Assembly (NCBI GenBank): GCA_024137785.1
Contig: JAHRHZ010000022.1
Span: forward strand, 22,984,977 to 23,048,976
DNA length: 64,000 nucleotides
Direction: 5' to 3'
DNA from: Ginglymostoma cirratum
Lineage: Eukaryota
Of the stretch, positions 1 to 64,000 are shown one piece after another. The notes beneath the pieces are model-generated. The model ran no database searches and was not told where the DNA came from. It saw only the letters and a list, made by a program, of their open reading frames with translations. Made by a program: the position numbers and the translations under genes. Position 1 is the first letter of the stretch, and each line of letters opens with the position of its first letter.

Positions 1-155
1 TAAGGTGAGTTAGAGGAGGTGCCAGCCTAAATACTAACACAGGCTCGCTGGTCCAAATGGCCTGTTTCTGCACTATAAAATGCACCATAATTTGATGTTG
101 TCAATTACAGGCATTAGATTTTAAGTTTCGGATGACTCACATTTCTTTCCTACAG

Positions 156-204
156 CTGGCAGAGAGAGAACCCTTTCACCCTACTTGTTTCGACTTGTTT
201 CAAA
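156..204 (+). CDS. Candidate internal coding exon (49 nt, phase 1 to 2) of an unidentified gene entering from the left: xGRERTLSPYLFRLVSK
   Basis: Acceptor gactcacatttctttcctacag and donor AAA|GTAAGT, both strong. Open frame that joins in phase to exon 4633-4683. Confidence 0.65.
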
Positions 205-954
205 GTAAGTTACAGAGATAAAAGCACCGTGTGCCAGCTGACTATGCCACATAAGTGATCATATTGTTTGAGTTTTTAAAGCAGTGGCAGAAATTCAAGC
301 CTAAGGCTGACTTGTATCTTTTCAAGTACACACATAAAAGATGCAGCTAATTAATGAATGGGAGATGCAGCATCTGACAATTGATCCCATGAGTGCTGAG
401 TTTCTCTATTAGCAAAGCAATGAGCTGGTCTTCATTGTCTAACCATTGCCAGAATGCTAATCGATAGAATGCCCAGCAGTATTACATGTGCATGGCTACA
501 AAATACAGTCAAAGTACTTTCATAAACTGAGATCTGAAAATTGAATGAAAATGCCCTAGCCTTCTGATTGCTTTTCTGGGTTCTATTATTGGCATTTTTC
601 AATTATACATCTGGCAGGAGATGCTGCAAGCAATCAGCTGAATGCCTTACACACTTTTTGCTGCCAACGAACAAGTTACAATCAATTACCTATGGCTTAA
701 TGACTGTGAGCAGAGGAACATGCAGCTAAGTCTGCAATGAATGGAGTCTAAGGCTAAAACACTGAAACATGCAGCTGTGAGCATTGTACTTTCTTACTCT
801 ACATCTGTCACTTGTTAGTGAGAAGGAGGGAATGAAAAAAGGAAGCAGGTTCACTGACTCCATCAAAATTGGTTGTGCCTGCTTATGGTGTGAGGGAGTC
901 CTGGCTCTGACACCTTTTCTCCCCATTACAAGATACTCTCTTCCTATGTTCACA

Positions 955-1135
955 TTCATATCCTTTATATAAATGATGAAAAGCAGTGGACCCAGCACCC
1001 CTCCCTGTGGCACACCGCTGGTCACAGGCCTCCAGTCTGAAAAGCAACCCTCCACCACCACCCTCTGTCTCCTACCTTTGAGCCAGTTCTGTATCCAAAT
1101 GACTAGTTCTGCCTGTATTCTATGTGATCTGCTGA
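955..1135 (-). mobile_element. CR1 LINE reverse transcriptase fragment
   Basis: Translates [31 protein letters not shown], the CR1 RT GVPQG motif. Confidence 0.9.
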
Positions 1136-1689
1136 CAGGGAAGGCAAGCTGCCTGATTGTGTGAAAGTGCTAAGAGACAATGAAAGCCAGGGCAGGGATG
1201 CTGTGAGCATGCAGGTAGGTGCTAAGTGAGTGAAAGCTAAGGGAGCCAACAAACAGCCCTGCGATGCAGCCTGGTCCCAGCCATGAGCTGGGTGTCTGTT
1301 CCTGCTGCAGCCTTTCAAATGTGAGGAGCTGGTGCACCCAACAATGCAAGTCTGAGTGCCCTGCCAGTGTATCTGAGAGGTGCCAGGATGGCAAATGCCA
1401 ATGTTATTGGTTGAGGGATGAGTGAGCTTGGTGCTTGGGGGTCATGCCTTGAGCTGCAGTTTGGTCGTACACAGCACGGAGGTCCTTCAGCGTAAGCAGC
1501 GAGCTGAATCAGAGGAACCCCCTCTGATTTCCATTTCAGTGTGTAGTTTGTGTGGTAAGGTAGGAAGCCGGATAGTGTTGAAGTGAGTTGGGCTGTTTAC
1601 AAGACTTCTAAAAAGGAACAATTTCCCTCACTCAGCAACTCGCTGCTGCAGAGGGTGAAACTCACCCACCACAGCATTTCTTAAAAGCA

Positions 1690-1790
1690 GCTGTAGTGTT
1701 CCTACCTCTCAGCAAAAGACCTGGTTCAAGTCCCACTCTGCTCCAGAGATAAGTAATAACATCCCGAATCAGACTGATTTAAAAAAGAAA
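1690..1790 (+). mobile_element. Short tRNA-derived SINE-like element
   Basis: B-box-like ggttcaagtccc; similar to 37254-37370 and 30810-30925. Confidence 0.55.
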
Positions 1791-1959
1791 TCAAAAAGCA
1801 ACAGCAAGATTTCTCCAGTGCCTAATAGGCCTCACTGGTCTTCTCTCCTGATTCTGACACAGATCTCACCACTGCCCACGTCTCTCAGACCCCTTTCAGA
1901 TTCTGCCCTTGGTTCATCTTTGACCCTAACTCCACTTTCCAGGCTCTTCCAATGTCCCT

Positions 1960-2830
1960 TGATCTCTGAGAGGTCAGACATCAGTCCGTCCCAGCCTTAA
2001 ATATATTCATCCACAATCCCCTGGGGTATGCATTTCCAAAAATTCACAACACCCTAGGCAATGAAATTATTCCCTCTTTCAGTTCTAATTGATCGGCATC
2101 TTATCCTGAGACTGTGCCACTATGTTTTAGATTCCCCAGGCAATAAACCTTTGTGTCTTCCCTCTTTTGCATGTTACAATGAGATCACCTCTCATTCTTC
2201 AGAACTCCAGATATCGTAAGCCCAATTCACTTTCGTTATGGCATTGCTTCCTCATTCCAGAGACTAAGCTGAGTCAAGTATGTTCTTTCTTAAATTTGGA
2301 GGCTAAAGCTGTAGTACAAGGGGTTAAGGCTGACTGTTGCTAATGAGATAGCATACGTCAATTCAGGAAGAGATGCAATGTCACACAAATTTTTTGCAGC
2401 CCTCATGATAAAGAAAAATTACAGTAAAATAGCTCTTATGTAAAAGTTAATGTTTTCCTACCTCAGCAGAATCTGTAAATATTCTTTAGCAGTTCAACAA
2501 GACCAGGAATATTAAATACTAAAGGTGTGGTCTCATTAAATCTCTGGACTACAGTAGCAAGATTTCTTTATTCCTTGACTCCTAATATCTCTCAATAAAA
2601 TAAAAATGCTATTTGCTTTCCTAATTGCTTGCTTGACTTACTTGTTAACTTTCTGCATTTTTTGGACAAGTACATCTAAGTTGCTCTAAGCATGGACATT
2701 TACAAATTTCACGCTTTGTAAGACATATTCAGCTTTTCCATTCTTGCTAACAAAGTGATTAACCATTCACCTTCAGATATTCATATATTTTATTTGCCTC
2801 CATGTTGGCGACTTATTTAACCAGTCTATA
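1960..2830 (-). mobile_element. Old CR1 LINE 3' fragment, interrupted at about 2318-2518
   Basis: Antisense to CR1 RT C-terminus and 3' end (gagatcacctctcattcttc, ggtgtggtctca). Confidence 0.7.
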
Positions 2831-3809
2831 AATTGAAAAAGCTGAGGAAAGAGTCAAAGTTTGAGAGACAGATATGGACTGAGAAAGGTAATGCAGTATT
2901 TGTAATACAGACATTAAACAGAGAAAATTAAACAACCATTAAACTGAGAAATAGAAAAAGAGAGGCATAGACATGAACAGGAAACAAATAGGAGAGATAG
3001 AATAAGACATAGACAAAATAAGAGTCTGTATATTTCAAGATTAGAATGTTCTAGTGTTTTTAAGTGTGGAAGCATTCCAGCATTGTATTAAAGATTTGTC
3101 TGCTTAGGTTCTTGTTTGAAACAGATTAAAACCCTCTTGTTTTGTTTTCTCATGTCTAATACCAACTGCCCTCTAAATATGAAGCATGCTGATGATTTCC
3201 ATGCTGCCAATATCAGTAATTAGGTGTGCTTTATGTGTAAATTGTTACTTGAAAGATACTCTATCAACCTTTTTCCATTATAAATCCCAGCAGGGTTGAA
3301 TTAAAGAAGTCCCTCCGGTCACTGCCACCTGTCTGTGTATTACATAGCCATTCTTTCTCACTGCTATGCAATTGGCCACAGATTCTGTTATCACTGCTGC
3401 ATCTGAAGGCCATGAAATTCTTTAAGGGATGATTGTTTAAGCCATTTGACTTTATGCACGGCCTAGATGTGCACCAGGATGCCTCAAGGGCCACATGCAA
3501 GGTTTAAAGCCACATTTGCAATAGTAGCGATGTCAATAATTCTTTCTGATCCTCCTGGCTTGTCAAAATCATGCAGAACAAACCCATGAATGAGAAATGC
3601 ATATGGATAAATAAAAAGCAGTTGTGAGTTTCTTGGTACAGGCATAATGCGCTGAGTTTTTCTGTGTTCTGTTGTTCAATGATTGTAGACCCGCAACTGC
3701 AAGGACTTGAAGCTGGACATGGACCTCAAGCCACCACGAGACAGTGTCCTTGCTGCATTTATACAGCATGTCTGATGTTGTAAAATATCCCAGCTCACTT
3801 CATACATCA

Positions 3810-4545
3810 ATTATCCAACAAAATGCAACACAAGCCACATAAAGAGAAGTTAGTTCAGATGACCAAGTGCTTGATCAAGAGACAGATTTTAAGGAGTGAG
3901 AGAGAGTTTGAGAAGTTTAGAGAGACAATTCTAAAGCTTAGGCTGAGGCAACAGGAGACATGACAATCAATGGTAGAGCAAACAACACTCAAGAAGCTGA
4001 ACATCACCCAGAAAAAAGCAGCCTGTTTGATTGGCATTACATCCATAAGCGTTCACTCCCTCCACCACTGACGCTCAGTAGCAGCACTGTCTAAATATCT
4101 ACAAGATGCACTGCAGAAATTCACCAAAGATCCTCGGACAGCACCTTCCAAACCCACGATCACTTCCATCTAGAAGGACAAGGGCATCAGACATATGGGA
4201 ACACCAGCACCTTCAAGTTCCCCTCCAAGTCACTCACCATCCTGATTTGGAAATATATCGCCGTTCCTTCACTGTCACTGGTCAAAATCCTGGAATTCCC
4301 TCCCTAATAGCATTGTGGGCCAACCCACAGCAGGAGGACTGCAGCGGTTCAAGAAGGTAGCTCATCACCACCTTCTCAAGGGCAACTAGGGATGGGCAAG
4401 AAATGCTGGCCCAGCCAGCGACGCCCACCTCCCAATGAATAGAAAAAAAAAAACAAAGTAGGGAGAGGCAAAGGGCCAGAATTGAAAATGCTCAGTGATC
4501 TCAAATTGGGTTATTGAAGATTGTAGAAAAAGGGAGGAATACATC
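3810..4545 (-). mobile_element. L2 LINE 3' tail remnant, split by the LINE at 3983-4455
   Basis: Antisense similarity to the L2 tail at 38780-39245 on both sides of the insertion. Confidence 0.5.
3983..4455 (+). mobile_element. Non-LTR retrotransposon 3' end (CR1/L2/Crack-type shark family)
   Basis: Translates TLKKL..QKKAACLIG...SLHH*RSVAA...MHCRNSPKILGQHLPNPR; ends in an A-rich tail; homologous to 12690-13190. Confidence 0.85.
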
Positions 4546-4632
4546 TTCACTTTAAAGTAATAGAGCGCCACAACCACAAAAATGGTCCATTGACTAGCAC
4601 AAATGTTGTAACTTTAACTTTGTACATTTCAG

Positions 4633-4683
4633 ATCTGCAAGACAAGATCTGAAATTCCAAGCATTACAAAAATATATTGAGGG
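4633..4683 (+). CDS. Candidate internal coding exon (51 nt, phase 2 to 2): SARQDLKFQALQKYIEG
   Basis: Acceptor ctttaactttgtacatttcag and donor GGG|GTGAGT. Frame-preserving length; open in the frame carried from exon 156-204. Confidence 0.65.
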
Positions 4684-6529
4684 GTGAGTTTTGAAGTGTG
4701 CTTGGCAGACCTTCTGTTTAATCAGATATAATGTCCATGTAACACACTGTACATCTCAATTGTTCCAAATCCGAGTACTTCCCCTGAACTAAGTTTTATA
4801 TGAAAGGTATCATCACCTTAAGAAGCGACAGGGAAGATTTTATCCTCCCTTTAATAAATGTGTGACATAGAGAAGATACATTTACTTCAGGAAAAAAAGA
4901 GGCTCCACTGAACATGTCATTGTGCTACTGACACATGATGCCATCATTATCTTTTAAAATCTGATGGTAACCAAATGTATGGAATATACAAAGGAATGGA
5001 TAGAAAACATTCAACCAATCTAGCCCACTCCACTACCGAATTAGATCATGGCTGAGGTGTAATGTAACTCCATCTGACCAGTTTGCTTCCACAATCCTTA
5101 ACTCCTTTGCTGACAAAGCTCCAGAGGGGTAAGTGCTTGGTAGCTGTCAAAGCAACTCTTGTTACATTTGAGAGAATTGATCAGAAACCAAAAGATAATG
5201 TAAGAAGTACTAAAAGTTGACACAGTAAAACAGGTAATTATGAAAGCAAGAAGAATCTGATTGAGAGCCGTAGACAGAACAGAGACCGGGTAGGGGAAGT
5301 TATTTATAAGGAAGGTTCATTTATAGGAACAAAGCCCTCTTCACAGCTTGTCATTGTGCTCTCCCACAATGCAGCATGTGGTAAAATTGCCAAGAAAGAC
5401 AGTTATTTCCATCCCTAAAGGAAAACTGGCATCCAGTTTAAATTGGAACCTGCACTAGCAAATGTATTTTCATTGATGAAAGTGCATCACCTTTACCTAT
5501 AACTAACATCAAACTGTTGCAAATCCACTAATATCATGCAGGATTTACATGGAATTTTATGGAGAACCTGTGGACAATCTCATGGTCAGGTACAACCATC
5601 ACTCCCTGTACTGGGATAGTTTGTGCATTGAATTTTAATGATCACTGGCAAAGTGAGAGAGTTAAATCCAATGAATGATTGAGTGCAGACACTGTGCCAA
5701 TATAGATATTAAACAATGAGAATGATGTGTGGCAATACAATATGGAATTTATTGTCACATGAAGTATGTTAATGCCTGTCTCTCATTCACTGATGGATGC
5801 ATCAGGGAAGGGCAATGAATTGTGTCAATTTTTTTTTGTCCGTGCAATGAAAACTTTCATTGGATGTGGAATTTCCTATTGTTCCTGCACCCAGTCAAAA
5901 GTAAATACAAAAACAAAAGCTTTTGCATGATTTTAAACAGTGACATCAATAGTTTGAAATACATTTTCTGGCTCATTTCCAACCTTATAACAAAACAATC
6001 ATTAAGAATTTATTTGAAATGATTCTTCTGGATATTACATGAGAAGTAATGCTGTATTCTGAAACTGAACAAGTATTTCAGAACTGAAGGGGTCAAAAGG
6101 TCATTAACAAGTGACTAGACAGATAGATTGACCAGGACATGTGTCAAGGCTTCTTTTACACTGGACAGTGAAGTCTGTGACTGGATAATTCTCATTATAG
6201 CCAAGAGGTGTCTAATATGTTTACAACTGTGTACTTGTCAGTTTCTGTGATTATAGAAAGGTATGGCTTGATATTAATTCTAAAGAATCTCAACTCAATA
6301 AAATGGTCCCACCTTCTAACTTCAAGGTACTACTTGCTTTATTTATAGAATCATTGAATCAAACAATAATTTGCATTTATATATTACCTTGAACATTGCA
6401 AAACATCCAAAGTCATTTCATATTAAACGATTTTGACACTGAAGCACATGAGATACTATGACAGGTAACTGAAAGTTTGGTTAAAGAGCTAGATCTTAAG
6501 GAGAGATCCCAAAGAGGGAGAAAGGCAGA

Positions 6530-6900
6530 GAGCACCAGGAGAAGCCATTTGGCCTTTAATGCCTGTGCCTCCCCCTTACTTTTATTTCCATTGCCCAATC
6601 AATTTTTCTTCCTCAAGTATTTATTCAATTCCACCTTGGAATTTACTATTAATCCTTCTTTCACCAGTCAGCCAGTGGATTCCAAATTAGTACAACACCA
6701 TGTGAAAAGAAATTTTTTCCTCATTTCCGCTCTGGTTCTGTTGCTATCTTAGTTACTATACCTGCTGCTGCCAATGGGAGTCAAATTTCCATCTACTTTC
6801 CACAAAAATCCTCATTATTTTGAACAGCAGTATTAAATCTCCTGCTAACTTTCTCTGCTCTAAGGAGAATAATCACAGCGTTTCCTTGTCTCTTCACATA
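6530..6900 (-). mobile_element. Old CR1 LINE 3' fragment
   Basis: Antisense CR1 3' motifs (gccatttggcc, gtgaaaagaaattttt, ttaaatctcct). Confidence 0.6.
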
Positions 6901-7060
6901 ACTAATTTAGTTTAATCACAGTTTGGAAACTAAATTGATGATCACTGCACCTCTCTGTAAAACATTTAAACTGATCAAGTAATTTGCAACTTCCCCAGCC
7001 AACTAGCACAATTGGTGGATCTGACCATACAGCAAATGAATAACCTTGTTTTAATTCCAG

Positions 7061-7091
7061 TACAATAACCCCTGTGTTCTGGGAAGAGTAG
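7061..7091 (+). CDS. Candidate terminal coding exon: (G)TITPVFWEE*
   Basis: Acceptor taaccttgttttaattccag; phase 2 join gives TAG at 7089-7091; AATAAA at 7176 and 7359. Alternative acceptors exist at 4891 and 9140. Confidence 0.45.
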
Positions 7092-7721
7092 TCAGCTGGG
7101 CATGGACAATCCTTACAATTGGAGAATTCTAAGAGATAGTGAATGGTGCCTGACATATCTGGGATTTGACTAAATAATAAAAGGTGGAGGAGAAAATAGA
7201 CACAGTACATTCTCAAGTACCTGTTGTTCTCTTAATGATTTCTTAATTTTTCACCAGTATTTTAATCACTATTTGTAATTGACAGACTGGGAGGGAGAGC
7301 CATTTCAGCTTCCCATAGTTCCTGTAAATCAAGTCCATGAAAACAAGAATGGAAAATCAATAAATCATTAGCACTATTGTGAGCCACAATCTCTAATTAG
7401 TTCAGTCTTTCCCTGGCTTAATGTAGACTCTGCTGCAATGATAAATTGTAATGGTGTTAGTAGCAGAAGACAAAAACCGATGAGTAACGACAAGTTAAAC
7501 AGCAATAACACAATACAACCATCGTGTGTCTTCGCTTAATCTTTGGCTATTTTAATTTGGCACAATAATGGTTCCAACTGAAGTCAGAAGATTGTATCAA
7601 TTATTAGGAGAAAAAGTGAAAAGAGCTCAGATTTTTCTGCCTAAGATACCCTTTCGCTTGTTGAAGAGCTTGCCCAATTTATCTCAGTTGGTAGCACTCT
7701 TGCCTTAGAGTCAGAAGTTTG

Positions 7722-8015
7722 GGGCAGCACGGTGGCTCAGTGCTGCCTCACAGTGCCAGGGACCCGGGTTCCGTTCCAGCCTCAGCAGATTGTCTGAGTG
7801 GAGTTTGCACATTCTCCCTGTGTCTGCGTGGGTTTCCTCTGGGTGCTCCAGTTTTGTCCCACAGTCGAAAGATGTGCAGGTGGACTGGCTCTGCCAAGGT
7901 GCCCATAGTGCCTAGGATGGGAAATGCAGGGGTGATTCTGGATAGGATGCTGTTCAGAGGGGCGGTGTGGACTCAATAGGCTGAATGGCCTGCTTCTACA
8001 CTGTAGGGATTCTAT
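7722..8015 (+). mobile_element. HE1-type V-SINE
   Basis: tRNA head, V-domain ttgcacattctccctgtgtctgcgtgggtttcc and CR1-like tail; 8-bp TSD gaagtttg at 7714-7721 and 8016-8023. Confidence 0.9.
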
Positions 8016-8225
8016 GAAGTTTGTAAATTTATCGTCCCATTCCCCAGGGTTAAGCACATGATCTATGCTGTCACTTTGGTGTAGAGTTGAAGGAGTGCTG
8101 CACTGTCAGGCATGTCATGTTTTACATACTGTACTACTTTGAAGTTCTGTCTGTCATCTCTGGTAGGCCTAATGCTTGTCCTTGAAGGGGAGCAAAAGAG
8201 TTCTCTCTAGCATCCCAAAATTTGC

Positions 8226-8530
8226 AGAATCATTGAACTCCTACAGTGTAGAAGCATGCTGTTCAGCCTATGGGGTCCACATGACCCTCCAAAGATCATC
8301 CTTACCCTATCCCTGCATTTCTCGTGGCTAATCCACCTTACCTACACATACCTGGGCACAATGGGCAATTTGGCATGGCCAATCTACCTCAGTAGGTAAC
8401 TGAAGCACCCAGCGGAAACCCACATAGACCCCAGGAGGATGTGTAAATGCCACACTGACAGTTGCCCGAGGCTGGAATCATATCCAGGTCCTGACACTGT
8501 GAGGTAGCAGTGCCAACCACTGAAACACTG
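8226..8530 (-). mobile_element. HE1-type V-SINE (older copy)
   Basis: Reverse complement of the HE1 copies at 18640 and 20574. Confidence 0.85.
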
Positions 8531-9277
8531 AGCTCTCTGTGCTTTTTGTGGGACCTTCCTGTGCGTGAATGAGCTGCTGCAGATGCCGATGTGAATGATG
8601 CTATATCAACGTAAGCTCATTCTTTCTTTGAAATGATCTTCTTTTAGCTTAACCTTGATCTGAACATCACAGATTCTTAACAAAGAAAATGAATCAAAGA
8701 CATCTCATGTAAATTCCTATGTTGAAGAGTCAATAAAATCATCTTCTTTAAGATCCAAAACCTGATGAACTTTTATCCCTCTGCAACATCTAATACCAAT
8801 AACCTGACTAGTTATTTCTTGTTGGTGGTGGAAGCTTGTTCCATTCAGTGACTAATGTTCAAAAATATGTTGTTAGTTGTAAAATATTTGGGACATTCTG
8901 CGGTCATAAAAAATATTACAAAAATGTTAGTCTTCTGATCTTTTTTCTTGTCACTATTTCTTCTGATATTAATTTAGGTTTCTGCCTTTAAGAAAGGGTG
9001 ACATCCTGTGAGGGAATAAGTAAAAAGATCACAAGTATGTTTACAAGCAAAGGCTTTCCATACGTAGCAAACAGATTATTCATTCCCCGGTGAGGGCTCT
9101 GGTTAATTCTTGACATCTTACATCTCTCTTTCCTTATAGGATAGCAAGTACTGTAATTAATATCATCCTCGTAATGCCTGAAGTCATTTCAGATTTCTCT
9201 GTTCAAATGACAGAGAGAAATATTTCAAATAAGTCAGTTAAAAATTTGCATAGTAATAACCAGCAGACATTTTCACC

Positions 9278-9990
9278 TTGAATGTTGCTGAACAAAGAGA
9301 CCTTGGGGTTCAGGCATATAATTCCCTGAAAGTGGAGTCACAAGTAGACAGGGTGGTGAAGAAGGCATTGGGTATGTTTGCCTTTATTAGTCAGTGCATT
9401 GAGTATAGGAGTTGGGAGGTCATGTTGCAGCTGTACAGGACATTGGTTAGGCCGCTATGAGAATACTGCATTCAATTCTGGCCTCCCTGCTATAGCAAGG
9501 ATGTTGTGAAACTTGAAAGGGTTCTGAATGCACTTACAAGGATGTTGCCAGGATTGGATGGTTTGAGCCATAGGGAGAGCTGAGGCTATTTTCCCTGGAA
9601 CATAGGAGGCTGAGGGGTGACCTTATAGAGGTTTATAAAATCATGAGGGGAATGGATAGGGTAAATTGACAAGGTCTTTTCCCTGAGGTGGGTGAGTCCA
9701 AAAATAGAGGGCATAGGCTTAAGTTGAGAGGGGAAAGATTTAAAAGGGACCTAAGGGACAACTTTTTCACGCAGAGGGTGGAGTGTGTATGGAATGAGCT
9801 GCCAGAGGAGGTGGTGGAGCCTGGTACCATTACAACATATAAAAGGCATCTGGATGGGTATATGAATAGGAAGGCTTGAGAGGGATATGGGCCAAATGCT
9901 GGCAAATGGGTCGAGAACAGTTTAGGATATCAGGTCGGCATGGACGAGTTGGACCAAAGGGCCTGTTTCCGTGTTGTACGTCTCTATGGC
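9278..9990 (+). mobile_element. CR1 LINE 3' fragment (relatively young)
   Basis: EQRDLGVQ...YRSWEVMLQLYRTLVRPL and RGHRLKLRGERFKRDLRDNFFTQRVECVWNELP, followed by the CR1 3' UTR. Confidence 0.95.
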
Positions 9991-10709
9991 TTCACTACAT
10001 TGCTTTCCACTTTGTTCTTTTTCTCTGCTGTAATATTTGTCATTACTGTTTCTGGACCAGATAATTTCACAAAGCCTCACTGTCTCTTGTCTTACTAGGT
10101 GATCCAATGCCAATGGGTCAGCAGTGATGCTTTGTTAACATTAACTGCTGTTAATGAATCACTAACATTTGTAATTATGGGATTTATTTTCAGTGAAGAT
10201 GTCAGAGTTGATTCCTTTCTCAGAAAATTCCTATTTCACTGGACTGTCCTGTATACGCTTTCAAACGCTCCCTCAAACGATGAAATATTAATGAAGTCAA
10301 ACTAAAAGCATTTCCTCCCTTGATTCATTCAGTAAAAGGAAATGATTTGTGAACATGATACTAAGCAATGTTTGGTCTCTTAGCTTAACTTTAGCCAATA
10401 GTATTGGTTTCTTATCCATAATATGCCAGCTGCCAGGCAATGAGATCTATTAAACAGTCTTCACATAATTACATTTGTAACAAAACACTTAAGCGCTGAT
10501 TATATTCTCAGATAATGTACAGTTACTGATGTCATTCATATCCTGAAGGAATCATACATTGGTCTGAAAGTTACACTCATAAATCTAGGACTTTCTAACC
10601 AGTCTTATTTGTCTTCATTCACTCTAATTACTCTCTGACACAATTAATTAATTAGCTGATTTTGCAGGTTAAGCCACATCCTCTCAACCACACTGGTGAA
10701 CAATGCAAG

Positions 10710-11000
10710 GAAGGAAAGAATGCACATTTATGAATGTACTTTTCATAACATCAGCACATGCCAAAACTCTTTACAACCAGTTAAGTACTTATGAAGTGTG
10801 ATCACTGTTGTAATGCAGGAAATACAATTTGCACATAAGACTGTCCCAAAAGTAATGACCAGACAAGATTCTTTTTAAGCAATGTTGGGTTAAGGGATAA
10901 ATATTGGACAGGCCATCTGGGAGTACTCTGCTTTCCTTTGAACTGTTGCCAAGTCATCTTTCACATCCACATGAGAGAACAAAGAGGAGGTTGAAGTTTT
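10710..11000 (-). mobile_element. SacSINE1-like DeuSINE fragment
   Basis: Antisense to the copy at 40000-40380 (gggataaatattgg, aagtactt..gaagtg). Confidence 0.7.
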
Positions 11001-12219
11001 CTCAGGATGTGGAGGTGGATTTTGGTGCACAAATGGCAAATTAGTTTTTTTTACAGGAAATCCAACTTTCCTCTACATCCCCAATCCTACCCTATCTTTC
11101 TGAGCCCCTTTTATGGGTCAGGACTGCCTAATATATAAAACACATCTGCCCCTGCAGAAGTCAGGTTCCCTATATTCCCTCCCTCACACCATTTCATCCA
11201 GTGATGTGGGCTTTTGGAAGCCCACTAAAAGCACACCAGGTTTGTGAGTTCATATAGAAATGGAAAGCCTGCTGAGGAGTCTGAAATATTCTCAAAGGAT
11301 GTGTAAAGTGTTTTCACATGTTCAAATGTCACTGTTTGGTACTGTAATGCACCCAATTTGTAAGAATAATGTATTGTTAATACAATGATTCATCACAGGG
11401 ATCTGGAGTTTAAAGGTAAATTGATCCTTACATTGACTGGCTTTGTGTATTTGTTCATATTAATTCTAGTAATTTTCCAACACAAATTGGAAACATATTG
11501 CTAATCACATTGAAAGTGTCGGCAGGATACAGACACTAGTCTGTGTTGCTGACACAACCAAAATGGAAAGATTTAGCCAAGAGAGTCAGCTTAACATTTC
11601 ATACGACAAACAATGCAGCATTCCCTCAGTGGAATATATAACTAAATTTTCCGCTAAGTTATCTACAGTGAACGTGAACCCACAATGTTCTGAGTCAGAA
11701 TGCTGCCATTGAGTCACATTTTATACCACTATATGAAAATGAATGTGATATGAAATAGATGAGGTACCTATTCTAGTTTCAGAGCCGATGAATTTCTATG
11801 AATGTCTGAAATCATCTTCTTATAACATATGAACTACAGGGTTAATTAATTGTGTCTGCACTTCCAGTAGGGAACTGACCTCAAAGGATACACCAGCCCT
11901 AGTTACTGTACAACCGCTATCATCACAACTCTCAAACTTGCACTTCCTTTAAATATGGACTTCCTCTGAAAATGCAGGATCAATGAGTTCCTCCTTTTTA
12001 AAAGATTTAAAGATTTTCCAGCAATCAAGTTGTCAGCTAGCAAAATCCCTGTTTCTCTGTGAATCTATAAGCATGTTATTTTATAAGTTCTTTAAAGAAT
12101 TTGAAAACGTATGTCAGGAGAAATGTGGTAGGGAGCAAATGTGTTTGATTCAGGAATTACCTAGTACACACGTGTCTTATAGTCAGTTGTAGATGCAGAT
12201 AATACCAAAAACATTTGGC

Positions 12220-13190
12220 TCAGGACACCACTGCAGAGACTCCTCAGGGGAATGTCCCAGGTCCAATGGCCATCAACTGCTTCATCAATGAACAAGATCA
12301 GTTATAAGACCAGCAGCAGAGATGTTCACTGATGATTGCATAATGTTCACTATCATTTACAATTCCTTAGATGTTGAGTTGCTCATGCCCGCATGCACCA
12401 AGACCAGGATAACTTTCACGCTCAAACTCTCAAGTAAGGTCAACACCACATGAATGCTAGACAAAGACCATCTTCAATGAGACAGAATCTAACCATCTCC
12501 TCTTGACCTTCAACGGAATTACCATCACCAAATCCTCCGCTGCTGGCATCCTGCAGTTTACCATTGGCCAGAAACTTAACTGGACCAGCCATATAAATAT
12601 GATGTCTACAACACCAAATGAGTGGCTAGGAATCCCGCAACAAGTAACTCACCTCCTGACTCCCCAAAACTAGCCCATCATCTTCAAGGCACAAGTCAGG
12701 AATGTGATGCAGTATTCTCCACTTGCCTAGATGAGTGCAGATCCCTCAATACTCAAGAAGCTTGATACCATCCAGAGTAAAGTAGGCTATCCATCAATTT
12801 AAACTTTCACTCTGTAAAGCATTGATGCATAGTTGGGTAACAGTATGTCCAACATTTATGAGATACACTTTAGCAACTCACTAAGGCTTCTCTGACAGCA
12901 CCTTTTAAACTTGAGATGTCTACCACCTAGAAGGACATGGACAGAAAAAGCATGGGAGCACCACCATCTTCAGGTTGTCCTCCACCATCCTGACTGGGAA
13001 TTATAGTGCCTTTCCATTCAATGGGACTGAGTCTAATACCTGGATTCTTTTCCTAACAGTATTGTGGGTCTATCTACACTAAATGAACTGCAATGGTTTA
13101 AGAAGGTGGCTCATCAACACCCTCTCCAGGGCATTTAGGATTGATGACAAATGCCAGCCTAACCAGTGATACTACCTCCCATGAAAGAAT
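12220..13190 (+). mobile_element. Non-LTR retrotransposon RT and 3' end (same family as 3983-4455)
   Basis: Decayed PQG (cctcagggg) and MFTDDC (FADD) motifs, then a 3' end homologous to 3983-4455. Confidence 0.85.
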
Positions 13191-14269
13191 ATGCAAAAAT
13201 TACTCTACAATTGTTAATCATGCAGTTTGCATCAAATCTTTAGTTATATTAGCTGTTGATGTCCTTTCTGACATCACTGGCACTAAAACAAGGAACAAAA
13301 ATAGAATAAAATTGCTGTCTTCGTAATTCTACAGGGAAAAATTGGATTCATTCACGACAGCAATTTCAGAGAGTTATGAAGCACTCAAATCTGCCTTATT
13401 TAACCCATTGTGTCATCTGAGCCCTCCTGAACCTTCCACTCTGAAATTACTTATGACCCATAGTTCTCTTTGTTGTGCTTCAACTGCATGTCCCCTCCCA
13501 CAGGACTGCAATCACTCGCAGAATGCAAAGACTGAACCACGGTGGATTATACAAATCAAAACTCCACAACCCAATTCTATTTTCTGTTGAATTTAGTGCA
13601 TTATGAGTAACACAGAACTGAACAGCCAACCTATAACCTGTAATAAAGCCCCTGATCCTCTTGTTAAGCTGTTAAACCTGCACTTAATGAACTCAAAACT
13701 GCAAAGGGAAGCTTATTCTACTGCAAAGCACAAAAGTCTCTAGTGCTCTGATTGACTCAGTAAGGTGTGGGAGATCAGATGTGCCCTCAGGGCATTGTTA
13801 GTTTGTGCCTGCCATTGCCAAGCAGTCTGTATTTTGTTCATAGAAAGAACTATTTATCGAAGAATCCGTCTGCCTCTATGGTTATATTGCAGTTGTGATT
13901 TGTTTCATGGGAACTGGTTTCAACATTCCCTTCCCCCTGCAGCTATTAATACAATTTCCACAATTCTTTACTGATATTAACCCACTTCTGGGGACCCCTT
14001 TGCAACTATTGATAGGCTCCCTAAGATACTAGCATATTTCTAAGGGCCCCCGTCTTCATAAGGCAATCGGTGCAGAAAACATTTTTCGATTAGTATTATA
14101 GGAACAGGTTTCTACCTCTTCTTCTCAGGCAGTCCCTCTGGATTGAGAATAATCTGATGTCACTCTGGTTTGAAGATTTCTGAGATTTGAATAAAGGAGT
14201 GATCTTCAGATGCTGCCTCATGAGGAACTGGTAGTGCTCATAAGGTCATGTAGTTGAGTTATTCAGAAT

Positions 14270-14680
14270 CAGGCGAAGGCCAATCAGCCCTTGACCTCGT
14301 TCTGCCATTTAATTACATCATGTTGATCTTTATCATAATTCCATTTCAAATTGCATTGCTTTGGTTCCCTATTCCTTAACACCCTGACAAAACCAAACAG
14401 TGTCAATCTCACATTTTGAAATTTTCAATAAATCCCAAGCTTTTGGGGCAGCGAGCATTAGGTTTCTGTGAGTCTTTCTGTGAAGAAGTGTTTGTTAAAG
14501 TCATCCCCGAATGGCTTAATTCTAATTTTGTAGTTATTTTTCCTGGTTCTGCATTCCCCCATAAGAGGAAATAGTTTCTATTGATTATACCAGCTCTCGT
14601 AATTGGCATAAACCCTTCATTTAGATCACCCCTTAACCTTCTTTACTCAAAGGAATACAAACCTAGTACGTACTACATGT
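14270..14680 (-). mobile_element. Old CR1 LINE 3' fragment
   Basis: Antisense CR1 3' end (ggccaatcagccc, ttagatcaccccttaacctt). Confidence 0.65.
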
Positions 14681-15939
14681 ACAATTGGCAGAATCTAAAA
14701 TTGTTAGATGGAATTACAAAGCTGTTACATAATCACATGGTGGCTTAGTGGATTCCTGAGCTTCAGGGTCTCAAATTTAAAATCCCATGGTCCACAATTT
14801 TGACTTAAAGTGAGTAACATTGTTAAACAGCACGGAAAGGAATTTAACACAAACACGTTGACCAGTGAACTGAAAACCCCAAATGTTTTACGATATTGAG
14901 ATGACTGAGGTAATTTGTACATTTATTGAAGGTTTTAATAAAACTATTAGCTTAATAATAGGTTGAATTAAATTTCCCAGTTCATGTCCAAAAGCATTCC
15001 ATTTGGGTTCAAAATTGATAACTAGAGTTGAATATGAAGCTTAGCTCAGTGAATGAGGTTAATCGCTAATTCTTTCAGAAATTCCTGAACAAGAATTAAT
15101 CAATGCTCCAAGCACTATGACTTTTTTTTGCAGAAGCTCAAATTAGCAAATGTAAAAAAAATTAATCTTGATTCCAAAACACTGGCTCCCACTCCTATCC
15201 TATTTAAAAGACTATAACAAATACAGTGAAAATAATTACTTGTGCAATTTTCTTATCTGTCATGAAAATGACTTGTTTCTGAAAGATGACACAGATAGAT
15301 AAACAAGGCAAATTGAGGTTCTTATCTCAGGAATTAATGCCCTTTTAGTGTTATAGTTCATAATTGTTTAGGTTAGAAAGGGATTGAACTGTTAATAGTT
15401 GTCTTTTTCCAGCGGGGAGAAGTGTGGTACCTTTCTGATCAGTGGCACCAAATTGTGAAAATGTTCTTAAGAGCATGTTTCCAATTTCATTGCATCAGGT
15501 GCACAAAGAAAATCTCTCCAAACGTGGTTTGCTTCAGATTTAACCCATTGTTCTTACCTCTCAACATTGAAGAGAAATAATGATTTTAGGGCATGACTGT
15601 ACACAAATCTTTGTAAAGCTTCAGTGATCTATCCAATCTAGCTGCGTCATAGGTGCCAGATTCAAACCACACTTGGCGGCTCACATTCTGGGAATGAGTG
15701 GAATGTCAGATGTGGCCTATGGAGAGAAAGGTAACCATCTTCATCGCTGACAGGCAGCCCTTACTGAAACTGTACATGGGCGGTCACTGTCTGAGGAATG
15801 GCCTGGCCTTCCACGTTCTCAATGTGAAGAAATAAACTATCACTTTGCTAAGATTAACTGTAAATGGAGTTGACTTAGGTAAGCACTCTTTTTAAATAAG
15901 ACATAAATTTTCTTTTAATATGTATGTTCTGTCTGTAGA

Positions 15940-16415
15940 TTAGTTTGTAACTTTCTGGCTTCTAAGTCAAAGGTTGTGGGTTCCAGTTCTACACAAAAGG
16001 TTTGAGGACAATGTCCTGTCTGACTCTTCTGTTTAGTACTGATAAGAGTCTCAATCTGAGGAGACATTATTCAATTCCTGTTGCAATAATGCATAGCATC
16101 CCCTTAACCTTCTTCTGTTCCATACCTGCAAACTATAAACATAAACTCTGTTTGCCCTTTCATTGGGCATAACATGTCTTACACAATTCCTTTTAAAAAT
16201 GCAATTGTTTATACCAGGTGTCCTGGCTAAAACTTATCCTACAATCAACATCACTAAAACAGATCATCTCATCCTTATCACATTGCTAGAATCATGCCAA
16301 ATGCAGCTTGGCTCTTGTGTTTCCTACACTGTAACAGTGACTGCACCTCAATAGTACTTCATTGACTGACTTGGGATGTCCAGAAATTATGAAAGGTATT
16401 ATATCAATGCAGCTT
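15940..16415 (+). mobile_element. SacSINE1-like DeuSINE
   Basis: Head (ggttgtgggttccagttc) and tail (aacatcactaaaacagat...gaaaggtattatatcaatgc). Confidence 0.6.
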
Positions 16416-16563
16416 TTCAATTAAGGGCAGCCTGTTGATGTACTGTAGTTGGATTTCCAGAAGGCATTTGACAAAAGATTATTGCACATTGGAGTATATG
16501 GGGTAACTTACTAGAATGACTAAGTTAGCTGGCTGACAGAAAACAGAACTTATGTATAAATGG

Positions 16564-16765
16564 AGATAACAAGGTGTGGAGTTGGAAGAACACAGCAGGC
16601 CAAGCAGCATTGTAGGAGCAGGAAAGCTTGACGTTTCGGGCCTAGGCCCTTCATCAGAAAATGTCAAGCTTTCCTGCTCCTACGATGCTGCTTGGCCTGC
16701 TGTGTTCATCCAGCTTCACACCTTGTTATCTCAGATTCTCCAGCATCTGCATTTCCTTTTATCTC
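16564..16765. mobile_element. Fold-back Penelope-like element, family A
   Basis: Inverted arms; 13-bp TSD tatgtataaatgg at 16551-16563 and 16766-16778. Confidence 0.9.
16630..16657 (-). ncRNA. Minimal type-I hammerhead ribozyme motif
   Basis: Minus strand reads CUGAUGA A GGGC CUAG GCCC GAAAC GUC, an intact core. Confidence 0.75.
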
Positions 16766-18639
16766 TATGTATAAATGGGCCTGTTTCAGATTGCCAACAT
16801 GTGACAAATGGCATCTCGCACAGGTATGTGTTGGGGTACCAACTTTTCATAATTTACATCAATGACTTAGATGATGGAGGCTAAATTTCCAGGTAGCACA
16901 AGGATACGTAGAAAAGTATATTGTGAAGATGACATAACAAAAATGCACAGTGATATTGTGAGGTAAGTGGGCAGATGAAGTATACTGTGGGAGAGTATTA
17001 AGTTCACTTTGGCAGGAAGAAGAAAAATGTGGAGAATTACTTTGGTGGTGATCAACTACAGAAGGATGTGGGCTTTCTAGTGCATGAGTCACAGAAGGAT
17101 AGTTTGGCAGGTATAACATATAATAGGAAAGGACACTGGGATGCTAGTCCTTACTACAACAGGAAGTGAACATAAAAGCAGGATGTCATACTGCAGGTAT
17201 ACAGGGAATTGATGAGACCACATCTCTAATACAGTGCACAGTTTCAGTCTCATTTATGGAAGGATATAAATACGTTGGATGTGGATCAGATGAGTTATTA
17301 TCACTGGATTGATACCTGGAATGATTGGGTTGTTTTATGAGGAAAGATTGAGCAGGTTGGATTTGTTTTCACTTGACTCCATAAGAGCAAGGGGTGATGT
17401 GTTGCAAGATTGTAAGATCCTGCGTGGTCTTGACAAGGTGGACATGAAAAGGTTTACTCTTGTGGCTGAAATCCAGAAAAAAAGGGACACTTTTAAAATT
17501 AGAGGTCACACTTTTAGGACAGAACTCGCTGCTGCAGAGGGTAGTGGAGGTGGAGTCATTAAATATTTTCAAGAAGGTGGACAAATTCTTGTTAGGTGGA
17601 GGAGTCAAAGGTGTTTGGGGGTAGATGGGAATGTGGGATTTGTAACACAAACAGGTCAATTGTGATATCATTGAATGATGGAACCTGCTTAAAGGGTCAG
17701 TTGCCTACCACTGCTCCTAATTCATCTGCTTGAATGTTCATATAATAACTTACAGGAATTTTTTATTTTCAGAAGATCTCTCAATTGTGCATAAAATTTG
17801 ATGAATTAATCCCTACACTTCAAAAATTATTTTAGGCAATGATTTCAGCACTGTGGTTACTCTGTATATTTATATATAGGTTCCTTATGGAAGAACTTTG
17901 AGCTTAGTTAATTTCACTCACATTTTCAGTGTTCAAGAGCTTTTGTGAAAGTTTCCATGGAGACGTCCTTTGCAAAATCAGTTGTCACAATTGAACAGCT
18001 GTCTTTTCAAATTGAAAATGTCATTCAGTCTACTTTTCATAACAGTGCAATTTGAAAAGGAGGATGTCAGGATGGGCCGTGGTAAAGAAAGTGGTTTTAT
18101 GAGGTGACCCCTGAATTTGATAAGAATACCATTAATAATAAAACAATAGCAAAGTCCACCATCATGAGCTGACATAGCAGGGCCTTATTAACCACACACA
18201 GGAAAAGGACCAACTTGCCTCATTCTAGTTAATATAGTAATGCATTTAAAACACTGTCAACAATATGGTCAATTACCCACTGCTTCTTTTTATTTGTTGA
18301 CCTGTGGTCTTATGTATCTATATATAGCCTTAGTAAACACATGAATATACTTTTTTAAAAAATCAGGTAATCTACTTATTGTCGTGTGGATATGTTTTGT
18401 TTGTCCTTAAGTACCTCATACATTGTAATCATAACTAAATTAAAGACTAATCACTTCAATGCTCAATAGAAAGAAGGACAGAAAGATCATCAAAACAAGA
18501 TGGAGGAAGGAAACAAAGTAAATTGAGCTTTCTATTGCTTTCTGCACGCCCTTTATGTAGCATTGAAGGAAGCAAACAAATGGGACGGATGATTTGAAAA
18601 ATGGAAAGAGGCACAGCTAGATCACTAGAGTGAGATATA

Positions 18640-18985
18640 GAACAGTGGTTAGCACTGCTGCCTCACAGTGCCAGGGACCTGGGTTCGATTCCAGCCTCAG
18701 GCAACTGTATGTGTAGGGTTTGCATATTCTGCCTGTGTCTGCATGGGTTTCCACCAGGTGCTCAGGTTTCCACCCACTGTCCAAAGATGAGCAGCTTAGG
18801 TGGATTGGCCATGCTAAATTGCTCATAGTGTGCAGGGATGTGCAGGCAGGGTGAATTAGCCATGGGAAATGCAGGATTACAGCGATAGGTAGGGGTTGGG
18901 TTCTGGGTGGGATGCTCTTCAGGAGGTCAGTATGGACTTGATGGGCTGAATGGTCTGCTTCCACACTCTAGGGATTCTATGATTC
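18640..18985 (+). mobile_element. HE1-type V-SINE
   Basis: A/B boxes, V-domain and gggattctatgattc tail. Confidence 0.9.
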
Positions 18986-19654
18986 AAAACAAAGAACAGG
19001 ACAAGATGAACAAGCCCAAGAAGAAAGCATGAATTGTTGCCTGGATGGATGCCAGTAGACTCCATTTCCATGCAAACCAAACTCATAATGCTTTGTCCCA
19101 TTCAGATGCCAGCATCGTCCTCTACTTCAAATGTTTATTCACTTGCTCTTTAAAAGATGCTATTGTCTCAACTGTACTCTGTGACAAAGCATTCCATGCT
19201 ATAACAACTGTCTGGATAAAGAAAAGTCTAATCTCTCCAAACATCTATCCTCACTGTCTTAGGTATGCCTTTAAAATGATGGACCTTGTTGCTGACTCTG
19301 AACCAGATGGAAGAATCTTTTCCTATTCTCTCGTTATAGTTTATCAAACATACAATTAGATTCTTCTCGGCCTTTGGAGCGATGCAAGCTGGCCTATTAT
19401 CTCAAATTTCTCCCCTCTGACTATTTCATTTGTATGAATTTAACAGCCTTTCTATAAACAGGACAACCAAACTACACATGGTCGTCAAAACATGGGCTTC
19501 ACCATTAGACACTTTTAACAAGTCTTAAGATTTGGTTACTCCTGGCATCACCAAAATCATGTAAAGAACCTGTAGTAACTTTTTTTTTGCAGTTGCTTAT
19601 AACAACTGTTTTAAGAAAAGAAAGCAAGCAAGAAAGAATGACTTCCATTTCTTG

Positions 19655-19847
19655 GATAGTAGAAACTGCTGATGCTGGAGAATTTGAGACAACAAGATGT
19701 AGAGCTGGATGAACAGAGCAGGCCAAGCAGCATCAGAGGAGCAGGAAAGCTGACAGTTTGGGTCTGGACCCTTCTTCAGAAATGCTTTCCTGCTCCTCTG
19801 ATGCTGCTTGGCCTGCTGTGTTCATCCAGCTCCACACCTCGTTATCT
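19655..19847. mobile_element. Fold-back Penelope-like element, family A (decayed hammerhead on minus strand)
   Basis: Inverted arms; TSD cttcca(t/c)ttcttg at 19642-19654 and 19848-19860. Confidence 0.85.
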
Positions 19848-19849
19848 CT

Positions 19850-20410
19850 TCCACTTCTTGAGTGCTTTTCACATCCTGATAACACTCCACTGCTTCATAG
19901 CCAATGAAGTATTGATTAAATATGGCCATTATTATAGGAAATGTAGTCTGACTGCTACAACAAGGTTCTACACACAGCAATGTGAACGTGACTAGATAAT
20001 CTGTTTTAGTGATATTGGTTGAGCGTAAATATTGACCGGGATACTGGGAGAACTAAAAACAAAGAAATGCGGAAGCTGGAAATCAGAATCAAAAACAGAA
20101 ATTGCTGGAGAAACTCAGCGGGTCTGGCAGCATCTGTGGAGAGAAAGCAGAGTTAATGTTTTAGATCCAGTGATCTATGAGTCCTGAAGTGACCTTTCTT
20201 CAGAACTTATATTAATTCTGAAGAAGGGCCACTTGAACTCAAAACATTAATTCTGTTTCTCTCTCTACAGATGCTGCCAGACCTGCCGAGTTTCTCCAGC
20301 AATTTCGGTTTTTGTTTTTGTACTGGAAGAACTACCCTGCTTTTCTTTGAAATTGAGATATAGGTCTTTTTTAATGTTCACCCAATAGAGCTTAGTTTAA
20401 CATCTCATTC
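19850..20410 (-). mobile_element. SacSINE1-like DeuSINE carrying a PLE insertion
   Basis: Antisense SacSINE1-like tail and core on both sides of 20056-20320. Confidence 0.7.
20056..20320. mobile_element. Fold-back Penelope-like element, family B
   Basis: Inverted arms (gctggagaaactc.gc.ggtctggcagcatctgt); TSD tactgg(g/a)agaacta at 20042-20055 and 20321-20334; decayed hammerhead at about 20218-20248. Confidence 0.85.
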
Positions 20411-20573
20411 AAAGTCTTAAAGGACCATTGGCTTGTCCACCAAGAAAAGGAAGAAGTTACATTTCAATATTGTGCCTTTCAGAACCACAGGCGATACTAA
20501 AATGTCTTTCAACCAGCGAAGTACTTTTTAAAGTGTAGTCCCTGTTGTAATATAGGAAACAAGACAGGCAACT

Positions 20574-20922
20574 GGGGCAGCACAGTGGCTCATTGGTCAG
20601 CAATGCTGTCTCACAGCGCCAAGGACTCAGGTTCAATTCCAGCCTCGGGCGACTGTCTGTGTGGAGTTTGCACATTCTCCCTGTGTCTGCGTGGGTTTCC
20701 TCCGGGTGCTATGGTTTCCTTCCACAGTCCAAAGATGTGCAGGTTATGTGGATTGGCCATGCTAAATTCCCCACAGTGTGCAGGCTAGCTAGATTAGCCA
20801 TTGGAAATGGAGGATTATGGGGATAGGGTAGGGGTGTGGGTCTGGATGGGATGCTCTTTGGAAGTTCAGTGTGGACTTGATGGGCCAAATGGCCTGTTTC
20901 TACACTGTAAGGAATCTATGAA
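20574..20922 (+). mobile_element. HE1-type V-SINE
   Basis: Full-length head, V-domain and CR1-like tail; sits inside a minus-strand SacSINE1-like tail. Confidence 0.9.
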
Positions 20923-20989
20923 TTTGTGTCCAGAATGACTCCACAAAGCGTAGTGATGTAATGACAGTGATGTTATTCAAAGATGAGTC

Positions 20990-21930
20990 ATGAGACATAC
21001 CTTTGACAATGACAGAACATGCACAAAGTTTGCCAGACAGGATTAAGAAGCAGTGTCAGATGAGGATTGTAAGAGTTTGGAATCCAACCATGGATTTCAT
21101 CAAGGATCATCACTGAACCTTTTCCTTTGTCACAGGTATTCTCAGTGAGACAAGAAGTGACATGATCACTTCAACATGATGTTCACAAAAGACATTGAGC
21201 TGTGTGGTAGGGACAATGAAAACATGACTGAATCTCTGGAGAAACTGGAACCGGAAGACATGGGGTTGAACATTTAACCAAAGACCCAATAAATGGTTTG
21301 TCAGTTTGGAGATTGGGGAAGAGGATTGGAGCGTAAGTAAAAAGATTATGGGAGAAGAATTGCAGAAAGTGAGTTATTTCAAGTAGCTCGGGTCAGTGAC
21401 AGTAGAAGATAGACATATGGAAAAGGAAATTAAGCAAAGAATTGGTTCTGATTGCAGTAACTGCAAGATGTGCAGTGGAGTGTTATGTGAAAGCAAAGTG
21501 GCACTGAAATTGAAAGGGAGGATCTGTAACTCAATTATAGACCAGCCTTGCTGCATTGAACAGAAATTTAGGCAACATCAAGTAGAGAGGGTTAATGACT
21601 GGATGAGATGCAGACACTGAGATGGATATCTGGATTTACGACAAAAGGACATGATCAGGAATTGATAAATCAGGGCATCAATGAGGTTTTCGGAAGCATC
21701 AAAGAAAGCAACCAGGAAGAGATGTGACCATCTGTTGCAGAGCGATAGAGAATATTTGGTGAGACGGGTGATGCTGTTAGATCTGCCAGGAAAATGGGAA
21801 GCAGAAAATCTACATTCAGGTAAAAAGTTGTAGTGATGAGAGAGTTAAATGCAGTGGAATGACTGACAGGAAGAGTTGGTGAAGATGATTAACCAGCATT
21901 GTAACAACTCCAAATAAAATGGAAGAAGTC
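20990..21930 (+). mobile_element. RTE-clade LINE RT remnant
   Basis: Decayed MMF(A)DDI, FK*LGS and EKEIKQRI...CSGVLCESKVALKLKGRI, matching the RTE pattern SGVLCD.RVP.KLKGK.Y. Confidence 0.8.
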
Positions 21931-24900
21931 AAAATAAGAACAAGTTATTTGAGACATTACAACTTTCTCAATTTTCTTTGAAAATACTGCCATGAATTCT
22001 TTATCCACATCTAGCTTAACACCTCCATTACCCCTGACATTGCAGAACTCTGCTGGAATCAATGGCCTAGATTTTGTTTTCAAGTCTCTGGAGTGAGAAT
22101 CAAAACCATAACATTCTTGTTAAGAGGCAATGAGTATCGTGCACAGAGCTGAGACTGATTCCAATACTAGAGGGTCAAAAATGCACTAGGGATCTTTGCA
22201 TGGTTCAGGGAACCCCTATTTCCAAGTATGGATGCAGAATTTCAGTGGGAGAGATTCCTGGTCAACCAAGGGTTGGTAAAAAAAAAACACAGTTGGAGCC
22301 TTTACCATCATGACCAATATCTCCAGAATTCAACATTCATGCAGAAGAAAGTGATTGTTGCCATTGTAACTTGGTCTTCCTGAGTAAACTGCAACACATC
22401 ATCAGGTTCAGGAAGGGCACCTAAACAGGGGTGCCTAGTGGAACCAAGTGAGCAGTGGATATTTCTTATGTTTTTGTTTTCTTTAAAGCCTAACAGTTGA
22501 GTTGCAATGACAGTTAAATCATTCCTAGTATTTTTGCCAATAAACATGTGAGTGATAGTCAACAGTACAATTCGGGAAACAATAATATGGTTTATCCGTA
22601 AAAGAATTGCTAATTTGAGATGAACTTGTATTTCGGGGATAATAGTGAAACACATGGGAGAAAGGAATTGAAACCTAATAGCCTTCTATGCGGAATGGTA
22701 AGAGGAACCTCAAAGGGAACAAATTGGCATAGAGCAATTGGGCCAACTGGCCTGTTCCTTTGCTGCATATTCTATGTAATTATGTTGTACAGATCAATGC
22801 AATATTAATTATCTTGATCCCAAGTTGATTGAGTAAAAAGGATTCTATGTACCTTTGTTTTGATTCCAATTAGAAGTCATTCCTCTGTCTCATTAAGAAT
22901 AATATTGGCTTTGAAAGCAATTTGTTTGATAAGAGCTGCCTGGGGTTTGTCACTTGAAAAGTAGGTCATGTCTTCCAGTTGGTCATGTTCGCATACTGAT
23001 TTTCACAGCATAGTGCCACCAGTGAAATGAATTGCCAACTCTTATCAAGATTACCAATGAGAAAGATTGCTGAGAGGGTGCCAAAATGGAGTAAAATGCT
23101 ATGTTATTATCTCTGCCCAAAGCAGCCCACACTTTAGGCATAATGCAGTGTCAGCACAGTTCTCAACTTGTGCAGATGACAGCACAAACTTGCCATTTAT
23201 TGGGCTATGTTACTGAAGTTTTGTTAAAGCCTGATGCCAGAGCTGAGTTGAGTGAGCTTTCTTTTGAAGCTGTCTGTACAGTGCCAGCACTTGAGTACTG
23301 GTCTTAAGTGTCCAATAGGCCATTCAGCCCCTTGATTGAATTAGATCATCTGCACCTCAGCATCATTGGTCTACCTTTCTTACATTCCTGTTAATCCATT
23401 GACCAACAAGGGTCTACTCATCTCAATCCGGAGACTTCCAATTGATCCCTAACAGCTGATGCTCATTTTTGGGAAAAGAGTTCCAGATTTCCATTTGTAG
23501 GGAAAAGTGCTTCCTACTTTGTGGCAGTTAAATTATCCACCTTGTTCACCAGATGAAATCATTGCTCAATAAAATAGACTAAAGCAGAGGGTGACAGATG
23601 GCAAGTGCACCTCCTGAAAACCAAAATGGCTGCTTTCCAATTCTTGAAATTCTTACTGTAAATGCCAACTTGTTGTCAGCCAATGTTGTTGTTTGTTTTT
23701 ACTGCTGAGCATTTTCTCCCTGAATGAAAAAGGGACAAATAAAATATCAATATTCAGATCAAAGACCAGGAAGAAATTGTTAACTCTTAAGAGCAAGAAC
23801 CATGTAGGTCAGGAGGAGATTTGTAAATACCAGTGGAGAAGAAAAGAGTGTACAAGTTGTGCAGAACAACTCAGAGTGAGATGTCACGAAATGTGATTGC
23901 AGGTCATTCAATCCAGTGTGTTTGTGCTGTCTTATTGAAACAGCTATCCAATTAGTTCTGCTGCCCTGCGCTTTCACCACAGTCCCAAATCTTTTCCATT
24001 TTTTTCTTTTTCAACTGTACAACTAATTCACTTTTGAAAGTTACTGTTGAATCTGCTACCTCTGCACTTTCAGGCAGTTAAAACTTCTTTCTGCTCCGTG
24101 GGACTAGAGAATGCTCCAGGCATCTTAGAGAGGAAAAACGGATCTTCCCTGTTGAGAATCACTAGTGGAAGGAACAATTTGCCATCTGGAATCTTGGGAA
24201 AAAGTCATAAAAGGAGGGAGACTACTGCAATGATAAAAACTGCACCTTCTTATTTTCTCGCAAGCGGCACAGAAAATGTTGCCATGTATTGATGGAAATG
24301 AGACTCAGCCTAACTCCCTAAAGAATAAAATACTGACATTGAATCATACTATGGTTCATTTCAGTTTCTGTGGTCTGTTTATTGCTCACTTCATTATTAG
24401 GAGGCAGATAAAAGAAAATTGTGACGTCTCCCAATAGACTTAACAATATCGGCATAGAGCCCTACTCATTCATTGCAACTCAATTTGTTTCTTCAAACAA
24501 CCCAATTTGTGTACAAATCCCAGAGCTAATTCTTTAAGACCTATGGTGGGTGTCACTGTACAGAAAGACTCACAACTGCTACATTCTCTGTTGATTAAAA
24601 GGTTTTATGTAATTGCTGCTGGCCTCATGCCAAAAGGCCACTTGAAGATGTATTCTCTTTAAAAGGCCACTATTTTATTAGCCATGAAACATGCTGCTGG
24701 AATAAAGCAGTCATAACAGAGAAGGTGTGAAGCCATTTTATCTCACTTAGGGTCTTGGCAAGTTTTCAGCTCCTCCATAAAAGTGAAAGATTAATCAAAC
24801 ATGGCATGTGAATTCTACCCTTCTGACCCCAAGCTCTGACTGCCCTTTGTCTTGTTCATTCGATATTCCTTTTCAGTCTCCGCAAATGAGAGGGTGATAA

Positions 24901-25199
24901 TTTTTTGCTGAAAAAGCAGAGGTTTCAAACCAGGCATATGCCACATTAACTCAGAGCTGAGAATCATTTGCAAAACACTTGAATAAATAATTACAAGCAG
25001 GATCAAATGAATTGAATTAATGAATTTTAATTAAATTTCAACAAATAATACCAATTAAATTATACCATCTAAGTATCAAAGTTAATATAAATCAACTCTG
25101 AAACATCATTGATGACAATTAAAACAAAACAAACCTTTTTTTAAAGCTCCCTTGATGACTAATTAGGTAACTGCACTGCCCTGGATAGAAATTAAGTTG

Positions 25200-25375
25200 T
25201 ATCAGCCTGGAAGGTCCCACACTTGATCCCTGGTGTAGACTGATTTAGCTGATCTCCTTCAGGGTGGTAATAAGGTGCCATTATAATTGGCACTGCAACC
25301 CTGAACCAGGGAAGGGAAAAATAGACAAAGTTTCCACTCCTAATCCATGCTGGAGAAGGTGTGTGTGGGTGTGTT
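25200..25375 (+). mobile_element. Old tRNA-derived SINE remnant
   Basis: B-box-like cttgatccc followed by ttagctgatctc...gggaagggaaaaat; family recalled from memory, not verified. Confidence 0.4.
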
Positions 25376-26816
25376 ATGTATCTGTGCTTGCGTCAATTTA
25401 TAAATTATTTCTCTGACAAGAAATTTCTGATCGCCACAAAGTGCTGCTGCTGGAAAACTGAATATACATTTAAAAGAAACTGATTAATAGTAATTAGTTC
25501 ATTAGGGTTAACCGGTACCCGTAAGTATAACTCAATTAGTTTATAAGACAACTGAGGCCCTGCATTTCGTTTCCACTTTAAAGTCACCATACCCTGAATA
25601 CTGTTTCCATTTCCACTCATTTGGACACCAAAGGAGTAGGTTGTGCAGAAAAGATGGATGATGCTGAACTCTAGCATCAGCAAACTAAGGCAAAACTTAT
25701 TGAATGTGAGCCTTTTAATCATGCAACGAGGTGACTGAATGGGCACCCAAGAGATATTTAGAACAGCTGGTATGGGTGATAGTCTGCTAGAATTGTTAGA
25801 ATCATATTGTTCAGACATTATGGAGCTCACCTGATATTCATTTCCTTGATGTACTCTATGTAAAATCGTGACGGAGACAATGTCTTCATGTTAGCATTTC
25901 TATTGTATCTGTGTACAAGATTTAAGCAGAAAGGTCAGATTTATATAGAAACGCATGATATCTACAACATAGAACCAGGCTACTTGGCCAAGTAATCAAT
26001 GCCCTAATTAAGCTTCACTCCATCCTGCCTTCATTTATTTCTTTTGCATTTATCTAGCTTCACCTGAAATTCACAAAGGCTGTTCACCATAGCCATTTCT
26101 TGCCTTTAAAAAGTTTCACATTGTCAGTGCTCTCTGGCTTTGAAATTGTACCATGGGATCTTTTACATCACCTGCCAGAGCAAACAGGATTCATTTGGAA
26201 TCCTCTTCCGGATCTGAGAGATACATATAGATATGCAAATATGATCTTGTGGGACAGCTTGACACTGGAATTCGACCAAAGAGATAAACACATAGAAATC
26301 TGGAGGACATCTCAGCAATTCTAACACAGATAACTGCTTGGCCTGCCCTGTGGTAACTAGTTAAAGTGACATTCTTTTCTTTATTGCTCATCTATTTTTA
26401 GATTATAACATGACAGGAAAAATCGATCATGCACCTGAACTAACCCTATGGATTTTTTTTGAGATATATTAGCTGGCTCTGAATGGTGTTTCACGTAGCA
26501 AGCCTGAGAACATACAGCCTTATAAGAACTGGATATTATAGAGTGCTATGTATTATCTTAGTACAAAAGAGCAACTATATTTAACTGCCTGTGCTTTAAA
26601 GCAACATGGTCAAAATTAGTCATCATATGCACAATTGAAGGCCAGGTGAAAATTAGCTGTTTTAAACACCAGGATAACTGGAGCTTCATGACTACCTACC
26701 CACATTAACCATTCCTATCTCTCCTCTCACACACAATTATGTAATCTGCTAGGAAGAGTCACATCCAAAGTCTCATTTCAGGATGATTGAATTTATATTT
26801 GAGTCAATGTGTCTTT

Positions 26817-27098
26817 TGTTGTTTTACTGCCAGATCGCAGAAAGGCACTATACCTTTAAGGCAACAAGATAAACTCATCACATGTGACGGTCTAGGATAC
26901 ACGGTGTCTGTCTTGATCTCTGTTTGTTCAGTCAGCAGTTAAACAAGTGGCCAGTTAATATGTATGTACGTATACACGTACCAATTAAGCATGTAACCCA
27001 GATTGTATACCACAAGTCTGAGATGTCATGTTAGATTGTCAATAAACTTTCAGATATCAGTCTCAAAAAGAACACGATTTTCTGTGAAATATGTTACA
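26817..27098 (+). repeat. 5' LTR of Gypsy element 1
   Basis: TG...CA ends, internal AATAAA, TGG (PBS-like) at 27099; first 55 bp align to 36941 onward (cagatc.cagaaag.cactatacctttaag). Confidence 0.75.
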
Positions 27099-27448
27099 TG
27101 GCCAAGCATATAGAAATCCAGAATCACGTCATAGCCATAGCAAGTGAGTATGAGAAGCTGGTGACCAAAAACTTGATATGCAAGACCAGAGGAGGAATTC
27201 AATCGCAAGTTTTGTGAAAAATTCTTTTCTTTTTCTAACAGTCACTCACCACATCATCCAAATTCAGAGATGAAGCCACCTGTGATAACAAAGGCTGAAG
27301 GCTAAAACTGTACCGAAGAAGAAACATTTGTGAGTACCGTGTCTCATTTTAAATAAAATGGAGGCCATGGTTAATATAATTTAAAAATAGCAGTTTTAAA
27401 GGTGTTAAAGGTCAGCTCCAATCTAAGAAAGTGATCCGAAAGCTGCAT

Positions 27449-27680
27449 AAAAACCAAAGATGCTGCGGATGCTGTTAATTAGAGACAAAAATTGAAGTTG
27501 CTGGAAAAGCTCAGCAGGTCTAGCAGCATGTGGAGAGAAATCAGGGTTAACGTTTCGAGTCGAGTGACCCTTCCATCAGTTCTGACGAAAGGCCTTCAGA
27601 CCTGAAATGTTAACTCTGATTTCTCTCCACACATGCTGACAGACCTATTGAGTTTTTCCAGCAATTTCTACTTTAGCTTC
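27449..27680. mobile_element. Fold-back Penelope-like element, family B
   Basis: Inverted arms; + strand hammerhead-like CUGACGA...GAAAUGUU at 27582-27611 and a decayed antisense copy. Confidence 0.85.
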
Positions 27681-28732
27681 TAAAAACACTGCAAAACTTT
27701 TTTATATCTTAAAGGGGCTTACCTGCATCCAAAGGGTGTTCAATTCCACCATCTTGCTTTTTAAACCAACTTAGAAATGTTAAAAAAAAGCATAATGTCA
27801 CAACTTTTTATTTGGCTCATATGCCTGTTATTTTTAAAGTTACAACAAAAGAAGGAGCTATATGAGATATATATATTGTATATATGAAATTTTTGAAGAC
27901 TATTGAGCAATGCAGCAAAGATGAACAATAAACCCCTGAATATGGATTGGTATTCCAGTGATGTTCTGTTATAATTTCAGTTATTCAAAGAAAGAATCTT
28001 CATTTCGTAGATTAATGAGTAACTGATAAGAATTTTGACTGTCTGTCTTCCTTTATCACTTGGGGAAAAGGAGGATTGCAGAGAATAAAATCAAAAGTTT
28101 CCAATGTTTAGAAAATCAACTTAAGGTCCAATCAACTTCAGGATTCACAACCTTGTGTCATGTCATACCATTATCAGCTGGGTAACAGTTCGTAGGCAGA
28201 TGTTGGTGTAAAAGTGTGGAATGTGAATTCATCTCAACTAGCCCAGCTGAATGGCTGATGGAACTGGTTCTTACTTCTATACCTATCAATCTTTCCAAAA
28301 GGCCCTTCTAGACAAACCAGAAAATGAGACCATCAGCACACTGCAAGAAGAGGGATGCACACCGTCGCAGGACAGTAGCAAGTTCAGGTGCTTGAGTCAG
28401 CAACAACTTCTGCAGCCGTCATCAAGAACAGTAAAACATTCAATTGCTTGCAAAATATGAATTTCGCATCCACCAAAAATGTCCAGCATTTTGTGACATA
28501 TGGAAGCTTTGTTCTGAAGAGTACATTGGGCTAAAATGAAGGCTAAGTGTTTGGAGGAACCAAAAGTGCAACTAAATCTTTTTTCCACAGCAGCATGTGA
28601 GGAACAGCCAACCTAGGAACAACACCAAACACGTTTCCAAACTGTCATCCATGGCACACGAGCATGTCAGTGAAATCCAAGAGGTAACTGCAACCTGACA
28701 GCTTACACTCCAGACAGATAGAACATGTAGTT

Positions 28733-28911
28733 TAAAAGCCAAAAGAAATGCAGATGCTGTAAATCAGAAAGTAAAGTTGCTGGAAAAGCTTAGCAGGTCT
28801 GGCAGCAACTGTGGAGAGAATTCAGAGTCATCTCAGGTGACCCTTCCTCAGACCTCTGTTCTGAGGAAGCGTCATTGGACCTGAAACATTAACTCTGATT
28901 TCTTGTCACAG
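28733..28911. mobile_element. Penelope-like element, family B, partial fold-back
   Basis: Family B arm plus CUGAGGA A GCGUC AUUG GACCU GAAACAUU at 28861-28890. Confidence 0.8.
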
Positions 28912-29231
28912 TACACGTGTAAACTTGATACACAAAATTGGCCCTGACGGAAAAGCTTGCGCCTATTCCTCCATCAAGTGATATAGCCTGAAAGGGATGA
29001 ACTATACACCAAAAGTAACAATGGTGCAAGTGTAAATATCATCCTTTACACATACTACAAGAGATGTAGTAAGGAAACAGGCACCATATAGAGCAGAGAT
29101 AACAAGGTGTCGAGCTGGATGAACACAACAGGCCAAGCAGCATCAGAGGAGCAAGAAGGCTGACGTTTCGGACCTAGACCCTTCTTTCGGGCCTAGACCC
29201 TTTCTGAAGAAGGGTCTAGGCCCGAAATGTC

Positions 29232-29631
29232 NNNNNNNNNNNNNNNNNNNNNNNNNNNNNNNNNNNNNNNNNNNNNNNNNNNNNNNNNNNNNNNNNNNNN
29301 NNNNNNNNNNNNNNNNNNNNNNNNNNNNNNNNNNNNNNNNNNNNNNNNNNNNNNNNNNNNNNNNNNNNNNNNNNNNNNNNNNNNNNNNNNNNNNNNNNNN
29401 NNNNNNNNNNNNNNNNNNNNNNNNNNNNNNNNNNNNNNNNNNNNNNNNNNNNNNNNNNNNNNNNNNNNNNNNNNNNNNNNNNNNNNNNNNNNNNNNNNNN
29501 NNNNNNNNNNNNNNNNNNNNNNNNNNNNNNNNNNNNNNNNNNNNNNNNNNNNNNNNNNNNNNNNNNNNNNNNNNNNNNNNNNNNNNNNNNNNNNNNNNNN
29601 NNNNNNNNNNNNNNNNNNNNNNNNNNNNNNN
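29232..29631. other. Assembly gap (400 N)
   Basis: Run of N. Confidence 1.
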
Positions 29632-29649
29632 TCAGAAATGGGGCCATTT

Positions 29650-29677
29650 CTGAAGAAGGGTCTAGGCCCGAAACGTC
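29650..29677 (+). ncRNA. Minimal type-I hammerhead ribozyme motif
   Basis: CUGAAGA A GGGU CUAG GCCC GAAAC GUC; a near-identical motif lies at 29204-29231. Confidence 0.75.
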
Positions 29678-31334
29678 AACCTTCCTGCTCCTCTGATGCT
29701 GCTTGGCCTGCTGTGTTCATCCAGCTCGACACCTTGTTATCGCAGATTCTCCAGCATCTGCAGTTCCTACTATCTCTGAAACCGTATAGAGCAGTCCTTG
29801 TAAGAAGCTAACTATGTATAATGGTCTTCATAACTCATGCATTGGTATTCTCTGTTAAATATCAATGTGCCTTTCAGGATGGATACCTGATGCCTTATTA
29901 CCTTTGACACAGTGGCACCTCTATCCATGGTCTACCAACATGCAGATCTAAATATCTCATCGATCCACAAGGTAACTTACATGTCAAATCCAACATCAAA
30001 GGTTCCAGATCGTAACACTGAGGCTGCACATGATCTGGCTGACCCTTACCTCGACTGTTTTGACTCAATTGATAAAAGTGATGCAGGCTTAATCTAAAAG
30101 ATGATGCCCAACCCAGCATCAACATTCCTTGTAGGTGGATTATTCACATTCAGGATAAAATCAAACTGGAATTAGATTCCTTGGTATGCAACAATAACAT
30201 TTCTAAAATGGAGCATCAGGCTGGCTGGTGCAGCTCCATTACTTGTGTTTTGAAGAAAGATGGTATGCTATGTGTATGTTCAGATCAGACGTGACTGAAC
30301 ATTGCACTAGCGAGATCTCCATACAAGATTACAGCTGTGAAAATTCTCAGGTGCCAAGTGTTTTTTCCAAATTTGATGCCAAGAATTGGTATTAGTTCAT
30401 ACTTCATTACATTAAGTTGGATGAACTGATTATTTTTTGGAACACTTTTCATTAGATATTGAAGTCTTTAATTTCATCTTTTCAAGAAAGATGTCAATAT
30501 TGTTCTTAGTCCTAAAGGAGTCAAAGAATTCAGTAAGAAAGCAGGAACAGGGTGAGTTAGATGATTGACTAATGATCATACTAAATGGGGGAGCAGACTC
30601 AAAAGGCCGAATGGCCTACTTCTGCTCTTGCATTACATGTTTTTACGTGGTTTCGTCAGGTAACTATTTGGACTATTTGTTAGCAAGGAAATGTTCCAAC
30701 GACATATGGATCTTATCATTGAGAATCTGTCACATAGTTTCTGTATTGCAGACGATACAGCAGTTCTCTGGAAACTGAACATGAGCATGACACAAACCTC
30801 CATCAACTTAAGGGGGCAGCAGCAAGAGAACACAGTCCCATTTTTAACACAGCCTGGGTTTGAGTCCCACCTCCACCAGAGGTGTGGAATAATATCTCTA
30901 AAGGTCAATTAGAAGATATCTACTGTGTTGTACATGGATGGGTCACAGAAAGGACTGAGAGCATGTGAGGATGACACAGAGAGACTACAGGGGGATATTG
31001 ACCGGTTAAATTAGTAAGCAAAAACTTAGCAGATGTAATACAATATAGGAAAACGTGAAGTTATGCACTTTGGCAAGAAGAATAGAGAAGGTAAATATTA
31101 TTTAAATGGGGAAAGATTACAGAAAACTATGGATTAGGAAATCCTCATCCATAAATCACAAAAAAACACTAGCCTCCAACTTCAATGAATAATCAGGAAG
31201 GCAAGTTAACTGTTCATTTCTAAAGAAATTGAGTATAAAAATAGTGAAGTCTTGCTAAAATTAATGATAGGCACTAGTCAGACCGCAGCTGGAATACTGT
31301 GAACTGTTTTGGACCCCTTTTATCTAATACCATA

Positions 31335-34300
31335 AACCACAAGATAGAGAAGCAGAATTAAGCCATTTGATACATCACGTCTGTCCCACCATTCAATCAT
31401 GGCTGATGTGTTTCTCAAACTCATTCTCCTGCCTTCTCCCCTTAACCTTTGATCCCCTTTATTAATCAAGAACCTGTCTATCTCTGTTTTATATACACTC
31501 AATGACTCAGCCTCTGCAGCCCTGTGCAGCAATGAGTTCCAGAGATTATCCACTCTCTGGCTGAAGAAATTCCTCTGCCTCTCAGTTCTAAAATGTCGTC
31601 CCTTACAGTGAGGCTTTGGCCCCAGATCCTAGTCTCTCCTAGCGATGGAACTTCTGCATGTGCACTCTATCCAGGCCTCTCAGTATTCCGACAATTTCCT
31701 GCCTTCAGCCTCTTTCCCTCCTTAAACAGGGTTGATACATGAACCAGTTTCCAGCCCCTTGGGACCCTCCCTGACTCCAATGATTCCTGAAATATCATCA
31801 CCAATATCTCCACAGTCTCCTCAGCTGTCGCTTTCAGAACCCTGGTGTGTAGTACATATGGTCTGGGTGATTTATTCACTTTCAGACCTTTCAGACTCCC
31901 CAGCACTTTCTCCTTCATGATGTCACTACACTCACCACTGCACCCAACTCTATTAAAGTTCCAGTCTGCTCCTGGTGTCTTCCACCATGAAGATTGATGT
32001 CAAGTACCTATTCAGTACTTCCACTATTTCTTTGGTTCCCGTAACAACTCCAGCCTCATTTTGCAGTCTACTATTTCTAATGTCCTTTTGTCTCTCTCTT
32101 ACCTTTTAGATATCTTAAAAAAACTCTTGCAAATCTTCTTTTATATCACTAGCTAGCTTACTCTCACATTTCATCTTTTCCCCCACCCCCCAATTGATTT
32201 TTTTTTTAGTTATCCTCTGCTGGTTTTTAAAGGTTTCCCAATCCTCTGGCTTCCCACTAATCTTCACCACATTGCATGCTTTTTCTTTTACTTTTATGCT
32301 GTCCCTGGCATCCCACATCAGCCACAGTTGCCTCATCCTCCCCTTAGTATGTTTCTCCTTCCTTGGGATGAATTTCTGCTGCGCCTCCCAAATTACCCCC
32401 ATTTGCTGCTCCACTCTCTTCCCTGCGAGGCTCGCCTTCCATTCAACTGTGGCCACCTCCTGCCCCATGTCTTTGTAGTTACTTTTACTCAATTTTAATA
32501 CAGCTACATCTGATTCCAGCTTCTACCTCTCAAACTGCAGGGTGAATTCTATCATATTATGGTCAATGCTCCCTAGGTGCTCCTCCACCTCAAGCTCCCT
32601 AATCGAATCTGCCTCATTACACATCACCAGAACTGCCTGTTCCCTAGTGGGCTCTGTTACAAGCTGCTCCAAAAAAACACACCTCACAGATATGCCACGA
32701 TTCCTTTCCTTGAGATCTAATGCCAACCTGGTTTACCCAGTCCATTGAGACTCCTGGTTATCGGTGAGGCAGCAGCTGTAGAGTGGGGGCCTCCTAGCTG
32801 CGGTAGGAGTGGGAGTCCGGCACAGGACCTGGCATTGGCGACCTGTCGGTGAGGTGGGCCCAGTGATGAAGAGATGGCGCCTGAAGGCTGGTGACTCCGA
32901 CATGGGTGGGTCTGGCGCAGGTGTCAGAGGGATGGCAGCACAGGCTTTGTTGGTGAACAGCTCAGGACTCATGGGGGAGGCGGCAGAAGGAAGACAGATG
33001 TTCTTTCAGCTTTATCTTTTTATTCTTAAAATATTCAAACGGTGGTGACAGTTGAATCATTTCACTGTATTTTGCTGTGTTGTTCATTGCAGAGCACAAT
33101 AAATCATCATCGTACTAAAGTCCCCCATGATTATTGTAATAGTGCCTTTCTCACTTGCCTTTTCTATCTCTTGATTTTAGTTTCTGCCCCAGATCTTAAC
33201 TACTGCTAGGAGGCCTGTGCATAATTCCCATCAAGGGGCTTTTTCTTTATAGTTCCTCAACTCTACCCACACAGATTCTATGCCTTCCGACTCTACATCA
33301 GTTCTTACTATCAATTTAATTCCATTTCACACTAACAATGCAACCCTCTGCTGAGCTATCCCCCTTTAACATTTTTCATAATTTTCTGTCCAACTGACCC
33401 CCTACGCCCCCCCACCGCCTCACCATTTAGTTTAAAGCCCTAAGTATGCAATTTACCAGGACTCTGGTCCCAGCATGATTTAGGTGAAGCCTGTCCCATC
33501 AGAACAGCTCCCTCCTTCCCCACTACTGATGCATGAGTTCCATGAATTTGAACCTGTTTCTCCTACACTGACCTCTGAGCCACACTTTTTAATTTTGTTG
33601 ACCCTGTGCCAATTTGCTCATGGCCCAAGTAGTAATCTGAGATTATTGTCTTTTTGGTTCTGCTTTTCAATTTAGCCCCTGGTTGCTCCTATTCCTTAGT
33701 GGAACCTCTTTCCTCTTTCTATCCATGTTGTTGGTACCTGTGTGGACCACAACAATTGGATCTTACCCCTCCCACTCCAGGTTCCTCTGCAGCCCAGATG
33801 AGATATCCTGTACCTGGGAACCAGGCAGGTAACACACGTCTTTGGGATTCTGATCCTGGCCACAGAGAACAGTGTCCATTCCCCTGACCATACTATCCAA
33901 ATTACAACTACATTTCTCTTTTCTCCGGTCCCTTGAATGGCTCCCTGTACCATGGTGCTAAACTCATCCTCCCTCCATCCCCCACTCTCCTCCACACAGG
34001 GTACAAGAATATCAAATCTGTTAGACAGACACAAGGACTGAGGCTCCTTCAGTGCTACCTCCTGGATCCCTCGACTTGCTGGCACCCAAGCCCTCCTATC
34101 CTTTACCACTGACCGAATTCGATGTAGTTAATCTAAGGGGTGAGCCTGCCTCCTGAAACACAGCATCCAGGTAACTCCTGCCACCCCTCCCTGATGTGTC
34201 ATACTGTTCAAAGCTCAGACTCCAGCTCATCAATTCTGAGCTGGAGTTCCTCAAACAACCAACACTTGCTACAGATGTGGTCTCTATGACCTATAATGGG

Positions 34301-34710
34301 GTACATCAGCTCTCATATCATGTAGTTACAACACATCACCTGGCCAGGCATCGCTATTTAGTTCTTAATTTGATTTTTAGGAAATTTCACATGGGTCTTT
34401 AGTTTGCAGCCTGTAAATATTCCCCCTATTTATCTTCAGTCTGAAAGTAACCTAATAGTCAAATAGGCAAATCAGTAGCTACCACCAACCAATGAACTTA
34501 TGGTTTACATGTGATGTAACTCATTTGTGCTGGGCCCTGATCCTTCGTTTCAATTTATCCTGTTTAAAATAAAACTTACAAACTATGAACCAAAAAATGC
34601 AAGCAGAAAGCACCTCTTTCCCTCTGCACTGAATTCCCATGTTGTCTCCAAATTCTCCGAACTATATATTCACCCGGGCTGTGCCTCACTCTAGCTGTGA
34701 TCTCTCCTTC
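31335..34710 (-). mobile_element. CR1 LINE with ORF1 (SGNH esterase-like), endonuclease and 3' end; most of RT deleted
   Basis: ORF1 relic LSNRFDIL...RNVVVI at 33696-34109; APE relic LEQLVTEPTREQA..LGSIDHNMIEF; KSPRPYVLHTRVLK; 3' UTR at 31335-31680. Confidence 0.9.
32745..33111 (+). mobile_element. Unclassified GC-rich retroposon inserted in the CR1
   Basis: Interrupts CR1 sequence (ccagtcca | tactaaagtcccccatg); ends in tttcactgta...aataaa(tca)n. Confidence 0.55.
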
Positions 34711-36940
34711 CTGACCATACAAAGCTAACTGAGGAAACATATACTAGCATCTGCTGGAGTCCAGAGAAGGTTCACCAGGCTGGTCTTGGGGTATGGTGGT
34801 ACTGTCTAGTTAGAAGTTGGGTAAGTGGGCCTGTACTCGTTGAAGTGAAAGAACAAGAGATTACCTTCTGGAAACATACAGGACTCTTAGGAGACTAGAC
34901 AGGGTAGATATGGAAGTGTTCTTCCCCTTGTGGGTGAGTCTAGGACTACAGGGCATCATCTCAGAGTGAGGGGTTGACCATTTCAGACAGAAATGAGGAG
35001 GAATTTCTTCTCGGAGGGCAGTGAATCTGTGGAATTCTTTACTGCAGAGTGCTGTTGAGACTGGGTCATTAAGTGTATTCAAGGCTGAGACATGTTTTAA
35101 TCAGCCAGAGACTCAAGGATCATAGAGAAAAGCCAGGGAAGTGTAAAGTTGGAGATTATCAGATCAAACTTAATCTCATCGGCTAAGCAGGCTTGATGGG
35201 CTGAATTGCCTATTTCTGCTCCTACAGTTTATGGTCTATTACAGGATGACAATCCAATTGCGTTCTAAAATTCCTACAACAACAGCTCAGTCAAAGTACT
35301 TCAAGATAAAAGAGGTAGCTTCTGCTTTAGTTTTTAGAAATAATAAAGTTCATATTTGGCAGCCACTTCATTATTCGTGCCGGCTACAGCCCATCGGAAA
35401 CAATCTGTTAAAAACCTCTTACAAGTGCACCGCCCTGACTTGTGAAGATACAATGGTTCAATTTTGAAGTACAATATCATCCGGGCTCACAGATGACTAT
35501 TCCAGATACTGCTGTCAATTCCAAATCCCACTAGGAACAAAGATAGACTTGCAAATGGGTATTGTTGAATCTGAGTTTGAAAACAGTCTCCACATGGATC
35601 TCGTTGATTTTGATCATAGCCAAGGAGAAAACATTCAACAAGCTACATCGCACGATGTTCAGTCGCAACATCTCAAAAATACTGCCATCAGCAGATACCT
35701 TGAATATATTTAACAGGTTCCTGAGCAAGTACCTATTCTTTTTGGTCATTTGGAGTTGGAAAAGGACTCTTTAGGAATGTCATTTCAAATGTAAACAAGT
35801 GATTATTTTAGAAGCTGTCCATCATAATTTGTGATAGAAATATAGTTCACATGGATGCGGAAAAGAACCTATGTGAATCTATCCATTGGCCTGGCATCAA
35901 TGAGAATGTTGATCAAATTGCGAGAAGCATGCCAATTCCATCAACCTCAACAATTGAGAGCACTTGTCATTCCACACAAGCTTCTTTCCTGCACCATAAT
36001 GCAAGATTGCAACTGATATTTCGATGTCTAGTGACTGACTACTTCAGGAAATTCCCTTTTTGTGACATAGGTCAAAAATGCCACTAGTATGACAGCTATT
36101 GACACAATGGCCACCATATTCAACAATGTTTGATGTTCGTCAACTAATTTTGTCCAATAATTGTCCGCAGCACACGAGGACACCCTTGCAAGACATGCAG
36201 GAAGAGGGTATCCTCTCCTCACAATCTTCAATCGAATGATCTTGCAGAATGTACTGTTTATACAATGAAGTCCAATATCATTAAGTGCAAAACTACTTAC
36301 TAAGATTTTCATATAGATCTATGCTACTCCTCTAAGTAACGTTTTATTCTCATCAGCAGCTGCTGTGTTTGAAAAACACATCCACACAGTTTTCTATCAC
36401 ACTCGCTTACCATCCAATCACAGATACATGATGCCTTGTCGGAATAAAGGAAGAAAATGGTATCCTGGTATGAGCAACAAGCGCACACTCAGTTATCCCA
36501 GCTTGAACCTGAACAAAAATTGTGTCCGAGTTTGAGGTTTCCATATGAGTACTTGGGTTTGTGAAAAGGAACTGCAATAGCATGCCCAGCCCAGTTCATA
36601 CAGGATTGTCATAAACAGTTATCAAACCCTGCAACGAAACAAAAACAAAGCCCAGTTGTACATGACCAATGGTCTGTTATACATTCAGCAACAGAGTCTT
36701 CATTTTGTATTGCACAAGCAGACATCCATGATGCACGATACACATCCATCCATAACGACAGGCAGGGCACCACAGAGTGAAGCAATACAACTAAGTTGTG
36801 ATAATTGCTTATGGACCACATCTGATTGTGTTGTACATCTGCCAAAGTGTTACACTAATGTTTAAATACAACATATCCATGTGCATCTTCGTATATATTT
36901 ATCAGAAAAAAAATCCTATTCGTCAAGGGGGAAAGGGGAA

Positions 36941-37150
36941 TGTTGTATTGATGCACAGATCCCAGAAAGACACTATACCTTTAAGACAGCTAGATGAAAC
37001 ATGGCAAATAATGCTCTGATGTAAGACGTCTCCATCTTACTCTCTGTCCATTCAGTCAGAAAGAAGTTAGTTATTTTGCTTGACAGTCTGTTAATGAGCC
37101 AGTCAACTGTGTATGTAATAAAGTCGTGATCTAAGTAAATAGTTCACTCA
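36941..37150 (+). repeat. 3' LTR of Gypsy element 1
   Basis: Starts TG directly after the PPT aagggggaaaggggaa; similar to 26817 onward; right end uncertain. Confidence 0.7.
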
Positions 37151-37253
37151 AACTGAGTTGATCCAATGGCACAGTGTGTAACGTGTCTGACTAGGAATCA
37201 GAAGGTTGTAATTTCAGCTCCTACCACATTTGAGTGCATGTTTCAAACTTTAG

Positions 37254-37370
37254 GGCTCGTGTGGCATAGTGGTGGTATCCCTACCTCTGAGACAGAGGCC
37301 TGGGTTCAAGTCCCAACTGCTCCAGCAGTGTTTCATAACATTCCTGAACAGGTTAATTAAAAATATCTAT
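37254..37370 (+). mobile_element. Short tRNA-derived SINE-like element
   Basis: A box gtggcatagtgg, B box ggttcaagtccc and an AT-rich end. Confidence 0.65.
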
Positions 37371-38779
37371 AACCCAAACTGTATATATAAGACTGAAATA
37401 TACTAATGCACATGGCTAGTTGTTAATAAACTTCTAGATACCTGTCTCCAAAAACAATCCACTTTTCTGTGCCTTGTTACATGGGAATTCCACAATCATA
37501 CCATCTTTCAGTTGTTCTTTAATTTGTTGAAAAAGAGAATATTATCATCGAATTTAGTGAATGTAGTAGTGATAGGTTCACTGGCATCATTTCTGTTGGA
37601 GTGACTCTCGGGTCTGCTGTATGGTTGAATACGTTAAATTGAGTGAAGGGGATTACCTCGATGCAACTTGCTGCCAGGCCCGATTTTTAAGAGTTTGAAC
37701 GGTCAATGGTTGAAGTTCTTTATCTGGATCTCAAGTTCAAAGAATAGCCCCTAATCCACTTTCCCCTCAACCCTTTCTTGCTTGATAACCATTAATTGCG
37801 TAATTCAGGGCGAGTTAAGGTCAGTCTGGCTTCTGCCAACAGGAATCCATTAGGGATTGTTTTATTGTGGATTTCCTTCCTACAGTCATCAATGATCCTC
37901 CATTTTTGATAACTACTGAAGTCTTGATTCCACAAACTGGCTTTTCATTGGTAACCAAAGTTCCTGGGTGATATATCTCAGGTACACTTACACAACCTTG
38001 AGTTTTCATCTTCGGATGCATTCTCAGAGAAATGTAAAAATCACTTTTTAATTAACTTCTCCAAAAAACAAACAATCAGTGCTGCAAATACTGTTGACCC
38101 TCCATACCTCAATGCAATGACTATCAATCAGCTTCCATAACAACCAACTGACTTGTGTTTACTGTCCTGTCCAGTAGTCTATCACAGTTGCATGGATATT
38201 TTAATACCTAATCTGTGAACCTTCTCAAATTTGTTTCAGCTGTAATATTGTTGATTTCTAGCTTATAGTTTCTAGTCTGTTTGATTGTGGGTAATATGAG
38301 AACAATTACATTTAAAGCTGTTAACTGTAGCTTTCTTTTTGAAAAAGGCTTAGTGAACAAAATAACTTGTTTTTCTGCTGGCAAGTAAAGCCAGACCATT
38401 ATAGCTCCAAAACTGAACAACTCCATCCATCAAATATTCCCAAATGGGCCAGTGATCTAAATGCATCTTATTTTTAACTGTATAATCCCTAGAAAATTGT
38501 CTTAAGTTTGCAAGTCTGCTATAATGTACAGTCAATAAGATATTAAAACAGTATAAATCCTGATGATGTCGGAAGACTTAGCTCTCTGCAGATAAATGTT
38601 CTCAGTTCAGGCTAATCTTACCACATTTTCATCTTATTTTTAAATGGTTACGTTGCAGCAGAATTTTGTTGAGAGCTTCCCTGGTTATGCGTGATCACAA
38701 GACAGGTACAGATTAAAAAAAGGCAAGCCAGACCATCACAGCTTTCAAGTGTCAGAAACGGCTTCAGGGCTTTTTTTGT

Positions 38780-39245
38780 GAAATGCAGCAACTCATCCAA
38801 AGGTCTGCTGTCTCTATATTGTGACTTTCATTCACCGATCACCCCTATACTCATTGACCTACTTTTTGTCCTGGTCCGGCAATACCTCACATTTACAATC
38901 TCGCCCTGCTGTTCGAATCCTTCCCCTTTTCCATCTCTCTTGTCTTTTCCAGACCTCCAAAACTCTAAGATCTGAGCACTCCATCAATTCCAAGCTCCTG
39001 TGCACTCCCGATTTTAGGCATTTAACTACTGGAGGCTGTCTTCAACTGTCTGGACTCCAAGTTTTCAAATTCCTTCTTTAAACATTACTCCCCCTCTCTT
39101 AAAGATATTCCTTGACAATTCCGTCTTTAACCACACCTTTGGTCACCCTTTCAAATGGCTCCTGACGGGGTTTAGTGTCAAATGTTGTCTGAACGTACTT
39201 CTGTGACTGTTGCACCGTGTGCCATACAAATGCAGATTATTGTTG
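38780..39245 (+). mobile_element. L2 LINE 3' end
   Basis: SPITPILIDL..V.Q.L.F matches the L2 HITPVL.DLHWLPV motif; tail atacaaatgcagattattgttgtt. Confidence 0.75.
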
Positions 39246-39999
39246 TTTTCACTGGCCTTTTTGAATGGCCGTTGTCCATTTATTATTCTTTTTGCAAAAA
39301 ATGCTGACATTAGCCTTAACTTACTTTTTGTAGTAGCTCAACATTGAAATTGTTGTTATAGTACATGTATGTCTAAAAACAAACCTTTGAAACATCCTGG
39401 GATTTTTATGACAGTAAAGGCACAATATGAATGCAGTTTGTTTTTGTTGAATTTAAGGACAATAGTGTGTATGAGTGAGTCACTCCCTGTGGCCAATATA
39501 CGACATTATGGATACACACATGGAGGAGAGCAGAGGGTACCTAAAAAGGTCGGCAGTGGTGATCATGCGAGAAGTGAGCATCTAAAAGAATTCAGGAAGC
39601 TCCCTCTTGATGGGGATTCCTACCAACCACAATCCAAACTTTTCCACTTCAAGAAATCTCATCCTGACCTGTCCTCCCACGAGATCCAGTACTTTGTGGA
39701 TCATGCCAAGCTCTTGCGCACACACCCCCAATCCTCTGTCCCTTCCTTAGATCTTCAAAGCTCCCATCCCCTTGATCCATCCAATCACCAACCCCACCCA
39801 CACCCCAGTGAATGTCCCCTCTCTCAACCTCAAGTTCTCCTTGTTGTTCCACGAATGCACCCCTCCCACAATCACTGACATTCCCCTCCCTCCTTCTCCT
39901 GGACACAGCCTGATGCTGAAGACTACCTAGCAGGCTTCTGGGAGACCTCTTGATATAGCTGTCCACAGAGTTAGAATGTTCTGGATTCAAACCCAACAC

Positions 40000-40380
40000 C
40001 AGATCTTGATGTCAAAGTCAGAACTGACATTGCATTACAATGTTGAGGGAGGTGTTATATTTCTAGCGGACATCAAACCAAGGCAACATATACCTTTTTA
40101 GTTGAACATAAACGGTTCCATTGAGTTATTTTGAAGAAGAGCAGGACAGATCCCTGGAGTCCTGGTTCATATTTATCCCTTGATCAGCAATACAAAAACA
40201 GATTATCTGGTCATGAGCATATCATTATTTGTAGGAGCTTGCTATGTGCAAATTGGCTGCCACTATTCCAAAATTACAATAAAGACTGCTTGGCAGAAGT
40301 ACTTCATTTGTTGTAAAGTTCTTTAAGACATCTGGTAGTTGTGAAAGGAACTATATAAATGCAGTGATTTCTTTCTTCTT
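40000..40380 (+). mobile_element. SacSINE1-like DeuSINE
   Basis: Deu-like core ttgaagaagagcagg...atatttatccct...cagattatctggtcat and tail gaaagga.ctatataaatgca. Confidence 0.8.
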
Positions 40381-40612
40381 ATAGCTGGGGTTAAAAATAA
40401 ATGGTAATTTGGTCTTGTCATTAAAATTAGTACAGCTGAAACACAAAATGGCACAGAAACCCATTCCATTCAATAACTATTAGAATCAAAATGTTTTGTC
40501 TGAATGTAAGGTCCAGTATTGGGCATGACCAGGTTTATTTTCTATATAATTTATCATCTTGGACAGCTCTCGTTTGGCTCCTATTGGGACTAAAGAACTC
40601 AAGTGTCTTCAG

Positions 40613-41173
40613 AAAAACCAAAAGAATTGCAGATGCTGTAAATCAGGAACAAAAACAAAAGTTGCTGGAAAAGCTTAGTGGGTCTGGTAGCATCTGTTAA
40701 GAAGTATCAGAGTTAACATTTCAGGTCCAGAAACCCTTCCTCAGAACTGATGGTAGCTAGGAAAATGTTGGTGTATATGCAGAAGATAGGGTAGGGGAGG
40801 GAATAAGGAATAAATGATAGATGGGGATAGAGCCCAAAGAGAGAGAACAGTTGGATAGACAAAGGAGTTGATGAAGATCTGGCTAGGAGGGTGAATAGCT
40901 GTTAGTGGAGACTGTTAGTAGCTAACAACAGGTAGTGTGTAATGGCAGACTGTGACAACAAGGCCTGGTGTGTGGGGTAGGGGCCTAGGACATGGGAGAG
41001 TTCAGGCCCTAAAATTTATTGAACTCAATATTGAGTCCAGAGGGCTGCAGGGTCCCCAAACGGAAAGTGAGGTGTTGTTCTTCCAACTTGCACTGAGCTC
41101 CGCTGGAACACTACAGCGAGCCTGAGACAGAGATGCTGGCCAGGGAACAGGGTGATGTATTAAAGTGGCAGGT
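40613..41173 (-). mobile_element. 5'-truncated Penelope-like element, family B, with GIY-YIG C-terminus and terminal repeat
   Basis: Minus strand translates CHFNTSPCSLASISVSG...AQCKLEEQHLTFRLGTLQPSGLNIEFNKF*; TSD aagtg(t/c)cttcag at 40601-40612 and 41174-41185. Confidence 0.9.
40715..40744 (-). ncRNA. Minimal type-I hammerhead ribozyme motif (family B)
   Basis: AGUU CUGAGGA A GGGUU UCUG GACCU GAAAU GUU AACU; 4-bp stem I AGUU/AACU. Confidence 0.65.
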
Positions 41174-41409
41174 AAGTGCCTTCAGTCTTCTTTTATAACC
41201 CTGTTTTCTGATCAGCCTCTGAGCTGTTCTCAGCTCTGCTTCAATGATCACAAAACAGCCACCTAAAACAGAAAGCGTAGAGAAAGCCAACCCCACACCT
41301 CACAACATGTACACTTGCCCCAGGACATTTTTTTTTAACAATTGTAGGAAGCCATCCCAAAGAACAATGACACACGAACAGGATTTCTTCCTGAAGTTAA
41401 AGCAGAGAA

Positions 41410-41825
41410 CCTCTTGAGAACATTCCACACTAAGTACTTCAGATGTTTGAACAGAATCAAGACGGCATTCCCAGTGCAGTACTAAGGGAGTGCTATACTG
41501 TGCGTGGAACCTTCTTTCACACAGGATGTTAAAAGAAGGCTGCACTTGCTCTGTCAGATGAACATCAAACATATCAAGGAAGAATAGTGACATTTACTCT
41601 GGCGTCCAGGCAAGTATTTATTCCTCAACCAACATCATGAAACAGATTATTTTGGTCATGTAACACTTTCTGTGAGAACATGCTTGCTGTGCACAAATTG
41701 ACTGTCATGTTTTCTACACTGTAACTGGGGCTGCACTTCAAAAAGAAGGTATTTCCTTGATTGTGAAGTGTTCTGGAATATCTTGAAGTCATATAGCTTA
41801 ATAAAAGCAAATACTTTTTTTTTCT
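41410..41825 (+). mobile_element. SacSINE1-like DeuSINE
   Basis: gtactaagggagtgctatactg core and cctcaaccaacatc...aacagattat. Confidence 0.75.
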
Positions 41826-42696
41826 TGCATCTTCAGGGATTTTCCTTCAATATATGAGCTTCATTCCCTTACCTTAATGCAGGTAAACCTTGGAAGAGTG
41901 TCAAATATCTGGACAGAATCCGAAGATCGTCAAGTCAAATTCTGAGGTATCAATGTAGCATTTCACTGTGCAATATTTGATCCAAACCAGTTCCATTCAG
42001 CAGGTGATATTGCCATACGCTCAAGCATCACAGAAGTATAATATTTCAATATCTTGTCAGTGCTGTAAGAGTTGTTTTTAGTATCTGATATGTCCAAGAG
42101 ACTCTCTGGAGTGGGAATTTTTGGATGTGTGATAATATTATTGTCCATAAGTGTCTTGTTTATTGGCAGCTGAAGCAAAAACATGACCTCTGTTTAAGTG
42201 ATCCGTGCGCACTGCATTTACGAGTTTAATTCAGAGCATGAAACCCACTGTTGAGTGCCAGATAGGGTTGTCCATTCTGGTCAGATGTCCATGGAAGATT
42301 TACCACATCTCCTCTGTCCATACATTACCGCCATTGCTCACATGACATGTCCATATCACAGCACCGCACCTTCCAATGACCAGAGCAGAAGTGGGAAGAC
42401 TCTTTATTACCTAATTAGAAGATTCTTGTCTGCGGTCAAGCATACTCCTTTCTCCAATGTTAATTGTATATTAATTGTGTTCAGTGGAGTCTAGTGGGGC
42501 TCAGTAACTGAGGATTCATTTGAGATCCGTATAAATACACACAGCCTAAAGCTGTGGTTGTTGACTAGGAGGTATGTGCTTATAATGCAGGACTCTACTT
42601 TTACTGTTCATCAATTGGCTTTCTGAAGTAGAACATTTAATATTTTTGTAGCAAGTAAACTAATAATCATGTCCAAGACATTCTTTTCTTTAACTG

Positions 42697-42856
42697 AGAT
42701 AACAAGGTGTGGAGCTGGAAAAATATTTTCTGAAGAAGGGTGCGGACCTGAAACGTCAGCTTTCCTGCTCCTCTGATGCTGCCTGGCCTGCTGTGTTCAT
42801 CCAGCTCCACACCTTGTTATCCCAGATTCTCCAGCATCGGCAGTTCCTATTATCTC
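42697..42856. mobile_element. Penelope-like element, family A, with a short inverted arm
   Basis: TSD ttttctttaactg at 42684-42696 and 42857-42869. Confidence 0.9.
42730..42757 (+). ncRNA. Minimal type-I hammerhead ribozyme motif
   Basis: CUGAAGA A GGGU GCGG ACCU GAAAC GUC. Confidence 0.7.
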
Positions 42857-42879
42857 TTTTCTTTAACTGCACCTATTAT

Positions 42880-44480
42880 GGGCAGAATTTTATAGGGGCC
42901 TGAGCAATGTGAATTATGGTGTGATTTGTAGGTGAAGTCTGGTGAGGTCTATCTCAATGTTGGAGGCTTTTATGCTTTCTCTGGGTGGGGGTGGTGGTGA
43001 GGTGAGTTTCTTACCAAGCAGTGGTGAGTTGCAAATGAAGGGGGATTTTATAGCTTGTTAAACACCTGATCAAACTACATGCTGACAGCAGCCATGCTTT
43101 GCCTTGCCTGTTAAAACACTGGTGCTACATCCAGAGACAGAGGCTATCAGCACTGCCACATTGATGCAGGCTGTCTGCAGGTCCTTGTACCATCTATCAT
43201 GGGAACAGTCCACACACAGCCCAGGAGCTTGGCCCTGTTCACGTCCACTTGGGTCACTCGTGATCAGGGATTTTGTCTGATATCAGTGCAGGAGTGTGCT
43301 TAGTCAAACATCAGAGGGCAGCGATCTGTTCTGTATGTCCTGCACCGGCAGTCAATGGGTAAGATCCCATCAGGTATGGAGCTGCAAAGACAGTGGTCAG
43401 GCCTTTGCTGGGTCACTGTCCAGGGGCTGTTTGTTGATGTTGGTTGGAGAGCAGAGTGAATACGGTCCTGTGAGGTTGCGAGTGCGCCGTGGGACATGGG
43501 GAGAATCGCAGACAGTAGATGGGGCGGGGGTAGTCAAGGCTGGTGGGGGAAAGCAGAAAGCATTTATCAAATTGGGACAAAGACAAGGGGGTTGAATGGG
43601 AGGGCATGCAGAACAGCATCGGAGGCATGGTAGGCTGTGGGAGGGGTGGTTATCAGCAGAGACCATCACCTTGGCCTCCACAGCATAGAAGACAAGAGTG
43701 GGCATCATTCGGGGCAATGTCAAGGATCGGGGTAGAGAGTACAGCTGGAGGCAAAGTTCAATGTGATGGGTCTCCACATGAAGACAGTTGGTAAAAGTAT
43801 GTAGTGGGGTAATGCGAGGTAAAAGTGGACATGCAGTTTTCAAGGATTTGGAGGTACCTGGCAGCCAGGCGGTGCCCAGTGCTGGCGGTATCCAATGCAA
43901 ATTGCATTCCCTGCCACCACTTGTCCAACTGTAAAGCAAAATGGAACTGGAAAATGGCTGGGACAACACTCAGGGTGGGCAGAGTCTGTCAGTATGTTGG
44001 GCAGAAGGGTGGGATTGTGCATTTGCAAATTCTAATGCCATTTCTAAGGACAGGTAAACAGTATTGGATGGTGATTAAACAGCAACAAGGATGAGAGAAT
44101 GGGGTAGTATGGATAAGGGAGTGTCAGCCATGCTGGCTATGAGCTGTAAGCTGTATGGTTTGGTGACTACTGTGCCATGATGTAGCTGGGGCGGTGGGTA
44201 ATATCAGATTGCCAACACTTGTCCAGGTACACAGCAGGCTTTTAAGAATGCGCTGGGGACAAGGAATTCTGGTGTTTCTGGTGGATATCCATTGAGTGGT
44301 GAGTTATTGTGGGAAAAGCGCGTGGTAATGTGAGGCTAGAATCAAATGCGAGAGTGTTAAAACGTGAATGCCATAGTGGGCTGGGTAAGTAGTTAATGAG
44401 GTGAGTTTGGTAAGATATGGCGAAAATTCTCACGATGAGAATCCATCCAAAAAATTAGCTAAACAAATGCAAAAATCAGC
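42880..44480 (-). mobile_element. Probable Harbinger/PIF-derived DNA transposon remnant
   Basis: Begins gggcagaatttt (TIR-like); GC-richer; 44380-44420 is antisense to 47245-47275 and similar to 48725-48760. Confidence 0.45.
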
Positions 44481-46204
44481 TCATTATATCCATGTGTCTC
44501 TCTCTCTCTCCACAGAAGCTGCTAAACCTTCTGAGTATTACCAGCACTTTTCGTTCTTATTTTAGGTTTCTGCAGAACGTTGATTTTGTGTTTGTAAGGA
44601 ATGGAGATCCCAGGGTACCACCAGCTGTTCTTAGATGAGTCATTGCCTATGGGAGAGGAGGGCTGAATACTGAGGAGCTGAAAGGAAAGCTTGATGATGT
44701 TGGATAACCTCTTGATCAAGTGTAGATGAAGCCCACATCAATCAGCAAATAATCTGCAGTAGAACAATCACCTTGATCTGAAAATTTACCACAAGCAGAG
44801 ATAAATCCCATGATAACATAAGTAAATGAAATGAATCCACTAGAGGGAAAATTCTGCCTGGCTGGGGAAGAAATGCACAAAATGGTATTTTCTCCTTCTT
44901 TACTTTCTTCAATACTTATGCCAAAATTAAAAGGGAATTGTTGTCTCTGCTGCTTGATGGTCTAATGATCTGAAACAAACATTTTAAAAAGGTGACCTGA
45001 TGGTCTTCCTTCTTGGAATGGGATCATCGGGAACTGAGGCTAGACTCCTCCTGGTCCTGCCAAGGTAGGCCTGAGGGCAGAACTGGGAGCAAACCTGACC
45101 CTGAGGGTGTTGGGTCAGTGGCTAGATGCTAATCTGCCTCTTTGGGTGATCGCATCAGAGGAGAGATCATACTGGATTCAGAAGAAACTGCCCAGCAGAG
45201 CCTCAGAAATGAACAATGGCAACTTGATTCCCCTAGGACTGTGTTTCCAGTAGATCACAACTAAAGATACAGGGTGTCCTGTGAAAGGATATCTCCTCAA
45301 CAGTATTGGCCTGGCAATCATGACAACACTAACTTTTAAATATTTTTTCAGATCTTCAAAAGCTACTTCCAAAGTGAGACACCTTTTGTCTCCCTCACTG
45401 GCTGTGCCACCCTCTCCCAGTGGGACATGCTGGGTGCTCGGAACCTTCCCATTGGTCCTTCTTTGCTCGGAGAAGCTCCAAAAGAGACTGGGCAGATAGC
45501 AGATGGAATGCACACAGCTTTGGGGTCAGGACTCACGTATGACCCAGAATGAGGAGAGATGATTCGGCCCCTTAAATCTCCCAATCTCCCCATGATCAGG
45601 TAGATCCATAAGTTGCTGAGCATTTTTCAGTTCAAATGCATTGCCAGCTCAAACACCCCTAAGCCTTTCTGATGGCTGCTAATGGTACCCTCCCACATGT
45701 ACTTTCTCAATTCAAGCCTAATCCCATTGGACTGTAATCTAAATCAAGGCCCTGGTCATCTCTTTGACAGGAATTTCAGCTCCTCAGAAATCAAGATCAG
45801 AGAGTTAATAAAGAGGTTGTCAGAAATGAAGACATCATCTCATACATACACAGCGAAGGCAAGGTGCACTGCCAAGCCAAAAGTAAGGATTTCAATAGAC
45901 ATTCTATCTCATCCACGCTGTACCTGAGATGGCTTGAGGCTGTCAGTGGAGAAATTATCAATCACGTTACACTGTCATCCGTCACCTTGACGAGAGACAC
46001 AGTCCTGAAGAACAAATCCTCTTCCCTGTGGATTGAGACTGAGCCTCCGCAAGGAGCAGACTCTCAGAAGAAAAAAATAGATACAAGCTGCATATTGGCT
46101 GCTGCTGATGGAGTTCTGGCACAGTAAATGCATGCAGGTTGGAGGCCAAGTTGTGCATTATAATTAGATTATGCATGATGCAGATAAGTGTGTCACGATA
46201 GCAC

Positions 46205-46620
46205 AAAGGAACACTTGCATTTACGTAGCACCTTTCAGGGCCTCAAGACATCCCCAAAGCGATTTGTGGACTATGAAGTACTTCTGATGTGCACTCACTG
46301 TTCTAATGCAGGAAACATGGCAGCAAAATTTGTGCAGAGGAAGCTGCCATAACCAGTCATGTGGTAACGACTCGATTATCTGTTTTTAGATGTTCTCTGA
46401 GGCATCAACATTGGCCAGGAGCCTGGGGACAACCTCCCTGACCTTCTCTGAAAAATGACAGAGGACATTTTCCCAAAGAAGGTGGGCAGGGTTCTGTTTT
46501 TTTGCTGGTGTCTAATCAGAAAACATCACCACTGGTGGAGTGGCACTGTCCCAGTGTTTCACTGGAGCTTTGGCCTAGAGTATTGGCTCAACCATGTGGA
46601 TTGGGGCTTAATTACAATTA
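46205..46620 (-). mobile_element. SacSINE1-like DeuSINE
   Basis: Antisense tail acttgcatttacgtagcacctttc...atgaagtactt. Confidence 0.75.
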
Positions 46621-47154
46621 ACAGTGAACTACATTAGCAATATTTCCAAATTTCTGAGAATTCCTAAATTTTAAAGAAAAAGATCACACAGAAGAGGGCA
46701 ACACTGGAGAGTAGAGACAGGATGATGGGCTGATGATGGCAGCGGGTGTGTGGAGTAGATGGAGCACAAGGTGAGGAGACATGAGGTAGAGAGTGGGTGA
46801 GGTGGAGGAAATGTGTAGTAAGGAGGCACAGGTTGGAAGGGTTCATGAAGCAGAGGATTGCATGAGTTGGAGGGGGCATGAGTTGGAGAGGATATGAGTT
46901 AGAAGGGGCACAAGCTGGAGGCGCTAAGGGGTGAAGGTGACATGAGCTGTGTGGGCCATTATTGTGATGTGATGTACCTTTCAAGGAGTGTATTGTCACC
47001 CTTCAGTCAATCAGTACCACATTGTCATTGTGTTACGTTAGTTCTGTGACTTGTCATCTCTCTGCAAGAAGCAAGATTAACAATTAGGTACATTCACTTA
47101 GCCTCCTAGTTAACATTACTTGTATGGGGTTTTTTGTTCAAACAAAGATCACAT

Positions 47155-47600
47155 GGGGCTGAATCTTATGATATTTTGTGTGTTGTTTTCATAAAAGGCT
47201 TGAATCTGCAAAGGCCAATGCATCTTCTTACATAATTGACCCAAATTTACTTCATTAACTACTTACCCACCTCTATGTTGTCCCCCCCTTGACTGATGCT
47301 AGACCAATTCCACTATTCGCCATGACTGGAAATATTTGCCATTGCCGGGACATCCAGGAATGGAACATAATCCCTGGCATGGGTGCTATCTTTAAAAGCC
47401 CATGGTACACCTGGATACGCACTGTTAGTACAGAGTTGCCCTGTACAGTTTCTGATGTTTGCCTCGGAATTGACAGAGAGAGGGAAATTGGTGCCTCGCT
47501 TTGCTAACAGTCACCTGGATGTTTTGGTGGAAGGGGCTGTGTGGAGAGGATTGTTTCCAACCTAGCCCCGGACTGGGAGACACAGTCGCACACTCACATC
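47155..47600 (+). mobile_element. Harbinger-like left end with Myb/SANT-like ORF start
   Basis: ggggctgaatctt terminus; GKLVPRFANSHLDVLVEGAVWR.LFP resembles the PRF...LEVLV..V..R...LFP start of Harbinger-associated Myb/SANT proteins. Confidence 0.5.
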
Positions 47601-48834
47601 AGAGTCAAAGGCCAACTAAGCATGAAACAATCATTTAATCCTGCGCTGGGGTGATCACTGCTTTGTCAGATCCTGCCACTCGTTATTTAAAGCCAAGTGC
47701 ATGCTTTGCAAATTGCTCCCTTGGGACACACGTAAATGTATTTAATTTTGTCCAAAATAAAATGGAAGCAATTTATTTACTGCTGAAGTGAAAATCCATT
47801 ATAAATATTAACTTTCATCAAGGAAGAGGCAGAGGCAACGGGAAGCAGAGTAATGAAACCATTTGGGTTAAGGGTGGAATCTCCTGCTGACAAACTGAGG
47901 TGGTTTTGTTACTTCCAAATGGAATTAAAATCTTATTGAAGTGAAATCAGCAAATACTTTAAATACACAGCAGGCATTAAAAGAGGCAAAGAGGCTGATA
48001 GATTTTCTTTCATTCCAGTCTGTTTATAATCTAACAAATGAAAAAGGAATAACTTTATTAAGATTTAAAACACAATGACATTGGCAATTCAGTCCCTAAG
48101 GAAACTCCACGCTCAGTGGTCTGACTAGGCAGTCTGTATCCCACCAGTTGCTACTTGGTACACTGTGATGGTGTGCTGCTGCAGTCTATGTGCAGTAGGT
48201 AGACCCAAAATGCCATTATGGAGGAAATTCCAGGATTTAGACCCAGCGACAGTGAAGGAACTGCAATAGTTAGAGGTGGTGTGAATGATTGAGAGTGACA
48301 GTGTGGTTATTGAGACAGTGACAGTGGCATGCAGAATGGGACTTACTTTGTTAAAGTGAAATGAATGTTTCTGCATCCCTGCAAGTCTGGTTCTTACAGG
48401 GGCAAGGATTCTCTTGTTTTGGAGATGCCAAATGTCTGGCATACCCCTTCCTTTGTACCATCCTGTCCACCAGGACACTCAGATCCCTGTCAGAGAATCA
48501 CAGCTAGCTTCTCCTTCTCTGCCATGTTCTGGCTCTGTCCTTTCATGATCAGGGCAGCTTTAGAATGCCAATGCTCACCTGAGTGCGCTGCGGCATTTTT
48601 ACCAATGGCATGGGTGGAAGGAATGCTGGTCTTTCAGCAGATATCTGCTGAGAGACAGGTTGTGCTGAGTAGAGCGTCAAGCAGGATGAGGCAGAAATCA
48701 GATGTGATAGATGCTATAAGCATGGGGTGGGTAAATGATATGGTGAGTTTGGTAAGGTCCGGTGAGAAACTTACTGGACCATATGCACACAAATCAGACT
48801 TAGCCAAAAAAAAGTACCATTCATCCCTTAAAGA

Positions 48835-49035
48835 AGAGGAAGTGGTAGAGGTGAGTACAGTTACAACATTTAAAAGACATTTGGACAGGTACGTGGAAAG
48901 GAAAGATTTAGAGGGACAGGGGCTAAATGCAGGCAAATGGGACTAGTTCAGTTTAGGAAAAATGGTCAGTATGAATGATTTGGGCCGAAGGGTCTGTTTC
49001 TGTGCTGTGTGACTGTATGACGCTATGACTCTACA
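48835..49035 (+). mobile_element. CR1 LINE extreme 3' end
   Basis: EEVVEVSTVTTFKRHLDRY, UTR and a ctatga-repeat tail. Confidence 0.9.
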
Positions 49036-49559
49036 AGAAGTCATGTTCTAACTTTATTTGATATTCAATATGGCAGGATTTATTATAATGTAATTTAGAA
49101 TTCATTTTTACCATAAATATTCATAAACGATTATAACAATTTTGCAGTCAAATAAATTTATATCCTCACTAGCCCACATTGACATAACAATATCCTAGAA
49201 TTCTTTAGTTAGGATTCTAAGTTGTAAACTTTAAACAAGAATTGTTTTCTGTCATAACATATATATGTAGATATATTCTAACCCGAGCTAATTTTGTTGG
49301 TTTGAAAACTCCTGGGGGCAAGGGAAGGCAGGGGTGGTAGACACTTCACTACACTACCCAGTATGTACCTGGTAAAAACTGACTAAGTTAATTTACGATC
49401 TGAAATTTCTCTTGCTTGAGATTTTAATCAAATACTAAGATGGACAGAGTTGGTTTACCTTGCTGAGGGGAAAGATAATAGAACCATTAACAACCATAAG
49501 GTCAGTACAATGGTCAGCACTAATTGTGATCCTCACATACTGAAGCAGTCCGTGTCCAT

Positions 49560-49965
49560 ACGCAGTAACATCGCAGTAACATGGGCAGATAAGTGACAGG
49601 TATCGTTCACACAACGCAAGTGCCAGACAATGATCATCTCCAAAAGAGACATTCAAACCATAATCAATTGAAAGTCAATGGCCGTGTCATCGCTGAATCT
49701 TCCTCTCTCAATACCCTCAAGTTATGACTGACCAGAAACTGAATTGGATCAGCCATGTAAATACCTTGGCTACAACAGCAGGTCAGACACTAGGAACCTG
49801 GGTCAACATTCTGGTACTTCCTAGCAATACTGTGGGTGTACATAACAAACTGAGGACTGCCACAGATCTGAAGATTGCTTATCACCAGTTTCTCAAGAGC
49901 AGTTAGGGATGGGCAGTAAATGCTGACCTAGCCAGTGACACCCACATCTTATGAATGAAAGAAAA
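49560..49965 (+). mobile_element. Internally deleted fragment of the 3983/12220 LINE family
   Basis: gaccagaaactgaattggatcagccat and 3' end ttagggatgggcagtaaatgctg...atgaatgaaa. Confidence 0.7.
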
Positions 49966-50126
49966 TGAAATTAGCTATTGGCCAATACTCTGGCAATTTT
50001 ACCTTTGACAAACAAGTTTTTATGTTTGTAAATATGAGTCATCTGCTATGCAGCTTTTCTTCTCGGTTTAAAAGTTACTATTGAATCTGCCCCTTCAGGT
50101 GACCATGCATTCCAGGTTGTATCTCC

Positions 50127-50252
50127 AGAGCTAATAGGTACCGCAGATGCTGGAGAATCCGAGATAACAAGGTGTAGAGCTGGATGAACACAGCAGGCCA
50201 AGCAGCATCATAGGAGCAGGAAAGCTTGACGTTTCGGGCTTGGACCCTTCAT
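50127..50252 (-). mobile_element. Penelope-like family A single arm, truncated inside the hammerhead core
   Basis: Matches 59840-59962 and stops at ...cccttcat, so the CUG of the core is missing. Confidence 0.85.
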
Positions 50253-50279
50253 GTTTCTATTCTGTTTCCAATGGAAGGA

Positions 50280-50895
50280 CTGGCATGGAGACATCCTTAG
50301 AAACCAGCTAACATAGGTCACAGTGGGATGGAGGAGGAGATGGAACAGAGTACTGTGATTCATCTGCACCTGCCACTTGCACCCTACTCCTCAGCTGTGA
50401 CTCGAGAATAGCCTCTCACACCAGCATTACTCCCTCTTTGTGGGGGACAGGAGGATAGAGGCTAGGGAGGAAACTACTGGTCACCAATTTTCCTCTGCTG
50501 CTTACAGCGGCTCTCCTTTCAGACAGAAGGCAATGAAGTGAGAGTGACCTCTTGTTGCCATGGGATACAGTCAAATCCCAGGCGTTATTAGCATGCAGAA
50601 CATAATGGGAGCAATGACAGATGCTTGCAGCAAGCAAGCAATTATATACCACTTGATGCTTTTAGTGGGGTGAAAGCACATAATAATGTGTGTGAAGAAA
50701 CAGTTGTAGGTGAAGGTTGTGTGTATAGTGATCCCATGCTACCTGAGGGGCACTGATAGCTAGCTGCTGGAGTACTTCACCATGCTGAGGGAGAGATGAT
50801 TGTAAGTTGTGAGCATGTTTACTGCAGTAGCTGGTTCCTTTTACTTCATCTGACCTGGTTAGGTGATTATATTCTTTGTTGAACTGAATTGTCAC
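50280..50895 (-). mobile_element. Possible Harbinger Myb/SANT ORF remnant
   Basis: IQFNKEYNHLTRS resembles the QC.K.FNDL.RS end of the Myb/SANT domain; weak match. Confidence 0.3.
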
Positions 50896-52514
50896 TTGAT
50901 TTTCAGAAGCTCATGCTCAGGGAGTCAGCATTGTGGTCAAGATTAGCATTTATTTATCCTCAGGAAGGTAGTGGTTGGCCTTCTTTCTGTGACCATTACA
51001 TTCTGCACCATGCTGTTAGGGAGGGAGATTCACCATCATGGCCTAATGCCGAAGAAAGAACAACCAGTACACATTCCAGTCAGATGAGTGTGACTTTGAG
51101 GGGAACCTGGTGAGGATGAAGCCCTCAGTCAGTCTGCTACCTTTATACTTTGAGGTAATGATGGTCTCCTAAAAAAACACATTGACATTTTACCAGCAAT
51201 GCTTCCAGTAGAGACACCATGTAGTCATAGTATATCAGACTTAGAAGGAATGGATATTCAGGTTAATTGATCAAATGGTTTGTCTTTTTCTCCCCCCGGA
51301 TGGTATCCAGCATTCCTGAGTGCTATGGGAGCTATAGGTAGGTAATGAGGAGTATTCCATCCTACTCCTTCCGTGTGCTGCGTTCTTGATGGAGTGGCTT
51401 TGCAGAGTCATGATGTGAAGAGCACACTGTAGGACATTCCGGCTAAGACTGGAAAGTCCACTGTTCTCCAGCTTGGGCTTTAGCCTGAGCCTGAGAAGAC
51501 TTAAGGTGATAGCCAGGGATTTTGGTTAGGGAGGGCTCAAGAGACCCTGGCCGGGGTTGGGGGGTGTCGGTGATGGTGTAGGTGGGTGTTGGGGTGGAAG
51601 AGTGATGGCATGGTTTACAGACCGGGAAGCACAAAGGGGTGGGCCACCATCTCAGCGTATGTCCCTGATCGGAACAGGAATCAAAGCAAAGGAGATCATC
51701 TCTGCCTCCTTTTAGCCTGATCACCAACTGGTTCTCTTAATTCTGCCTTCCTCAGCCTCTGATATTAAGGCGGTGGAAGCAGAATGAAGTCCAACGGGTT
51801 GCAAACTGCCTAACGTTAAACCCACACCACTCACTCCCCTCCCACCCCATCAAAATATGAGGGAGAGGTCAGGACTAGGCAGGAAGACAGTGGCTGCCCA
51901 CCTGCTTTATTTCCCATGTCCCCCACCCACCCACCCACCACTTCAGGTAAGATGGAGGGCAAATATAAAATCTACTGCACTGACTCCAGAGAAACTGACT
52001 AACAAAAAGAGGTGAAAACCCTACATCTGCTCAGTCTCAGTGACGTGGACATCAGCTGTTTCCCTGCAGAATTAGCACAATTTGCAAACAACTGACTGGG
52101 GCAGGGGTGAGGGTCATTGCATTGTGATTGGCACCGCTCTTGGCTCCCTCCTGGCAGTTCATTGCTGCCATAAAGTTTATCAATATTGACATTACTTCTC
52201 TGGCAGCACTAACCTTGACCTAATCCCAGCGGATAAAACTGGAAACTTTAAGTCAGGATTGATTGATCCCATTATCGTCTGATTACTACTTTTGCACCAT
52301 TACTTGAAATACTTGCATGGGATCATTCATCAGCTGAGGTGACAGACCGATGTCAACAATTCAAGCAATCTACAACACTCTGGGCTAGGTCGCAAATAGA
52401 GTTTGTTCAGGAACTCCAAAAGCCATATCTTTAATGGTCAGGTCACTACGTAAATGATATAGAGAATAACTGCACAATCACTTTGAAACTGTGTAAAATA
52501 TTGTGTCAAATACT

Positions 52515-52612
52515 GTTCTGAGGAAGGGTCACCAGACCCCAAACGTTAATGCTGATTTCTCTTCACAGATGCCATCAGACCTGAGCTTTTCCAGCGATTT
52601 CTGGTATTGTTT
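52515..52612 (+). mobile_element. Penelope-like family B terminal fragment with mutated hammerhead
   Basis: CUGAGGA A GGGUC ACCA GACCC CAAAC GUU at 52518-52547; catalytic G12 replaced by C. Confidence 0.8.
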
Positions 52613-53447
52613 AAGATAGTGTGTTGTTGGGTATAGCAAAGGAATCCAGCAAGGAATCTCAACAGGGATCTGTGGAATCTGATAAATCTCTGGTAATCCC
52701 CCCAACAAAATCCTGCCAATGCAGCTGAGTGCAACTAAATATGGCAGCAAAAATTTGCTGAATAGCAGTAACTACAAATCCCAGCCTTCCTCCAGTGACA
52801 AAGAGGATCATGCATTTCCTCTCACATGACAAGTTCTATTCTTCTGACATTTTTCTTGGGAGCTGCAGCCATGTGAACAATAAATATGATGTAAGTCTTT
52901 TGCAATGATCCTGAATTCCAGTTTAAGCTTAACCCAGTTAATGACACTGGAACCCAATTGACAGCTGAGCCAATTCCAGGTCAATAGCCAGTCTTTAGAG
53001 GAGCAATCATTGAGGTGGTGAACCAGGTCACCAGAGCAAGCGGATTGGGAATATGTCAACTGGAAAATAGGATTTTGAATGTTAAAAACACAGCCACTTT
53101 GTAAGCGCATTACAGAAGAGATTTGGCTGATTATATTTGTTGAGGGCATTGATCTAGATTCCAATGTAAGCACATGGAAGCTTGAAACATCTAGACAATG
53201 GAATGAGGTAATGTCCTGGGTGAAAACTTTAAAAGGCGAGTACTCCCTATAACGAACAGAGGGCTGGCTGTGTACTGCTGCAGTCCTTTTGATGAGTGTT
53301 TTGTTCATTCAGTGGAGAGATGTCCATTCGACAACTGGAAATATCAACCATTTCTTTTACCTAATGTCAACACCACACTTGTATGATTAATGTACATTGT
53401 ACTGCCCTCAGACTAAATGTAAAAGACAGGAATGGTACAGACTGAGC

Positions 53448-55262
53448 ACAAAGAAACAAAGAACAAAGGACAGTACAGCACAGGAACAGGCCCTTCGACC
53501 CACCAAAACTGTGCCGACACATATCTTTCTAAACTAAAAATCTTTAGCCTCTACACAGTCCGTATCCATCTATTCCCTGCTTGTTCATGTATTTGTATAT
53601 ATCTCCAGCAAGTCCTCTGGCAGCACATTCCAGGTACTTACCACCCTCAGTGGTAAAACTTGCCTCTCCTATCTGCTTTAAAATTACCCCGTTTTATCTT
53701 AAACCTATGTCCCCTAGTAATTGACATTTCTACCCTTGGTAAAGGACTCTGACTATGCATTCCTCTAATGCCTCTCAACATTGTGTAAATCTTTATTAAG
53801 CTGCCCCTTCATCCTTCAACGTTTAACTGAAAACAAACCAAGTTTGTTGAATCTCTCCAACAGCTAATACCCTCCAAACCAGGCAACATCCTGGTAAACC
53901 ATCTCTGTAGCCTCTCCAAAGCCTCCACATCCTTTGGGTAATGTGGCGTCCAAAACTGTACACAATGTTCCAAATGTAGCCTAACTACAGTTCTGTGCAG
54001 CTGCAGCATGACTTGCTAATTTTTGTATACTATTCCTCAACCAATGAAAGTAACCATTGCCCTGTGCCTTCTGAACCGCCTTATCCACTTATGAGAACTT
54101 TCAGGGAACTGTGGACTTGTATGACCAGATCCCTCTATATGTTGATGCTACTAAGGGTTCTGCAACTTACTGTACACTTCCCTCCTGCATTAGATATTCC
54201 ACAATGCATCATCTCACATTTGTCCAGATTACATTCCATCTGCCATTTCTGCCCAAATCTCCAGTCTTCTATTTCCTTCTATATCCTCTGGCAATTCTCC
54301 TCACTATCCACAGTTCCCCCAATCCTTGAGTTATCAGCAAACTTAAAAATCAGGTCACGTACATTTTCCTCCAAATAATTTATATATATTTCAAGCAACA
54401 GAGTTGCCAGCACTGATCCTACGGAACACCTTTGGTCACAAACCTCCAGTCAGAAAAACACCTTTCCACCCTTCTAATTCTCTGTCTTCTATGACTAAGC
54501 TAATTCTGTATCCAACTTACCAGCTCACCACAGATCCCATGTGACTTCACTTTCTTTATCAGCCTGCCATGAGGGACTTGACACAGACCTTGCTAAAGTC
54601 CATATAGACACAATCTACTGTCTGCCTTCATCAATCATCTTTGTCACTTCCTCAAAAAACTCAATAAAGTTTATGAGACACAACCCTCCCTGCAAAAAGC
54701 CAAGCTTCATATCACAAATAAGTCCATATTTTTCAAATGTGAGTAAATTTTATGCCTAAGTATCTTCTCCAATAATTTCCCTACCACTGACTTAAGACTC
54801 ATCAGCCTATCATTTCGTGGAATATCCTGTTGCCTTTCCTAAACAAAGGAACAACATTGACTATTATGTAATCCTTTGGAACATCTCATATGACTAAAGA
54901 TGATGCAACGATTTTATACAAGGTCCCAACAATTTCTTCAGCTGCCTCCCTCAGCCTTCTGGGATAGATCCCATCAGGTCCTTGGGACTTGTCTACCTTA
55001 ATGCTTTTCAAAAAACCTAACACCTCCTCCTTTTTTTATATTGACATGCCACAGAATATCAACATACCCTTCCTGAGACTCACCATGCAATATATCCTTC
55101 TCCTTTGTGAATACTAATACAAAGTATTTGTTAAAGTCTTCACCTAACTCCCCCGATTCCATTCATAAATTCCCTCCTTTGCCCTTGAATGGACCTACCT
55201 TTTCCGTCGCTACCCTCTTCCTCCGTATATACATGTAAAACACCTTAAGATTTTCCTTAAAA
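53448..55262 (-). mobile_element. CR1 LINE RT and 3' end
   Basis: MLQLHRTVVRLHLEHCVQFWTPHY.KDVEALERLQRWFTRMLPG, plus upstream RT motifs. Confidence 0.95.
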
Positions 55263-55264
55263 AA

Positions 55265-55460
55265 TGACATTACTGAACCAGGTATCTCTTTTCCTTCCTC
55301 CAGCCAATTAGCCTGATTATTATTACACTCCTAATTCCAGATTTTTTTTTGTTGAACTCCACCATCTGCCATAGCAGGATTCCAACACAGGTACATAGAA
55401 CATTACCTCAGTGTTTGGAATAATAGTCTAGCAGTAATGCCACTCAGCCATCACCTTCCC
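55265..55460 (-). mobile_element. tRNA-head SINE 5' fragment (same family as 59745-60470)
   Basis: Minus strand gggaaggtgatggctgagtgg...tgttggaatcc...gcagatggtgg. Confidence 0.6.
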
Positions 55461-55761
55461 TCATTCATGGGAATCATGTAGTTTACAACTATACCATTAT
55501 TGTCATCTTGCTATTTCTGGTAAGAGTCAAGGTCTTGATCAATGAGTGTTAGATAACCAATGTAATTCTTAAGCGCGTAATCACCAGGAATGAACTCACA
55601 GCATCACAAACTCATTTTATTTAGTATTCCTATAGTTTCAAAGAAATGGGCCCATGTAGAGAAAAGGGTTAACTATACTGTTACTCCAGTAATGGCTTCT
55701 GAGCACAAACACTAGATCTATGCCATGATGCTATCAGATTGCATGGAATTGGGATGCAAGA

Positions 55762-58700
55762 TGTAGGGTTTCAGAGGTGTCTGCTCTTACCTTCTCCCTT
55801 GCACAGTTACAGTTAATAAAGATTGTTGTTGTCAACTGACATGGGTGTGGAGTACCTCTATGAACACAACCCAGGTACGATCATACTACACGATAGCAAG
55901 CAGTGACCAGATCCACAGATCTAGTGGGAAGCAGTAAGTGAGCACCTGAAGAAAGGCCCAGTGGAAGTAGATTGCAGTGAGTAAAGGCCAGTCCAGCAGT
56001 CCAATATCAGAGGTGTGGCAAAACCTAAAGAGAAACCTGACCACAGCAGGGAGGAGTGGGGGATGGCCTTTAGTGCTGACCCTGTCATTAGGTCACACTG
56101 AAGTAAAACTACTCAATACTGAAGAAGGGGGTGAAAGTATAGAGTTTTTACACAATGCACCTTACAATAATACATGATAATGGAAAAGCCTTGCTTTTAC
56201 CAAAGCCTCTGGACCATGCACAGGCCCTGATTAGATTGTGTATTAGACCAACTGATGCTAAGGTTTCAGCAGTTACCGCATTGCCTCAAGCCTCGATCAA
56301 ATACCAAATAAAATCCAAGTCTGTGCATTTGTACAATTGGCAGCAGTGCCAATGCTATTCACATCAGACAAGTGAAGAAGAGGAACTCACTAAATGTCGT
56401 TAAGACCTTTGACTCAGTATAAGATATAACCCCATTAGGTACTGGCATCATTGATTCTTTTCTGAATGTCTTGGACCGTCTCACTGATAATGTGAACCAT
56501 TGATAGGTGAGCTCAGAAGTGACTGCATTGTGGTAGGGTGATGGATGAAACTGTGTTTACATTCTGAAGAGGACCCTCACATTCGTCAAGTGTGTGCGAT
56601 TCACCAGACAGGTTGAATTTCTCAAGCTAAGCAAGTTTATACATGGGACAGAAAACTCTGCTGAAGCCAGACCACTGACTATAATTCAGGTCAATTCATA
56701 AATTAAAGTGTTACGAACGTGCCAGCAATGCAGTGGCCAATTCATGAAGGATATATTTTCCGCTGTTTGTGTTGAGGCAGGAAAGCCACAACTTTGTCAC
56801 ACGTGCATACCATAATCAAGATCATTCTAAGGTGGTTTGTCAAAGCAGCAATAGGAGGTTTCCCTTTGCAGGACAAAAATTTAAAGCAGACCACCCCAAT
56901 CTGCTGTTCCCCAAAAAGTAGGTGTTACTCAGGATCAGGAAACAAACTTTTGTAGGATACGGTAAATTAACAGGATGATATCTGGAGTGCAACGTTCATA
57001 GTGAATGGCAGGAAAAACAATTTTAAATTGGATGCAGGGACATGTGTTTCTATTCTTTCAGGTTCAACACCACTGTTGAAGTATCAACTTCTCTATTTTC
57101 CAGCAAACTTCAACGTTCAGGAGGTGTTAAGAGTATAAGAGCATAAAGAAGATATGGTTATTCTAGGCTACACTGGGAGAGAGATCATTGGTTCTCGTAT
57201 GTCCTTCTCAGTCAGGATTGGCTGTTATTAAAGAGAGACACTTGTGTAGCTTTGAATCTTTTTTATTCACCAGCCGCAGCAGAACAGGTTGACTCATTGC
57301 CCTGTTAGCCAGTCTTTATTGAAGAACCAGCAGACTTCAGGAGGATTTTACGGACCTTTACCTTCTCTTTGAGGGAAGGCTAGAAGGTCTGAGAACAGGA
57401 TGCAGCAAGAATGACAGTGACCAATAGCAGAATGACATTCTAGACTTTAAATGCTCTTTCAGGAAAAAATACTGAAGCTTCTGCAGAGGCAGATAATCTA
57501 TGAGTGAAGAGGTCCTGGATCTTGCTACACTCTGCGTTCAGTACTGAGGGTTACATAGTCTGTGCTTTCAATTTTGAGGAGAGTCATCCTTTTGTTGACA
57601 AGGGTAATAAAAAGGTTAATTTGTCTGCTTATTCCACTGAGGCCACTGATGACATATACCGGCAATTGCAAGCTGCCAGGACAAAACTATCCAAGAAGGA
57701 TAAGATGTTTAACTCCAAATTAGATCAAGCAATAGGGAACATTTAGAGATTATTAGTCTTCATAAATGGCAGCTGAAGTCTGCATTTGAAATCCATCAGC
57801 AAACCATAGAAGGCATCAGGTTTTCTTCCTGTAAAGGGACAGAGGCTCAAATTACAGAGCTTCTAGAACTGAAGATACATTAGAAAGCCTAAAGCCGACC
57901 CATCAACTGGTGTTTGATACTCACTTAAGCAAGAGTAGCTTAATCCAACTTAAAACAAAATGTAATGGTCAGCTATTAACTGTCTCAGCGCAATCAAGTA
58001 ACATAGCAATAGTCTGAAAAAGTACACACACTAGCTGCTCCTACCAACACCAATCAGATTCTTGACAAGAAAATGCTTGGGGCCAAGGTTGAATTTTTGG
58101 GCAAGTCTACAGATTGGGCTATTCCATAGAAGCTTCCCGTTGATCCCGATGCAGGGGTTATTCTGTTGTTCTGATGGTGCAATCCTTACTTTTGTGGTTA
58201 GACACCTAGGGAGCTCCTTCTCTGAAGCACCATAGCCTCAGATGGATACCACCACCTGCAGAGAGAGAGATTCCTACCCTGGAAGTAACAGGACAGTCCT
58301 CAATCCCTCATCATTTGAATTACATTCACAATGTTTTTGTTCTTTTAATCTGTCACATTCAGCCTTGGATCAGAATGCAGAGGAGAATTCCACTTTGTTG
58401 TCTTCCTTTTAAAGGGGGTTGTGATCAATCAAGTCCTGGAGCATTATCTCCTCAATCAGATCTTCCTTCACTGCTCTTCACCATTTTTATGTTCTGGTCG
58501 TAGTAAGTGTCAGAGTTCAGGACCAGCTGTTATGAAAAGTTAGATTCCCATTCCCCCATTGTGTTCACCTTCCAAGGAAACCATACATCCTACATATCCT
58601 CTAAGAGAGTGGAGAACATGGCTGGTGATTGACACTTTAGGCACAAGATTTTCCGTGGATGAGGGGAGACATCCAAGGGTTGAACCGGAACCATAAATAG

Positions 58701-59290
58701 TTTAAAGGTTAACAGTTTGTGGTTACAGTGAACCTGGGGGCAATAGGGAGTAAAGGGCCAACTATCCTTAAGGTCTAATAATAGCTACCGAGCATGTGAA
58801 TAAGAGATCATATAGCACTGGGAGACAAGTGCAGCACAGTAGGTCACTGATTAGCACTGCTGCCTCACAGCACCAGTGACGCAGGTTCGATTCCAGCCTC
58901 AAGTGACTGTCTGTGTGGAGTTTGCACAGCGTACCTGTATCTGCAGGGATTTCCTCCAGGTGCTCCAGTTTCCTCCTACAGTCCAAAGATATGCAGGTTA
59001 CGTTAAATGGCTATGCTAAATTGCCCATAGTGTCCAGGGATGTGTAGGCTGGGCTAGGTGGGTTACCCATGGGAAATGCGGAATCAAAGGGATGGGGTGG
59101 GTTTCGTTGGGATGCTCTTTGGAGGGTTGCTGTGAACTCGATGGGCCAAACGGCCATTTCCACACTTTAAGGATACTATGATTAAGTGTGTAGGGTTTCA
59201 GAGCTTCTAGAATACATTGAAAATTGTCTTACCCTCTCCTACATACAGTATGTTAAAGATTATTGATATTTACTATTGAACATTGGGGTG
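55762..59290 (+). mobile_element. Decayed, internally deleted Gypsy LTR element 2
   Basis: LTR pair both starting TGTAGGGTTTCAGAG (55762 and 59189) and sharing tcttacc.tctcc and taaagatt.ttg; gag-like DCIVVG about 56521; protease FKLDAG about 57022-57040. Confidence 0.7.
58829..59183 (+). mobile_element. HE1-type V-SINE inserted just before the 3' LTR of Gypsy 2
   Basis: Head, V-domain and tail; short TSD aagtg. Confidence 0.88.
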
Positions 59291-59937
59291 AACCAGGTCA
59301 TATCAACAAGCCAGACATAATCACACTACAAACCATTTATTATCAAACTGACTCTGGATTCAAACTCAGGACGGAGAGCATAATTTTACATTTTCATTCT
59401 AAGTTTCTTTTCTCCAAACTTGAGTACAGTTTTGGATTACAATTCTATGGACTTCAAAAGCCCTTTCAAAGTGATTATATGTGAACTTAGATAGCAAATG
59501 TGAGTGAATTTATCCACCGTTCATGGGAATGTCCATGGCAAAACTGAATGGATCTTCATGCATTGCCCACATACAACCACTTCCAGCTAGGAATGATTGG
59601 AGAATGACTGTTAGGGCAACATTAGACTTTTTAATCTGTCAGCTTGGATTGGGTCCAAAAACAAATGCCAAGGCTGATAGTTCTTTTTCCAAAGTGGTTT
59701 GGCCCAACAAAGTGACTTGCTTAATTATTTCGGTGGAAATTTAGAAATGAACCATACTGCCGACAGTCTGGAGTCCTATCTGAGCAAGTCCACATAAGGA
59801 TGGCAGATTTCCTTCCCCAGAGGGCATTAGTGAATCTGAGATAAAAGGTACTGCAGATGCTGGAGAATCCGAAATAACAAGGTGTGGGGCTGGATGAACA
59901 CAGCAGGCCAAGCAGCATCATACGAGCAGGAAAGCTT

Positions 59938-59965
59938 GACGTTTCGGGCCTAGACCCTTCATCAG
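59938..59965 (-). ncRNA. Minimal type-I hammerhead ribozyme motif
   Basis: Minus strand CUGAUGA A GGGU CUAG GCCC GAAAC GUC. Confidence 0.8.
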
Positions 59966-60220
59966 AAATGGGGGAGGGGAAAAGGGTTCGCCACCCCCAT
60001 CTCCTATCTACTAACCTCATCCCGCCCCCTTGACCTGTCCGTCCTCCCTGGACTGACCTATCTCCTCCCTACCCCCCCACCTACACTCACCTTTACTGGC
60101 TTCTTCCCCACCTCTTCGACTTGTCTGCCTCCTCTCCACCTATCCTCTCCTCTATCCATCTTCTATCCGCCTCCCCCTCTCTCCCTATTTATTTCGGAAC
60201 CCTCTTCCCCTCCCCCATTT

Positions 60221-60248
60221 CTGATGAAGGGTCTAGGCCCGAAACGTC
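60221..60248 (+). ncRNA. Minimal type-I hammerhead ribozyme motif
   Basis: CUGAUGA A GGGU CUAG GCCC GAAAC GUC; predicted cleavage after C60248. Confidence 0.8.
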
Positions 60249-60534
60249 AAGCTTTCCTGCTCATATTAGTGAATCTGATATGTTTTTAACAGTAATCCAG
60301 TGGTTTCATGGTCACTATTATTAGTTTTTTTAATCACAGAAGTATTGATTAACTGAATTGAAATTTCACCAGCTGCTGAGGTAGGACAAGATTTGAACCT
60401 ATATCCCCAGAGAATTGTGTGACCCTTTGGTTTAATAGTGTTGTAAATTATCTATTAGCACCGACCCCAGTCAATATCCTGGCAGCTTACCAGAAACTGA
60501 GCTCGACCAGCTTTTTAAAAGCTATGCTGCAATA

Positions 60535-61375
60535 ACTGGTCCTAGGCTGGGAATTCTGCAGTGAACAACTCACCTCCTGACTCCCACTTCCCATATATAC
60601 CATTTACAAGGCACCAATCAGGAGTGTAATGGAGTACTGTCCACTTGCAGGCACAGGTATAGCTCCAAAAACACTAAAGAAGCTTGACTCTATCTAGGAC
60701 AAAGAACCCATTTGATTGGCACCATATCCACCAACTTGAACATTCACTTCCTCCAGCGCCAGCACTCAGGGCCAGCAGAGTGAGCAGAATGGGTATGAAG
60801 GAGATGCCATAAGCACTGTCTACTCTGATGATATCATTGGGCATGTGGGCACAACAGCCTCTGTGACAATATCTACCATATCAATGTGACCCACATCTAG
60901 TTTGCTAACATGAAGTAAACTATAGACTGTTAACTACAAAATATTCCCTGAGTTGTAGACGAGGCAGCTTTCCTTTACCACACCAGACCAAGCTGGCCCT
61001 GAAGTTTCGTGCCCTTAAACGGGATAGCGGCAGCAATCTTCATCTTGAGCAGCACCTCATACAACACACAACGAGCTGGCATACCCATCCAACATGGGCA
61101 AGATACATTGCCGAAATTCATAAATCCTCCTTTGGCAACACATTCCAAACTGGCAAACATTACCACCTAGAAGGATAAAGACAGCAGATGCATGGGAACA
61201 TGACCATCTACAAGCTCTCCACAAAGGAACACATTACCCTGAGTTGGAAGTACATTATTGTTCCTTTATCATTATGCTGGATCAAAATTAGTTCCGGAAG
61301 GAGGATCACTACCACTTTCTTGAGGGCAATTAGGGATAGGCTTACCAACCACATCCTTTGGAAAAATTTTGAAAA
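60535..61375 (+). mobile_element. Fragment of the 3983/12220 LINE family, interrupted at about 60783-61085
   Basis: aactcacctcctgactccc and aagaagcttgac; 3' end gagggcaattagggatagg. Confidence 0.75.
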
Positions 61376-63292
61376 ATGGATTGAGTAGCTTGGTGATTGG
61401 ACTATCAATCTAGAGGCATTGGAAGTAGGGGCAACAAATGCTGGAGAACAAGCAACAAAGAGGTCAGAGCCCAATCTCAGTTGGGGGCCTGATCCTGAGG
61501 AGGTCCATTACTAGAGGTGTGGGGTGCAATCAGTTGCATGAGAGAGGTCTGCATTAGAAAGGGGTCCAAACCTATGGGTGCAGGAAATAAGAGGCCAGGT
61601 GGAGTGGAATATCAGTCAGGGAGAAGCCTGGTGGAACTTTGGTAGGGGAATGTGTGCCTTGGAATAATTGGAGTCTTTAAGATAGCTGGGTAGGAGAAGT
61701 CAGAGTTCTCAGTTGAGAAGTTTATGGGGATGGAGTTCAATCTGCCTGGGAATCTTTCCACCACTCGCCCACGCTTCCTCAAAGAGGCAAAACACATGTG
61801 TGAAGATATGCTGATGAAATCTTTAACTACTCAAAGTAGTAACAACCTCCACATTCCCACCATTCTACAGGTAAAGAATTCACTTCTGAATTCCCTGCTG
61901 GATTTATTAGCAACCGTCATGGTTCAAATTATTTAAGTTTTATGTTTTAGACTGAATCAAAATTAGATCATTGCAAAGAACTCACAAATTAAGCACTGCC
62001 AAAGCGGTCTACTGCCATGTTGGGTGTTAAAATCATCACTAAGTTTAGATCAGATCATTTTAGGCCGTTATAATGACTCAACAGCCTCAGGAGAGAACAT
62101 TATAATTTCCCTTAAATGCTCTGCATTTCATGCATGGAGAAAAACAAAAAAAAATAGAAAGTTGCTTCGTCGACATGTGAATAATAAATATCACTGACAG
62201 AAATAAAGTACTGGATGTCCCCTAGTCAGTGCACACTTTGTACCATGTACAAATGCCAAGAGTTGTGACAACAATTATATCCATCCATGTGTTTACATAA
62301 TTTTGTTTCTCTTTAGCAAAACAGAGGCAGCTTGAGCTATTGATAAATGCTTTAATTTAAAAAGGTGTGAAGGGGTGTAGTAACTGGAAAAAAATATAAC
62401 AAGAGGACTTCTGTGAGCGGACGCATTTTGTTTGATAATGCTCCTATAAAGTACTTTAGGACACCTTACTAAGTTGAAGACACTATATAAATGCAGATTG
62501 TTGTATTCAAGCCATAGCATTAAAACCATTATGCAATGATACATAGAAGAGCAACAGTCCTGCTGCCTGACACAAAATTATCACACATCACTAGGACAGA
62601 AATGTAACAATTAAAGTGGTGGAAAAGCTCCTGCAACTGGCTTCCACACACTCCACTGAACCATAACCAGGGAAGAACAGCTTGGTGGGAGGGGCTCCTT
62701 ACCTAACTTGGCCAACTCCAGCTCAGCATTTTCCAAGTTCTATCACATGACCTCCCAATGTCCCAGCCCCGCCTGATCGATGAACATGCCCAACTTGATG
62801 CTGCACCACTTGCCTACAGTCAGTTGGATACTGAAAGACTAGTGAACATTGCTAGGTTCGATGATTGTTGACTACCAGTTAAACATCTTTTCTTTACAAT
62901 CAACACATTTGTATCCAACAAGTAAGTATTGAAAAATACTTTTATTATTTTTATGATTTTTCTCCTGTGTTGCTTTCAGCTGAATCCTGGGAATTAATCT
63001 GTAACCCCTGAAAACTCAGAAGGGTTGGCAATCCCTTTGTCAGAGCAACAAAGATGCATCCTGGTTAGGGTCTCACATAAAAGTGAAGGATGGAAAAACA
63101 TGAGAATCTTAGGCCTGAATTTGTGCTAAAATCCCATCCTCTACCAACTTCCTACAGTTTGTAAAGGGAATATTTACCTTTTACTCCAGAATAATGCATC
63201 AAATATTTGATTTTTTATCTTTAACCATTATTGCCAACCGTCTTCTAACACACCCAGTGCTGACACATTGTCAGGGGTTAGTTCCAATGGAT

Positions 63293-63517
63293 CAAAAACA
63301 AAGTTGCTGGAAAAACTCAGCAGGTCTGGCAGCATCTGTGAAGGGAAAAACAGAGTTAACCTTTCAGGTCCGGTGACCCTTCCTCTGAGGAAGGGTCACC
63401 AGACCCGAAACATTAACTCTATTTTTTCCTTCACAGATGCTGCCAGACCTGCTGAGTTTTTCCAGGAATTTTGGTTTTTTTCCTAATTTACAGCATCCGC
63501 AGTTCTTTCGGTTTTAT
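63293..63517. mobile_element. Fold-back Penelope-like element, family B
   Basis: Inverted arms meeting at cttcctc-t-gaggaag; imperfect TSD ttagttcc(aa/g)tggat at 63278-63292 and 63518-63531. Confidence 0.88.
63385..63414 (+). ncRNA. Minimal type-I hammerhead ribozyme motif (family B)
   Basis: CUGAGGA A GGGUC ACCA GACCC GAAAC AUU; stem I 5' strand lost at the inversion junction. Confidence 0.6.
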
Positions 63518-63529
63518 TTAGTTCCGTGG

Positions 63530-64000
63530 ATGTTGAGGTTGTACAGGGCATTGGCAAGACCACTTCTGGTCTACTGTGTCCCGTTCCGGTCTCCCTATTA
63601 CAGGAAGGATATTATCAAGCTGGAGTGGATTCAGAAGAAATTTACCAGGATGTTCCCAGGAAAGGAGGGTTTGTGTTATAAGAAGAGGCTGGATAGACTG
63701 AGACTTTTTCCACTGGCGCGTAGAAGGTTCAGGGGTGACCTTATAGAGGTTTATAGTATCATGAGAGGTAGAGATAAGGTGAATGGCAGGTGTTTTTGTT
63801 CTAGGTTGGGGAATTTCAAGACTGGGAGACATATTTTTAAGGTGAGAGAAAGGTTTAAAAAAGACATGAGGGACAAGTTTTTTATACAGTTCATGTGTGG
63901 AATGAACTTCCAGAGGAAGTGATGGATGCAGGCACAGTTACAATGTTTAAAAGACATTTGAAGAAGTACATGAATAAGAAATGTTTGGAGGGTTAAGGGC
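63530..64000 (+). mobile_element. CR1 LINE 3' fragment running off the window
   Basis: MLRLYRALARPLLVYCV.FRSPYYRKDIIKLE.IQKKFTRMFPG...RRRFRGDLIEVY. Confidence 0.95.

Follow-up and report, generated by a model that had tools for sequence, protein, structure and literature searches.

We analyzed a 64,000-nucleotide stretch of the genome of the shark Ginglymostoma cirratum (contig JAHRHZ010000022.1, positions 22,984,977 to 23,048,976 of the forward strand), hereafter called the window, to which alone our copy counts refer. It holds 12 insertions of short repeats, which fall into two families (A and B) and make up ~4.7% of the sequence; were the genome as dense in them throughout, it would carry ~190 insertions per Mb. 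A preliminary description of this DNA had listed 12 loci in two families, and we found every one of them at, or a few bases from, the position it had been given. The sequence block said to be common to the two families was borne out by 15 pattern matches (≤3 mismatches), whereas the expectation derived from 100 shuffles was 0.00, and the hammerhead core patterns of families A and B gave six and five matches, against 0.03 and 0.08 expected, respectively. Pfam, applied to 16 of the 65 long stop-to-stop frames, returned one reverse transcriptase (RT) remnant and no host exon.

Nine of the 12 insertions are inverted, two arms standing head to head as a fold-back, a form that the preliminary description had barely suggested, and we number arm positions from C3 of the hammerhead core, taken as 0. 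Five of the six family A copies have this form. At 16563..16765, flanked by a 13-bp target-site duplication (TSD; 16551-16563 and 16766-16778), a short minus-strand arm (16563-16660; -3 to +94) with an intact motif at 16630-16657 meets a long plus-strand arm (16659-16765; +21 to +127). At 19655..19848 (13-bp TSD, one mismatch), it is the minus-strand arm that is long (19655-19784; -5 to about +125), its core decayed to 9/11, and the plus-strand arm that is short (19784-19848; +30 to +94). The copy at 42696..42856 (TSD of 13 to 15 bp) pairs a long plus-strand arm (42727-42856; -3 to +127), with an 11/11 core and a G10.1-U11.1 pair, with an inverted piece of only 24 nt (42696-42719; +71 to +94). 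The copy at 59838..60266 (14-bp TSD) has an intact motif on each strand (C3 at 59965, minus, and 60221, plus), one in a long minus-strand arm (59838-59990; -25 to +127) and the other in a plus-strand arm (about 59991-60266; about -230 to +45) that includes a pyrimidine-rich upstream region. The copy at 29096..29776 (14-bp TSD, one mismatch) has an intact plus-strand motif at 29650-29677, but its inner structure is unreliable because a 400-N assembly gap (29232-29631) lies inside it; a 19-nt piece is duplicated in this copy. The sixth copy, at 50128..50252, is a single minus-strand arm (+3 to +127) that is cut within the hammerhead core and for which no TSD was found.

Family B has four inverted copies. 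That at 20055..20320 (14-bp TSD, one mismatch) has a long minus-strand arm with an insertion in loop II and a short plus-strand arm starting at 20216 (-2); it shows G12A and has lost the palindrome. The copies at 27449..27685 and 28734..28911 have no clear TSD: the first has a plus-strand arm with an 11/11 core at 27582 in which U-G replaces C15.2-G16.2, and the second has a long arm with a deletion in the GAAAC box and a short arm (C3 at 28861) that stops early, at about +50. The fourth, at 63293..63517, is a near-perfect palindrome centered on the core itself (63385-63387), with a tailed long arm on the plus strand and a probable TSD containing an indel, whose ungapped score of 8 is not significant alone. 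The remaining two are not inverted. The longest family B copy, on the minus strand at 40613..41173 (12-bp TSD with one mismatch, 40601-40612 and 41174-41185), contains the broken end of an ORF, an ~260-nt 3' region, the hammerhead (C3 at 40744), the shared block, and a tail; that at 52515..52615 is a single, tailless plus-strand arm (-3 to about +98) with no clear TSD and a natural G12C change, in what is otherwise the best-kept family B motif.

Across the 12 insertions, seven have clear TSDs of 12 to 15 bp (score of ≥9, a value reached by 12 of 1970 random pairs), one more has a probable TSD, and none was found for the other four. The tail is present on one arm only and measures 33 nt in family A and about 33 to 35 nt in family B. 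Long arms of family A end at +127 in five of six cases and at +125 in the sixth, short arms end at +94 in four of five, and the corresponding family B ends lie at about +130 to +134 and +96 to +100.

The identity of the repeats as Penelope-like elements (PLEs) could be addressed in the longest family B copy, where the minus-strand ORF end at 41009..41170 resembles the GIY-YIG endonuclease and comprises the C-terminal 53 codons, with one internal stop before its own stop codon. The broken frame (41012-41170) matched 53 proteins at an E value of ≤0.001 (best, 3.7e-14). All six relatives tested returned to the 41009-41170 locus by tblastn (E values of 6e-16 to 2e-9), and 3 of 16 scanned relatives gave a GIY-YIG Pfam match below the cutoff (E values of 0.0009 to 0.008). 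Pfam found no family in the 53-residue piece itself, and when longer proteins were searched by a word index for homologues of the broken ORF, there were four candidates, none significant. Three of 15 aligned relatives (P0030, P0046, and P0009; most of the others do not cover the linker) have a C-x4-C-x2-C linker ahead of the GIY-YIG motifs, and a Zn-finger-like CX2-5CxxC motif lying in the RT-endonuclease linker marks the Neptune clade (PMC8557442). The linker motif was seen in relatives only and is absent from the window, where no copy extends to a PLE-type RT. The window contains no family A ORF remnant, so the PLE status of this family rests on the shared blocks and the architecture. A metagenome scan with the shared block returned no loci. 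We concluded that the 12 repeats are real, short, 5'-truncated PLE end fragments of two families, likely members of the Neptune clade.

The architecture agrees with that of known PLE insertions, in which an inverted 5'-truncated copy, a one-sided tail of 30 to 40 bp, a short TSD, and palindromic junctions occur together (Arkhipova et al. 2013, PMC3846280; Craig et al. 2021, PMC8557442). The TSDs are longer here than in the rotifer examples in those papers (12 to 15 versus 8 to 10 bp), and, unlike those examples, most copies here consist of two terminal arms only (100 to 270 bp).

The motif itself had been assigned to the minimal type I hammerheads of PLEs, and it does fit the type described by Cervera and De la Pena in 2014 (PMC4209133). 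The sections of that paper considered here describe a type I core with an extra base between positions 9 and 10.1, a G10.1-C11.1 pair, a palindromic 15.2-16.2 pair without loop III, and mostly single truncated copies, with opposite-strand pairs 100 to 700 bp apart. Helix II is shorter here (4 to 5 bp, versus 7 to 8 bp in Schistosoma), and helix I of family A, at 2 to 3 bp, also departs from the published motifs. Those sections name no shark, and their 4,000 to 9,000 descriptor hits per genome (coelacanth and Xenopus) would lie far below a density of 12 per 64 kb, although the two counts are not comparable. The extra A after A9 was found in all 14 scored motif arms, and the loops CUAG, GCGG, ACCA, and UCUG and the G12C change at 52518 were as reported. 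The statement that each copy carries the motif held for most, in intact or decayed form, but failed for 50128-50252, where the cut removes C3 to G5.

Conservation of the motif is uneven. The core (CUGANGA/GAAA/UH) is 11/11 in 10 of the 14 arms, the 10.1-11.1 pair is G-C in nine, G-U in four, and A-U in one, and the palindromic 15.2-16.2 pair is C-G in only six, with seven of the remaining eight being CpG transitions (TG or CA). In 5 of the 14 arms, all of them in family A (none of seven in family B), a complete core is accompanied by a stem II of 4 bp and by an ACGU with Watson-Crick pairing; stem I is only 2 to 3 bp in these five arms, four of which belong to inverted insertions whose arms are long. 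CpG cells of the motif departed from the family consensus in 17 of 58 cases, against 5 of 130 non-CpG core cells (p=2e-6), and this decay strikes catalytic positions. The core had been expected to be better conserved than its flanks; between families this was true relative to the linker (11/11 versus 6/19; p=0.0003) but not relative to the downstream block plus tail (37/45; p=0.33). Likewise, non-CpG core divergence within family B (4/72) was lower than that of the whole downstream region (83/520; p=0.02) but not than that of the block alone (24/248; p=0.35), and the lower value could reflect selection, subfamily differences, or alignment noise in T-rich tracts. The named pairs survived in 92.7% of 109 cells and, after shuffling, in 88.8% (12 of 500 shuffles reached the observed value), counts that are weak because the sequences are related and the structure was named from the same sequences.

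Among 18 Rfam matches at an E value of ≤5 there was no hammerhead family; most were miRNA models placed on the fold-back hairpins, all below the gathering score. The closing pair of stem I had a predicted probability of 0.0 in eight of eight folded contexts, which says little about dimers or protein-assisted folding because equilibrium folding never favors the minimal hammerhead monomer. A 7-bp pairing of the block with the tail, predicted for 11 long arms, is unproven because its pairs never covary, and a putative conserved reading frame from an AUG in the shared block was dropped, as a gap ahead of the tail sets the two families apart.

The 5' ends of the arms gather ~3 nt upstream of the core. 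The preliminary description had called for a clustering of the inversion junctions, and such a cluster, with its mode at -3, emerged both in the window and in contigs from a public run. Of 344 public-contig joints, 15 were listed and 11 of these start at -3, joints at -3 accounting for 115 of the 122 X4 contigs in the listed rows (commonest, -3 to -3, with 42 contigs), numbers to be read with two limits in mind: the reference arm reaches only -25, and sequence variants immediately upstream of -3 can shift joints to that position. Joints in which an arm begins at the cleavage site (+28) would scarcely be visible because the reference plus-strand arm ends at +45. The short-arm end was the top loose end among contigs in four of four public runs. 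Contig depth is not copy number and was left out of copy-number estimates. A splice acceptor at helix I is described for Drosophila virilis Penelope (PMC4209133); as a source of the -3 boundary it was rejected, with AG present there in family B and absent in family A.

We are confident of a reading in which the repeats are mostly head-to-head terminal fragments of PLEs, likely of the Neptune clade, in which the hammerhead is likely an inert passenger in most copies, and for which we infer a two-cDNA mechanism. The element's RT-endonuclease would make a staggered cut ~13 bp wide, and both nicked strands would prime reverse transcription on uncleaved element RNA, with each cDNA initiated at either of two internal sites (in family A, +94 and +127). 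The two cDNAs would mostly end a few bases beyond the core, on its upstream side (mode, -3), and would then be linked in head-to-head orientation, either bluntly or by way of short complementary hammerhead stretches. If the hammerhead has a role, it would be in RNA from full-length master elements, either as a dimer or with help from protein; in dispersed copies it would decay, and read-through transcripts would fold into long hairpins. The clustering at -3 agrees with the head-to-head joining of two cDNAs, each target strand having primed one, and the footprints fit the Anolis Poseidon element PAc (Frangieh et al. 2024, PMC11167929), for which the portion of the paper drawn on here reports that both target strands are cut and extended, that two internal RT starts bound the tail, and that insertion, with uncleaved RNA as its template, does not depend on hammerhead cleavage. 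PAc belongs to another clade, whereas the relatives here have a Neptune-type Cys linker; inverted insertions are not discussed in that portion, and the two-cDNA step is based on other PLEs, no shark element among them.

The alternative that survives best, which we regard as possible but rather unlikely, concerns the joining step only and is compatible with PLE identity: the inverted arm would arise at the hammerhead hairpin, where one cDNA would snap back and prime itself or an antisense template would serve for priming. Arkhipova et al. proposed self-priming from palindromes for inverted junctions, which they read as occurring on an antisense template (PMC3846280); the 16659 junction exploits the motif's UUUC/GAAA complementarity, and that at 63385-63387 is a perfect palindrome center. 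Many X4 junctions, however, are blunt or have a few extra letters. At 16564, moreover, the arm after the junction (+127) is longer than its supposed template arm (+94), a result that one cDNA copied back on itself could not yield; at 19655 the order is reversed.

That the copies are PLE stumps whose intact minority act as widespread working ribozymes in host transcripts, forming dimers in trans through the ACGU palindrome, seems improbable. Its attractions are the five arms that retain core, stem II, and palindrome, the density of insertions, the slight excess of kept pairs, and the putative RNA contigs described below. Against it stand the short stem I of those arms, the enclosure of four of them in fold-backs, and the 13,080 bp that separate the nearest intact motifs on the same strand, together with published minimal PLE hammerheads that were inactive as monomers and weak as dimers (PMC4209133) and needed the element's protein (PMC11167929); eight of nine Xenopus dimer elements showed no cleavage. 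The proposal that such copies are a major source of self-cleaving RNA thus fared poorly, most of them lacking catalytic or palindrome bases through CpG decay, no intact same-strand partner lying within 13 kb, and the fold-back arms being predicted to bury the motif. Since most copies have decayed or are, by prediction, trapped in long hairpins, they are probably not a large source of self-cutting RNA; as a count of DNA motifs, "numerous" is plausible and has already been published for other vertebrates.

We consider it very improbable that the copies are nonautonomous retrozymes that are transcribed, cleave themselves, circularize, and reinsert, as had also been suggested. They do resemble non-LTR retrozymes in being short, noncoding, PLE-related, and equipped with a type I hammerhead (Cervera and De la Pena 2020, PMC7229834; Li et al. 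2026, bioRxiv 10.64898/2026.07.22.740005), the latter reporting the non-LTR type in one chondrichthyan, related to the PLE pLTR and with many monomers, and the ends of the short copies are fairly fixed. Retrozymes of this type are head-to-tail tandem units by definition, however, and Tandem Repeats Finder returned two arrays in the window, neither of them a hammerhead array; lacking tandem copies, these insertions do not fit retrozymes. The copies are instead inverted, tailed, and flanked by TSDs, one bears an endonuclease end, and a cleaved circle predicts ends at C17, whereas 19 of 21 arms span the cleavage site and only 1 starts within 3 nt of C17. Least probable of all are MITE-like DNA transposons or assembly fold-back artifacts, suggested by the long inverted arms and by the one copy across an N gap with its duplicated piece, but opposed by ends offset by the tail rather than flush, arms differing by 4 to 25%, junctions that vary between copies, TSD flanks, the endonuclease end, and the recurrence of the same junction class in an independent run.

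The repeats are an ordinary example of a described kind: a 2014 study described hammerhead-bearing PLE fragments dispersed in vertebrate genomes, and an expansion of PLEs has already been recorded for a shark genome. Their potential value lies in very numerous young copies that, with a fixed 5' boundary at stem I and two 3' start sites, could offer a statistical footprint of the PLE insertion mechanism, and in a hint of editing of their RNA in double-stranded form. We tentatively extend the two-cDNA reading, at odds we would place below even, as follows. Both target strands may prime, with uncleaved RNA as template, at the pair of sites that bound the tail, and both cDNAs may run off a fixed RNA 5' end at -3, where stem I begins and where transcription probably starts; the products would be "strong-stop" head-to-head pairs. 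The hammerhead would in that case lie at the extreme RNA 5' end, where cleavage would take away the cap region, and shark transcriptomes would have, in the dispersed fold-backs, a major double-stranded RNA and A-to-I editing substrate. A public-run search with 40400-43000 listed no run recorded as RNA. The family A stretch drew 11,562 to 12,503 contigs from two putative RNA runs, and one putative RNA run showed an A-to-G excess, as expected from double-stranded RNA editing.

All twelve insertions listed in the preliminary description were found in the window, in two families of short Penelope-like element (PLE) end fragments: family A at 16564, 19655, 29097, 42697, 50127 and 59840, and family B at 20056, 27449, 28733, 40613, 52515 and 63293. 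In a pattern search of the window, the block conserved between the families gave 15 matches with at most three mismatches (0.00 expected), and the spaced core patterns of families A and B gave 6 and 5 matches (0.03 and 0.08 expected). The two families sum to 2,963 bases, or 4.7% of the non-gap window; the density of ~190 insertions per Mb is extrapolated from these 64 kb alone and holds only if the window is typical. We concluded that the twelve repeats are real, were correctly recognised and represent an ordinary PLE case. One further fragment, the thirteenth and an older one, lies at 44482-44585 (plus strand); it is related to family B and has the block and a degenerate tail but no hammerhead.

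Of the family B copies, the longest lies on the minus strand at 40613-41173 and starts with 53 codons holding one internal stop. With X at the stop, this piece gave 53 protein matches at E ≤ 0.001 among 1.84 billion proteins, while Pfam assigned the piece itself to no family and a word-indexed homologue search with it found nothing. The ten matched proteins that we looked up comprised six whale-shark gene models, three ray or skate proteins and one metagenome protein, and the assignment of the host to the elasmobranchs follows from them. On tblastn back-alignment, 6/6 relatives landed on 41012-41167, and alignment of 15 of the protein matches identified the matched stretch as the C-terminus of a GIY-YIG domain. 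Among 16 relatives scanned, three had a GIY-YIG match below the Pfam cut-off, and several were chimeric gene models or unrelated repeat proteins. Three of the 15 aligned relatives have, in a part lying outside the window, a C-x4-C-x2-C linker, a type described in PMC8557442 as marking Neptune and Nematis elements; Li et al. report finding only Neptune and Poseidon in vertebrates (bioRxiv 10.64898/2026.07.22.740005). The window copies of family A have no ORF; the two families are identical at 11/11 core positions, at 23/31 block positions and, over part of the tail, at 14/14, and differ in their linkers (6/19 and 12/25 identical). A ray neuromedin-U receptor gene model (P0005, XP_078266213.1) ends in the same PLE endonuclease C-terminus, and PLE fragments seem to have been incorporated into several gene models of elasmobranchs. 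This kind of element is already known, a PLE expansion having been reported in whale-shark introns (bioRxiv 10.1101/443036), and the shark families are further members; judged by title or abstract start, none of the papers listed, those on shark RNA editing included, is devoted to them, subscription papers and repeat databases lying outside the search.

Nine of the 12 insertions are head-to-head inverted pairs of arms (an arm being one copy of the element end, long with a tail or short without) and three are single arms. With hammerhead C3 as position 0, the long arms of family A extend to +127 in 5/6 cases and to about +125 in the sixth, and its short arms to +94 in 4/5, the fifth ending at +45 (60266). 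In family B, all five long arms reach +130 to +134, and the untailed arms end near +96 to +100, except for one that stops at about +50. Seven of the 12 insertions are flanked by TSDs of 12-15 bp that score at least 9, compared with 12/1970 random position pairs; the 63293 insertion is probably TSD-flanked, and comparison of flanks gave no TSD at four of the 12. The architecture is that of the PLE insertions described in PMC3846280, PMC8557442 and PMC2377424, namely an inverted truncated copy, a TSD and an optional one-sided tail of 30-40 bp. Whole inverted insertions are predicted to fold into long hairpins, and a 400-N gap that interrupts one of the palindromic insertions of family A (29232-29631, with a 19-nt near-duplication at 29166-29202) is probably an assembly break at such a hairpin. 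A 7-bp pairing of block (+49 to +55) with tail, predicted in 11 long arms (for example, 59838-59930 and 40613-40705), is nearly invariant in both families, without covariation, and is a candidate structure for RT binding or for the start site. In the family B copy at 20055, loop II of the long arm has an ~19-nt insertion (20171-20190) that forms a small hairpin.

The hammerhead would cleave after +27 in family A and after +29 in family B, and 19/21 arms span this site, implying that the templates were uncleaved. The PAc element likewise uses an uncleaved RNA template: as described in PMC11167929, insertion is normal in its hammerhead mutants, each of the two target strands is cut and extended, and the tail is bounded by two internal RT starts. 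The 5' ends of 14/21 arms, which are not independent where paired, lie between -10 and +10, with one more ambiguous at the gap. We also placed contigs from four public sequencing runs, which may come from related species, on 59790-60310 (51,882 from X4, 12,503 from X3, 11,562 from X1 and 1,345 from X7). In every one of these runs, the loose end with most contigs was 59874 (803, 203, 190 and 34, respectively), three bases inside the +94 end and adjoining a private mismatch of the reference. A +127 loose end occurred in X3 (75 contigs) and X1 (62) and was absent from the X4 and X7 rows among the 24 listed of 1,219. Eleven of the 15 joints listed (of 344) start at 59968 (-3), and these hold 115/122 X4 contigs in the listed rows, the commonest running from -3 to -3 (42 contigs), although variation upstream of -3 may inflate this peak.

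Snap-back of a single cDNA, as a source of the inverted arm, cannot explain the insertion at 16564, because its second arm is longer than its first. We infer instead that two cDNAs are involved: each nicked strand would prime cDNA at either of these starts, and both cDNAs would usually stop near -3 and then be joined head to head. The proposed course resembles L1 twin priming; by title or abstract start, none of the papers listed on Penelope with twin priming and inversion was on this subject. Candidate causes of the -3 stop are a transcription start, an RT pause or a splice site; an AG at the boundary is present only in family B.

The motif matches the minimal PLE hammerhead of Cervera and De la Pena (PMC4209133). 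The extra base after A9 seen in the preliminary description was present in 14/14 scored arms, G10.1-C11.1 was kept in 9/14 and the palindromic ACGU in 6/14; core, stem II and palindrome occurred together in 5/14, all of family A and with a stem I of 2-3 bp. Pairing of the named helices is kept in 92.7% of 109 cells, a value as high occurring in 12/500 shuffles, which is modest support. The expectation that the core would be better conserved than its flanks was borne out in part: across the two families the core is conserved, an outcome that selection on master elements would produce, but the block and tail were equally kept. Within family A, the core was not significantly better kept than the downstream region (divergence 1/58 versus 22/446, p = 0.5); within family B, the difference was significant against the downstream region as a whole (p = 0.02) and not against the block (p = 0.35). 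The motif CpGs (C11.1-G12 and C15.2-G16.2) were off consensus in 17/58 cells, compared with 5/130 for other core bases (p = 2e-6). Methyl-CpG decay is an ordinary process, and here it strikes bases needed by the hammerhead.

Dimer cleavage was reportedly observed by Lunse et al. in 2017. The stem I closing pair had a probability of 0.0 in 8/8 folded contexts, a value that says nothing on dimers, and the nearest intact same-strand motifs (29650 and 42730) are 13,080 bp apart, leaving aside the motif at 29204, which is unreliable across the N gap. Low activity is the published picture for such hammerheads: minimal PLE hammerheads are described as inactive as monomers and weakly active as dimers (PMC4209133), PAc hammerhead activity as protein dependent (PMC11167929) and Xenopus dimer elements as cleaving in 1/9 cases (bioRxiv 10.64898/2026.07.22.740005). 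The suggestion that the copies are retrozyme-like units was not borne out in the window, where neither of the two arrays detected by Tandem Repeats Finder is built of hammerhead units, so that the defining feature of non-LTR retrozymes is lacking there; those elements are defined by tandem units in PMC7229834 and bioRxiv 10.64898/2026.07.22.740005, unlike the window copies.

In run X1, seven A positions in the upstream region of family A (60006-60220) read G at 13.7-23.1% of depth, compared with 0.1-1.2% in X3, whose organism label is that of X1; the ranges for X4 and X7 were 0.2-6.7% and 0-5.7%. A>G accounted for 20/53 variant places in X1, 4/32 in X3, 5/51 in X4 and 10/40 in X7 (40 of 74 rows listed), and four of the seven sites have a TAT context. 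The excess in X1, a putative RNA run, resembles what A-to-I editing would leave in double-stranded RNA.

The window also holds other repeats. A plus-strand frame at 35812-36087, without a Pfam match, resembles by eye the decayed start of an LTR-retrotransposon integrase. LINE-type reverse transcriptase remnants lie at 729-1169 on the minus strand (Pfam RVT_1, E = 2.9e-5) and, as tblastn matches, at 16678-16875 (plus) and 54162-54577 (minus). A dispersed SINE-like repeat of at least 214 nt, D1, occurs at 7723-7936, 18638-18851, 20586-20799 and 58840-59053, with further pieces.
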